Assembly (NCBI GenBank): GCA_973895155.1 | Contig: OZ316894.1 | Coordinates: forward strand, 18,700,805 to 18,764,804 | Origin: Marsupella aquatica | Lineage: Eukaryota; Plantae; Marchantiophyta | Direction: 5' to 3' | Length of the DNA: 64,000 nt | Shown here: piece by piece, positions 1-64,000 of the stretch | Layout of the letters: each line of letters begins with the position of its first letter | Numbering within the stretch: position 1 is the first letter of the stretch | Program-made: the position numbers and the translations under genes | Notes under the pieces: generated by a model | What the model saw: the letters and a program-made list of their open reading frames with translations, nothing else | Databases searched by the model: none | Told to the model about the DNA's origin: nothing

Positions 1-2093
1 GTGAGATGACTCTACTCGAATTGATCCAACCTTGAGGCATTGGGTCCGTGGGACAGCCGTGAGGTCGACTTCGAGACCAAACCTCGATACGATGAGTCCA
101 AGACTAGTAAAACATTTGCTCACTTAACGCAGGCAGTATTGACATATTATTGTGCACAGGCTCTGCAGATTAGTTCAGGCAATACAGCATTGTTTCTGTC
201 AAGACTCACAATTTTGCGTGATGTCTAACAAACTTAGGCTTCGTCGGTTGGCATGAGGACCGTGTAATGTAAGCCCGCGACAGGTCTCACATCCAGAAAG
301 CACTCTTAAACTTTGGCAATCACATGACACACTTCACCAGCTCGAATTGTCCACGCACAATATGTCGAATTAGTTGAAAATACCTACTTTTCTGGCACAA
401 TTTGAATCAATCTTCTGTTCGTGAATGCGACAGACAGATGCTGAAATTCCATAAATATGGTTGATTACATCTCAACGAGTCTAACTGTTGGGGTCTACTG
501 AGCACGCTGGATCTTCCTCGTCTCTGTAGTGATGATTCATGGTCCCGCTTTCTTCTTCTTTATAATATGGTGAAAACGAGATCAATTAAGCGGTTGAACG
601 AAAACCTGGGAGATTCAACCATTCGATGGTGATCTCCATTGACGCATCTTACGTTGTATGTTGCAGTTTTCCATTTAGTCTGCGTTCGGATTCTAAAGTA
701 GCACGATCAAATTCAAACACTTCACCTAATTGAGCATGTGTGCGTATTTCTTCACCTGACTACAAACAGTATCCTTTCCTCTGATCTGTTTATTACAAAA
801 AGTTCCCATATCTGGAGCTTGACTGCTAATTCATCTTATTTAAGTGCCTGGATAATCGATGGAGATCAACTTCTCTTCGGAATGAAATCAGCCCGGCCGT
901 CCTACTGTACATGATTTCTACTTTCTCCAATACCTCGGGACACGTCAGAGGACAAGGAAGGTGTCCCGACTCAAACTAGTTAGCTCGATATACATTTAGT
1001 TGGTCATGGATTCAGTCATAGATCGAGTCTACACACATCGGCTGAAAGTTCCGGTGCCCTTTCTGGAAATGCCTTCCATGGATTTTGGTGAGAAATTGAC
1101 AGAGTTCTGGTCTCCCTCAGTCCTGCAGTCGAGTCCTGAAGAACTTGGGGCAAAATTTCAAGAATCCGTTCCAACAAGAAAAGTGAACTTGCATATCAAA
1201 ACCTCCACAAAATCCTGCGAGGGTTGCTCACCTATCGCTCCTGACGTTTGTATTTTTCAGCGAGTTAAAACTCTTTCGAAGCAAACATTCGTCAAATATC
1301 TGTATCCCATACAGCTCTCACTCCAACGACGAAACGCTAAGACGGGCCCAACAGCAAGTGACTCGCACGGTAGCAACTGAACCCTGGACACGACTCGGCT
1401 AGTTACTACACTTCACGATTAATCGAATTACCTTCCCATTGTATTGACAAACCTGACACAACCGAGTCATCAAATTCTTGCTACGTATCTTCCTAGAACA
1501 CAATCACGAACCATCCCTTCGCCATCTTTCCTCTGAAGACTTTTCGCTGAGAATATTCGGGTGCAGGCATTTTGCTTTTCCACCAACATACCGTGAAATA
1601 AAATACATCTCACACGAAACAGTACAACGAAAAGGTAGCCTAACAAATAGATCCGACCCAATAAATTGCTGTATGAGGAGAGCTGAAGGTGTAAAATGGA
1701 GTCCCAAGAAATTACTTGGGACAACGAACAGGAACCCTGACAGACTATACAAATCCCTTGGGCATATGACCTCCACGGGGTTATCTGACAAATGGCTCCT
1801 ATCGTGCGGTAAAGATGATTCAGGGAAGGGGTGTATCTAATCATCAAGAACCCCACCCTGGCTGAAAAGTCGACTGATTCTACTGTGGCCGTCAGAAGAA
1901 GTGACCATTCATTAAATGGTTTCTACTAACCAAATGAATTGTGCTATGCTACAAAGCCTCTCCTGAGTGAGCAATTTTATGACCTTCCAAGCCAATTCCG
2001 CCATGACGTCTTCTAAAGAACTATGCGACTGAAGGCATCTTTTCCTAGAAGAATGTAAAGTCATTACCAAAAATTTAATGAGGATGCTGAGAC

Positions 2094-5000
2094 TCATGGC
2101 GCTAGCACCAGCACTTTGATAGTACCTTGACTATTGGCTGCTAAAAGGGTTGGCGACTCACTTTTCCAACAAACTGCACTAATGAAGTGGTTACTATCAT
2201 CATCACTGTCATCACGATCTGAGGATCCAAACCGGTGAAAAGTTGTGGGCTTCGACATTGCCTGCAGAGCCACAAGACATAGCATGAGTTTACTAACGTT
2301 GGACCGCCTAGTCGAAAGGAGAAGAGACAACAAGAAAGAAAGTAATAGCCAAAATTCACACAGTCTAACCTTATGATAGACAAAGACCTCATTAGTCTCG
2401 CTGCCACAAGCAATGTACTCGCTGTTCACAGTCAAACCAACGAAGTTCTTCTCATTGGTGTGTCCTTTGAGAGTCCTTATCTGCAACAGCTCTGGTATTA
2501 ATTAGCACATTCAACGCGACTCTCACTACTCAAGGAAACAAAAGTTGCGCGTGCTCCAAAGAGATCTCCAGACGACCCTAGTTCATTGATGAAACAAATG
2601 AGCAGGCATGCTACCTACCTAATACATAGACACGCCTGTGGACAGAATAAAAACTTCTTGAACTGGCACAACTTTCATGATGCGGCTTGTCGCCTATTCA
2701 AGCCCAAACACACACCAAAACGAGGGCATTGTACTACAAAAAAATTACAGGGAAGTTTGAATCATACTGGGCTGTTATCTTGCACATCCCAAAGGCGAAG
2801 TGTGCCATCTGTTGAAGCAGAAGCGAGCTCGTTTGGGGAGATGAACTTCACATAGGATACCGCTTTGCGGTGTCCGTTGAACACAAACAAAGGTTGGGCA
2901 GGGTAGCGAAGATCATAATAATGAATCCGATGATCGGCAGATCCGACCTGCAACAATGATGTCATCACTCTATCAGAACTAAAGACAATTAATCATGGAA
3001 ACCCTTAATTGCTTTACTTCAGCATACCACCATTTCAAAAAAACAGATCAGCACTTCCACTCTCCAATCAGATTCAATCAAGAGCCTGTGAATTTCAGCG
3101 GCTGTGAGTGCCTACTAGACACAACCTATATAGCGTTTCCTGCAGCGTATGGAAGAGATGCTCACAGCTATAAAGTTGCTTGAGCCAGGGTTGTACTTCA
3201 CACAACAAATGTTGGCTCTCATATCGATATTCATTACACTCGATTCTTGCCTTGTACACCAGACCTTAACCTGCTTTCACGAATGAGTACCATCAGCGTG
3301 CAAAACAATGCAAGTGAACATATACGAACATCCATGTACCATTTTTGTACATCATCGAGCAGGAACCGCAGCTTTGTGGTAAGGCAAAGTCGAGGGAATT
3401 TACTGACATCAACGAGGGGTGCTCACCTTCTCATCGTCGCTCCCTGACACGAGTCTCGTGGGTTCTGTCTTAGAAAAGTCAACACTCCAAGCACGTTTTT
3501 CATGCTCTTCGTACTCCATAATGCTCTGTCAAGAATCCAAAGTTCACTGAGTAATTGTGCTTCATAACAGAGTGAGCCTTACAAGGAAATTAACAGACAA
3601 TTCCTATAACAAAACGGAGGAATATCACTCAGAGACGAGCAAGGCAACAACTGGGGTGTCGCCGACAACTCCTAAGCCTGGGAAATGAACGCAATTTCAA
3701 AGTCAATCATTCAAGTCGGGATAGAGTAAGTTGCTACCTGGTGAGTATTCGCGTCCCATACCGTCACAATGCCTTCATAGTCACTGCTTGCAATGTGGGA
3801 CTTGATATACTTATTCCAGCTTAGGCAACTAAGTTTTGACCTTGTGGTCATTTCCACAACTGGACAGTGAACATCCGCGAGTTCATTCACAACCTGCGGG
3901 ATAGTTGGGTTAGTAAAAGTATTTCAATATTTCTCTGCTTCTCAGTAAATTGTGGTCATTCCGACGGGTCACTAACATGACACCACCAACTAATCTGTCG
4001 ACACTCAAAGCGAAGTTTCACGCGGTCAAAAATCCACGCTTGCTAGAATCAATGAGAAAGGAAAGTAACATAGGACAATCCAAGCGTCTCAGAGTGCAAC
4101 ATCCTCAAAAACGGTTGTACTGGCAACATACTGAGGCAAATTCGAACACTTTGATGCGCCTTGAGACACCGGCGGTGGCAAAATACTCGTCATCTCGATC
4201 GAATTCGATGCTGTGCAATAAACTACAATTCCTCAGTGTGTCAACATCGTAGGCAAGAACCAAACACTATCAAGATCAACGCTTTGGCAAAGACACTGCA
4301 GCATTAGAACTCGACTACCTTGAGACAATGTTGGATGAATGAAAAAGATCTCCATGCCGTAGCTCTGCAATTACGCGCAATTTACTGCATACAGTAAAGA
4401 GTGGAGTCAGTCATCAATCAATACAGTACACTCGTCCAAATTATCTTTTGCTCCTTCGCATACATCCGCAACCACACACGCTCCGACACAACTGTACGAG
4501 TCATTCCTCTACTCATTTGTGCCTGATTGACTCCTTCCAACCCGGCTCAGAAATGTCAGTTCGAGAGACCTTGAGTCAGTATCAGGACCTTTCCCATCTG
4601 ATGCCCACATTAACTCTCCTTCGAATAAAACGAGGGCTTAAAGTCACAAGATGTGCTACGATGGAACTCAATTGCTCCTAGTAGAACTCCGGGGTGGAGA
4701 GCAACAAACCTGTAGCGCGTGATCGCAGTGAGTACGGAATGGAAATCTTCAAGGCCCGTACGTCGATCTTCAGCCCAAGAGTCTGATTTCAGGCCTCCAT
4801 CTTTAAGTGCCTTCATCATCACAGACGCCGTCGTCACTGCAGCCTTTCTCCTTCTCTTTTGGAGATAACATTCTTGGAGATCTTCAAACTGAAAGCCAGT
4901 AAGAAGATGATAAAAAAAACTTTATCAGAAAAAATGAAGGACGTGCACAATGAGCACTTCCTGGATCCTAGAACGCATGCAGCACGGCAACCATCATTTA

Positions 5001-7565
5001 CTTGAGCTTGTAGTAAAAGTAAATTCAACGAACATACGAAACGTCAGCTATCCTTTCAAGCTCAGAACGTCCGCATAAAGTAATGCAACATACTTGCTCA
5101 AGTACTCTTCGCTTCTTTGCAGCAGAAATTCCAGCTTTGGGGGCTCCACCTGGTCCCTCATTGCAATCCTCGTCTCCATGCGCATCTCTCTTAAGGCTCG
5201 AAGAAGAAGAAGACCTATGCCTGCCCTCCAATCTCCTTTGCGAGCTGTGACTAGGAACGCCTGCCCCTCCTTGACCATTTCTCACAAGAGAGACTGCCCC
5301 ACCATTACTAGAATTATCCGAAGCCAATCCATCCAATTGCGGAGGTGGTCCATCGAACAGAATGCGAATTTTTCTGGAGAAACGCGCTTTCGACCTAAGA
5401 AGTTCTTGCCGTTGCTTTTCAACATAAGCTATGTCCTCCCTAAGAAACTCTAAATCACCTTGTAGCTGCGAATCCCAAAACAAACGAAAATCAGCAATTA
5501 TGTGACTCCATTTCTTCAGAAAAAGAGAAACATGGTGCTAAGAACCCCGTCCTAAACTTCAACTTCAGCTCTTGTTGGAGGTAACGGACCTTCCGTAAAG
5601 GAACAGCCACAGAGAAATCATTGCCCGAACAGCCCTATGTCTCACCTCATTCAGTTCATCTTGTTTAGATTGGCGAGATCGGTGGAGAAACTCCAAAAGG
5701 ATCTCCATATTAGACTCAGCTTCCTCCTGTTCAGCCTTATGCTTCTTCTCTGCCAGTAACGCTAATAAAGAATCTAGTTCTTTAACAGAAACTTCTCCCT
5801 GTCAAGCCAACAACGAAATCAGCCTCGAATGCAAAACTGTCTACAGCTTTCTAAACACTTTCAACCAGGTAAAAACCTACTACAGAGTCTAGATCCAGCT
5901 CACCGAGCGGATCATCTCAGGCAAGTTTGGTATCTGAGATGGCTATGCTTGTGTGAAAATTTGCAAACCAATGTGCGAGAAGGATCAACTCACCTTCGTA
6001 AGAGCCATACGGATGTTCTCTGTTGGTGAAGCGTTAGTAACAAACTGGCAGGCTGAAGCCTTCCTTAGAAGCTGGAAGAGACAGGAAAAGTAAGGTTAAC
6101 ACTAACAGTAGAAAGTTACTGCGATATCCTTTGCAATCACCGCAGAGAGCTCAAAATACTGGTCCAAAGTGTTGAAAGGCTAGAGACAATCAAAACTATA
6201 CGAAGGAAACTCCTCATCGGCTAGAAACACACAATGCAGAGACTGACAAGCTAATATATTTTCGCATCTGAACGAGATCAGAGATCAGCCGTTGCAAGAG
6301 GCCATGGACAAGGGAGCTAGAAGAACTACGAGAACTTTAGTACGTGAGGACTAAGAGAGTACAGGCGTAACTCCAAATTCCAGACAAGGACAGCCCCATT
6401 TTTGCAATGACCACAGAATGAGCGTCAACGAATAAGACGTGAAAGAAATCAAAAAATGGCAAACCCTATCAACCTATCAGACCCTGTCCCACTCTAAACC
6501 TGAGGAGTAGCACCTCACTGCTCGTCTATAGCATACCCTTATATCAATTACAGGAGAACGTAGCACGGAAGAATCTCAGGGAAAAGGCGAATCATCCCTA
6601 ATCAATCCAATTGCAGCCAAAAGGCTCTGCTAAAGACGGGAGGAGTTCCCAAAGGCTGTTGATCCAACCAGAGATTTGCCGCCACAATTTCTCGGCTGTG
6701 TTTATCGTTTCCCGCATTTAGAGATCGCGATACACGCCACAAGATAGACCCCAACTCTTTCCACTCCAATGTGCAAAGCAAAATTCAAACCGGGCAGACT
6801 CACCCTTACTCCAAGCCAAATCGGGACATGAGACGACTGAGCACATGAAGTAACACCGGAGCCCATTCCCTACTTTTGGAAACTTGCATAGACTACTGTG
6901 ACAGGAATTACTTGAGGGACAATGCACAAAAGCCACATGTCCAGTGGTACCAGCCTCTAATGCATCAAGTACAACATAGAATCAGGGAACAGTCTATACC
7001 TCGCTATTACAAAATCACCAGTACCAGCTAGTAGAAAATGATGCAGCACTACTCCCAGCGCCCGCCCGCCAAATCGGAATGGACATTCCGTTTCAAATAC
7101 CACCACAAAGAAATCCCGAGCGCACCCAGCATGGCTCGCCGTGCAAAGAAGGTCACAATGCAAGAGATTGAACCAAACAGGAGCCGAGGAAAGAGAGAGG
7201 AAGAGAGGTTCTTGAAAAGAACATTGCATGTTGCAGCTGACCTTATTTAGGAGAAAGTTAGGAAACAGTTGGCTATTTGTCAAGTAGAGGCCGCAGCTTG
7301 GACAGTTACTCTTGTTATTCAAATGAGTCATAATACAGGTGTAGCAGAAGCTGTGACCGCACGCCGTCAAGAAGGCATCCTTCATCGTTTGAATGCAGAT
7401 AGGGCAGAGAAAATCTTTGTCCACTTCCGATTTCGAGTGTCCGCCTGCAAGTGAACTGACCCTACCCTCCTTACAATCCGAACCCCAGGAATCCCCCCGG
7501 GCATCAACTTTGGCTCCTCCCATAGTCGGAACACTCGGTCCAACAGACCCTTCTGTGATCTCCAT
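2094..7565 (-). CDS. COP1: E3 ubiquitin ligase COP1 (RING, coiled coil, WD40), about 13 coding exons
   Basis: Exon 1 (ATG 7565 to donor at 7242) encodes the RING finger [38 protein letters not shown]. Coiled-coil/NLS exon contains [11 protein letters not shown]40 exons include [24 protein letters not shown] and [12 protein letters not shown]-terminus is [14 protein letters not shown] (stop 2094-2096). Introns are GT-AG. Confidence 0.97.
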
Positions 7566-10500
7566 CCTTGCTGTTCCTCCTCGCAGTCTCAATCAACCCC
7601 TATCAACCGATATTCCACGCTCTCGTCCTCTAGGAGCCCATCGACGTTCCAGTTCCGCTCCCGTCTTGACCACCTGTTTCTCCCTTGTTTGCAAACACAT
7701 GGTTCCGCATCTCGGTTCACTATATCTCGCCTACCGAGTCGGACACCGTCACTCCTCGCCGGTATCCCTTCCGCGAAATCACAAAACCCAACGCACTTGA
7801 AGCCTACCACTTCCACTGTCCTCCACGTCCACCCCAACACCCGTTCTCAATTCGCAGTTCCTACTCTGCTCCTCCTGTCCTGCGATGAAACCACTTACCG
7901 ATCATTTCTCTTCCATCCTCAGCTCCAGGACATCGATCTCCTCAAAGGTCCAATTCGAGCTCGGAAAACTCGACCAGGAGGCAGCAAGTGCGTTTGTTAG
8001 AGAACGCCCACGGCGACAGGAGTAGAGTCGGCCAGTCTAGGCAGTTCGTTGCCTTCGACTGCCTCCATTCTTTCTTGCGCCTCGTCCTTCGCAACCTTGC
8101 TTCTCAATCTTCCGCCATAGCCCTTCCTCACTCGTTCTCTCTCTCTCTGTCTGTGTCTGTCTGTCCTTATTCCTGATGGACCCTCGCCTCGTACTCCTGT
8201 TGCCCAACGTCCTTCACTGGCATAACCGTGGTCCTCGTCTTTCCGCTTCCGAGCGACGTTTTCTTTCGCTCTTCTTTCCGGTTGACTGGAGGACGGCTCG
8301 CAGCGAAAGGGCCACGCGAGAGAGGGGCAGCGGGGCCAGATGAGATGAAGTCGGGGCAGGTCCTGGAGCTTTCACAACCACGCGATCGCGGGCGATTCGC
8401 CGGCAAGGACGGGCAGGCGCTCCGTCGTCCACTAGTTTTGGCTCGGTCCTCGAACGCGGCCCTTCCACGTCCCCCCCCCCCCCTCCGTGTAGCACCGGAG
8501 CGCTTTCAAGTTCCCGTCGTCGCTCTGCCCCTCTCTCCTCCTTTCATCGCCTTCTGCCGTTCGCCCCGTTCCCCTTTCCCTCTCATCAACCGCCCCCTGG
8601 TAGGGCCCGCCATCTCCAGCGGCGAATCCCACCACGTGACCCGGAGCGCCCTCTCTGCCCCCTGCACCACCCTCCGCTTGCCACCTGCGCTCCTTCCCCT
8701 AGACCCCCACGCCCCTACCAACGGATTGAAGGATTCGTGTTGCTTCGTTTTTCCTTCGCGGTAATAAAAGTCTTCGAATGCCCATTCGCTTCGCGGTCAA
8801 AATTAGCCGCCGCTAATGACAGATTAGCAGTCCGCGTTTTTAGAGGTGTGTTTTCCCACTTTTAGGCGAGTGGTTGGCAACGATGGGTCGAGAACTGCCT
8901 TTGCTCTTACTTTACCGACGTGTCTGTTTCTGTTTTGCACTCAATTTTAGCCCATTGCTTCCGTAATCGACACACGGAGGAAGAGACATCCGAATCCTCT
9001 ACTTTATCGACGTGTAGTGTCTCTGTTGGCGTGGAAGTCAAATTGGCTCTTGATGGCAGACGAAAGCTTTAGCGTGAACCAGGGTTCTTGCCACGGTATC
9101 CACCCTCAAAATGGTTAGTCTTATATGATAAAGAATCCTCCTAAATCATATAAGCGTGTAGAAACAATTTGCATTTTGCAGAGCACATAAAAATGGAAAG
9201 GAATCGAGGTCCACCACAATGTTTGACAAACAACTTGGATCGCCCATGCCGACCTGATAGACCAGTTTCATATAACTCCTATTTTTGATATAGCGATAAG
9301 TTGTTATTTGCTTAATCTTATGGATCCATGTGAGGATAAACTTCTGTATGATGTAGCTGATCTCTCACTTTCATGAGTTTTGAATGAATTTTACTTCCCC
9401 AGCACTGGTGATTGCTTGTGAAAGCTATTTGTCCCTATGTGACTTTGTAGTCATTTGTTGACAATGTTGAGGTTCAGTAGTTCTATGCTAACGAGCACTA
9501 ACAAGACACCAAGGGCCCTCTTACATGTGGGCAGCCCTTGAGTGTGTGGCCCTCAAGTGAGCAGGGGCCATGCCAACCTTGAGTGAGATTTTTATGCCTC
9601 AACTCCTCCTTGGGCAGGTCTGACGGCATATGTGGTGGATAGCCAAGGGAGTGGACTGGCCCTAAGGGTCCTGAACCTTGAGAATTGATTGATAAAACCA
9701 AAGACGAAGTTCACACATAGCAAAGTTCACACTAGCCAAATAAGTTCACACTAGCCAAATTATAGCAGATTCTGTGGGAAGATTGAAATATATTTTCCCC
9801 AACAATGGACGAGTCCTAAGGCCATAAAACAATGGACTCTTGACATGCAAGACAGTCCTAAGATGCTAGTTTCCCATTGATGTCCCTTGCAGACTTGACT
9901 GGTTGGGTAGAAAGGAACTCTATAATTCTGACTCTGATTAAGTTTGCACTATTGTACAGATGAATCATCAGATTACAAATAAGTCAGATTAAAGAAGACA
10001 AAGTGAGTGAGAATTTGGTTCCATGCAATGAGCATGCTTACAGACTAAAAGATAAAAAGAAAACAGGAATATTCATGCAAAACAGTAGTGCAACATCCAC
10101 AATGAAATTGTGTCACTCACATTTGAGATCACATTCAAATTTTCTGCTCAATACTCTGTCAAGAGCTATGTTGTACTCTCCTTGGCATATTGTTAATCCT
10201 CTATCACTACCTCTGTCAATCCAGCCTCATCAACTCCAAGCACTCATCGGTCTGCACAATATCATGCTTCAAACAATGAGATAAGTTTTCTCCTGCATCT
10301 GAGTCATTCTCTTGCACTTTGCACAGGTTGCTACAATATCGTTGCTTGGAGTAGACCCTACAGGTTTTACAATATTACAGAAAGTTTTAACTTGGTTTAA
10401 GTACTAAGTTGGCTGTGATCTTAACTTATCTTGAGGTCCATCTTGTTGGTTCAAACTTCTCTCTTGGACCAACAGCTCTCAAATTCATATTATGGATGGG

Positions 10501-11702
10501 AAGTTTGGGTTTTGTACAAGGACAAATATCAACACATGCTTTTGAGGGCCGGGCATTGTGAGAGAAACCTTGGTTCCTGCTAATAGTTTCACTTGTAGTG
10601 AAACAACTCCAAATTCTGTTTTAGCTCTGGCTAGATGACTACTTGTGGTATGGTGGTGAAGTGGCCATGAGGTTACCTTTGATTGAGCATTGAGGAACAA
10701 CTAACTATCTAGAAAAGCCACTCTCCATTTGATAATCTTGAATTGAGTTGGAATTATATCATTTCTTACATTCATAACTCTATCTGCTAAAAAAGGGGGG
10801 ATTGATGCCATACACATGGTTCGGCCGCCCTGACCTGAGTGTACAGTATAAGGTACTGTAGCCAACCCTTAATGATGTCCCATACTTTGTACTCCATACA
10901 TATTAGCTCGTTAAATCATGCCCAACATTTGAAGCCCCCCTTTCTACTGATTGGAATAAAGACTTCGTTGTGTGGATTCTCTTTACTTTTCATGTTAATT
11001 ATGTTTGTTATTCTATTTGTACATTGTAATCTTGTTTGTCCAAATTTATTGATTACCAAACTACATCTTTTGTAGTTTTGTGTGATGATATCTGTTATGC
11101 AATGAAAATCCTAAAGGAAACAACCTGTTTTGTGGCACAACGCCTTTTACACAAAGACTTCTGTTATGCAACAACTTCTTTGACATACACAAAGTTTTCC
11201 TGCACAACATCGTTTGCACAGTCATGACATCATATGTGCAATAACCTCCAAATGACCTCATCTTTTGTGCAGCATATCTTTTACGCAATGTCATCTTTTT
11301 TGCAAGAGCATCTTTTAAGCAAGGATATCTTTTGTGTACATCGTCTATGCAAGACACGGGTGTTCAACATGTATAGTATGATGTATGAGCATGTGAGTGT
11401 ACCAGGTGTACTGAGGGGTGTGGACAAAAGTACCACAATGTGTTGGGGACCCCACTCGTTATTTGGGGCTGAGTATGTGCAAGAGTAGATTAAATAAGTG
11501 ACGCTCAGCACAGGTTCTCGATCTCGAGACCCCACGTACCTCATCCATATTGATTGGCTGAGTATGGGGGAGGGTAAAATATTCATATAGAAAAAGTAAT
11601 ACAGTATGATACAGAAGCATATGGGTAAACTAGACATACCAGGTGTACAGTAGCTGGTTAATAATGGAAAGGAGGACAACCCAGATTTGTTAAGGAACCC
11701 AG

Positions 11703-11728
11703 TACGGTGTTTGAAATGTTGCGGGGAG
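11703..11728 (+). repeat. Left terminal inverted repeat of the IS3EU-like element
   Basis: 23/26 match to the reverse complement of 35230-35255. A further GAAAAGAGTCT..AAAGAGAG subterminal match lies at ~11770 and ~35200-35220. Confidence 0.85.
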
Positions 11729-12769
11729 AAAATCTGCTAAAAAGTTGAACCGAGAAAAAATATCTGCGGAAAAGAGTCTGAAAAGAGAGGATTCGGAACT
11801 GGAAAGATAAAGGGAGAAAAACAGAATTACATAACTAGTAATGCGTAAAAATAATCAAATGGGTCACTACAAAGTGTAATTATAATTTTTCTTCTCAAAC
11901 ACAACATTGGAAAAAATTGGAAATAATATAAGGTGAGAAATATTTGAAGCATTCAATAATGAGTAAAAAATTCAAAATATTCTACAGAGAAAATTAATTT
12001 TGAGATATTGGAGAAAGTAAAAGGTTTTACTCCAAATGATAGTTAGGGGAATAACAAAATGGAGCATTTTGAAGGGAGAACAAATTTCACGGAAAAAATA
12101 CCTTCTCCCGAAAAAGTCACCCCAAAAAACAATGCACATCCAGAAAAAATAACACACCAAATATACACCACCACCAAGGTTTTATTTTATTTTAGAGAAC
12201 TAAAAAATAGTTTTCATTCTCAAGAGAGAAACATGCAATAGTTTTCAAGCGGGAGTTTTTTTTGGCGGGGAAGTGATTCATTGATCAAACTACTGTACAC
12301 ATTGAAAAACCAATTATCCAATTTCTAAATAGGGAATAAATAGGAACTAATTAAAACTCAGGCACTTAAATGCTTAACAAAATGCCCAGATGACTATATG
12401 AACTTAACTCATTTTATTAAAAAAATAACTTTTATTCTGGTAAGGATAATGTGGTCTATCGCTATCTATCTGTGTTTCTTGGAACCCCCTTCACATCAAA
12501 CCCTCATGATACTTTGTTCATACTACCCTGGTCCGTTGACACTTTAATTCATAACTAATTGATAAATAAGTTAGTTTTGTAAACATTAACCTTAACCACA
12601 TTTTATGACTAACCATCACCATAGAAAAAAAGGCTTAACTAAGGCTTCAACATACTTGCTCCACAACAACAACAGTTCAAGGAAAGGTAGAACCACCAAA
12701 GTCAGGACCAATTTGCGATCACAAGGTCGGTCATGCTGTGTCTCTTAAAAAATACACAAGAAACTATCA

Positions 12770-15060
12770 GCATTTATTATTTGGCAATTTCTTTCAAAGG
12801 GGTCCAGACTAGAGTAAATACCAACACTGTTTAGAAATACAAACAACTTGACCACATTTGGGTATCACTCTATGGTGTAAATACACAAAGAAAATATGAC
12901 GATTTGTTTCTCAGCATTTTATTAAGACAATGGTCCACAGGTAGCGTAAATGGGAAGAGCACAACAAAAATGCAAAGGACTTGAATTGACCTGCACCACC
13001 ACACAATTGGCCAAAGAAATGTCAAACTGACAGCAAACTGGGAGCAAATTTGGAATCACCAAGGCCCACTAAATCTAGGGTGTAAAAAGTTATGTTAATT
13101 TGCTTCTTGACATTTTTTTGAAAGAAAGATCCAAAGCTAAGGTAAATGGGAAGCTCATATTAACCAAAATACAAATGACTTTCTCCCCTACACAACTGAC
13201 TTATGAAAAATGAAACCAATAAAGTGAGAGCACATTTCAAATCACAACATCAAGCTTAGCCTAAGGGGTAAATACACAAAGAAATCATGTGAATTTGTTT
13301 CTTGGCATTTTTCTTAGACAAGGCTCCAAAGTTAAGTGGGGTAAATGGAAGGATCATCACCAAAATACAAAGAACGTGAACAAACTTGCTCCCTCACATA
13401 GCTAACTAAGGAAAAATGAAATCAACGAAGGGAGGACTGATTTTGATTCACATTATGAGGCTCAGCATGAGGTGTAAATGCAAAAAAAAAAACCATGAGC
13501 ATTTGTTTCTTGGCATTTTTCTATGACAAAAGCCCAAAGTCAAGTAGGGTAAATGGGAGAACCATAACACAAATACCAAGGACTTAAATAAGCGAGCTCC
13601 ATCCCACAATTGCCCAAGAAAATGTGCAACCAGCAAAATAAAAGTGGGTTTGAGATCACCAAACCAGACTCAGTCAAAGGTGTAAATAAATGGAGAAATT
13701 ATGTGAATTAGTATCTTGACATTTCTAACAAGGCTCCAAAGCTAGGGTAAATGGGAAGATCAAAATGAAAAATAATACAAAGGATAAGAACAAACTTGTT
13801 CCCCCACACAACTGACTAAAGAACAAAAATGAAAATCAACAATTTTGATTCACAATATGAGGCTCAGCCTAAGGTTTAAATACAAAAACAAATAATGAAC
13901 ATTTGTGTTTTGGCATTTCCCTAATCTGACAAGAGTCCAAAGTCAAATAGGGTAAATTATAGGAGAACTATAACACAATTAACAAGGACTTGAACAAACT
14001 CACTCCATTCCATGACTTAGCAAGAAAATCTGTAACCAGCAAAATGAGAGTGGATTTGGAATCACAGGACCAGGCTCAATCAAGGGTGTAAATAAATGGA
14101 AAAATTAGGTGGATTTGTATTTTGACATTTACTTGAAACAAGGTTCCAAAGCTAGGGTAAATGAGAGCATCATAACCAAATTACAAAGGAGTTGAACAAA
14201 CTTGCTCCCTCACACAAATGGCTAAGGAAAAATGAAACTAACAAAGTGAGCAGATATCTGATCACAATATAATTAGTCTGAGCATATGGTGAAAAGCACA
14301 AATAAATTTTGAGGATTTGTGTCTTGGCATTTTCTTAAAATAACGGTCAAAGTTAGGGTTAAATGGGAAGACCATGACAAGTATACAAAGGACTTGGACC
14401 GACTTGGTGCACCACATAACTGGCCAAGAAAATGCTGAACCAGCAAAGTGAGAGTGGATTTGGAATGACCCAAGCCAGGCTCAGTCTACTAAGGGTGTAA
14501 ATACTCAACAAAATTATGGGGATTTGTATCTTGGGATTTTGCTCAATCAAGGTCTAAAGGTAGGGTAAATGAGAAGATCATATCCAGAATACAAAGGATG
14601 AGAACAAACTTGATCCACCACACAACTAACCAAGAAAATTTCAAACCAGCAATGTGACAGGCAGATTATGAATGAAAATACCATGCTTAGTCCAGGGTGT
14701 GAACTTGTGGCAAAATTATGAGGATTTGACGCTTGGCATTTTGAGACAAGGGTCTAAAGGACAATAAGCTCTCCTGGAGCAAATATAGAAATGACTTGAA
14801 TACTCTTGCTCCACTACAGAAGTGACTTAAAAAAGGTGAAACCAACAAAGTGAGATCTTGTCCAATGACAACAATCATTGTAAATGGAGGTTGTACAACA
14901 TAAACAAGTTATGAGGATCTGGTTTCTTCAAACAAGCTAGGTTGGGTCTAAAGCAAATTTGGAATCAAAATACCAGGCATGCTTAGTCTTGCAAAAATCA
15001 AGGATTTAATTATTGGCATTTTCAGATAAGGGTCCAAAGCTAGGTTAAATACTAGGATGA
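12770..15060. repeat. Degenerate ~200-bp tandem array (~10-11 copies) inside the left arm of the transposon
   Basis: GGTAAATGGGAAG-like anchor recurs at ~12946, 13141, 13340, 13548, 13746, 13951, 14156, 14359 and 14565, with shared AAGGACTTGAACAAACTTGCTCC and ATTTGTTTCTTGGCATTTT blocks. Confidence 0.85.
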
Positions 15061-15189
15061 GAGCAAAATTATGGGCTCAAAACATGAACAAGTATCTCTT
15101 AAGCCAATAGACTAGAAAATCACTTCTTCGAATATTGCTAAAGCCTCAAGAAGAAGTGTTTGTGTCACTGGTAAACTATTACATTACCT

Positions 15190-17077
15190 CACATATTGTG
15201 TCAATCATATAATCTGTAATGTTTGTTGCAAGGATCTTAAGGCCCATAATCTACCATCTGACAAATTAGGTAGCCCTAATTCATTTTGTACATAGTCCTC
15301 CAAGTCCAATGAAGCGTCCATACTATTTTGACACTCTATAGAAAGAAGAAGATGCATTCACAATTTGTCTTTTGCAGTTGTGACTGTCACTTGGTTCCTT
15401 TCATATGCAATATCCCGAATGTATTGTAGATTCTGCAAAAGAAATAAAACATGAATAAGGGCATATAAACAAAAGTATTTCTTACATCATCATTTCATAA
15501 TTCACATGAACATTAATCATAATACAAAACAATGCTTACTTCATCATTCAAATTGTTTATGCGATCTTCAAAGTTTCCACGATCATTGTTGTGATTCCAA
15601 TAATCAATTCCCATTGGATCGATGATGTCATCTTCTTGTTCGATATCCACCTGAGCTTCTTCGGCATAAGGTGGAGGCTGAATAATTCTAGCTTCTCTTT
15701 CTCGTGATTGAAATGCAAGTTCTGGAATATGTGATGGTCTCAACATACCTCCAGTCCGCACAACTCTCACAGTATATGCATTCCATGTTAAAACCACATC
15801 ATTTACAGCCTCTTGCAGTAAAGGAAGAATCACAGTAACCATACAATATCTATGAAGTGGAATATCAATTTGTAAAAATCCTTCCACACATAATAAGTCA
15901 TATAAAGTCTTCTTGAAGTGATTAGTTCCTTTTTGTTTCATGTAGTTCCAAAATGCCTCAATTCTCTGCCAAAACATATGATAGGATACAAATATAAGTA
16001 CCTGCACAAAATTGATTTCAAATTTCCAAGCTGCAATCGATGACATGAAATATGAAATGAACCACTCTATATGTTCTTGTTAATCAGAAATATTACCTGA
16101 TTATGAACATAAGACCCCTGCGAAAACAATTTGTATTTGGTCTTGCTCTTTCAAGGTTTCTTCTTACCAAAACATGCTCTGTTGCATAATCAGAACGAAT
16201 CATCAATGGATGACCAAATCTAAGTATGGTTGTCTTATATCCCACATATAGAGTCTAAGCTTTCTTGTTCAATGCCACATGCATCCATGGAACAAAGTGT
16301 GTAGCCCCATCAATTGCACCATGAATTCTGAATCCCCATTGCGTCAATTTATCATATGCTGCATTCAATTTCCAAACAATCTATTAGTATTGAGGATCTA
16401 TTCTAAAGTTAACTTCAATATAAAAGCAGGAAAAATTTAGAAGAGACATAGATGTTCTACTTACAATCCATATGCCACAGATGCATTGGCTCAATTACAT
16501 CATAAAATCTCCTTATGATGCATCTTCGTGCCCTTCCTTCAAGTACACCAGGAAGTAATGTGTCCAAAGCATTTCTGACAAGTGCTAGTGAGATTTTATA
16601 ACCAGCCTTTTTTAAACTTGCTCTAACAAAACATATTCCCCAATCTTCAGCATATCCATGGATTGGTATAATCTCGGTAATAAGAGAGCAAACATCTTCT
16701 AAAGTATATCGGGGATATATTCTATGCTCAATATCAAAGTTTTTGAGGCATTTCCATAGAGTCACTTTATGTACGCCAAGTGCATCTGCACATTCATTCA
16801 TAGTGTACCCTAGGTTGAGAGCTCTTTTTACATCTGTATACTGTTGAAAATTTGGATCATTCATATTGATTGTCCAGCGTGGGTTGAGTATAGATTATAC
16901 TCCACAGTTTTATCAACTAACAACTTTAACACCTGCAACCATATACAAATACAAATAACAGTAGTCACTCAATTTTTGTTTTCTACAGCAATGGACTATT
17001 GCTCTTGTAAGCTTGGCCCCAACACTGCCTGTTCATAAATAATTGTTGATGATTCCCAATTTGGAAGCAGATGACAT
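15190..17077 (-). pseudogene. DDE integrase-core transposase (IS3EU type) with N-terminal HTH, spliced and inactivated
   Basis: Exons read ..CADALGVHKVTLWKCL..RRFYDVIEPMHLWHMD|SYDKLTQWGFRIHGAIDGATHF..HPLMIRSDYATEH..GSYVHNQ|RIEAFW..LPLLQEAVNDVVLTWNAYTVR..P. Catalytic D, D and E are present. There is an in-frame TAG at 16255-16257, a frameshift at ~16120 and further stops near both ends. Outer limits are approximate. Confidence 0.88.
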
Positions 17078-17257
17078 TTTCAAAATTTTCATTGACTTTC
17101 TTGAACCTATTAAAAGATCACAAGTCATATTACAGCCACAAGGGATATATAACCATTATAATCAAATTCACCATAATAATAAATTTAAAAATAGACCAAA
17201 AGAAAACCCGTGTAGCTAATCTCAGTGTATCATAAAATTTATTTAATTACTTTCACC

Positions 17258-19438
17258 TTAAAACTCATAAGCATTGCCAAGTTTTTGGTTTACGGCAATT
17301 CCAACTACATATACTGGTTTCATTGGTGGACTTCTATACGATGTAGCATGAGGATCTTGACCCCGAACAAAAAATAAATCTCCATCTAAAATTGAAATTT
17401 TTAATTCCATATTTTAGCATCACTAAATCTCCACCTCTACTTTCATTCGATGGATTACATGCCATGAACATTGTAAACTCTCTTTCATCTACATCTATAT
17501 GAACTTCATTGCAATAGTCCTTTGTGATGAATAAAGGATATGCAGGAATGGCTTTTATCATGAGTTCAGGCTTTGAAAAACAAGCCAAAAGCTCACTGCT
17601 AAGTTCCATCATTGGAGGCATAATCTCAATAAAACTCTCCACCACTGGCCAAAAGTGTTCACAGAAAAGAACAAAAAGAATTTCAAACAGTAATCGATGT
17701 GCACATTGCTCATAGAGCAATTCTAATTGAACCATAGTAGGATCCTGTGTTTGTGATATCTTCAACTTATTACGGTAGAAGCTCACAAAATGATTACCTT
17801 TCCCTTCTCGCCACTTCACTAATGGGCCAATTGCCCTCATGACATTTTTCAATGCAGATCGTGTATCTGACCTCTTCACTGTATATTTATCATTCCATAT
17901 TTCTTCCACAAACAACTGAACAAAAGATCTATCTTTCTCTAGAACACCTCCTTTCATCCGACCTCCAATGATTTCATCACCATCCATCCAAATCTCCACT
18001 CTTGATGAAATATCATCTTGTAGAAAGGCTTGATCATCGGTCTCCAAACTATAATTTGATTTGCCCAAGGTGTTTCCAAATCTTCCTCAATCAAATAGCT
18101 GGAGGAAAATTTACCAACAAAATTGGAAGATTTCTTGGTGAAATTTGTAAACTTTATACGGGATTTTCCAAATTTCTAGTAATAAATGATCTTTCTTACT
18201 TTTAAGATACATGTCTAGATCAGTTCGGAACTTCTATATACGATCTAATAAGCCTCTCCCAACAGATGATAGATTGTAACGATTCATTATCATATGAATG
18301 ATGCTACTCCATTCTTTTTCATCAAACCAAGCAATCCAACTTCCATCTCTTCTTAAACTGTGAAAACTATCAAAAAAGGTTGACTGATTTCCTTTTAGGT
18401 TTCCCTCGGATAATATCTGTACACCATATTCAAAAAGATAGTATTCGCCCAACAACCACTTACATAGAATTTTTGTATGAAAATGACCTGCTTTCCCGCC
18501 AGCTTTTTGAGCAAGCTTGGTGATTTCACAGAAATAAAGAGATGCTGCAGAGAACCTCTCGGAAGATACCTTCACTATTTTTTTGCCCTATAAAAGAAAA
18601 AAGAGTTTCATCTTAAATTTGCAGTAAAAATAACAAATATAAACCTACGATGAGTATCAAATATGCTAAACATTTTGGACACAAAACACAGCCATAGAAT
18701 ATAGACTGTATCGGCCACCGAATAATGAGGTTTCTTCCACTATACGGGAAGTCACGCCCCCCCCCCCATAGGTCAACTATCAATATATTCACCTGACAAT
18801 GAATTGGACTCACAAAATGTGTACTGGTTTCAAATATATTCCAAACATTTTCTGATCTCAAAGTATATTAGTAGTGAGAAAATATCTTACCTTTAGAATT
18901 GGAGTCTCACTTTTTTTCTTTTTTTTTGTCTTTCAATCCTTCCATATTGAGTAACCTGTAAAATGATTTAAATTCTCAATGATTTGTCAAACTATGTGCA
19001 ATAGAAAGACTATCACCTAGGAAAAAGCTTAAATTTAGAATGAATTCTTGTCATCCCAGTTCAAAAATTATGTTGGACGGCAAGCAGCCACATTCAAAGC
19101 TAACATTAGCCCACCATACAAAATGTGAATCGCAAAGATTTCTCCTATGGTAGTATGTAACATACCTAAAAATTGAAGATACGGTGTATCAGGTAGGGTG
19201 TCATCCAGTGCACGAACTTAGCAATGGGAGACTTGATTTTAGAGTCAACGCTGCATTTGTAAAAGCGACTTGTAATAGACAGGGCATAATGAGGTCATGG
19301 ACAAACAAACTCAAATAACACAACCTAATCCAAAGAGATAAATTCAGAAAGCCTTATTTCACTTACAAATCTTTCTCCGTTGAAGATTGTGAATAGAACA
19401 TCCACATCAACAATGGTGGTGGTCTTGTCAAACGCCAT
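17258..19438 (-). pseudogene. 2OG-Fe(II) dioxygenase, TET/JBP-like, three exons, degraded
   Basis: Exon 1 MAFDKTTTIVDVDVLFTIFNGERF|GT (ATG 19438), exon 2 VTQYGRIERQKKKKKSETPILK|GT, exon 3 from 18587. C-terminal domain reads ITKDYCNEVHIDVDEREFTMFMACNPSNESRGGDLVMLKYGIK, then after removing 1 nt in the T5 run at 17398-17402, ISILDGDLFFVRGQDPHATSYRSPPMKPVYVVGIAVNQK..* (17258). This gives an HxD...H triad in a DSBH pattern. Lesions: TAG at 18234 and frameshifts at ~18030-18170. Confidence 0.7.
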
Positions 19439-19499
19439 GGTGATCGGGAGATTGAAATCGATAGTATTGGGCCTAAGGAAACCTGTGACTCTCTCAGAT

Positions 19500-20047
19500 T
19501 TTCTAGGGCAGCATTCTCATGATGAAATGCACTCAACTTTGCCAGAAAATGACACCTAAAAAAAGCTGCAAGTTGCTCAAATTTTGTAGGGCAACATTTG
19601 CTTCACAGAATGCACTCAAACTTTGTCAGATCTTAGAAGAAAGAGTCACAATTGTGCTGGCAAAGTTTCAGGGAAAACCGAGCTCAGAATCGAAACTGAA
19701 AAAAACAAAACGATCAAGAGATACAAACTCGATAAAATTTGACCTAAAAAAAGTTGCGAGTTGCTCAAATTTTGTAGGGCAACATTTGCTTCAAAGAATC
19801 CACTCAAACTTTGCCAGATCTTAGAAGAAAGAGTCACGACTGTGTTGGCAAAGTTTCAGGGAAAACTGAGCTCAGAATCAAAACTGAAAAACAAAATGAT
19901 CAAGAGATATGAAATCGACAAAATTTGACTTATAAAAAGCTGCGAGTTGCTCAAATTTTGTAGGGCAACATTTGTTGCATGGAATGCACTCAAACTTTGC
20001 CAGATTTTGGAAGAAAGAGCCACGACTATGTTGGCAAAGTTTCAGGG
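19500..20047. repeat. ~188-bp tandem array upstream of the dioxygenase gene, interrupted by the nested insertion and resuming at ~23907-24010
   Basis: AAAAAG(C/T)TGC(A/G)AGTTGCTCAAATTTTGTAGGGCAACATTTG at ~19560, 19748 and 19935. The unit's CAGGG^AAA junction is split at 20047/23907. Confidence 0.9.
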
Positions 20048-23000
20048 TGTCGCGTCCCTAACCTGGGCCTTAAATCCAGTTTAGTGCCATGGCGCAACCT
20101 CGACCACCAGTAGGGGTGAGGGTTTGGGCAAGGAGGTGTGTAGTGGCCCCGATTAGCCCTAAGTCGGGCTAAGCCGATATACTTACTGGTATAACACTTA
20201 AGCAATTCGTACTAGTCATAGGTATCTTTTATTTTCCACCGCTGGAATCCTCCCTCAGTTAGTGACTCGGACTAACTCCCGGCTTGGGGCTTTTCAAGCC
20301 ATCGACGCGACAGAACCTTGTGACATACAATGGGTGGCAATCCCTACCATTAGTCCGCACCCGGTACGTCCCTTAAAATGGTGCCTTTGCCCAGACAAAG
20401 CATACTCACAACACCAGTTACCTGCGGAAACATTAGAGGGAAAAGACTATATTTACTCAACGAAGCATCAGTTTACATGGTTGACTCGACTTCAAAGGGG
20501 GTCAGCAGGCCCAACGGCAGTCGATGCCCAGTCTCTACGAGGCCCCGCCTCGCACTTGCCCAACAAGCTTGACTCTAGCTCTCACTCCTTGGTGCGCTCT
20601 GACCCTGCTCAGGCCAGGACTCCCCGTGCCTCACCTTTCTTCTGCTGAGATAACTAAGCCTTCTCCCCCTTCCATAGCGGAAGGGGAAGCCTAAATACTA
20701 TAGTTTGCGGAATAGAACCGGAGGATACTACCTTCCGGGATACTACCTACTGACTAACTACCTTCTGACTACTGGCCGTGCCGCACTAACTGGTTGATCG
20801 TCGACGACAAGGGTGCCGACCGGGATGGCAGCGGCCAAGCCTACTGACAAAAATCTAGTCCGTTGATGGACTCCATCCTACGTTGGCTGATCCTGACTGA
20901 TCCGGCCCTAATTCTTCCTACTACCACTAATCGGCGCCTAATGACAGCTATTCTGTCGTTACACCTAACCAAAAGATGCCGCTGACTTAACTACCTCGCG
21001 CGGCGCCTATTTCCACCCTTCGCTAACCACCCCTTACGTGTGTGTTGTGGTTGGACCAGGGCTGGTCCCCTTGTCGGGGCGAGACCTCGAGCCACCTTGA
21101 TCAAAGGTGGGCCCAGGTTTTCCCCGCTGGAGGACGAGCAGGGTAACACGGTCCTGCCAGGCCTTGTTGTCCCACACCGCCTCCTCCGCCTCGTTTGCAG
21201 CTTCATCGGCCTCGGTCTGGAGCCGCGCTACCTCCAGGTTGAGCTGGTTAATGGAGTCGCGATGGATCTGGTCCTGCGCCAGCAATTTATCCCGTTCGGC
21301 GGAGAGACTAGCCACCTGTTGTGTTGCCTACAAGAATTGTTTGTTGAGGTCGGTCAGGCTGGTAACCCAAGCCGAAGATTCTGAGCGTAATTGAAGCACG
21401 GTGTCGTCCAACTTCTTGAGATCTCCTTGCGCTCCGCTTAACTCCTGGGTTAGTCCGTCCCTCTGTTCGACGGTGTGGACTAACTCCTCGCGGCGGGTAG
21501 TGGCCTCCTCCTCGAGGTGCTCTACCAGCATCTGGAGGCGCCCGATCTCATTCCCCTTCGCCATGAGTTCTTCTTCCAAGCGGCTTATGATCCGTGGTTG
21601 GTGCTCTAATATGAAGAAGGTTGGTTGAAAGTACGCCGAGACTTGTTGTCCGATGTACGTCGCCAGCTCCCTAGAGATAGTCTGGCTAAACTTCTGGACC
21701 AGGTCGTAGGCCATGGTCCCCGGGGGCTACTTGGTAGTCCTCCATCCTCTCGGGTACCAGTGGTTCCTCGGGCGGGGCAACGAGCTCCTCCGTAGTCTGT
21801 GCTGGGGAGGGGAAGGTTTCTTTAGGTGGTGGAGGGATTGGGGGTGGTTATACTGCGGGCAGCGGAGGCTCGACGGAAGGGGGCGGCAGAATTTCCACAG
21901 GAGGAGGTGGCAAAGTATTAGTCTGGGCTTCCGGCTCAGGGTTTGCCCGAGGGACGGTAGTCCGCGCGCTCGGGGTTGCCTCCTCTGGGTGGGGGTGACA
22001 TTAGTCGGGGCTGAGGTGGCCATATTCTTTCCTCTGGTCTCCCGCCGTGCCTTGTAGTAGGCAAGGATAATGGCGATATGACTTCCCAAGTAAGTCTTCC
22101 CCCCAATAGCCACACCACACTGAGCCCGCTTCAGCTCCCCCGAGAATCTTCGGTAGAAGAATTAATTGGGCCCAGTTCCGCCGTTTGTACTGTTCCACCT
22201 GCACGATCGTGCAGAGGGAAATCTCGGATCGTGGCTCAATCATGTGTAGGGTAATCCGTATGAAGTTAAGACGCTCCATGCAGATTAAGTTGGTGCACGA
22301 CCCCTGCTTGTATCCGTTGTCCGTCTTACCCTCGGGTTTGAAGTGCCGCGGTGTATACTCCTTATCCCGAATTCGGAGTTCAACCGACACTGGCCCGGTT
22401 GGCAGGCAGAAGATTTGCGTTAACCGATGCTCCGTGAGTGATAAGGCCTGCCCCAAAACCTTGGTGGTCGATGCGTCAATGTCAAAATTGGAGATGAACT
22501 CACAAATCTCCTTCGGCCCGGCGGCGCACGGCCTCCATAGCAAGTGAGCGAACTGCTCCAACTGATGCTCCTTGAGATAGTTCGCGTGTTCGAGTTTCTT
22601 GATCGCGATCCAGACTACTTTGGGGGCGCGGATTACCTGTAATAAGTTGGACTTCGGGTTATTCGGGGGCCGTCGGGTCTGGTTGGCCGGGGGGTTTGCC
22701 GGGGCAGGTGCAGGCACGGCGTTGGTTTGCGTTGTTGATTCAGGGGCCATCGTCGTCCTTGGTCGCTTACGAGAACGTTGTTTGAGTTGCGGACTAACTC
22801 GCTCGGAACCCGAAGAACACTTTGTGTTGATCACTGGACGGACTTGGGACCGGTTCGGCGGTACGCCGGTGGTCATCGGCTCAGGCACTGGTGGTATCGG
22901 GGTAGCCATATCCCAGTTGAAGGCATTGGAGCTTTCCCCGAGGAACGTAAGATTACGCGCCGCTTCCCGTTGTCTGCTGATGTCTTCTTGACACTTTTCG

Positions 23001-23906
23001 GACGTGATCTGCTGGTCTAGGTACCCCGGAATCTTGTCAAACTCCGCTTGAGTAAGCCGTTGGCTGCCCTTCAGCTTAAAAAACTTTGCTGGGACTTCAT
23101 GAATCGCCTCTGCTACCGATCTAAGCCCTTCCTCGCTGAGATATAGTTCGGTGATGTAGTCTCACAACTCGTTGTAGCTGGAATCCCTGGTGATGGCTGT
23201 CCTTTCGCAATTAACCAGTGCTACCTTGGTCACCAGCTTCGCGTATCTTCGTTCGTAAGTGGCTTTCTCGGGACAAGAGTACCAGTAAGTCTCGGAGAAC
23301 TTAGCACCTTCCTCGCCAAACAAGGTCCAGAATCCCAAGGCTGTAAGGGTCATACTAACCTCGTAGTCCGGTTCGTTGAGTCCACGTTCCCACCCGGCTG
23401 GTCCTTTTGCTCGTGGAGGCCTCGCTCGTCCTGACTAAATCTTGCCACATTCCGCTCTTATCCCTCGATAATCTCCTTGTAAAGGTCGACTTGATTCGAT
23501 CAGAAAGGTGAGTGGATGGCAACGTCCGCAAATTCCAAAAAGGTGGAAATGAGCAAATGGCCCGCAGCGCCATCGGCTCCTCTCTTATGGAGGTGCCAGG
23601 GTGAGCCCGAGCGTGAGAAGGCCAGGCCATTTTGGTCATTGATAATGAGCTGAAGTCGGCGCCTCGGTCCAAGCATGATTCTTCTAACTGATTTTTACTC
23701 CGCTGCCGCCACCGTACCTCGGTCGTGCGTAATAATCCTCTTCCTGAACTCGTAATCATTCGGTCATCTTAACCTACTCCTAATCTATTCATAATGGCAA
23801 TAGACGACTATACGTGCTATTCTACGCTACGGCTACGGTCCTAACGTCCGTATAAGACCTAATCTACGACCTGGGTTCAGTTAAGTGACACGTTACCCGT
23901 GTCACA
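20048..23906. mobile_element. Solo-LTR-like insertion 1 (3859 bp, TG...CA, 5-bp TSD) carrying a long ORF
   Basis: Begins TGTCGCG and ends GTCACA. CAGGG is duplicated at 20043-20047 and 23907-23911. GC-rich against AT-rich flanks. No internal terminal direct repeat and no RT/integrase motifs seen. Confidence 0.85.
20991..23759 (-). pseudogene. Degraded long ORF of insertion 1: plant-transposon-protein-like domain plus coiled coil
   Basis: ORF pieces 23355-23759, 23162-23353 (reads through TGA in frame into 22001-22909), 21328-21714 and 21034-21315. Contains EFISNFDIDASTTKVLGQALSLTEHRLTQIFCLPTG and a C-terminal coiled coil. Homologous to 37747-41397. Confidence 0.7.
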
Positions 23907-26900
23907 CAGGGAAAGCTTAGAATCAAAATTTGACTTAAGAAACACTACGACTCCTAAATTTTATACGACTACATGTGCATTGATAAAATTGACTAAAAAT
24001 TTCCAAGATTATTGAGCAAATAATGCCAACTCTTCTGGAAAATATTCAAGAACAACTGACCTTAGCATCCATATTGAAAAATATGGAGCATGGATCATTA
24101 AAATCCAGTAAACCATAAAAAACCAAACACAATATTGAAGGCAAAAAATAGACTTTAGAAGTATGTAGTAAAGTCATGTTTAGTTGGCATTATGGAATAT
24201 GACCAAAAAATGAGAGCTTTAGCTTGCATTTGGAGGGGTTGTTTCCCTAATGGTTTGGCAAATAAAACCTTATTATATTGAAAGGCTTGAGAGATTTTAT
24301 TTTTTCTTGATTTAGTGAAAGTAATGGACAATCTTACTCAAGAGGTGATCCGGATCTTGTGGTGGGCATTATGCTCCAAGAATGTCCTGAAAAATACAAA
24401 TGGAAAACTTGCAAAGGGCATTAAGAAAGGAATATTTTGGATGGATCTTACCTTGAATCAAAAGCACGTGAACTGTGATTAGATAGAGAAGACTCCACTA
24501 AAGACATGCATAAATTCTGAATAAACGAGCGACCATGAAATAATTCTAGACTTTCCTTTTGAGCCCTGGTACACTATCTAGCTTTAGGATGTTACATGGC
24601 TGATAGATTAATTAGCTCTGGTGAAAAAACAATGAAACTGCCCCCAAGGCCTTGTACCCTAACATAGTGAGCAATACATTCATTGAGAAAGACAAGTTTG
24701 AAATACAAAAGGAGGGAAGAAGTTGAAGGAGGAAGAATAGTGCTTGGAGGAATTCTCAAGTTGTAACTTTGTTATGCATGTGGACCTAGAAAAGCGATGG
24801 ATATAACACTAAATGTTGTGATTAGATATAGTGTTGGTATACAAATAATTCAAACACTATTTCACAAGTGTACATGAAAAAATGTGTAGTCTAAATTAGA
24901 TTGCATGAAATGGGTGTAAGGTATACTGATGTCTTGCAACTAAAGTCTACTTCTGCTATTTATATGACTTCCTTAGGACTCACCTACCATGGTCACATGA
25001 GTGACTTTTTGACTAGTCACTAACATTTACATGATTCAGTTTTTGACTAGTCACTATCATGTCTTTATGTAATCTATAAAAATCTTGGGATTAAATCTCT
25101 TGTAATTAGCATGACACCTATAGGCCACTAACAACTGAAGTATTTCCAGGTCACTTATAATTCAAAAATAGATATTTCTCTTAGTGTCATTTTAGCCAAT
25201 GGTTCCCCATTGCTTCCTTGCTTCCCAGCTTGCATGTTTTACTAGTTAATCCATTATAATATTTCCAAGGGCAACTACACTCTTTACAGTATGTAGTCTC
25301 ACAGACTCTAATTACTGTGAGGTTATATTTGAGGTAAGTGATGGTAATTAGGGTGTGTGACACTAATATAGTATGACACTAATTGTGGTCACAAGTCAAA
25401 TAGTGTCACACATACTTAAAGTTTTAAAAAAAGAATGGACAATAGGTAAAATTTGCTTATAAAAAAGCTTAAAATGTGCACAATATTTGATTACAATTTA
25501 CAAAACTTACTACTCATTCAAGCATTGAGAAAACTTAAGAAACTTATAACTCCTTTCATATACTACTCAAATATTGAGCAAACTTCAGAAATTTATAACT
25601 CCTCCTCACATTTGCAGTTTGGGGTACTCTTGAAACACATTGAGCAAACAAGATCTCTTTGATTCACTTTAATCAACTATGAATAGTAGATGTTGTCTCA
25701 CATAAGCTACAAACTAACATTTTTTTCACTCTCCTACAATCTGTCCCATGTGTCTCATCCTTGCAAGACATTGTACAGCCCCAAGAGAAGAGGGTTGAGC
25801 TGGCTCTTCACCTGGGTCACCAATATCAGGAGCCACTTCAACAGTAGCATCAATGTCAAGGCCAACTTGATTCCTTTAAAACTTCACTCGATATTTCATT
25901 ATGATATTCTGAAGCTCAGGTGTAAGTTGATTTTCAGACTATAAACCATTGACATTTAGAGACAAAGTGGTATTTATCATTGAATTTTGTGCATAAGACA
26001 TGTCATGTCTGTCAACAGAACTGTTCACCTCAGCTACAAAGTCCCTTGCCAATGTCAAAAATCAATGTTTGCCTTCATGTTTGCCTGGATTTATCAATTT
26101 CCCAGATGTGCCCTGTGTCCCAATCCATCTATTAGTAGGAGGAATTGCCAAATAATATAAGTAGCAGGATTTGTTTGTAACTTGCAGGAGTGATTTAATA
26201 TTCCTACTAAATTCACCAAAAACTGGCTTGGGTGAGGGGGCAAATTGCCAGATCTAAGAGTATAAGGGTAGCCATTAGCTTTGTCATGTTATCTCAAGTC
26301 ATCAAGCCATTCCCTTTGTCATCTCAAGCTATCTAAAACGTACCATCTACAACTTACTGCGGTTACCAGTGCTTGGAAACCCAACAGTTTGTTTTTACTT
26401 TATCAAATATTTATTACAAAACTTTGGAAACCCAACAATTTGTTACTTCACCAAATACTTATTACAAAATCTTGGAAGCCCAACAGTTTGTTTCTACTTC
26501 CTCTAGCAGTGTTTATTTAAAAATCTTTTAAAATTAGAAAAAATCTAACATTTAATGCAAAACACTGATATATCAATTCTAGTTATTGCCTTGTTTACTA
26601 TCAAACTTTCTATTGGAATTTGGCACCAAAAAATATGTATCATTTGTGCACATGAACCAATCATATTCTTCACACTAGTTTTTCCAACCTTCACCTCGGG
26701 AATAAGTTACGATGCCCACTCTTCACCATTGACAAGTCAAATCCAACAAACATAATTGTTTGGTGACATGTAAAGTTCTTAAGGTTTTATAATTGAGGAC
26801 CTTAATAATCGACACAATTTTAAAATACTTATTTCTTTCATGCATGTCTCTAACTTTGAATAGTTTGGAGTGTACTACTAGCTACAATACTATAGTTTAC

Positions 26901-27320
26901 AATAGTTCAATCATCTTACATGCGTTACATGCGTAGCAGTGTCTTTCTAAAGAAAATAAGAAATGCGGTAACCCGCTTTTGGCAATTATGTATCCGAGGG
27001 CTAAAAAGAGCTGCTAAAAAGAGCTGTGGTAGCTAGTCTTCATTATGATGAGATGATTGTTAACAAATATGATATGTACTGGAAGTTAATGTGATACTAA
27101 TGTTCACCAAATTCTTGAAATGGCGGCTGTACTCTAACAACATCTATTACTTTCTGCTCATAATATAAGATAATTTGTACTACTCGGTGATATCTACCTT
27201 TGATCGAGCTTGACACTTTGCACTCTGTTCGCAAAAGTAGTAATGAACTAGAGCAGAGCCTCAGGTTCTTGGCCATTTGGATCTTGGGTTTCAATCTTGC
27301 GTTGAATTCAGAATTGCAAT

Positions 27321-30300
27321 ATGGATGAACCTACTGATAGTCGAGATCCTCGTCAGAGAAACCCTGTCCAAGGATACAACAGAAATTCGAGGATGATCCC
27401 ACTAGGAACTAGTACACAATCGGGTCCTCGGGAAACTACTGAGCCAGTGACACTTCCACTATATGAATTTCCAACATTCCCAGCCTCGTATCACCAATAC
27501 AATTATCAACCTGAAGGAGAATCTGGATGTGGATCAAATAGATGTGGAGGTGGAGGAAATAGAGGTGGAGGTGGGGCAAACAGAGGAAGGAGACAGATGA
27601 TTGCGAGACCTCCTCCAATAATTTGCAATCGAAGGAATTATGATAAACCAGTGAGTCGTGCTATATATTGTCCTCAACAAATTTGGGAGGCACAACAAGT
27701 GGACACAGGCAATCAGAGTTGCTACATGCAAAGAGTGAAAAAATTCAGGCCTCCAACATATGTTAGTCTACCTGGGTCAACGCCTTGGGGTGGTGTCTAT
27801 GATGGAGGTCAATTCCGGGAAAATACTGCTCAGTGGCATATTCGGGAAATTGTGGCATCTCAAGAATGGGCCCAAAATACTGGTTCCGCTGACATATCAG
27901 GATGCTTTTTGAGAATGACAAATGTTGGGCAACACAAAGACGACCTGGACAAACTAGGTGGTGCAACACTAGATTCATATTTTCTATCGGGGGACACCGA
28001 ATGGAGAAACGTGTCTCGGTTTGATAAAGTAGTATACATTCCAGACCCCTCTTGTCAAATGACGCCACAACAAATAAGACATTACCATGTTGAGGCGGCT
28101 GGTTGTTCAGGTGCAATAATTATTGTGCCTTCACAAGGAACACGTCGACGTAAACGAGATACCGGACAAAATATCCATGGTCACTCGACTGCACGTTCAG
28201 GTAAAGCAAGCAAACATTTTTGTCATCATTGTTACTAGATTCTTAGATTATGACATTTTTCTGCTCTTTCCCAGCAAGTCTTTGGATATGATTTGCATAT
28301 TAATTGAAACTTTTGTCTATTCAGAAGATTCCCCAACGACAGAGCATCGTCAGGCATTTGAAAATGAAACAGAACATGCGCAAAGTCCTTCACAGTCATG
28401 GAATTCTAACACTCAAAGAGAGAGCTCAAACTTGAGCTTTGTAGCTTCTGAGTCTGAAGGGATTGAGGAGACAGAAAACTTGCACGACCCCACAATAACT
28501 TTGACAGGTAAGGATATCAACTTCATTTGTCTTGATCGATGCACAAGTAATATTGAGTAACAGGTAAATCATTTCTAGCTCCATTGATGTGAAAAATACA
28601 CCATGAAGCTTTATGGATTATATAGTGTAGCTTCTATGTAATTGATCGAATTAGGTATCTAATTGCTTATTGCATTGTTCTGGTTTGAAGCCCTGCAAAA
28701 TCTGTCAAGAAGATCCTCTAATTTGTCATCTCCATTAACGAGCTCGTCACCTCAATTGGGAAACCCTTCGACTTCTGAGTTTCAAACCCAGCCCAATGAC
28801 AGCTCACCTTCACCCCATGGTGACTCTTAAGTACATGCATCCTTTGAGTTTCCTTGGCCATAGATCACTTTAGTTTAATAATTATTCAATTTCTTACATG
28901 TTAGCATGGGTGGGGGTTAGTTTGTAGGTGTACGTATGAAATTAGTATTGCACAGCATGCATATGTAAGATCTATGAAAGCATGTTCTGAATGAGGCTAT
29001 GGGCTGCAAATGATTGCTCTTCTTGGTTGTGCATTTTGTACCGCATCCCCTCAATTTTTGACCAACATGGTTTTTGTTGTGCGCTTCTGGTGGTGTTCTG
29101 TTTGTCTGCCTTGTTGTGGGCAGTCCTTTTGTTTATCTGTCAACACCTTGCCAATAGATTTTTGGAGATGCTTTTTCTTTGAAACTACAGTGGAATGACC
29201 CTATCAATCCAACGCACTCCAACAGGTCAATGGCCCTCTTCTCTCCATATTACTCTCACTTACAGCACTGACTCCAGAATGAGCCTTACTGAAACCAAAC
29301 TCCTAGTGACTGTGATGGAATCACTGCAAGTGGAATACTTGATGCTCATTACCAGGTAATCATGGCCCCAGGACGCAACCCTCGAATTGACATCCACTGA
29401 CCCTGCTGATCAAGGTTGGTTGTTGGCCATTTTGAGAAAAGCACTTCCTATGACCCTGGAGTTATAGGTGACATGATTCCAAACAAACTCCAGTAGATAT
29501 GGAGCAGAGACAGGTGGGGTGATTGATGCTCCAAAGCTTACTTGTGGTATGCAAGATGAGCCCCAATCCTGCTTCAGGTGTTTCCTTCTTTTGCATTTTA
29601 GTGCAACAAAACAATTCACTGATGAAAGCATTGGGGAATCTTGAAAGTTTGGCCACTTCAAGATCGACTACCGACCAATGAGTTTTTTATTGCAAGCGTG
29701 TTGAAGCAAGTTTGTACATGTTTTCTTAGCTCAAGAGGAAGACCCTTAGTACACACTTCAAACCGTAGCAGCCATGGTATTTTCCATCAACGCTGATTAG
29801 TATGAGGAACAAATGGAGTGTCTAGCATCATAGGCTTGTGTGCAGCCAGCCAAAGCTTTGAAGCAAAAAACATTCTTTAGTTCTGCTGAGTAAAATGAAA
29901 TCATATCGCACTCATCACAGTTCTGATCATAATGTACACCTGCATTTAGGAGAGTAGAGTAATTAAATGGTAAATCATTGGCATACTAAGTCATCGGTCT
30001 TTTGGTCAACTTTTGTATAAGGAATTTTCAAGACATTATTTTGCTTTTCTCAGCCTGCTAATTATTGCTCTATTGCTCTCCATTAGATGCTCTGGTCTCT
30101 TCATGTGGATTCCCTTGCCTGACCTCATACAACTTTTGTAAAGTTTCTATATATCTAAGTCTTGAGTTACAGTTATGGCCGAAGCTCAATCTGGATACCA
30201 AGCTTTGAGATGCTTTACTGTAGTATGTAAGACTTTTCAAGATGTCTACAGTAAGGCAATAGTAGGTTAACAATGCTGCCATGAAATCATAATATATATT

Positions 30301-33300
30301 AAAAAGGGTATAGAGTGGCTATGTGAGTGAAAGCAATCTGACAATCCAACCCTAATGTGAACATTGGGTAATTGTGAAACATGATACAGGTGCATTATTA
30401 CTGCCAACTTTACCTTTACGAGCTCATTCATTTCAAACTTCAAGAACCAGAGGTGTTTTGAACGAAGCTATACCTGCACAAGGAGCCCTAGTCTTTGGAT
30501 CTTCAAGACATGAGAATGAAGTAAGCCTTGTAGGGACTGTTCATAGTCCCATCATATTGGAAAATGAAGAGGTTATTGAAAGACAATCAAGATTACAGTT
30601 ACAAAGAGGTAAGTGAAAATGTCAGAATTGTGTGTTAATTAGGGTTCAGGATTTAGAGTTAAGGATTTTGATTCGGGTTTGGATTGATTCTTATAATATG
30701 TAGGCTTGAGTGGATGGTTGAATATTTTTAGAACTATTTTGTGATTGTACAGGCACACCCGAGAATGATCGATTTGAGGATGATCTTATAACAAGTGAGA
30801 CAGAGACGTTTGCCCTGCTAGATGCGTATTGTGCAGCACAAGAGCGGCTTCAAAAATTGGATGAAAGCATAAAGTTGCCTGTGGATCAAGCACCAAATCA
30901 AGCCATGGCAATCTTTTGGGAAAATTTTGATGCCGTTTTAGTAGAGGAACACAATAAAATGGATGCTACAGTTGCTTGTGCAGATCTGGAATTCCTTCAA
31001 CATCGAAGAGAAGCAAAATTGGGATTATCAGATGCAATGCTGGAAGATTTTGTTACACCAGTGTTAAATGGTTTAGAAGGCCTAAGTTCGTATACCAAGT
31101 ATGACTTTGGATACTATTTTGAGGCAGCAGCCATTCCAAGGTGGCACATGTGGGAAAATTGCAAAAACTCATACCCGATCTTGTTCCTGAGTTTGTTCAA
31201 AACGATTTGGACAGATCATTACAAATCTTCAGGTAATTAATGGTTGACATGTTTATTTCAGTGTTCATTTTAATCAGATGTAGTGAGCTGAATGCATTCC
31301 ATTATGATTTTTGTAAATTTAAAGTGAATAGTTTTCATTGTTGAATTTAACAACATACTGTGGATTGTTGAGCATTATTCAGAGATTATTTGCTTACTCC
31401 ATCATACGGGAAAGGGAAATTTTCAGAAGCCCGCATTATCTCTCTGCGCGACGAATACATTGCATGGATTGGAAAATGTCAGCTTGAAGAACCAACGCTT
31501 ACAAGTTGTGAAAATATGTACATTGAAGCCAAAAAAGAAACTGAAAGGACAAAATACTTGTTAAGGGTCCATCAGATTTCTGACATTGGACTTTCTCACT
31601 TTCGGAAACTCTATAGGCAGGTTCCACAAATTCGAATTCAGGTAATGTAGAAACAAAAGAAACCCAGTCTTGAAAATGTTCGTACTTATCTATAGACTTG
31701 TTGTATTTAATGTCATTTTGCATTTAAGTTTATACATCTAAATAACTTTATTTTGTCTGTGCAGTTTTATGACGGTGATGAGTTAACTGCTATTCGAAAG
31801 ATGTGCCAAGAAGCCTTGAGAAGACAAGAGATATTTGGAGATTTTGCAGCAAAGTTAATCTACACAACACATAGTGGAGAAGTAACACTGGAGGAATCTG
31901 AAACTGTAGATGCAGGGGGTGTCACAAGTCGATTGTTGACAGGGGCTTGGAAGACTCTGTTTAGTGGAAGTGCAATAAGTTTTCTTGATCATGAATCAAT
32001 AATTTTGTTCAAAACTAGCTAGTCCGAGGACTAGTCATGCAATTCAACCTTGAATCATAATTAACATATTTATGCAATGCAAGAATTCTATGCAGTTTTC
32101 ACAGAGGGATGTGGCGGGCTTCATCATCTTAATTCCAAAAAACAATTTACAAAAATCTCCAAGAAAGATGTAAGTCATAAATAACAATGTAAAGTTTTTA
32201 AAATATTATTCAATTGTAGTGTTCCAGACTGTTTCAATGGTTTATATCATTGCTTCAATTTTTTTAATGTTATTGACTAGGTTTTTACTTGTCATATTCC
32301 ATCAGGTTCAACTTGTTGGTCAACTCATGTTTCTTCTCATATTGAAAAAGAACAAGTTCATCGTCCAATCACAATGGCCACAATTGCTCATGCCATGGGT
32401 AAATGTCCCTCCCGTGAAGATATTTACATGCAAGTGCAACAAGAAAAAACAAAACGATCAATTTATATAGAAGATTTTCGAGTTGTTCGACCAACATGGT
32501 ATGTAAATGTACCTAGTGGGAACCATGCACTTTGTTGTTATACATTATTTCTATGATATTATTGTCTTCTCATTTTATACTGTGATCTTAATTTTATAGG
32601 TAATGATCAAACTAATTTTTTATTGCAGGTATGGTTTCATGCAGTCTTTGATTAATGCTCCAGAAGAATCAAGAGAGGGTCTCATTGACAGCATGGAGGA
32701 TATAATGCCTGAATATTATTGCAGGGTTGTAACACTTGACCCAAACTGGTCAACTGAAGCATTTCAGAAAGCAACTACAAAATTGTATGCAGATATCATA
32801 TATGAGACTCTATTTGGAGCTTGCAGCCTGGTTGGTGCACTACTTCATGACGGATTCTTCTCATTGGCGAAGACTGTGATGGCATCTCCCTTCATTAACG
32901 AGGCTGAAAAGAAGCTTGTGTTGACAAGTATATTTAAAGACATCTCTGTGAAAGCCATGCCAGCATTTTTCAGTGCGCAACAAGGAATCACAAATAGAGA
33001 GTTTTTGTCAAGGGTCAGATATTCAATAGATTTTCCACCAGCATTGAAAGACTTATTTCAAGAAGCAATTGGTCAATTTTCTGGTGTTGAAACCTATAGA
33101 TTATATAGGTTTATTACAGATGAGAAATACAATGCAGGTACAATATGTCATGTGAATTTTAGCCCTAGTCAACCTTCGAGCTCTTTGCCTATTGCATCCA
33201 CCTGTTCTAAACAAATTGATATTCCTGCATATCCAAATGTGGAAGTGATGCACTCCAAGTTGGTCATGGCTAGTTTCAACACCGCCTACGGCAAGTTATA

Positions 33301-33301
33301 A
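27321..33301 (+). CDS. Transposon-borne HECT-domain E3 ubiquitin ligase-like protein, ~10 exons
   Basis: Approximate exons: 27321-28200, 28325-28507, 28691-28819, 30390-30608, 30753-31232, 31383-31641, 31775-31970, 32095-32169, 32281-32498, 32629-33301. HECT N-lobe motif ESETVDAGGVTSRLL. C-lobe RLYRFIT..LPIASTCSKQIDIPAYPNVEVMHSKLVMASFNTAYGKL* with catalytic Cys (33203-33205) and an aromatic residue at -4. Two junctions are not cleanly resolved. Confidence 0.8.
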
Positions 33302-34198
33302 GGATTATTATCTTCTGATAAGATTCAACAAAGGTAATTTTTCAACCGTTGCATGTGTTAATTGTATTGTGGAAACTCGTATTGTTTTTTCTCAGTATCA
33401 TTAATGTGAATATATTTCATGTTGTTTTTTCAGGATTTTCAGGCTATACACTCTGCAAGAGACGATAGAAATGCAATGGCTTGGAAGGATCACAGAAGAA
33501 AACATTGTTGGATACCGGATAGCCTCCAATAGTTATTTTTTATCTAGCTTGCTAATCATCAAGAATTAGTATTTAAGGCAAAAATTACTTATCTTTGAGT
33601 TTGGAAGCAACACAATGTACTTTTGATTTTAAGTAATGTGATTGAGAGTTCATTTCAAAGTTGACAGAAATTGCTATTTATTAATCTATCTTGTGTAATG
33701 GTTGGTAAAGACTTTGGACTGTTCAAACTTCACAATAATGTCTCTATCATAGCCTGAATGGAACTGATCATTTTGAATCCCAAAACTTCTACCAAAGAGG
33801 CAGTTCAAAATATTTTTGACACATTAGTAAATATATTAACGTTCCATTGAAAGTAGTGGCACAAGAGTGTTTTTGTAGAACCTGCAAAGAAATACACTGT
33901 CAGCTCTTACAACCTTGAGGAGTACTTGCAGTTTCATCATGATTCAACAAGAAAGGCACTTCTAAGGCCAATATTGTCCAAAAGACGAGCATTGCAGGAT
34001 GCACAGACATAAACATTTTCATCATGATTCAACAAGAAAGACACTTTTAAGCCCAATACTATCCTGTGCTTGGATGCCCAATATTTTCCAATCCAAAAGA
34101 CAAGCATTGAAGGATGCAGAGGTATAAAGGACTTGTAGACCTATATAATTAGTAACTTTAAGCATGTCAACATTTGGGGGTAATTGTTTGTTCAGCAG

Positions 34199-34671
34199 TC
34201 AACACCAGGCCTCTAGTTGCTCCATAACATCTCTAATTTTGCCATTGAGGGATGCACGATTTGTCCTTTGAGGATCCCACCCACCTCAGAATGATATACT
34301 CCCTATCTCAATTAGAGTGGACTAATAAATTTCATAAAAATAGAAGGCAAGAAGGAGGTGCTTGTCTGTTGTGATCAAGGCCCATGTCCCAATGATAGAC
34401 GAGTCAAATCCATTGGGAAGAGTAAATCCATCAATGGAGGAGTTGAACCAACATGCACACTTACTTGGCCATGGTTGAAACTCGTAGATATGGAGTAACA
34501 ACATTCTTCCCGGATGACTAACCTAATCCTTCAGGTTGGCCTCTTCTTTCCTTGAAACTTAAAAGTATTGGCTGAGTAAAGTACAAATTTTCTCCCCGTG
34601 TCTACGAGCCAACAAAAAGTACAGTTGGACAGTTGGACATTTCTGGTTGGCTTGTAGATAAGGGGAGACAT
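34199..34671 (-). pseudogene. Possible fourth passenger gene remnant, unknown product
   Basis: MSPLIYKPTRNVQLSNCTFCWLVDTGRKFVLYSANTFKF.. continues through stops and a frameshift into WFNSSIDGFTLPNGFDSSIIGTWAL..GGWDPQRTNRASLNGKIRDVMEQLEAWC*. More GC-rich than its flanks. Confidence 0.3.
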
Positions 34672-35229
34672 TTTCACTTTACGGAACCGTACAGAGAAAA
34701 AACAACTATGTAAGGAGAGAAAAAAAACATTCACACTTTTCAAGATGATTTATTTTGGTCAACTTTTTTTGCTTCTTCATTGATTTGGTATATAAATGTG
34801 TTTTACTCTCAATCTTGATTGAACGTTATGTTTTGCTCTTTGAATTTTTTTTGTTCGGTGTAGGAAATATTTTGTGAGTTTTCACTCATGAGTAGAATTC
34901 TTGTGAGTTCAAGGATTGAAAATTTTCAAAATATTGTATACAAAAATGAAGGATGAAATAGTTTTTGAATTTCAAAAAGTGGAGAAAAAATATGAATTTT
35001 GTTAGAATATTTTTAAAAAATAATTAATGTGTGAATGATTTTATGTATCACATGATAATGTTCAAAATGTTTTTGTTGAATTACTGAAGTGAGTGAGAAA
35101 TTATTTCAAATTACTTCAAACGCGTGCAAATTACACTTTAGGGTATCCTACAAAATAAGTTGGGGTATTTGTATTTTTCTTGTGAAATATTGAATATTTT
35201 CTCTCTTTAGACTCTTTTTCTGGAAAAAA

Positions 35230-35255
35230 CTCCCCGCAACATTTCGAACACTATA
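35230..35255 (-). repeat. Right terminal inverted repeat of the IS3EU-like element
   Basis: CTCCCCGCAACATTTCGAACACTATA followed by TSD copy ACCGAG. Confidence 0.85.
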
Positions 35256-35566
35256 ACCGAGTGACCCTCTCCGGTTTTGGGTTGAGCATACCAGAGGGCA
35301 AAAATTTCATATGAAAATCTCATGAATTATTTTTAAGCAAAAGCTGAACTCTAGAGACTCTGATGTAGAGTAAATAGTCTAGACTTTGACTCTTGGTGGC
35401 AACCAGTTTTGGGGTGGGCAACGGAGGCCCTGAGCAAAGCTTAAATAGTCAGGCTAGAGCAATATGATACAGGAGCGTGCTGAGAATATGAAAATATTTA
35501 ATTATATGTTAAGTGGCTGGACCGGGCCATAGTTTTCCCGGGAGACAAGTATCGATAAAACTATTG

Positions 35567-35810
35567 CTCGGGAGTGCTTAAACTGCCTATGTCCCATAAG
35601 TTATGGGAGAACCAAACAGTTAATTTGGGAGTTATTTTTTCTCACTTTTTGTTGTTGTTGCTAAAACTATTACTGATTTATTATAAAAATACTGCTCGGG
35701 AGTGCTTAGACTGCCTATGTCCCATACGTTGTGGGAGAACCAAATAGTTAATTTGGGAGTTATTTTTTCTCACTTTTTGTTGTTGTTGCTAAAACCATTA
35801 CTGATTTATT
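35567..35810. repeat. 128-bp tandem duplication
   Basis: CTCGGGAGTGCTTA.ACTGCCTATGTCCCATA...TTACTGATTTATTAT at 35567 and 35695. Confidence 0.9.
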
Positions 35811-37631
35811 ATGATGCCCTAGATCCACAAGGTTTTGAAAATGGACACCGGTTAGTACACAGCAGTCAACATCATAGAGATCTCAGACGCACCCTGAATT
35901 TCCGCTATTAATTGAAAATGCCTCACCAATGTTTACTTATTTTGCTTGTGCAACTACACTACTGCCAAAAGTACACAAGGAGTTTGTGTGTAGGTGCCCA
36001 TGGCTTAAGGTTGTAATCCCCCAGGGTGTGAGCCCAAGGGGGTTATAACCAAGGCCCCTAAGTTGCCATGGATGAACAAGTGTAAGAGCATCTCCAACGC
36101 TGGCGGGGTTTCTTTACGCTATACCTTTAATACAGCGCAATGGCCCAGCTATTATTGGGATGCGCTATATGCTTAGCAGGGTTTGTCAGAACGCAACCCC
36201 ATTGGTTACGGGATAGTTTCCCTGCGCTATATGACATGGACACGCGTTACTTTATCGGCAAGGCACGTGGTCATCTGTGGTGCTTTCGCTCCCAAAATTT
36301 CAGGGGGTCTACTCTCTGAAGGAAATGCGCAAGCTTGCACCAGCTTGTGCGTTGGACATACTTCCGTTGACCTCTTGCTGCCATGAATTCTCACATTCAA
36401 TTTCACAAATTTGCGCTCCTCTGTGCCCTGGCCTTGGCCTTTTGCTCTTGAACGCAATTGTCTGTGCAATTGAATCTGTCCATCTCTCGAGAGTTTTGGC
36501 TGATATTGCTCCACGAAATCAATGGCACACTTCTTTAAAGTCGTGGGTCGGTTGAGATATTGGCACAAAATCGTAGTGGATTTCAACAATGTGCAATTGT
36601 TGATTGGACAATGTGTATATGATCAATGTCGCTTGCAAATGGAAATTGACACCCTTGCTGCATCATCCTTTTCTATACGGTCAAACACAAATTATCATTT
36701 TTTTCATCCTTTTGGACATTATGTGTGTTCGATATGGAACGTGCTCAATTCGAACAATGGACAGCTGATCGGGCATTGTCTGATGATGACATTGAAGATG
36801 TCTTTGCCGATCACATCACCCAACTGCTTGAAGAAAGTGACATGCTAGAAGAGATGTCCGATGTTTTGAATCAAACACATGGAGGTTCGATAATTGGCCG
36901 CTCCCCAAACATATTTTGGAATCATGTTGCAGGCCACAATCGAATTTGGGGAGATTACTTCTCACAGTTTGCAGCATTTCCACCTCACTTGTTTAGGAGG
37001 CGGTTTCGGATGAGAAGGCAACTCTTTGTCCGCATTCACAATAAGATTCTCCTTGACGATCATTACTTTGTGCAGAGGCCCGATGCTGTTGGGAAACCAG
37101 GCCTCAGCAACATCCAAGAAATGATAGCAACTTTGCGGATGATGTGCTATGGTACGTCAGGATTGGAGAGTCTACTACCATATTTGCCTTTAAGCACTTT
37201 GTGGAAGCTATAGTGAATTTCTTTGGATACGAATACCTTCGGCATCCTACAGAGGAGGATGTACGAAGGCACATGGAGATCAATCGAAAGCGAGGCTTCC
37301 CAAGAATGTTTGGGTCCCTGGATTGCACTCACTGGACATGGAAGAATTGCCCAGTGGGAGAGCAAGGCCAATTTTGAGACAAGGATGGTTTAAATTCAAT
37401 TGTCCTTGAAGCAATTGCAACCTCAGACCTCTGGATATGGCATGCCTTTGCTAGTATTCCTGGATCTAATAATGACATCAATGTCATTGATAGATCTCTA
37501 CTCTTGGTGAACTTGTTGAATGGGGTAGCTCCAAATGTTACATTTTCTGTGAACGGCCATGAGTACAAAATGTTCTATCTCCTGGGGGATGGCATCTACC
37601 CTGACTACACCATCTTTATGAAAACCATAGC

Positions 37632-40600
37632 TGTGATGCCTAGCCAGGAATCACTTGGCCAGTTAAGTGGGTAAAGCAAGAATGCACCCTAGAAACACCT
37701 TAGTATAGGGACCAAACAAGGAAAATATAAACAATTAGGGGCGACTATGGAACCCGGGCCGAGGCCGGAGGTAAGGACGCTGGGGGTGAGAACTCGATTA
37801 GGGTTAGGGCGCGCTAAGCATCGGCGGCTAGGAAGGATCAACGGGAGGAAGGACCGGAAGAGGAGAGGGGTAAGGAGCGCTTGCAGGAGATGGTGGCTCA
37901 TTTGTGAGCACGAACTAGGCAGACGACTACGAGAGGCCAACTACTGTCAGCTGCTTAGGCAAGCACTCGGGGAGAGAGTAGATACCGACGATCGACCTAA
38001 GGAGGGTATGAGCAACGTCAATCAAGCGGCACATTTCTGGGGATGCCTGTTCGAACGGGCAACTGAGTACATCAAGACTTACGAGGACGAAGAATCAGAA
38101 AGGGCAGCTCGAGAATGGCAAGAGCTCGCTCGATTGTGGGAGCTGCAGAAGACGGCTTTCTTAGGAGGCAAACTCATCAAGGACGAGTTCTTGTGGACTC
38201 CTACTTCCAATCAACTCGACGATCTTTTGTTTTGCGAAGACAGAATCATCGGCATTCGAGAGGCCATCAAGAACTACAACGACATACACTGGGAATTGAA
38301 GGGTAGCACGGAAAGGTGGACCCAGGCAACGGTGCTAGGAGAAACCTCCACGGCAGCAGAGATGAAGAGGAAGGGAGCCGTCAACGATGAAGCCACCCCG
38401 GCAAAAAGAACGAGGTCGGCGGCACCAAAGAAGCTAGCCGAGCAGCAGAGCAGGAGGCAGGGAGAAGCCGAAGAGGAGGAGGTCGATCCCATCAATGCCA
38501 TTCCAACCAGGGATGACACCTGGAAAGGCTGGGCGGCAACCCTACCAGTGGAGGTGCAACTACATTTTGCACGGGAGGAGGATGCATGCTTTACGGCCAT
38601 GCAGACCAAGAAGTACCAAGGCTTCATGGCCGGATCCGGCTTAAAGGCCTTTGTAAGATTACCATGGCTGAAGCCGGAGGTACCAGATTCAGACCTATTA
38701 GAATTCGTGGGGTCATGGGAACCCGAGACCAATTGCACGAGGATATATGGGAAGGATTTCTATCTTACTCCCAAGGTGATTGCCGAAGTGTTTGGCTTGC
38801 CGATAGGCAATAAGACCAAAGTTGATACCAGGAAGACCTTGCCTGACAAGGAGTTCCGGTCGTTCCCCGGGCCATCAACGAAGAATGGCTTCTTCCGAAA
38901 CACCTGCACCAACCCGCACATAGGAGAGATGATCGACTTCTTGCGGGTGACCATGCACTGTAACTTGCCGAGGGCAGAGATCGGCAAGGCACAGGTCTAT
39001 CTGGCAGAGAGGCCAGACCCAAGCCGGGACTACAACGGGTACCTCCTCAACCAATTGAAGAAGATCTTAAAGGAGGAGCAGCAGGTAATCGGCATGGGGA
39101 GCGTGTCACGGCTTGGCTATCACATGCCGCTGTTGTGCCGGTATGCCAGAGGTCAGACCTTTGCCCCACTACTTCCCCTGCAGGTAAGGACACCCGAGGA
39201 AGCTCCAGCACCGAGGCCGGTAGCAGAGAAGCCTCAACCACCTGTTAGCCCTACGATTGATCAGGTGTTTAGGCCAAGGAAGGAAGACTTGCCGATGCAG
39301 CAACCAGGCATGCAGAATCTGCTGAAACTGCTGGAGAAAGAAAGGAGATCGGCATCGGCAACGACAACGGCAACGACAACAATGCAGGACACTGCCCCAG
39401 AGGTCAACCTAAGCAGACTTAGAAGGGAAAACCCCTTTACCGGAAGTAAGGAGATCAGGCCAGAATCCAAGCCGGGTGTTCGAATGTACGTGGGAGTCTC
39501 AAGCTCTGAATCTGAGGCAGAATTGCCTGAAGCTCCTACCGACGAAGAGGAGAGGGAGAAGCAGGAAGTCCAAGAAGTAGAGGAGGCAGTGGAGGACTAC
39601 AGCCATGATAACTCCGACTATGGGTCGGACCATCACGTTCCAGTAGTAAGAACCTGTGGCCGGTTTATCCCCACACTTCCAAGGGTAGTACGAGGGGACC
39701 CCAACCAGCAGAGTAGCCCTGAGTCTCCCCCACCAGATGTTGCTCCCCCGAGCTTTGACGGCATAAAACAGACGGCGCAGGAATTTTAGGAGCGAATCAG
39801 GCAGGAAGAGGAGGCAGCCCTGGCTAGGGAAAAGGATTTGCTAGGAGGAGATTGGCCGAAGGACATCAGGCGGCTAGCCAAAAAAGGAAGCAAACCTCTA
39901 GCCACGATTGAAGAGATCCGCAAGACAGCTTGGGAGCAGAGGCCGCGATGGGCGATGCCGATCACTTCTACTTACTCCACCTACGCTAAGAATAGAGCCA
40001 TGGAGTATGGTGAGATGTGTGGGGAACTTGCGCTCGGCATCTTTGGGGAGGAGTTGGAGGTAGGACCCTTTTTCCATAGGGAGCAGTTGGAGAAGCACCA
40101 ATTAGAAGAAGCGGTGGCTTTAGAGAGAAGCAAGAAGGACGAGGTCATCCGACGGCTTAGGAGGATGGAAGCCGAGATTGAAGATCTAGGGGCGGCCAAG
40201 AAAGCCCAAGATGAACTATGGATTAAGCGGCATGAGCTGAACATCATGCAGGGGCAATTGGACACCGCGCAGGCTGATAATCAGATTATCAAGGATAAAC
40301 TGACTCAGACCCAGGGAGAATTGGCCGACGCGATCAAAGAGAGGGAGAAGTGGAAGCGAGAGCTGAGGAATGCAGAGGAGGCCCACATAATAGCCAACAA
40401 CCGGGCCATGGCGGAGACCCAAAGAAAGGAATGGGCGTTGAAAGGGGAGCTCAAGAAAATCCGCGGAGCCCTTGAGCAGAAGGAGGCCGAGTTAGGGAAA
40501 TCCTATCAAGGGATTATGGCACTACAACAGGAGCTTGCGTCCCTGACGGCCAGCTTCAAGGCCGACCTACGGGAGAAGGACGAGATGCTCGATCAGACTT

Positions 40601-42316
40601 ACGCCAAGATGAACTAGATGGAGTCTGTCATCATTGCAGAGCTCGACAAGGAGCTACGAGCAACTCGGGAGGAGAGGGCTACCTTGAAGAAAGAATTGGA
40701 GGAAGCCCACAGGGAATTGGAGGAAGCCAAAAACGAGCTGGAGGAGGCACGCAAGGACCTAGATGAGACGCAGGAGGAGTTGGAGGAAATCACGAGGAAG
40801 ATGGAGAACCTACAGCGGCGGGCCGACAACCAAACAGAGCGGCTGAAGAAACAAGCCGCAGTATTTAAGTGCTTGTCTTCATCAGGCCCAACTCCAATTG
40901 GGGCAACCAAGTTACCAGGAGTGGTACTGGCTGGAGAACAAGCCGCGCCACCTGCACCAGTGCCGGAAGAAAGTGGGAAGGGGAAGGGACCAGCTGCCGA
41001 ACCAGAAAAGAAGAAGCGAAAACCTTTAGGGTCAAGGAGTAATACGACTCCACAGGCCGTGGTGACCAAGGAGGTAGACCCAGCACCAACCTTCGGCATG
41101 AACACGGCAATAGATCCCGCTATCACCAAAGGTGGGGATGGTGCGGCCCAAGCCGAACTACTCAGTAATGAGACCGGTATCCCAGATCCGCCTCTTGAGC
41201 AGGCCGGGGAGACCGTAGCCGAGGCTGAGGTCGTAGCCGGGAATGATTCCCGAGCCGATGCCGATGGTGGACCCAGTCAGGCCGATGGAGAGTTGACTCA
41301 GTCAAGGGCAGGTAATCTGTCAGAGAATGAACCTACGGCAGTGGCTGAGGAGGAAGCGTTGGGGGCGTCCATTGAGGATCCACCACCGGTGTCGTGACGG
41401 TGCAAGGGCGCCGTTCCTTTTAGGAAAGGCGGACGTGGAGGTAGGAGACGTGAGTGGGCAGGGCGGGCGCTGATCTCCAAGTTTAGGATTAGGATCAGGA
41501 CCAGGAGCGGCCCTGACACTTAGCTTAGTGGGATTGCGGTTCCACTGGTAGGAGCAACACTTGTGCTCCTGCCTTGCTGTACATAGGTAGATCCGGGCAA
41601 GTAGATTACTGTTAGGTAGATTAGGCTTACGCTACAAAGAATTAGGCGGATCCACTACCAGGATAAGTACCTGGGCAGCGGGGAGCTCAGGGCCTCTTCT
41701 TTAGCAAGTTTTTAGTTTGCACCAGCCGGGCTGGGATCAAGTAGTAAGAGAAGCTCTCGGTTAGTCATACTGTGACCTTGTGTATATTCATGTTTCCTCA
41801 TGCCTAAGAGCTGAATAGAGTTGGCCTCACGGCTTAGTTCGCAGAGCTTGTGTATGAGATGAACTGTTTGTATGGCAAGTGCATGGTATGACTCAGTCAG
41901 AAGGAGTCATTTTGCTATTTGTGTGTCGCATTAACTTGTGTGAAGAGTGCCCACATCAACTAATAGAGGAAGGAAAGTAAGCAGGGGAGTGAGAGTTGGA
42001 TGTGTTGAGCTGAGAGAGGTCTTAGCGGCTTAACCAAGCCTATTGGGGATCATTCCGGCGGCGGAATCCAAACATACCTAACCAGAAGGAGAGGAAGACA
42101 AGGGAAGGCCTAGATTAGGCCGGCTACGTATCTCATGACCCGATGAAGGATCTGTCCAGTATATGTGTGTAAAGGGCTAATAGTAATAGTAGAAAGAAGT
42201 TAGCAGCGTCCCATGCCGCTAAGCCGCGGAAACGGCCTCGCCAGGTGCGAAACCTGCGGGAATCGGCTTGAACTGGGGGGGTTTCTTGGGTTTAGGGAGC
42301 CATGGGACGCACCACA
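37632..42316. mobile_element. Solo-LTR-like insertion 2 (4685 bp, TG...CA, 5-bp TSD) carrying a ~1200-codon ORF
   Basis: Begins TGTGATG and ends CACCACA. ATAGC is duplicated at 37627-37631 and 42317-42321. Removing it restores the Harbinger transposase frame. Confidence 0.9.
37747..41397 (+). pseudogene. Long ORF of insertion 2 (1217 codons with two in-frame TAGs): plant-transposon-protein-like domain, acidic linker, long coiled coil
   Basis: ORFs 37747-39789, 39838-40617 and 40618-41397 share one frame, separated by single TAG codons. Contains LEFVGSWEPETNCTRIYGKDFYLTPKVIAEVFGLPIG and ELEEA heptads. The frame may originally have run to ~41523. Confidence 0.8.
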
Positions 42317-42974
42317 ATAGCCAATCCTCAAGGGGCGAAGAGGAAATGGTATGCCAAGCGACAAGAGTCAGTGCGGAAAGATGTGGAGCGATGTTTTGGT
42401 GTGCTTCAAGCCCGGTTTGCAATGGTGAAGAACCCTGCACGATGGTGGAGCCGAGATCAGATGCAGTTGATATGGAAAGCAGCAGTGATTTTACACAACA
42501 TGATCATTGAGGACGAGGCAGACAAACTTGAGTTGACACAAGATTATTTGTTTAAGAGGAATGAGGCTCAGTGGCAGCACAGGCCACGACCTCCACTGAC
42601 ATTTGCAGGGCTGACACACAATGTGGAATTGCCAACGCTGAAAGAGCTCATCAACTGAAGGAGGATCTGGTAGAACATTTGTGGCAAATCAGAGGTGAGG
42701 AAGACGAGGAGTGATTTAGTGATCAGCAGTTGATATAGTTCAGCCTGGTACCGTTTTATTTTCACAAAAAGCTCTGTTTGAGCAATGTACCCTAAATTGT
42801 GGAACTCAATTCAAAGCCCCGGTTCGATCAATGCGTATGGAATTTGAGTTGGAGTCTTCCCCTTCTCCTTCCCTATCACATGTGGTGCCCATTGGACTCG
42901 CACAAGCGATGCTGAAAGGTAACCACACAATTAATTGCAATTCGTGTGTGTACAACGTCTAGTACCCACACAAT

Positions 42975-43071
42975 AACTCCACGGTACACAGCTTTGGTAT
43001 GCACGTCTTCACACAATCTCACACAGCCTCGCGAGGCAGACGTGCATACCAAAGCTGTGTACCGTGGAGTT
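42975..43071. repeat. Perfect 34-bp inverted repeat with a 29-nt loop
   Basis: AACTCCACGGTACACAGCTTTGGTATGCACGTCT (42975-43008) and its exact reverse complement (43038-43071). Confidence 0.95.
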
Positions 43072-43295
43072 TCAGCATCGCTAAAACTTTTCAGCATCGC
43101 CTGAACATGCCTCTGTATTCCTGAACATGCCTCTGTATTCCTGAATCCCAATTATGTGGGTTCCCATCTCCCTAAGGGTCCACCCACAACGCCGTCCATC
43201 ACCATCGGGATCACCATCTCCTTTGATTCTTTGAGTTCAGCATCTCCATTTACTTTAGGCAAGTTGTTTGGCGTATATCCTTGATTTTCTGCACT

Positions 43296-43834
43296 ATGGC
43301 GAGGCCAAAGGTTGTCGTTAAAAGACATGGCAAGAATGTCGTTGTCTTGAGTGGTGCAGACGTGATTATGTTGTCAAGCAATTCCGAAGACGTTGCTCTT
43401 GCTACCACACCATCTTCACAGCATGTGGGGGAGGGCAGCTCATCCCAGGCTCGGTCCAGCCCCCCCGTAGTGGCACCCGTTGTTGACGAGGGCAGCGCTG
43501 TGCAAGCAAGACCTGTGACTCCGGCCCCGGTAGTGGCACCGCATGCAGGTACTAGAAAATGTAGCCCCACCATTTCAAGAGGAGTACTACATTCCAATTG
43601 TCCCAAGACCGAAGTTCAAGGCTTGAAGGAAGGCACGAGCTATTGTTCGATTTGAGGTCGAGAAAGAGGAGAGAGAGAAGGAATGGAGGGACAATCCTTC
43701 CAACTTGTCTTCTGACTCGGAGGATGGCCAACTTGATTCCAATGGCTATAGATGGGAGTGGCCATCTCCCTGAGGATTCATACTCTGCAGATGATGTGCG
43801 AAAAGGAGTTGGCCATGTTTTTTTGGATCGATAG
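43296..43834 (+). pseudogene. Putative third Harbinger ORF, unknown function, frameshifted
   Basis: MARPKVVVKRHGKNVVVLSGADVIMLSSNSEDV.. followed by a Pro/Ala-rich repeat (GTAGTGGCACC twice), then an acidic tail in shifted frames ending ..RKGVGHVFLDR*. Confidence 0.45.
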
Positions 43835-44110
43835 AGCTCAGCACTGTTAGGCAGATAAGCTCCATTGGACACCGGGTTGCACACAACATTATGATTACAC
43901 AATCATGGCTGCAAACACTTAGCAATTTGTAGACACAATGTGGTTCTTCAACAGAGGAAATGTGGATACATTTGCCATGCAATATAAAAATGGCAGTCTG
44001 TATTCCTGAATTCAATCATGTACATTGTCCCAGGCATGATTACTTTATTCAATGAGTCTGACCTCTATTCAATGCCCTCACATTGCTTGCTATTTGATTG
44101 TCTGGTAGAA

Positions 44111-45321
44111 CTACATGAAGCTATATAAATTGGTAAAGTCTTGGTACTGGATGGAGGTCTGCGGATAGGCCTCCATCCATGGCTGACTTTCATTGTGCAT
44201 CGGCGTTTCGCTTTCGCCCCGAACCAAATTGTGGGCGTCCTCTCCAACCGGAGGCGAGTCTTCCAGGTCATCAACATCTTCACCATCGTCTTCCCCGTCC
44301 TCCCCTTCATCGCCATGGAATTGATTGGTACTGCCCTCTCTATGTGTGAGATTTGGTGGCACATTCTCTTGGTCTTGCATTGTCCTGGTGAGGGACATAG
44401 ATTCCTTCCTCAAGGGTTCCACTGATTTGAGTTGCTTCATGAGCTGCACTCTGCCACCTCCCTCTTCTTTCTCAAAAAATTTTGTGCCTGCTCATCGAGG
44501 TTTCCCATGTTCAGGGAAAACAATTGGATTTCATACACATCCTCCATGGCTCGAGCTCTCCGATTTAACGCAGCTGCAATTGCAGACGTCGATTCTGCCA
44601 ATGAGCTCTTGTTCTTCAACGCCTTTCTCTCCAATGCAGCCAACTCTTTAGCTTTTTTGTTACCAATCGGGCGATCGGTAACCATCTCAGGTGTAGCACT
44701 CTCTTTTGTGGGGCTATCATCATCGGCCAAATCGATTGCTTCACTTTCTCCATCTCGGGAATTTCTGGCCTTCTTCCGCTTGGAGGCTCGCTCGAGATGC
44801 TTGTCGTTCAATTGTGCTGCAACCTGCCACTTTGGAGAATCCTTGAGGATTTTCCAGGCGCCATCCATAGTAAACTGCAAACCCTTCTTGTGAGTTTGCT
44901 GGTAAAGTGCCTTCGCCTTCTCCATTTGCTCCTCTTCGTTTGTGCCAGACTCATTCAGCTCAATGATAGTTGACATGGCTCCAGTAAACTTTGCACAATC
45001 ATGGTTGATCTCGCTCCATTTTGATCCCAATGAGCGAATCGACCTTGGGACGTTCTTGACGACACCTGGGAACTTCCTCCTGAATTCAGACATGGCCTTC
45101 GTGAAATGAGCCTCAATCTTGGTCCAGTACACATCAGACTTTTGTTGGGCTCCCACAGCTGAGCAATTGCTGCATGCAAGCCACGATCGCGCAATCTGCT
45201 CAATCTCAATGTTTGAGAAATTGGCTTGTTTCTTGCCCTTGCCCTTGGCAGACACATCCACTGGAGCCATGTTGGGAGAGGCCTGCAAATTTGCCACAGG
45301 GAGCACAGGAAACCTACCCAA
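44111..45321 (-). pseudogene. Harbinger Myb/SANT-like DNA-binding protein (NAM-associated type), frameshift near 44450
   Basis: NFSNIEIEQIARSWLACS..VGAQQKSDVYWTKI..RSIRSLGSKWSEINHDCAKF..FTMDGAWKILKDSPKW..RPIGNKKAK. The C-terminal part continues in ORF 44111-44449. Confidence 0.88.
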
Positions 45322-46056
45322 TCAACACTTCAAGTTTCAGAACGCACGCTTGGAAAACGTGTATTTGCCATCCCCAATTCCAATGTTGTAGAGTGGAATC
45401 TCGAGTTGAAGCGGGAAACGCTTCAGTTTGCATTTGGGAAATTCGCGCGGATGACCTCCTTCCCGCATGGAGCACAACCGCTCCACGACCGTCAGATCAT
45501 GATCTGGAGAAACCCCGTTGAGGGCCAAATTATACAGTCAATGCGCTATGCGAGGCACACTTTAGCGTTCGCGTAAGCTGAAACCCCGTATGCGGGATGT
45601 GCTATAGCGTTAGCGGCATCCCATTGGGCTTGGTTTTTTCCCTCTGTCTTACGGGGTTTGGTTAAGATAGCGTTAGCGTAATGGACCCAGCAACGGTTGG
45701 AGATGCTCTAAGTCCCACATATAGGTCTATCCTATTTATGACATAAACATTGCGGCAAAAATTGGGTGATCCTCTAGGTGGACTAAGAGTCAACTCACAT
45801 GTTAAAGTCCTTAACATTACAACCCTCAATATTGGCAAAACATTAGAGAAAAAGTATATCTTGTCCGACAACAATATCTGCTGCATTGTGCAGAGCAACT
45901 CTTGCAATGACAGAACCTCACAATCTGTGTCCCGTTCGAGGTTTTTTTTTGCTGGAGTTTGGGACCTCAAGGACCAGAAACTCTCTGGGCCGTGTCCTTG
46001 TCACTCCTAATTTCTGCCATTAGACGTGGCAGGGGAGGAGGTCAAGGCATTTGTCC

Positions 46057-47380
46057 TCTCGCCACTTATATTTGTTGAGTCAATATTGGGGTAGGAAAAT
46101 GTAGGGCTAGTCACAGCCGAGTTGAATCTAATCACAAAATCTTCTAACTCTAGGCTGACAAGGGCTAATTGCTCTATAATCATAATCATCAATACAGAAA
46201 AAAGTACACATGGGGGAGTACGTTGATTTTGAAGAGAGGAGAGGGGCTGTTCTCTCGCCACTTATATTTGTCAATTTTTGAGTCAATTTTGAGTCAATTT
46301 TGGGGTAGGAAAATGTAGGGCTAGTCACAGCCGAGTTGGATCTAATCAAAAAATCTTCTAACCCTAGGCTGACAAGGGCTAATTGTCTATAATCATCCAT
46401 ACACAAAAAAGTACACATGGGGGATTACGTTGATTTAAAGAGAGGAGAGGGGCTGCTGTCTCGCCACTTACATTTATCATTTGTGAGTAAATTTTGGGGT
46501 AAGAAAATGTAGGGCTAGTCACAGCCGTGTTGGATCTAATCAAAAAATCTTCTAACCCTAGGCTGACAAGGGCTGATTGCTCATAATTATCCATAAAAGA
46601 AAAAGTACACATGGGGCATGATGTTGATTTGACGAGAGGAGACTCGGAGAGTGGCTCTTCTCTCGCCACTTATATTTGTGAGTCAATATTGGGGTAAGAA
46701 AATAAAATGTAGGGCAACTGTAGTCACAGCCAAGTTGGATCTAATCAAAAAATCTTCTAACCCTAGGCTGACAAGGGCTAATTGCTCATAATCATCCATA
46801 AAGGAAAAAGTACACATGCAGTTGCTTTGACGAGAGGAGACTCGGAGAGGGGCTCTTCTCTCGCCACTTATATTTGTGAGTCCAATATTGGGGTAAGAAA
46901 ATAAAATGTAGGGCAACTGTAGTCACAGCCGAGTTGGATCTAATCAAAAAATCTTCTAACCCTAGGCTGACAAGGGCTAATTGCTCATAATCATCCATAA
47001 AGGAAAAAGTACACATGGGGTTGATTTGACGAGAGGAGACTCGGAGAGGGGCTCTTCTCTCGCCACTTATATTTGTGAGTCCAATATTGGGGTAAGAAAA
47101 TAAAATGTAGGGCAACTGTAGTCACAGCCGAGTTGGATCTAATCAAAAAATCTTCTAACCCTAGGCTGACAAGGGCTAATTGCTCATAATCATCCATAAA
47201 GGAAAAAGTACACATGGGGTTGATTTGACGAGAGGAGACTCGGAGAGGGGCTCTTCTCTCGCCACTTATATTTGTGAGTCCAATATTGGGGTAAGAAAAT
47301 AAAATGTAGGGCAACTGTAGTCACAGCCGAGTTGGATCTAATCAAAAAAATCTTCTAACCCTAGGCTGACAAAGGGCTAA
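46057..47380. repeat. 199-bp tandem array (~7 units; the last three near-identical)
   Basis: Identical translated ORFs are offset by 199 bp (46792-47115 and 46991-47314). Recurring block GTCACAGCCGAGTTGGATCTAATCAAAAAATCTTCTAACCCTAGGCTGACAAGGGCTAA. Confidence 0.95.
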
Positions 47381-50300
47381 AGTACACGCGGGGGATTCCG
47401 TTGATTTGAAGAGAGGAGAGGGGCCACTGTACAGAAAAGGCAGTAAAAAGCGGAAAAGAAGCGCCCTCGGACCACAGAATGGGCAAACCGTCCGTCGGCG
47501 CCGGGCACGGAAGATATCTCGAGCAAGGCGGCCAATGGGAGGGCAGGAAAGGATCGGGTGACAGATCCGGGAGGAGATTTCTATCCGATCACCCATTGGC
47601 GCAGAGCGGAAGATGCTGTCGCTTTTCCAGAGGCGACTTCACGGCCCATAATTTCGCTCCTTCTCTGACAGCGCCTGCCCGTCGGCCAGCTCATCATACG
47701 TCGTACGTCGTCACAAAGTGTACCGAAATGTACGTACTAGATGAGAGATCGGAGGGTTTCGTATAAAGCCATAAAGGTCCCATTTCGTGACGTCGTGCCC
47801 TTTCGTGGACGCGAGCAGATCTTGGTCTGGTGTACAATTGGTTGGTTTATGTGGATTTTAATGGGCGAATCAATAATGGTGAATGTGAAGCACGAATGGG
47901 CGGGCGCCAGCGAGAGTAATATTGAAGGGTTTTCCTTTTTCAGGAGTGTGTGGCTAATGTCATCTGAAAGGGAGAAGATGCTAGGAATGGAGGAAAAAAA
48001 TCAGGGATTTTAACGGGTGAATCAATAATGGTGAATGTGAAGCACGATGGGCGGGCGCCAGCGAGAGTAAAGTCACTTGACAGGAGAAGATGCTAGGAAA
48101 AGAAATTTTTAAGGTCTTTCTTTTTCATTAGTGTGTGGCTAATGTCATTAAAGCTAATGTCAGCTGGAAGGAGGAGATAGAGGAAAATGACTTTCTCTAT
48201 TGTGACTTTATATCTACTACTTATGACTCAGATTCCCTCCCTAGATTTGAGGATGGACCTTACATTTTGGCTTAAGGGGGTCTCTAACTAGGTGGATAAT
48301 TGGGTAGTGGAAGACACAAACCTAGCCAACATTGGTCAAGATTTTCCAGAGAGGTGGAGTCTAGTGAATTTTGGCCACCAAAGATTATTCACTAGCATGT
48401 TTTCTGTAGGCCTGGATGGACTCACAAAGCTCACCAATATCTCAGAATGATGAATTCAACTCTGTCAGATAGCATCATTAATTTCCGTTCTTGACGCAAA
48501 GGTGTTCTGTAAATGGTCTCCTGACCATGTTTAGCCAATTTCAGTTACTTTACCCGGCAGTCAAATGTTTCTCCTTGGTGGTTTGACCACTTGAGGGCTT
48601 GAACCTGAGAGTCGTCAAGATGACATGTCATTACTCAAGACCACTGGTGGTTTTTGTTGACCCACATGAATTTTTCAAGTGTTTATTGAAGTCTTGATTT
48701 ACAATATTTGGATCTGATCATCTATATGGAGGAAATGATCTCAAAAAAATCTCAAATTTGCCGGTAATGAATAGATTGGAGATAAGATTCAAACAGAGAT
48801 TTAAATTTCTCCAAATTTGCCATGTCTACCAAATTCAAAGTAAAATGTTAACTGTGAAATGGTTGACAACTTGACTCCTGATATGTGTCACGTGCGTGTC
48901 TGGGTTTGTAACTCACTCTTTGCTTTGGGTACCCTCTCTTTAGGAGTATTTTGAAGGGGCTTTTCTGTTGTGTTCCTTATGCAAAGGTTTGCCGCCTTTG
49001 CCGTTGGGTTTCCCCAAAAGATGATGCAAGGTCTGCCTGATGAGGGGGCTAGCTTAGGGGTCAAAGCCTAAGTGAATAATATGATGACAAGTTTTAGTTT
49101 GAGGGCCACATTGTGAAGGGGCCTCTCACATGCAAGTTGGGTCCTACCCTCAATAGGCCTTAAGTGGATAATTTTCAAAGACATGTAGCACTGGTTACAG
49201 GTAGCTTTAGGCCAACATCTGGGAATAGAAAGTTGTCTAGAAACACTGCCTACAGTAATTGTTATGGACCCCCATCATGGGAAGCGCCTTTCAAAATCCC
49301 TTAAAGCATGTGCAGTCACATCAGCACTATTGCTCACAAACAAGAATGCAAGAAGAACCAAACATGACTATTTGTGTTTGAGGCAAGGCAAGGCAAGAAA
49401 AACAATTTAACCCCATAAGTGTAAAAAACAATGAAAAACTGAAATATATCACTTCAAATAAACAAAGAAATGGGTAGACAGAAATAAAAGAAAACAACCT
49501 TTGGATGGGTTGTCATTGATGTACATCAATTTTTTGTTGGTAATTTTTTGGAATTTTTCTATTTGTTGGCAAACATTCGAAATAACCATGAAAGAATGAA
49601 ACTCTTCAGCTTCTATGACAATGTAAGAAACTTTTCACGTACTATGGATAGAGGATTAAGGAGTGAATGAAGAAACCTTTTGATTACCATACTATAAATA
49701 CCAAGGGAACACAAGAAACCATTTGGCTTCTTTAACATTTTGCATAGACTGTGTGGAATGTCAAGTAACGGTTGTATAAACTTTATAGTAATACCAAGGG
49801 TACGTTGGGACTAAGACCTTGAATAGTCTACTATTTTTGTCCTGACTCTCATCTTAGTCCTCAAATATATTCCAATATGAAACTCTTCATCACTCCAACT
49901 TGTTGATTAGTATGAAAATTAGTTAACCAAGGGGTACTTGAACTAATTCATGAATGGCTGTTTTGCAGGGACTAGCCCGATTTGAGCCTAGATACTGTAG
50001 GTGACTGGGTAGTATTTAGAACTAGTTGTCTAAACAACAATCCAAAATCACTTGGGGCCTTGTGACCAGCGCACACCCCTCACAACTAGTAGTGTTAGCA
50101 TCTATTAGTTAGTGTGAGTGGGAAATTAGTGTCATTCGGGAGAGGACTGGGGCTTTTCTACACTAAGTCAAAACAGCTACAGTAGTGCCAAAGATTTTAG
50201 ATCGAAACCTGTGGCATCCATAGGGACAAAAAACAATAGTTGAAAATGTGTGAATTTTGTTTTTATTTACGTAGCATTAATTCATGAATGTAGCCAACAA

Positions 50301-51312
50301 TTTGCTTCACCCGAACTAGGACCAGTAACACTAATTGTGGTGAACGGTATCAGGTGGGGGATTGGGTGTGACCAGCAGATCTAAAGAGCATTCCCTGCCA
50401 TACAGTTCTGCTCCAGATTTTGCTTTGTGCATGTAAATGGATTATGTGCCAAACCACTTTGGGTGGGGCCAATGTGTGGGGTTCATGCCAAACGCTTTGG
50501 GTGGGTCAAATGCCCTAAATGCGATAGACATTATGAGAGTAAGTTTTAAGAGAATTGACATACACAGAAGTTAATCTGGTCACGTGAAGCTCTAGTGGAG
50601 CATCAACGTTGAAACTTACTCAGTTCCTAGGGCCACGCTGCTATTCAGAGATTGTTTTTGGCATGTCCTGATGCTAGAGACTACCGTAGCACCATTTGCT
50701 GGACACAAGTGAGGTCATCTGGTGACGTGAAGGGTCTAATGGAGCATCAGGTTTCATACTTTCACCCCAGGAACTCATGGCAATATATAAATACATTTAT
50801 TTGTTGCTTAGTAGAGCTTTAGAGCTTTTTGGTAGGAACTCATGGCATTCGTATCAGTACAGTTATTTGACGTGGGGTTTTAGGTATTTGGCAGTCTTAT
50901 TAGGGCTTTAGGTTTTTTTTGGGAGGAACTCATGGCATAATTATCAATAGGGTTATTTGATGCTTAGTAGGGTTTTACTTATCTTGCCGTTGTTGGGACT
51001 AGTGATTTCTGGCTCTTTGTTCTTGGTGGGGTATTGCCTGGGTTTGTCCCTTTTGTTGGGTCCACTACCTTTGGGTTCCTCTTTTCATTCATTGTCGGTA
51101 CACTTAATCAATACATTTATATTGCGGCTACCTTTGTTGGGTCTGGATCCTCTTTTTGTTCATTCTCAATACATATAATCAATATATTGATATGGTTTAC
51201 CTTTGTTGGTTCTCCTGCCCCTGAACCCTGTCTACTGGTTATTAGTTTTTTGTCCATAGTCAAAATATGTAATCAATACATTGATATTAACCTAATGTAC
51301 ATTGTGAGATGG

Positions 51313-51497
51313 AAGGACGTGTTTTATGTGCACTCACATGTTTGGTCGGACTCACCATCCTACTAGTAAATTAAAATGGAAAATTACTTCTAAGACGTAT
51401 CTTCAAGGACGTGTTTTATGTGCACTCACATGTTTGGTCGGACTCACCATCCTACTTGTAATTTAAAATGGAAAATTACTTCTAAGACCTATCTTCT
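51313..51497. repeat. ~92-bp tandem duplication
   Basis: AAGGACGTGTTTTATGTGCACTCACATG...CTTCTAAGAC occurs twice. Confidence 0.85.
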
Positions 51498-52179
51498 AGA
51501 ATGAAACCTCTAGACCCTAGACCCTGACTCTAACTCAGGCATAACTGAAAGCGAGCAACAAAAATCAGAAAAGTGGAGAGATGAAGGGGAAGCGACAAAA
51601 AACAGAAAAGTGGAGAGATGAAGGGGAAACATCCTCTGTAACTAAGGCACTTCAACTTCTAAAATAGTAGATGTTAGTTATTTTGAAGTCTTAGTTGGGC
51701 TTTAGCCCTTTGGGTAAGAAGTCATGAAATTTGTATCAATACAGTTATTTGATGCTTAGTAGGGTCTTATTGTACTTAACTTGCCGTTGTTGGGCAGTTT
51801 TTTTTCTTTGGCAGTATATATATATTGTGCCATCACCTCTATTTGGGTTCAAGGAACGGGTAATATATATATTGTGCCATCACCTCTATTTACCTTCAAG
51901 GAATGGGTGGAATGGGTAATGAGGCTAGTCCACTCACTCCTGAACGCAAAATCAAATAAATCCCGAAACGAGTTGTTTCTAATCACTCACTCAGGAGTCG
52001 GCACCGTCGCACAGTACTGTGTAGAGTAAAGCTAGAGTGTGATGGCAGAGAACCAAAAACAAAGCAAGTGCGTGGCGTTATCTTGAGCATCTCAAGTCCT
52101 ACCACGAAAAGTCGGCACCGAAGAACAGTACAGCTCGAAGGAGCAAGCCTGATGCACAGAACTCCAATAATGGCAGTGC

Positions 52180-52372
52180 GTGGCGTTCCCCTGAGCATCA
52201 GTTCTACCCACAGGAGTTTGCATGTAGATCAACGACAAATTGGTGTGGCGTTCCCCTGAGCATCAGTTCTACCACAGGAGTTTGCATGTAGATCAACGAC
52301 AAATTGGTGTGGCGTTCCCCTGAGCAACAGTTCTACCACAGGAGTTTGCATGTAGATCAACGACGAATTGGT
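52180..52372. repeat. 64-bp tandem repeat, 3 copies
   Basis: GTGGCGTTCCCCTGAGCATCAGTTCTACCACAGGAGTTTGCATGTAGATCAACGACAAATTGGT repeated three times. Confidence 0.9.
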
Positions 52373-53439
52373 CAATTCGATCTCATGCGCACAGCATCAA
52401 ACTGAGGCCCTGACACTCTAAATTGATCGATGTCGATAGTATCTGAAGCACTGCGCGAAATCGAGCCTCTGCACTCTGCAGTCTCCAGACGTTGATGTCA
52501 CCCAACCGCAGCTCCACACTGTGCCTCTGACCCGCTACACAGCCATAGATCGTGATGCCGACCATAGCATTAATACGTGAAACTACAATAAGGAAAAGCG
52601 GCTTCGAATGCTATCCAACCTACCAACCAACCCATCAAACCCATCCCACCAACCGACCAACAAACCAGCAACCACGAGCAATCACGAGCAATCTCAATAT
52701 CTCATGATCGTCAGTTGCCTTAAACACGAGCCAAACCTCCTGCCAACACGTGCTTTAAAATGTAGGGTCAGCAAAGCACAATGCAATTTAACGAGGCCGT
52801 TCAGCCAGAAAGAGCAATCTCAACTAGAAACGATTTCGAAAGTGGGCGACATTTGAGCAAGCCTAAGCGACAGAAAGCGACAGAGTTTCAGACTTGACTT
52901 CGGGATGTTTGTGACTAGAACAGAATCAACCCTCCACACACTTGAAGCCCAAGCGAGCGAAAGGGACAGAGTTTCCGACTGACTTCGGAATTATTGTGAC
53001 TAGGAAAGAATCAACCCGACATACTGTTGCGAACCGACGAGCTGAAGCCACAGATTCGCGTGATAACGAGTTGGAATTTCCAAGATCCAGCTGAGACGTC
53101 CGTCGAATTATGCAATGGTTAAAACTCATGCCTCAACTTTGTGATAACGTTAGGGAGGATAGAGGTCAGACTTTAGGGGCAAAAATTCCTGCACACAGAT
53201 CTGCGGAAAGGAACGAACCTGCCAACGAGTGGATGCGAATGGGCATTCGTGACGTTCGATTGTTTATTACAGTGTATACCGAATATGAAGGCAATGTCGT
53301 GACCACCTCTACAACAAGCTCAAATCAGCTGGCCATTGGTATCTAAAATAACCTGCGGCCATTGTGGAGAAACGTATGATGCAATAGCCGTATGGGTGTC
53401 ATGACCAATGAATGGAATTCTCACTTTATCCCGCAAAAG

Positions 53440-53514
53440 GGATCTAGTGGACCTAATGGATCTGGTGGATCCCGCCAAGTGGATCTGGTGGATCTGGTGG
53501 ATCTAGTGGACCTA
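53440..53514. repeat. 9-bp minisatellite (GGATCTGGT) in the probable POLA1 3' UTR
   Basis: GGATCT(A/G)GT repeated about 7 times with variants. Confidence 0.75.
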
Positions 53515-53573
53515 CATGGTTTGTGAGTCTGACGACCAGCTTCACGATGGACTGATATCTAATGTACAAAGAG

Positions 53574-56500
53574 CTATGAAACGGACACACAGAGGGCACC
53601 AAGGTTTACCCATCTAAAGCCACTCCTGTCTCTAACGTCCTTTATGACTTGGGCAGCAGTCTCCAAAGCAGGGCGTACAGTTGCCAACTTCACCTCGGCA
53701 GCCAACCGAGCGCTCGTCTCTCCAATTTTGTTAAGAGGACGAGACGCGTCAAGCAGCCGATAAAAGTGAGTGAGCTGCTTGTAGAGGTCCACCTCTGTGT
53801 ATTGCCGACCGAGTCGCCCGTTGCATCGGGGATAGTTGGGGCAAACAGTGCCCCGCTCAGCATCCCCGACGACTCGAAGGCTGACGTTACGTGTGATATG
53901 CCCACAAGAATCCTCGTCACAACACATTACGCCATCATAGTACCGGGTCACGAACTCATCGGCCCTTTGCTTCACCTGATTGGCTAGCATCCGCGGAGAG
54001 AGTCTCTGCGAACAACCATCTCGAGTGCAATCCAGACATCTCAATAGTTCGTCTGAAACAATGGGATGGACCCTTGCCTCGGGTTCAGCTCCTTCTGCTG
54101 GTCTCTCTGCAAGAATGTGACTGACGCCAGCGAATTGATATTGCTTCGTGCATTGCGGACATACCAACTGGAGCGCCTCACAGTGACGGTACCTGCCAAG
54201 AGAAGTGCAGGGTTTAGGATAAACCAATTCCATGTATAGATAGCTTCGAATATACGGAATTTGAATCGATGTGGTTTATATAAGACCCAAGACTATCATG
54301 AACACTCGTTTCAAATGAAATGGACAGTGGATTCAGAGTGCCAAACAAGAGTACCGGTCGTCATCATCCAGTATGGTTGCCGACGTCAAAATCGCTTCTT
54401 CATGATCATTTGATGCTTGCGCTTGCTGGAACTGATAAAAATAATATGTGATCAAGTTAAAGACACGAAAGGGTTAAGCTTGAAATGCCTTGAAAGCAGA
54501 AGCAATTACGGAATTGAAAATGCCAAGAATGACATCAGAGGTACACGCCCCGTTCCCCACTATCGGCTTCAATGTTCAAGCTATGGAACAAACCTTCGAA
54601 GGGTCAAGACCCAGACAATCTGCAATGTGCGCAGCATCAGTTCCTTCAATGGGTGCACACAGTCGTGTAACGACTGGACGAATCTGTGGCGAGGCAACGG
54701 AGCTGATTACTTAGTTGTCCGATAGTTTGCATGGCAAGTTCTAATTGTCAATCTCTTCGCAAATTTTTCTCAAAAAGGGCAAGCGGTGGCATGCTTTGCA
54801 ACTATCGCGACTCCTCACCTGACCAACTCTTATATTACCAAGCCTCTCCATGATTACTGAAGACATAACTTAATTTGTTGAGTTAACAAAGGACCAGCTC
54901 CATGTTTTCGTACGAACGAATAATAATTATCCTCGAGCAGTTACCTGCTGAGATATGTAGTACTCAATATCCACGATCCAGATATCGCTGTCAGCTTTGA
55001 GCTCATCAGGATGCCTTGCTCTTTCAGCAAGACTCGATGAAGATGCTCCTGTGGTACCCTGATAGAGAACAGAACCCACTCAGTACGAATTGCATTTCGG
55101 CCAGATGACTGGCCAGTGGAAGATTATCAGTTAGGAGGCCTGATTAGGAGAGCTTAAAGTTTTAGAATGGAGAGGGTAGGCATTTGAGTTACCCGTTCCA
55201 CGCATATGATATATGGCACAGTGTCGCCTGCTGAGCAACCAACACGATGCCCTCCTTGTCTCCGTCTCAGTGCAACCTACCATAGTGGACAATGAAAAGG
55301 ATTTTAGTACACCATATTTATTTGCCTGAATCTAACCCTGCCGAGTCATGACTTTTGTTTGTTCTGGTGCTTGTAGGGTGAACGGAAGGACGCTAAACTG
55401 AGGCCAACGTCATGCTCAGCATGTGACTGACATCTCTTACAAGCAAAAAAACAATCGTGAAATGCTTCATGCCATTTAGTAATGGACAAAGACAACGCAG
55501 TACATTACCTGAACGTGAGGTTGATTTTTGGCATCCGGATAATCCTCAGGAGGCTTGGTGAGTGTTTTGTTGATTATGAATTTCTCGAGTTCCACTTGGC
55601 CGTTTCTGAGGTCTTCTTGTAGCTGAAACAAGAAGCAGGAAAACTCGTCACGGTTCAAGATCCAGTATCCAGGTAATGGAACGTTGAATACACGCATACG
55701 GCAGAGTCATGGACATCTACATTTAGGGAATGAATCTGACAGAGATACAGCTTTAAGGTCCATAAATTCGACTGAAATTTAAGAAATCCTACCTTTCGCA
55801 ATTCAGTGTGGATGGCCTCCACCACGTCTTCGCGTGAGCTGGAGAGGAGAACATGGGAGTAAGAGGCAAAGATAGTAGATCTGGAGTAAGAGGTGCTTAC
55901 TCCAGACCAAAGACAACCATGTCTACTCCGAACCAAATAAACAAACGATACTGGATCGTTTGAATCTCACGTTTTGCATGTTTAATAAGTGAGCCGCTCC
56001 GACCTACAATCCGATTTTCTGCTACTTAAAGGAAAACTCACCCTCCAGACAATATTTGTTTGAGCACAAAGTTACCAATATCTTTTGATAACAAACTCCA
56101 ATCTCGCCTCACAATGTCAAGACCTTTCTGTTCAATAACCTGCAAAAGAAGGGACACGAGGAGCTCAGTCCAGAGCATGTTCAGAAAACTCTGCAAAATA
56201 CTTTTTCCAGGGTATTCAGGTGGCAGCCCAACCCAACCACATTCAGCTATCTGAATTCCAGAAGCATTTTTCTCTAGAGAATGTAGGCAACGCGTCACTT
56301 CACCAAAACAAAGTCAAATCTCGATGCCGACCTACTGCACTCGAGAGTGGCCAAATTTGTATCCAGTAGTTCTCATGATGTGTGATAGTCACCAAAGTCA
56401 CTTCAAATGTGATTAACGGTTGTACACATACCTCTCGGATTGTACCATCACTGTTCACTTCAATTTTGACGGCTGCGTACTTCTTTTTCTTGAGGAGCAG

Positions 56501-59500
56501 CATACGCTTATAGATCCCATCCATGTCTATTTCCAACAACCTGTACTTTTTGTTGACCTGTCCATGCATATAAAACACACTTAGAGAGGCTGCTATTTTC
56601 ATCTGCAAATTGCAACGCTAAGGTGAAAATTTAACCTTGACCTCAAGCTGATTGAATAAATTTACATTCGCTATCTTCTTTTGAGTAGAAGATGCAAACG
56701 CAAAGAGTGACCGACACCCGGGTGCAAATTAGTTCGGGGAGGGCATTACCTCCTTAATGACCTTCACACCAATAGCCCTTGCAGCAATAAGGTCGTCAAG
56801 CCCGGTATGAATCATTATTGAGTCTGTGTCTCCATAAATAACCTACAATAGTTACATCTAACGTGAGAAAAAGATAATCTCCCGATGGATAAGGCTCTAA
56901 AAGACCTCGATCCCTCTGTTATTGCTCTTTACTTGTCCGTAAAATATACTTTCAAAACAAAACAAAACAAAACGAAACAGAACAAAACAAAACAAAAGAC
57001 CTGAATCCTGGATTAAAACAATATGCTGGATTGGTCTACAATATCTCTTCCGAACTGTAAAATAAGTAAAAAACCCAGGATATGCACAGTTAACTTACTA
57101 GCAGAGACATTAGTAATTTTCCGACAGAGGGACAAAAATGCACAAAGAATAGGGCAACTTCCACATAGTGCAAAACTTAGGGAAAAGACTCACCTCAAGA
57201 TTCAAATTATTTTTGACGAGGTCGACAGTACTTTGAAGAATTTCACGACCCTGTAAAATTAAGAGACAACAAGCATAGCGATACTCAATAACGTACCATA
57301 AATGAATTGCTATCCCATCAATAATCGGTTGATCTCCCCTCATCTTTAAGAAAGTTTACTTCACTGAAACGGCCAGGTAGCTTGATCTCCAATACACAAG
57401 AATTTCATACAAGGATTCCAGATAAAACGAAAGTATCTAGGTGGTCCCTGCCTGGTAGATCAGTACCTGTGACGTGATAAGCTCTGCAATGGGCTTCGCA
57501 TAAAATCGAGCATTGGTAAATCCAAGGCAGCCATATATACTGACAGAAGCAAAGGATGAATGGAAATAGTATCGTGAGTACGACCTTTTCGTGAAGTTCA
57601 GCTACGGTGAACACTTTCTCAAGACGAATCCAAAAACCGAACTGCTCTGCAACTTAGAAGGTATTGGTTTGGCTAGGGTCCAAAGCCATTTCACATAAGG
57701 ATCATGGACAAGCCACAGGATCAAAGGAAGTACACACAAGGAGTCCCTGAGAAAGGCATAAGGATAGACCTGTTGGCCGTAAGTTTCAATGCCTGCTGTT
57801 GGATATCAAACTGTTGATATTTGAGACTATCTGTAGTCCGTTTCAACCAGAGTTTCACCTGCTTTCTTCTGTCAACGAGGCCTTTCAAAACCTACAGTTA
57901 TTTGCGAAAAAGGTTAGCAAAAGAGCAGCACCAGATTTTAAGGACAGAACGGTGAAGGTCCAGACATTCAACCAACCTGAGGGAGCACTCCAGGCAAAGC
58001 AGTGGAAGGGAGCCGGGGTATTGAACCATCAGAAGGTTTATCTACGGTTGTGAAACACACATTGTACTCCTGCAAATCAGGCGTCCAAAAGAGAGTTAGG
58101 ACGCATGTGTTTACGACTTAAAGAAGATAAATCATAACTTGGTTGTATGTGGGAACTACTAAATGTATGGCCCGTAGAAGTATGAACTAGAATCTGTTAG
58201 GTGATGATTACAGCTCTGGGTACTGACAGGTTCTTCGTTGTCCGAAGCAGAGTAATCAAGACTTCTCGGGATACCTGAATAATCGAAGGGTAGAGACTGT
58301 TGAAATCCAGCAGTAATATGAATTTGTCATATAGGCCCTTCTTTGGCTCCAAGACTAAGCCTCCCAGGTATGCTGCACCTTTCTTCCGCTTCGAAGCAGC
58401 ATTTTGAGGACCATCCCCAACACCGTCGTCATCGTCCATTAACATTTCATCTGCCTCATTGCCTAGGGCCTTGTGAGAACTAGGCTTTCGTTTATTCGTC
58501 AAGCGCTCTTTGTCACGTAGAGAAAGCTTGTCTGGGAGAATGAATTTGCGCCCATGAAATTCATGTAGTAATAAATATTCTACTCGTTGGGCCCTGCTTC
58601 CCTGGAAAGATGTAAATTCCGATGAAGGTAAACATACCAATTAAGAAAGATTGGGTAGCTTTCACTGTGAAAATCCGCAGCCACGGTGAAGTGGCTGTGT
58701 GGAAACAAAGAATTCAAAGGTGTGTATCTACCTCACACGGCCCTTACCTGAAGCGTCCTGCTCCATAAGTTACCACTGATATTTGTTAGTTGACGTGTCA
58801 ATGGTAGCACACTAAGGTGAAACATCAAACCAAGTGCCAGCCATGCATCCGTTTCTCCCGATTCTATCTGTTTACATGGCGACAAAACGAGCGTTATGGA
58901 TTAGATCAAACAAAGGCAGACACTACCAGAACACCTGGTCTTGAAAGCACTCGGAAAAAGAATCATGCAGAGGTTCAAGAATACTTCTGGTACAAGAATT
59001 GAGAACAAAGGTCAGACGAACGAGATCGTCTGAATTTGAATTCCTCCAACTTCCGGGAAAGAGAGGACACGGTAGATAGAAACACACCAATTCTATCAGT
59101 GTTGATGATGACTGATACATATTGGGAATTTCAGATGGCACTAATTCTTTCCGCTCCCTTCCCAATCGCGTTCTAGAAAGCTCCGTTAGGGAATAGCTAG
59201 TCTGCAACCAGTGTCAAAATTAAGCAAATCTCTACATAATCTCAAAGATCGATTCCTATGAATGATATGAAAAATCACAACTTGTTCAATCAAAACAGCC
59301 TTAATCTACCCATGTTGCAATCAACGGATCTAAATCCTCGTCATCGAAGGCAAAACGAACTCTACTCAAATGAAGGATAGTATTGTGGATTGGCTACCTC
59401 TTTGAGCAGCTCACGGGAAGAAAGGTAAGTGTCACAGAGAAGACGGCCAGCAATACAGGCCATATGTCCTGGGCCAGCCCCTGAACCAAATGTATTACCA

Positions 59501-62500
59501 CCACCAGTAAGCCTTGGCATCTGAGAACGCCGTAGTCGTCCAATCTTAGACCAAATATTGCTCTGCACCTTACAAGCCTGTGACGACAACCAGTAGAATA
59601 ATGTCATGATCAGAAAAACCTAGTCGCGTTGTTGCTCTAGAGCAGTATAAAGGGCGACGGCCATCATAGAATTTTCTTGTTACGGATATGCACAAACCAA
59701 AGAGTGCACAGTTGTCCAAGTGATAGAATTGGTCTAATAAGGGCAACTACGGCATTCCGATGGATGGGAAAACCGAAGGTGTCACACATTTTCGCGCAAA
59801 GGCATCATCATTATACAGGTTCAATCTATGAAATCAAATTGAGAACATAGATCCATCAGTGTCTTGGAACAAAAGGACAGGATACCTGCAGTCGATGGAG
59901 AAGGACATCAAGATCAAAGCCTGAAATATTATGTCCAACTAGGACGTCAGGATCCAGTTGGTACAGTTTCACCATGAGGCAACTCAGCAGTGCTCTCTCA
60001 CTGGCAAAGATAAACGGGAGGATAGACGTGATTCAATAGGTTAGTAAAATCCTCCCAGAAAGTAACCAGGCTATGTTTGACGAGCTATCCATGTATTTAA
60101 GAACAACATAAGATTAAGTCAGTCCACAACAGCGAATTGAACAGCATACTTTTTCAGTACCCATCCAATGATTCACAGCCTCATTAAGCACTAAGCTCGG
60201 TACTCCTGAGAAACAAACCTGCTCTCGCAAGTTAGAACTGGTGCCCCCATTTTGCTGGTGATTTGAGATACCTCTGATGCAAATCCAGAAGGAAAAACTC
60301 CTCCTTCTAGCTTGCGAACAATACTGAAGTGGCTGAGCATTTCGTGAGTATTCCACTCCGCCAGAGGCATTGGCATGTCAACCTACAGAGCCAGGTCATA
60401 AGGTTTAATACTAACGCCGTAGATGTTCTTTCAACTGCTGCACAGCGGTCCTAGCCCCACTGTCCACGGCTTCCAAGACTTCTGATGCATCCTGGCTGGG
60501 AGGAAGGCAACCTACTCACAGGTCTTAGAATCAAGTTCAGAAGCTTGAAGAAGCGGATGATCGAAACTCAGTGTAGCAATCAGCTATCAAATAAAGCCTA
60601 ATGGTGAATACCATCCGTAATTTCCAGAGCAGACCCATAACAAAACTAGTATATGGTTCAGTAACAATCGGTCTCTGTGTGTACCTTCACTCGTCGGCTG
60701 TAAACAACTGATGCAGAAGCAATTTCATTAACATTGTCTTTATGGTTGATGACAGTTTTCAGATTTACGGCCGCAACCACAAGCTGGGGTATCTCTGACG
60801 GAACCTTTCCAGCAGGACTGACAACAATGTCTTTAGGGGATCCCAGATTTATTTCAAGCTTGCACCAGCTGACCTGCCCCAAGGAAGCCAGCAAACAAAG
60901 ATCAGAGTGTGCTGGAAGATTGACTAAGTCCAAAATCGAAGAAGTCATCCACAGTTTAGAATATATAACTTGCGAATCACGATTTGATGGTCAAGTAAAA
61001 TGAAACTCATTTGAGTCTATGAAAAAACATCCTCTGGTATACGAGTAAGAGTTCTGCAAGGTACATTCCTTATGTAGTACCCTGAGTAGAGGTCAAACAA
61101 TAAAGGATGTAGACATGCATTGAAAACAGAAATAAGAGCACCTGTGACGAGCTTGGGCAGCGCACTGGTTTCGAGATTGACAGCCAGCAGGGTCCTTTAA
61201 TTTTCCTCTTGATAAGAAACATCTCCAGAGCACTGCAAGACAATACAGGAAATCTAAAATTCTGAAGGAGCTAAAATAGCAGTGACAATGAGCACTACAA
61301 CAAGATCAAAAGGCCGTATTTAAAAGCGGTGAAGGTCTGAGAGACAATGCAAACGTAGACTTACTCTTTGACCCCATCAAAAGGTCAAATCTTTTCCGAG
61401 AAACATCACAAATTAGACCAAACAAAGTTTCGTGATAGATTCATGGTTAAAAGAAAAAGTATAGCTATGTGAGAGTAATAGTTTAGAGTACATGTGATAA
61501 TGCGGAAAGGAGAGACAGAAAGCCACTGACCTGGTGTGAGTTCCAAATAGACTAGTGAAATATCGTCCTTTCAGATCACTCGGCAGAGGTGTATCCTGAT
61601 TATGATGACGAAAATGCATGTTAGTTCAATCTAAGTTCATATTGCAAACAACTACATCAACCACGGCAAACCCAGAGAATGAAGCGGTTAGAGTTGAACC
61701 TTGAATGGGTAGCTCAATTTCAAGAAGTAATGCTCCCCGGTTGGTACATCTGCTCTGTCAAAGGCGTATGAACGCTGCCAAAGCCAATGCACCCACCCCA
61801 ATGAAAGGAAAAACTGTCATTTCAAGTCAATTACCTCTCGTAATTTGACAACAGTAAATTATCTCCAATTTAACACGACATCCCCGTCTATGAATCCAAT
61901 TCAGGTCAAATACTGTCGTAATTTGACAACAAAAATGATCTCCAATTCAACACGACATGCCCGCCTACACCGCTAAACCCTAGTGGTCCAATCAAATTAA
62001 TATGCAGCTACTTTATTCAAGCATCTAATATGAAATGCATACCTTGACAGGGACCATAGTAAACCGTCCGACATTTTGCTCCATTAACTTCTCTGCGAGT
62101 TCCGTCTTCATCTCTCTTGCCAGTCCCTGCACGTAATGCAATCGTGTCAACATTGACAAAGTCAGCTTCGATAGGAGTTGTTAGTACTTACTTTCTCATA
62201 TTATTGCGGAGCCAATATTTAGAAAACCGTGTATGTAGAATATAGCTAAGCACCTGTAACTTTGATTTCAAAGCCCATTTCTCGGCGTCACCTCCTGATT
62301 TAGCAGCTTCTTCCAGCTCGGCTAGACTGCTTTCTGAAAATACGTGGGGGGAGGGAACAGCGAATATGCACCGTTGCAGGTTATGGACAACCACGGAACA
62401 GCTCACGTAGTTATCCTTCACTGCTGTAGGAACCTGCAAATCAGAACACACTGGCCTATAAGAATCTGGGATGCACACCGTTTCCAAATGTCACACCTTG

Positions 62501-64000
62501 ATCAGTAAAATTGCGAGCAGGGAGACTCATGTAGGGTGACCTTTCGCAATTCATGAAATGATCATGCTTGGTCTTAAGTCAAGTAAAAGTGAACACAGCA
62601 AATTTGAACGTCTGAGTCAAATACCTTGCCAAAGAGATAGATAGTCCCTGGATTGGATCCAAATTCTTCCTCGTATGCGTCAATAAGGTAGAAGGGGAGG
62701 TTTCCATCAGTATCCACCGGAAGCGCATTGCTATCAGACTCTAGATTCTCGTCCATGAGCTCTTCTTTCTTCAGCGCATTTTCGACGTGCTTCAGTGCAC
62801 CACCCTCGAGAATGGAGTGCCAGGCAGCACAAGCCTCAGCACCAGTCTCCCGATTCTCAACAATCTTTGCGTTAAGTCCAGGCTTTACTCCGGATCTCCC
62901 GCTGTCCATATTTGAAATACTTCCAGCAACGGACGGTTCCAGAGGGACATTTATGAACTCCGTCTTCACGAGAACCAACTCATGTTCAGGCGATCCTTGA
63001 ACTGCAAGGAGAGGTACTGTCTCTGGAGTCAGCACCGCTTCCTCTCCTGTCTTAAGACATGGGGCATCGAGAGCCGTTCCTTCGTCTGGAATGTACTCCT
63101 GAGTCTCATGAACGGGACTCTCTGAGATTTCCTGCTGCGGATGGAGCACCTTCACCTGAGATAATCGACTGAGTTGAGCGGAGGGATCTTGAACATGAAG
63201 CAATCCCGAGTCCAATTGTATTGTTGGTCGGCGAGGTTGTTGTGGTAATTCTGCAAATCCAGTAGAGGAACTCTCTCGAGTACGCAATTCTGGACAAGAA
63301 GTGGAGAAACGTGCTTAATTCAACATGTTTCAAGAAATCAGTCATGTTGGACACGAACACAATGTTGGCAAGGGGAGGAAAGATAGAAGTTGCGCAGGCG
63401 AAGGGGACGCTTTCAGTCTACACCGACGAGTGCACAACAGTCCTTATCCTGAATGTGAAATTCCTTTGCTTGGATAGTGTATAATAGCTCCTCTGAGAGC
63501 AGCACCCTCCCCTCCCCCTCCCCCTTTCTTCCCTTTCGATTTTGCCCGCAGGCCGAGGCCCTGGGACTACTGCGCAATTTGAACTCGCTACGCCACACGC
63601 CTCGTCTGGCGCCGTTGGGACAGTCGCCCATCCCGCCGTCGATGGATTCGTACCGAGGCCTATGAATGAGATTAACGGCAACTCGAATTGGACTACCACA
63701 TGATACTAACACAATTTGGGGGTTGGTTACTCGCTCCAGTTGTAATTTTCAAGACTATGCACTCGACGATCCTAAGTAGAGTGCTAGTACCATATGCTGC
63801 AAGCACGAATGGATCTTACCGCGCCTTCGTCGCTTTTCCCGCTCACGATCGACGTCGTCTGCCGTAATACCGGCTAACACATCGTCCAGAATGCTCTCGG
63901 TGGATGCTCCGATTTTACTGGCGCCAATTGGCTTGTCGCGAGCTCGCCTTCCGAACGCATTGACTGATGCTTCCGCAAACATGCTGGTCACTCTTCGCTT
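53574..64000 (-). CDS. POLA1: DNA polymerase alpha catalytic subunit, multi-exon, 5' end outside the window
   Basis: Family-B motifs: [32 protein letters not shown] (58277-58375), KLTANS/IYGCLG (57770-57790 and 57520-57541), [11 protein letters not shown] (56810-56843), [21 protein letters not shown]-terminal Zn-finger exon has CPQC..CLDC..CDEDSC..CPNYPRC and ends at 53574. Confidence 0.97.
56953..56997. repeat. (AAAAC)n microsatellite in a POLA1 intron
   Basis: Direct reading of the sequence. Confidence 0.9.

Follow-up and report, generated by a model that had tools for sequence, protein, structure and literature searches.

What kind of element occupies the long, low-GC interval of this plant DNA, and what might its unusual cargo do? 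The window, meaning the whole 64,000-nucleotide stretch of DNA that was analysed, contains a decayed IS3EU/GingerRoot DNA transposon spanning positions 11703-35255. With modest confidence, we predict that it is a low-copy cut-and-paste transposon of a green land plant carrying TET/JBP and HECT genes, and that its TET protein, when intact, likely binds iron, modifies methylated cytosine and loosens silencing. Public contigs from sequencing runs X1, X2, X3 and X5 were compared with the window and used for the left end and for depth. The relevant features, in window positions, are as follows.

11697 to 11702, no strand: candidate left target-site duplication (TSD), ACCCAG, matching the right copy at 5/6 positions
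11703 to 11728, plus strand: left terminal inverted repeat (TIR), starting TACGG, 23/26 match; a unique-flank X1 contig ends at 11732 and an X5 contig diverges at 11703
12760 to 15070, no strand: array 1, about 11 diverged units of ~203 bp, CpG observed/expected 0.10, between the left TIR and the transposase 3′ end
15513 to 16864, minus strand: GingerRoot/IS3EU DDE transposase gene, at least three exons, Pfam rva_4 E 4.3e-6
17258 to 18587, minus strand: TET/JBP-family dioxygenase gene, broken, 48% identical to an intact homolog (P0002) and assigned through the modelled structure of P0002
19441 to 24081, no strand: array 2, units of 186-188 bp, between the TET and HECT genes, split by a nested insert
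20048 to 23906, minus strand: nested LTR-like insert, TGT...ACA, TSD CAGGG, 3,859 bp, high copy, absent from the family's other copies
27321 to 33301, plus strand: multi-exon HECT E3 ligase gene, ~1,100 aa, PF00632 E 2.6e-8, 34.3 bits against a cut-off of 23.9
35230 to 35255, minus strand: right TIR, ending CTATA (family signature CCRTA), found by sequence match
35256 to 35261, no strand: candidate right TSD, ACCGAG, read from the sequence

The transposase identifies the family. Its exons lie at approximately 16864-16464, 16358-16097 and 15965-15540, and the protein keeps the D, D and E residues as well as the WHxD..KL, HGxIDG, RxD and HNQRIE motifs, with no HHCC. Compared by eye with SL_GR-020, a sequence from a paper's supplement, it is identical at 41/74 residues. 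A tblastn search with the transposase matched all 119 IS3EU-motif metagenome loci (best identity 34%); most of these appear to be short contigs from marine animals, and 93 are under 4 kb. These results, together with the termini described below, uphold the IS3EU assignment proposed in the first-pass annotation. A word-index homolog search with the core exon returned no match, which is a weak negative, and the transposase motif was not found in the viral contigs searched. Membership in the KDZ transposons, which have a Kyakuja/Dileera/Zisupton transposase and a TSD of 7-8 bp, was ruled out by the integrase-type core and the candidate 6-bp duplication.

The host is a green land plant, likely a moss; the COP1 gene flanking the element is of plant type (202 bits to plant entries vs 109 to RFWD2). 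Plant-type COP1 also contradicts fungal contamination, which was ruled out by a 21.8-kb X1 contig that, without any differences, enters the TIR from the side of the plant genes.

The HECT gene diverges from the transposase and keeps the catalytic Cys motif LPIASTC near its C-terminus. All 30 matches in an Atlas search with the protein were HECT, and a word-index search with the last exon among longer proteins gave no match (again a weak negative). By Pfam, a HECT gene lies beside the transposase on the opposite strand in 8/26 IS3EU-motif metagenome loci of at least 4 kb; a profile made from those eight found HECT in 12/119 loci. HECT was therefore rightly named as a regular IS3EU partner, and the window's HECT is weakly similar to those of the metagenome loci (E 0.013).

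Integrase and dioxygenase lie on the minus strand with HECT divergent on the plus strand, as first described, but the gene set is not intact. The transposase is interrupted by a stop at ~16255 and a frameshift at ~16120; the dioxygenase has one stop (~18234) and three frameshifts (~18185, ~18010 and ~17400). HECT exons 1-5 are open for 673 aa, and a probable frame switch follows near 32.4 kb. The earlier description of three spliced genes holds for the multi-exon transposase and HECT genes; for the dioxygenase a splice acceptor alone was seen, and an upstream or N-terminal exon was not found. The profile check proposed at that stage recovered the integrase core and HECT, but Pfam gave no TET match for the window's protein or for P0002.

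Assignment of the dioxygenase draws on its homologs and on structure. P0002 is intact (479 aa), and of 27 further homolog matches 26 were judged real; these relatives show long conservation at the protein level. The structure was modelled for P0002, not for the window's broken protein (pLDDT 67.6, pTM 0.53), and this model fits a double-stranded beta-helix fold with TET/JBP-specific elements. In VIA-align, its closest structures were CMD1 (Z 16.9, rmsd 4.2, 263 aligned), TET2 (Z 16.7, rmsd 4.0, 249 aligned) and NgTET1 (Z 14.2, rmsd 3.5, 206 aligned); the next match scored 11.9 and other oxygenases were all lower. Foldseek with the model gave CcTet at E 5e-9, and all listed matches to rank 21 were CcTet, NgTET1 or CMD1. 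The window's protein retains the iron triad HxD...H as HID...HAT; HxD is present in 19/21 alignment rows (the two misses being misaligned fragments) and the distal His in 15/15. Judged by the P0002 model and these residues, the dioxygenase is a member of the TET/JBP family, in support of the original call.

Sequence searches were less sensitive. Among the 27 homologs, PF20515, the Pfam family of PU-type TETs, reached E 0.0014-0.15 in five, all below cut-off, and PF12851 reached E 0.00029 and 0.13 in two. A 27-row family profile retrieved no TET structures from PDB sequences, nor did a second profile, and single-sequence phmmer matched CMD1 only at E 0.48 and 0.22. Fold prediction from two sequences gave a pLDDT of 30. 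Five of six weak phage tblastn matches fall in TET/JBP-type genes (two of the five Pfam-checked). Against a profile of phage TETs, P0002 scored 18.2 bits and the highest-scoring of 500 shuffles 4.2, a result that is partly circular because P0002 had served to choose the phage set; the window's protein scored 3.2 bits (E 1.4). No relatives of the dioxygenase were found in the metagenome or viral contigs searched. By eye, the family's motifs resemble those of the PU-type TETs of rust-fungal transposons (T-x-D/N-Y/F-x-N-x-x-H-x-D-x-D).

Conservation of the active site is mixed. In TET2 and NgTET1, a last-strand Arg binds the C5 carboxylate of 2-oxoglutarate, and the HxD+3 residue (Asp/Asn) reads the N4 of 5mC in both enzymes and in CMD1. 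In the alignment, taken at the level of sequence alone, the ten positions preceding the conserved Asn hold no such Arg in 15/15 homologs or in the window's protein. The HxD+3 residue is Glu in the window and variable in the family, and the register of the aromatic 5mC site is uncertain. Because of the missing Arg and the unconserved HxD+3 residue, 5mC is not an assured substrate. We therefore tentatively entertain a second possibility, doubtful as it is, in which the TET-fold protein modifies DNA in some other way, by making a hypermodified base as CMD1 does or by acting on adenine or thymine, or else binds modified DNA and does not oxidise it, marking the element or its target sites instead of lifting silencing. 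CMD1, the top structural match in a tie with TET2, is an ascorbate user, and Kojima 2025 (PMC12730594) leaves other activities possible for PU-type enzymes. Against this, the iron triad is kept, as is the first Arg in all nine rows covering that position, and CMD1's own effect is still to lower 5mC. Moreover, 9/15 of the rust PU-type IS3EU TETs compared also lack the last-strand Arg, so its loss is not special to this family.

Alternatively, the dioxygenase could be a recent passenger, a TET gene that this GingerRoot family took up once from another transposon or elsewhere and amplified without benefit to the element. GingerRoots often capture gene fragments (22/77 elements), and TET genes move passively between fungal transposon superfamilies (PMC12730594). 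The TET-family profile matched 0/119 of the IS3EU-motif metagenome loci, although these are the mostly short, apparently marine-animal contigs noted above, and a second species with TET-transposase linkage was not found. We nevertheless consider this distinctly unlikely. The TET gene covers the whole domain, its GC is like that of the transposase (0.36 and 0.35), and its position and orientation are those seen in three rust IS3EU families, where TET and transposase share orientation (PMC12730594). It is also present in several copies in runs whose labels name two organisms. In X1, depth was 66 for transposase contigs and 57 for the 5′ part of HECT vs 19 for the flank; in X3 it was 184 for TET contigs vs 59 for the flank. 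Summed contig depth is not equal to copy number, but transposase, TET and the 5′ part of HECT each stand at ~3x flank depth, and the three genes are co-amplified in this species. Run X1 may derive from the source sample.

The extent of the element depends on its ends. The 26-bp TIRs with a TAY start were correctly recognised: 23/26 positions are identical, all three mismatches are CpG transitions, and the right terminus CTATA is two CpG transitions away from CCGTA, so that TACGG...CTATA fits the TA..TA pattern (TAYGG..CCRTA) of IS3EU/GingerRoot. The pair alone is just above chance: across 20 block-shuffled versions of the window, the top inverted match over 26 nt had 20-22 identities, and 23 was reached in 0/20. 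The left boundary is demonstrated by the contigs. A unique-flank contig of X1 terminates at 11732, 30 bases inside the element, and depth increases there; since a 31-mer graph branches where several flanks join, this stop places the left end at 11703. The break and the ~3-fold or higher depth (X1, X3) support dispersed copies with a shared left end. The X5 contig diverges at 11703, one base past the left TSD, which fits an empty site because the right flank starts with T; the predicted empty site thus has a candidate, on the left side only. Hexamers do flank the element as claimed, though the candidate TSD is identical at 5/6 rather than 6/6 positions. It is highly improbable that the right TIR and TSD match by accident or that transposase-TET and HECT sit in separate neighbouring insertions. 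In favour of such a reading, the TIR match is one base above the best shuffle, the TSD is imperfect, the right end is a sequence match alone and HECT is divergent here vs convergent in 8/8 metagenome loci. Against it, GC is low throughout 11.7-35.3 kb and shifts at both ends, similarity runs on past the TIR (GAAAAGAGTCT..AAGAGAG), the sequences to the left and right of the nested insert have similar depth, with contigs bridging the insert, and X5 departs as an empty site would.

We therefore return to a single TET- and HECT-bearing transposon, of smaller size than first reported. The nested insert was rejected as part of the element because other copies lack it: the insert-free joint 20047-23913 occurs in contigs of X1 and X3, and insert depth is 6,000-8,000 vs 19 for the flank (X1). 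The original length was thus inflated by 3,859 bp, and the element measures ~19.7 kb plus the 3.9-kb insert. Both ~200-bp arrays are present, but only array 2 lies between genes (19.44-20.05 kb, resuming at 23.92-24.08 kb), array 1 being left of the transposase 3′ end; a shorter array 1 variant skipping 13003-14957 occurs in X1 and X2. No additional gene emerged when 23.9-27.3, 28.9-30.4 and 33.3-34.8 kb were scanned with Pfam in all six frames. The element shows a long methylation history, with a CpG observed/expected of 0.34 vs 0.73-0.81 in host-gene regions; this depletion, like the CpG transitions in the TIRs, counts against the anti-silencing reading. Transposase and TET are broken in this copy, HECT probably too, and any protection has been incomplete, given that this copy acquired methylation, mutations and an insert.

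Based on these observations, we propose the following mechanism. The transposase would excise and insert the element through its TAYGG ends, leaving 6-bp duplications, as expected from the family. The TET protein would act on 5mC, perhaps using a co-substrate pocket that differs from the one in TET2, and may give partial or transient relief from silencing in the transposition window. HECT is probably an old partner of the IS3EU transposase, and a protein of the element is a likelier target of its tuning than a host silencing factor; nothing in this analysis ties HECT to the latter. The predicted anti-silencing role of TET has precedents: rust IS3EU elements have the same layout and have prompted the same hypothesis (PMC12730594), and CMD1, which is carried by a TIR transposon, reduces 5mC.

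A more ambitious proposal, which we think unlikely, is that this is an overlooked, transposon-borne TET/JBP family of bryophytes, the first in land plants, fixed in a TET-HECT GingerRoot, using a non-canonical co-substrate and putatively writing an oxidised or new cytosine mark on the element's own ~200-bp arrays. TET-family enzymes are said to be missing from land plants. If true, the proposal would supply an enzymatic source for plant oxidised methylcytosines and would add to glycosylases and VANC a third way in which plants counter methylation silencing. With a multi-copy TET/JBP gene beside a plant COP1, the intact P0002 and ~26 relatives, TET-type activity in land plants and its product are directly testable. 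The gene also extends the fungal pattern of TET-bearing IS3EU to plants; if the enzyme is inactive or the linkage a one-off, what remains is a decayed GingerRoot whose cargo is unusual.

VANDAL/VANC elements are plant DNA transposons with proposed anti-silencing cargo and internal tandem repeats. They belong to another superfamily and VANC is no TET enzyme, and array targeting in the present element is conjecture. These MuDR elements of Arabidopsis are cited as anti-silencing in PMC12730594. In Chlamydomonas reinhardtii, CMD1 sits in the TIR transposon DNA-1_cRei (bioRxiv 10.1101/2022.06.16.496473; PMC7854593), also a large TIR transposon with a TET/JBP gene in a green-lineage genome. DNA-1_cRei differs in its 8-bp TSDs, in carrying a kinase and in lacking a recognised transposase, and the Arg410, Asp350 and Trp358 of CMD1 are not matched by the window's TET family in sequence alignment. 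The marine metagenome IS3EU loci share a HECT on the strand opposite the transposase; they differ in its convergent orientation and in having no TET found.

The view that IS3EU is mostly animal and fungal was overstated, since land-plant IS3EU has been published as GingerRoot, known from Selaginella lepidophylla and mosses (Cerbin et al. 2019, PMC6839031) and equated with IS3EU by Kojima and Bao 2023 (PMC10045372). The present element shares with GingerRoot the TA..TA ends, a candidate 6-bp TSD, the integrase-like DDE core and bryophyte/lycophyte hosts. Published copies are 3.9-12.9 kb with TIRs of 100-150 bp and host gene fragments, and the main text of PMC6839031 does not contain the word 'HECT'; this element is ~19.7 kb, with a 26-bp TIR core and whole TET and HECT genes.

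The closest parallel is in fungi. TET/JBP was earlier regarded as KDZ cargo, which it is, but it is not confined to KDZ: rust and truffle IS3EU carry TET/JBP with the transposase on one side and, on the other, a third gene in opposite orientation, a kinase, and the anti-silencing hypothesis was proposed there (Kojima 2025, PMC12730594). The IS3EU-TET combination as such is already published; a TET/JBP gene in a land-plant transposon was not found in the literature searched and seems unreported there. Shared with the rust elements are a candidate 6-bp TSD, TAYGG..CCRTA ends, gene layout, PU-like TET motifs, the weak PF20515 matches of five homologs and frequent loss of the last-strand Arg. The rust elements differ in having a fungal host and an alpha-kinase rather than a HECT ligase, and the 15 compared are smaller (8.3-12.9 kb); the TET family described here is separate by sequence and has an extra N-terminal helical region. 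Taken two at a time, the associations seen here all have parallels elsewhere: mosses and lycophytes carry GingerRoot, rusts and truffle have IS3EU elements with TET, and HECT genes accompany IS3EU transposases.

Our analysis indicates that the dioxygenase carried by the element is, on the evidence of structural modelling, a member of the TET/JBP fold family. The first-pass annotation had described three spliced genes in the element; the dioxygenase is broken in this copy by one stop and three frameshifts. An intact homolog of 479 aa, P0002, shares 48% identity with it over 397 residues, and a structure model of P0002 was built from a 27-row alignment (pLDDT 67.6). Among 48,161 chains compared by VIA-align, the model ranked CMD1 (Z 16.9), TET2 (16.7) and NgTET1 (14.2) highest, with all others at Z 11.9 or below, including CcTet at 11.7. 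Foldseek returned CcTet, NgTET1 and CMD1 alone among the matches listed up to rank 21, and the best named viral structural matches were JBP1/TET proteins. In Atlas, 17 of 30 matches fell in clusters bearing Tet_JBP, a family annotated for 13% of the members in the row displayed. Phage tblastn and hhalign (93.9%) gave weak sequence pointers in the same direction. The TET/JBP call of the first-pass annotation is thus upheld by structural ranking with weak sequence support. The Pfam TET family matched neither P0001 nor P0002; PDB profile searches retrieved no TET entry, and the window dioxygenase scored a low 3.2 bits on a phage TET profile. The full HMMER search gave 27 matches, of which P0029 was dropped as a repeat artefact; below cut-off, PF20515 was found in 5/27 homologs and PF12851 in 2/27, again weak pointers to TET/JBP. 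None of ten homologs looked up bore an informative name. Within this Arg-less TET-like family, P0009, P0010, P0012, P0016, P0024 and P0026 form divergent subgroups (20-35% identity), at least three in number.

The carrier is, judged by its transposase, a member of IS3EU/GingerRoot, as had been proposed. This group, defined by TA..TA ends and TSDs that are usually 6 bp, is described from lycophytes and mosses in the portions available of PMC6839031 and PMC10045372. The transposase matches Pfam rva_4, keeps D, D and E, contains the HNQRIE motif and, compared by eye with Figure S1 of PMC10045372, equals Selaginella SL_GR-020 at 41 of 74 core residues. Scanning metagenome contigs for the IS3EU motif yielded 119 loci, sampled from about 480; all 119 match the window transposase, with a best identity of 34%. 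Its reading frame is interrupted by one stop and one frameshift. At 15495-16018, contigs of runs X1 and X3 are about 86% alike to its 3′ part at single-copy depth; these genomes thus hold, besides the present one, an older GingerRoot subfamily.

Contigs from four of the six runs found were mapped over 9500-29400 of the window, and they settle the left end of the element at 11703. An X1 contig of 21.8 kb spans the left flank with no differences at depth 18.6 and ends at 11732, which fits 31-mer graph branching if several flanks join one element at 11703. An X5 contig, from another study, tracks the flank to 11703 and continues with 294 letters absent from this stretch, making it a candidate empty site. 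The TIRs agree at 23 of 26 positions, which taken alone barely exceeds chance (best in 20 shuffles, 20-22); the right end, beyond the mapped range, is putative, and the hexamers of the proposed 6-bp TSD agree at five of six positions. Since the flanks hold a plant-type COP1 gene on the left and a DNA polymerase alpha gene on the right, the host is a green plant. It is probably moss-like, judging by the COP1 RING of Physcomitrium and by the range published for GingerRoot. A RING domain was found in COP1 by Pfam, and its WD40 exons scored 202 bits against 5igo/6qto, presumably Arabidopsis, versus 109 bits against RFWD2 entries, presumably human.

Depth over the element, nested repeats excluded, was 48-125 in X1 against 18.6 in the flank and 177-392 in X3 against 59 in the flank bin; summed contig depth is not a measure of how many copies exist, and the source sample may itself be X1. 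Single contigs reach about three times the flank for the transposase (66, X1), dioxygenase (184, X3) and HECT 5′ part (57, X1), with about 1-3% of their letters differing from the window. Features nested in or lying beside the element are:

20048-23906, LTR-like insert of 3,859 bp read from the sequence, TGT...ACA ends, TSD CAGGG
36086-45708, element with GAGCATCTCCAAC ends and a TAA duplication, which we take on these grounds to be PIF/Harbinger-type
42975-43071, inverted repeat whose 34-bp arms match perfectly around a 29-nt loop, within the Harbinger-type element
44437-45321, NAM-associated-domain gene, within the same element
46040-47430, young 199-bp tandem array, units up to 99% alike

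The earlier observation was largely right, with corrections to arrays, size and gene integrity. The nested insert interrupts the 186-188-bp array, which does lie between genes, whereas the ~203-bp array is downstream of the transposase, outside the intergenic space. X1 and X3 contigs bridge the insert site, joining element sequence on both sides, and the element without the insert measures about 19.7 kb. The insert is very high-copy (its depth in X1 is about 300-400 times that of the flank) and is possibly a very long solo LTR bearing a gene; it lacks an internal terminal repeat and holds a decayed ORF at 22001-23161 (minus strand) with coiled-coil pieces. X1 and X2 contigs omit most of the ~203-bp array (13003-14957), so its length varies among copies. 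A second higher-copy block occupies ~24800-26700 (depth 208-1120 in X1, CpG o/e 0.07), and an X3 contig has 35 additional letters at 29280. Broken protein-like frames at 33700-34500 (Cys-rich at 34316-34498) and 28900-30390 gave no Pfam matches and may be further decayed genes. Outside the element, long ORFs lie at 37693-41397 in the PIF/Harbinger-type element. By blastn the 199-bp array is unrelated to the element's arrays; the window holds three arrays of nucleosome-repeat size.

The HECT ligase call was confirmed by PF00632 over cut-off, 30/30 Atlas matches and a kept catalytic Cys motif. Five exons read open for 673 aa; downstream, the donor is weak and the frame probably switches near 32.4 kb, which suggests damage. 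A Pfam scan of 91 ORFs from 26 IS3EU loci of at least 4 kb found HECT in eight, convergent with the transposase in all eight. A profile from these matched 12 of the 119 loci, and the window HECT weakly (E 0.013). HECT pairing is therefore general in IS3EU, and the divergent layout is a feature of this element. Our literature search found no paper combining IS3EU and HECT, and nothing in evidence links HECT to host silencing. Near other IS3EU transposases, a UBX match (E 1.5e-4) lies upstream of HECT in metagenome locus L086 (357-2021), and a deubiquitinase with ankyrin repeats in L042 (6981-9648).

The reading best supported by homology and precedent, and slightly more likely than not, is one in which the TET protein of intact GingerRoot copies would modify 5mC, easing silencing long enough for transposition. 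The element has a CpG o/e of 0.34 and the ~203-bp array one of 0.10, versus 0.73-0.81 for regions with host genes, and each of the three mismatches between the TIRs is a CpG transition; this shows that protection, if any, would have been partial. The surveys of Iyer et al. reportedly may mention Physcomitrella TET/JBP genes, which, if true, would lower the novelty. The literature search, mostly at title level and with Iyer et al. (2009, 2013, 2014) and Repbase outside its scope, found no TET/JBP in a bryophyte transposon, and the available portions of PMC13519894 and PMC11065753 describe none. The words "Moss" and "HECT" are absent from the main text of PMC12730594.

Known systems offer close parallels. 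CMD1 is located in the TIR transposon DNA-1_cRei, according to the available part of bioRxiv 10.1101/2022.06.16.496473. The portions consulted of PMC12730594 (Kojima 2025) report that seven rust species and Tuber indicum carry TET+ IS3EU elements, in which the TET gene has the transposase on one side and an alpha-kinase gene of opposite orientation on the other, and propose that they escape methylation silencing. The window family keeps the iron triad, has a variable base-reading residue after HxD and lacks the last-strand Arg in 15/15 alignment rows (roles in PMC7854593). By this one defining residue the cargo is predicted not to be a canonical 2-oxoglutarate TET. Since nine of the 15 rust IS3EU PU-type TETs examined from Table S1 of PMC12730594 also lack this Arg, and the motif around HxD resembles that of the window family, PU-like is the most fitting name for the latter, with 5mC as a putative substrate and a co-substrate that may not be 2-oxoglutarate.

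Follow-up and report, generated by a model that had tools for sequence, protein, structure and literature searches.

A decayed TET/JBP-like dioxygenase gene carried by an IS3EU/GingerRoot transposon of the liverwort Marsupella aquatica

The element and its genomic surroundings

The window analyzed here is a stretch of 64,000 nucleotides from contig OZ316894.1 of the Marsupella aquatica assembly GCA_973895155.1 (positions 18,700,805 to 18,764,804 of the forward strand). It contains a DNA transposon of the IS3EU/GingerRoot type, 23.5 kb long (11703-35255), that is recognized by its terminal inverted repeats (TIRs), its target-site duplication (TSD) and its transposase. A search for inverted ends gave one clear pair, at 11703 and 35255. 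The left TIR (11703..11728, plus strand) starts with TACGG and agrees at 23 of 26 positions with the reverse-complemented right TIR (35230..35255, minus strand), which ends in TA; the match is ungapped over these 26 bp, and a weaker, gapped similarity continues beyond. TIRs of the superfamily are expected to exceed 30 bp. Compared with the reverse strand of the window, the left end reaches a local score of 39, while 200 random 40-mers average 23.9 and reach 34 at most. Six-base-pair duplications adjoin both ends, ACCCAG on the left (11697..11702) and ACCGAG on the right (35256..35261), with five of the six bases identical. Measured against the TAYGG...CCRTA termini of the fungal TET+ IS3EU families (Kojima 2025, PMC12730594), the left end TACGG agrees exactly and the right end CTATA at four of five positions.

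Three genes were recognized inside these ends. A broken, intron-containing DDE transposase of the IS3EU/GingerRoot type occupies 15200..16864 on the minus strand (3' end approximate); two of its pieces score above the cut-off for the Pfam family rva_4 (PF24764; E 3.5e-11 and 4.3e-06), and it carries an in-frame stop at 16257-16255 and a putative frameshift near 16115. Just upstream, in the same orientation, lies the TET-like dioxygenase gene. In the orientation opposite to the transposase, a multi-exon gene at 27306..33301 (plus strand, limits approximate, drawn from open reading frames) ends in a HECT ubiquitin-ligase domain (PF00632, E 2.6e-08 on 32600-33298). The element ORFs scanned gave no alpha-kinase match. 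Since the dioxygenase gene lies between TIRs and TSDs, it is indeed transposon-borne, as the earlier note had supposed; for the TET-like family, the status of transposon cargo is established for the window copy alone. The combination of a HECT gene and a TET-like gene in one element has no counterpart in the portions of the TET+ IS3EU and GingerRoot literature available to us.

The element has itself been interrupted. A younger, 3.86-kb nested insertion with TG...CA ends, a perfect 5-bp TSD (CAGGG) and a GC content of 54% sits at 20048..23906, where it splits a series of 186-bp tandem repeats (19554..20047); its ends suggest that it derives from an LTR retrotransposon. It contains no long internal direct repeat and has ORFs of up to 386 aa that match nothing in Pfam, and it is possibly a solo LTR of unusual length that can encode protein. 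Arrays of roughly 190-200-bp tandem repeats recur in the window, one at 46042-47430 in addition to the one just named and to a diverged series of ~200-bp units inside the element (12870..15070). The arrays at 12870-15070 and 19554-20047 flank the transposase-TET gene pair and could be binding sites of an element-encoded protein. At ~25500-26300 on the minus strand, a stop-riddled stretch without a Pfam match resembles, by eye, the start of a LINE endonuclease.

Outside the element, at ~2094-7592 on the minus strand and thus ~4 kb from its left end, lies a host COP1 gene encoding RING, coiled-coil and WD40 regions. It scores 134 bits against the Arabidopsis protein and 81 against the human one, and a COP1 this plant-like on the same contig indicates that the element integrated in a green-plant genome; the dioxygenase gene does therefore reside in a plant, as had been proposed. 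The observed/expected ratio of CpG is 0.21-0.45 in the element versus 0.70-0.71 in host genes. On the other side, 36085-45709 is occupied by another DNA transposon, whose inverted ends measure 25 bp; it contains a minus-strand gene with a NAM-associated domain (PF14303) and a transposase-like fragment at 36650-37213, and by its motifs it resembles PIF/Harbinger. Three GC-rich reading frames within it (698, 275 and 259 aa; 37693-41397) probably mark a nested insertion, and at 42975-43071 the two arms of a perfect 34-bp inverted repeat are separated by 29 bp. Further right, the motifs of minus-strand exons at ~53574-63314 are presumably those of a DNA polymerase alpha catalytic subunit.

Decay of the dioxygenase gene

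Homologue alignments and a profile match delimit the main coding region of the dioxygenase gene to 17258..18587 on the minus strand. Its most visible part is an ORF of 250 codons (18086-17334) that includes HIDVDE, with the HxD motif at 17501-17493, and GGDLVMLKYGIK. The frame is lost in a run of five A at 17402-17398. The codon of the distal His (17350-17348) sits in the next frame, which ends at a TAA (17260-17258), and a Val codon (17314-17312) takes the place usually held by the distal Arg.

The relatives of this protein are few and were reached by sensitive searching alone. Word-index searches returned 0 of 149, 1 of 891 and 2 of 3485 candidates as homologues; the single one among 891 came from a search of longer proteins and is P0003, an intact protein of 479 aa (E 6.7e-100). 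Only the full HMMER search, over 1.84 billion representatives, reached the family, with 13 relatives at E values up to 0.001. These form a close group of ~38-54% identity and a distant group of ~25-30%; a fragment of 59 aa stands at 44%. Each of the ten relatives whose records were consulted is a singleton from a short contig, and P0003, P0010 and P0015 (479, 449 and 457 aa) appear full length and intact. Metagenome contigs, viral contigs and prokaryote genomes yielded no related loci. Within the window, 24291-24479 was considered as a second copy for its weak likeness to the N-terminus of the family (E 0.72) and was rejected, as the likeness did not hold on re-examination.

The comparison with P0003 clarifies what happened to the reading frame. 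This protein aligns straight through the A5 break, with 60% identity over 249 aa of its C-terminal half, and in tblastn the two frames join at that point. An intact and continuous homologue means that the earlier note was right to restore the distal His by a one-base correction at 17398-17402. A profile of the homologues matches the downstream out-of-frame piece (E 1.2e-16) as well as an upstream piece at 18587-18237 (E 1.1e-12), and the query that had retrieved the homologues contained neither. Similarity to P0003 starts at 18575 and runs across an in-frame TAG at 18236-18234. In the middle of the gene, an alternative frame fits P0003 without gaps at a score of 80, compared with a mean of 25.7 and a maximum of 46 in 300 shuffles, which points to two compensating frameshifts at approximately 18185-18161 and 18016-18005. 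The gene thus has three frameshifts and one stop, four lesions in all, and is a dead copy.

What had been described as a gene masked by a single homopolymer frameshift is therefore damaged in four places, and the adjacent transposase is broken too. That the plant has an intact gene, with breaks introduced by the assembly, as the title of the earlier note implied, is highly improbable. One frameshift does fall in an A5 run, and the gene is rich in homopolymers, with 12 runs of at least five bases in 1327 bp; against this, there is a nonsense codon besides the indels, the transposase has a stop and a putative frameshift of its own, the TIRs and TSD have diverged, CpG is depleted, and eight further long reading frames of the window (672-2097 bp) remain open although each contains 6-26 runs of at least four bases. 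Together these observations make decay by far the likelier cause.

The 5' end of the gene is less well defined. Two small upstream exons had been proposed, and both are bounded by canonical splice sites and join in frame: a candidate first exon at 19367..19438 with a perfect GTAAGT donor and a second at 18911..18955, both on the minus strand. The basic motif of the latter reads RQKKRKK, not RQKKKKK as had been stated. This arrangement is one of 11 three-exon models that pass the same simple criteria, alongside one two-exon model, and an A-run that encodes lysines in all three frames explains the basic residues, so the nuclear localization signal-like exon is an unsupported candidate. No similarity to P0003 was found by tblastn upstream of 18575. 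A spliced 5' end of some kind is plausible, given a strong acceptor at 18588 and a strong donor at 19366.

Predicted fold and nearest kin

Structure prediction was applied to P0003, so that the resulting model describes a homologue and not the window copy. Using 13 sequences, AlphaFold gave a mean pLDDT of 48.6 and a pTM of 0.43, with 10-residue blocks at pLDDT 55-83 over residues 381-460; from the single sequence the pLDDT was 34.9. Searched against the PDB with Foldseek, the model finds CcTet or CMD1 at all of ranks 1-10 (E 1.4e-05 to 1.4e-04), followed by PHD1 (E 1.7e-04). The structural comparison that the earlier note had proposed yields CcTet, CMD1 and, in the chain-by-chain comparison that follows, NgTet1 as the best matches, modestly ahead of prolyl hydroxylases. 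VIA-align, run over 48,161 chains, places NgTet1 first (Z 11.4, rmsd 3.7, 190 residues aligned), then OGFOD1 and PHD2 (10.3) and TET2 (10.2); among its best 50 matches the four longest alignments are those with TET2, CMD1, CcTet and NgTet1. A second look agreed, with NgTet1 at Z 11.9 and prolyl hydroxylases at up to 10.7. Overall, prolyl hydroxylases trail NgTet1 by ~1 Z unit (10.3-10.7), and AlkB proteins also come close behind the TETs.

Sequence-based comparisons agree with this assignment at lower strength. PF20515 or PF12851 is the best Pfam match for five of ten homologues, always below the cut-off (best score 19.1 bits against a cut-off of 27, E 0.0014), and P0002 and P0003 have no TET-family match in Pfam. 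In the Atlas, the window's own ORF falls among Tet_JBP clusters at 0.95-0.96 in 25 of 30 matches, and P0003 among PF20515/PF12851 clusters at 0.93, with a recognition value of 1867 that lies below the trusted level of 2300. Sequence searching of the PDB gave no matches, profile searching of the PDB gave two unrelated matches and no TET, and in a viral fold library no single best match stood out among phage TET/JBP proteins and further 2OG oxygenases.

Judged from the predicted model, the family almost certainly adopts the 2OG-Fe(II) dioxygenase fold. TET/JBP proteins are probably its nearest kin, a conclusion on which three methods, each weak, agree. The earlier note had recognized a TET/JBP-like HxD...H dioxygenase from its motif layout, and the structural matches corroborate it. 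Because defining features of TETs fail here (the distal Arg, the stacking aromatic and the Pfam cut-off), we call the family 'TET/JBP-like' and not a canonical member.

Conserved residues and possible chemistry

Conservation was read from an alignment of 12 sequences, the window copy and 11 homologues; P0014 was excluded for its garbled middle, and P0005 and P0008 stay outside as they do not reach the catalytic motif. HxD is kept in all 12 sequences, which cover the motif, and the distal His, as His-x-Thr, in all seven that align through the C-terminus, a count that leaves out P0012, which diverges there, and four fragments that end earlier. The triad that the earlier note had put forward for testing in relatives is hence conserved. 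An Asp that follows HxD is present in 12/12, one residue nearer to HxD in 11 of them and at the canonical spacing in P0015, and Asn occupies the second base-contact position in 6/7. We favor the reading, at a probability of about 0.52, that the window holds a dead IS3EU/GingerRoot copy with a broken TET-like gene whose intact relatives likely oxidize 5mC in DNA and so aid escape from silencing.

The invariance of the metal ligands bears on a contrary proposal, that the family is catalytically dead and binds or shields methylated DNA. Such a role would suit the lost 2OG-binding Arg and a proximal Arg that is not clearly conserved: known enzymes have it as TET2 R1261 and CMD1 R244 (PMC7854593), and in the family a Trp-Arg near 291-292 is present in the close group and not conserved in the distant group, in a region with pLDDT below 50. 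Three metal ligands that stay invariant at only 21-34% identity to P0003 would be unexpected for a pseudo-enzyme, and we regard this proposal as improbable.

The most striking departure from known TETs concerns the co-substrate. The register of the distal Arg was taken from the end points of the structural alignments (TET2 R1896 onto 457, NgTet1 R289 onto 458, assuming an ungapped last strand), and in the family residue 457 is Thr, Val or Ala and residue 458 is Tyr or Leu, with Arg absent in 7/7. The 2OG-binding R383 of PHD2, we presume, likewise maps to residue 457. In TET2 and NgTet1 the corresponding arginines bind the C5 carboxylate of 2OG (PMC7854593). The earlier note had seen no obvious distal Arg in the window copy and offered simple decay as one cause; Val is indeed found there, and a loss that runs through all seven aligned sequences is a trait of the family and not a product of decay in the window copy. 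With the residue that normally holds 2-oxoglutarate missing, the co-substrate is uncertain.

It is possible, though doubtful, that the same cargo works with a co-substrate other than 2OG, ascorbate as in CMD1 or another, and leaves a different mark on 5mC. The loss of Arg in 7/7 next to an invariant metal triad suits this idea, as does the precedent of CMD1, which is transposon-borne (bioRxiv 2022.06.16.496473), ranks among the top Foldseek matches and is unable to use 2OG for want of a basic residue that holds the C5 carboxylate (PMC7854593). On the other hand, the family has no sequence similarity to CMD1, and its further conserved basic residues at positions 388, 440 and 450 could replace the Arg. 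Moreover, among 18 PU-type rows from IS3EU-borne fungal TETs, which are part of the rows in the supplement of PMC12730594, nine compared by eye are without Arg or Lys at the distal position and have His, Pro or Ser, so that loss of the Arg is not unique to the window family. Fungal PU-type rows also show, by eye, Gln or Glu at the position of the stacking aromatic.

That last position is relevant to the target of the enzyme. Known enzymes stack an aromatic residue on the base (TET2 Y1902, NgTet1 F295, CMD1 F416; PMC7854593), and the family has Ala or Val at the equivalent position 463 in 7/7. An active Fe(II) oxygenase that targets thymine, 6mA, RNA or else a protein, perhaps in concert with the HECT ligase of the element, would be compatible with this change, with the scores of prolyl hydroxylases and AlkB proteins close behind the TETs, and with the ability of CcTet, the top Foldseek match, to oxidize 6mA as well (PMC12730594). 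We consider it unlikely, as the Asp after HxD, which contacts cytosine in TETs and CMD1, is kept throughout, Asn is found at the second base contact in all but one of seven sequences, and TET-family chains yield the longest structural alignments.

Proposed mechanism and significance

Under the favored reading of a 5mC-oxidizing cargo, an intact element would have expressed the TET-like enzyme together with its transposase. The enzyme would have flipped a methylated cytosine into its Fe(II) site and then oxidized the base, and this oxidation would have lowered the methylation-dependent silencing of its own element. After insertion the element may have become methylated and eroded by C-to-T change, as the loss of CpG suggests, and the younger insertion would have interrupted it later.

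TET/JBP cargo was known beforehand in fungal transposons, including IS3EU (PMC12730594), and in Chlamydomonas (bioRxiv 2022.06.16.496473). New here are the host lineage, a land plant, and the protein family, represented by a dead copy. The literature listings and open papers covered gave no report of a TET-carrying transposon in land plants, and a prior mention elsewhere is possible. With this finding, the range of TET-carrying transposons, so far fungi and algae, comes to include land plants. A transposon-borne TET-like family that escapes Pfam and ordinary sequence searches would be a candidate source of modified 5mC marks in early-diverging land plants. The loss of the 2OG Arg throughout the family offers a real chance of unusual chemistry, and the full-length, intact P0003, P0010 and P0015 make this question directly testable in vitro. 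More speculatively, land plants (bryophytes or lycophytes) might harbor a hidden, transposon-borne TET-like family in which the 2OG Arg was lost and which marks DNA in a non-canonical way, perhaps with ascorbate as in CMD1. If true, land plants would gain their first known enzyme that produces modified 5mC derivatives, and IS3EU/GingerRoot elements a new means of countering silencing.

Comparison with known systems

The superfamily of IS3EU/GingerRoot is defined by TA...TA ends and a 6-bp TSD (PMC10045372), and within plants GingerRoot has been recorded in bryophytes and lycophytes only, not in charophytes (PMC6839031). That distribution by itself points to a non-seed land plant as the likely host. 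The window element shares these ends, the TSD length and a DDE integrase-like transposase (PMC6839031, PMC10045372). It differs in its size, 19.7 kb without the nested insertion compared with 3.9-12.9 kb for GingerRoot in Selaginella, and in a recognizable TIR of 26 bp as opposed to 100-150 bp for GingerRoot/IS3EU (PMC6839031, PMC10045372). It also carries a TET-like gene, whereas the GingerRoot paper mentions neither 'dioxygenase' nor 'HECT' (PMC6839031).

The closest parallel in gene content comes from fungi. In 2025, TET+ IS3EU transposons were described in rust fungi and Tuber, and in fungi only; their TET gene has the transposase on one side and an alpha-kinase gene of opposite orientation on the other, and in some of them the TET gene shares the orientation of the transposase (PMC12730594). 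The window element resembles them in its TAYGG-type terminus, 6-bp TSD and integrase-type transposase, and in a TET gene that is flanked by the transposase and by a third gene of opposite orientation. It departs from them in its plant host and in the nature of the third gene, a HECT ligase and not an alpha-kinase. At the protein level, the motif layout resembles the fungal PU type when compared by eye. The protein differs in an N-terminal region of ~220 aa and in having no Pfam-level match to the PU, AG or PE types, and it has HxD where the fungal PE type has HxE. For the fungal elements an anti-silencing role of TET has been proposed without a test (PMC12730594).

Compared with NgTet1, CcTet and human TET2, its best structural matches, the family shares the HxD...H triad and the Asp after HxD; identity is 9-14%, and the distal Arg and the stacking aromatic are missing. 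Carriage of oxygenases by mobile elements reaches further in algae, as a 2OG oxygenase is found in red-algal Plavaka elements (bioRxiv 2025.02.11.637652). Within the green lineage, the nearest analogue is CMD1 of the Chlamydomonas element DNA-1_cRei, which is likewise a TET homologue carried by a transposon and lacks a functional distal 2OG Arg (PMC7854593, bioRxiv 2022.06.16.496473). The two lack detectable sequence similarity, align structurally at 14-15% identity and belong to different transposons. CMD1 retains an Arg that points away and a stacking Phe, whereas the window family has neither (PMC7854593). CMD1 has been suggested to counter the silencing of its own transposon (bioRxiv 2022.06.16.496473).
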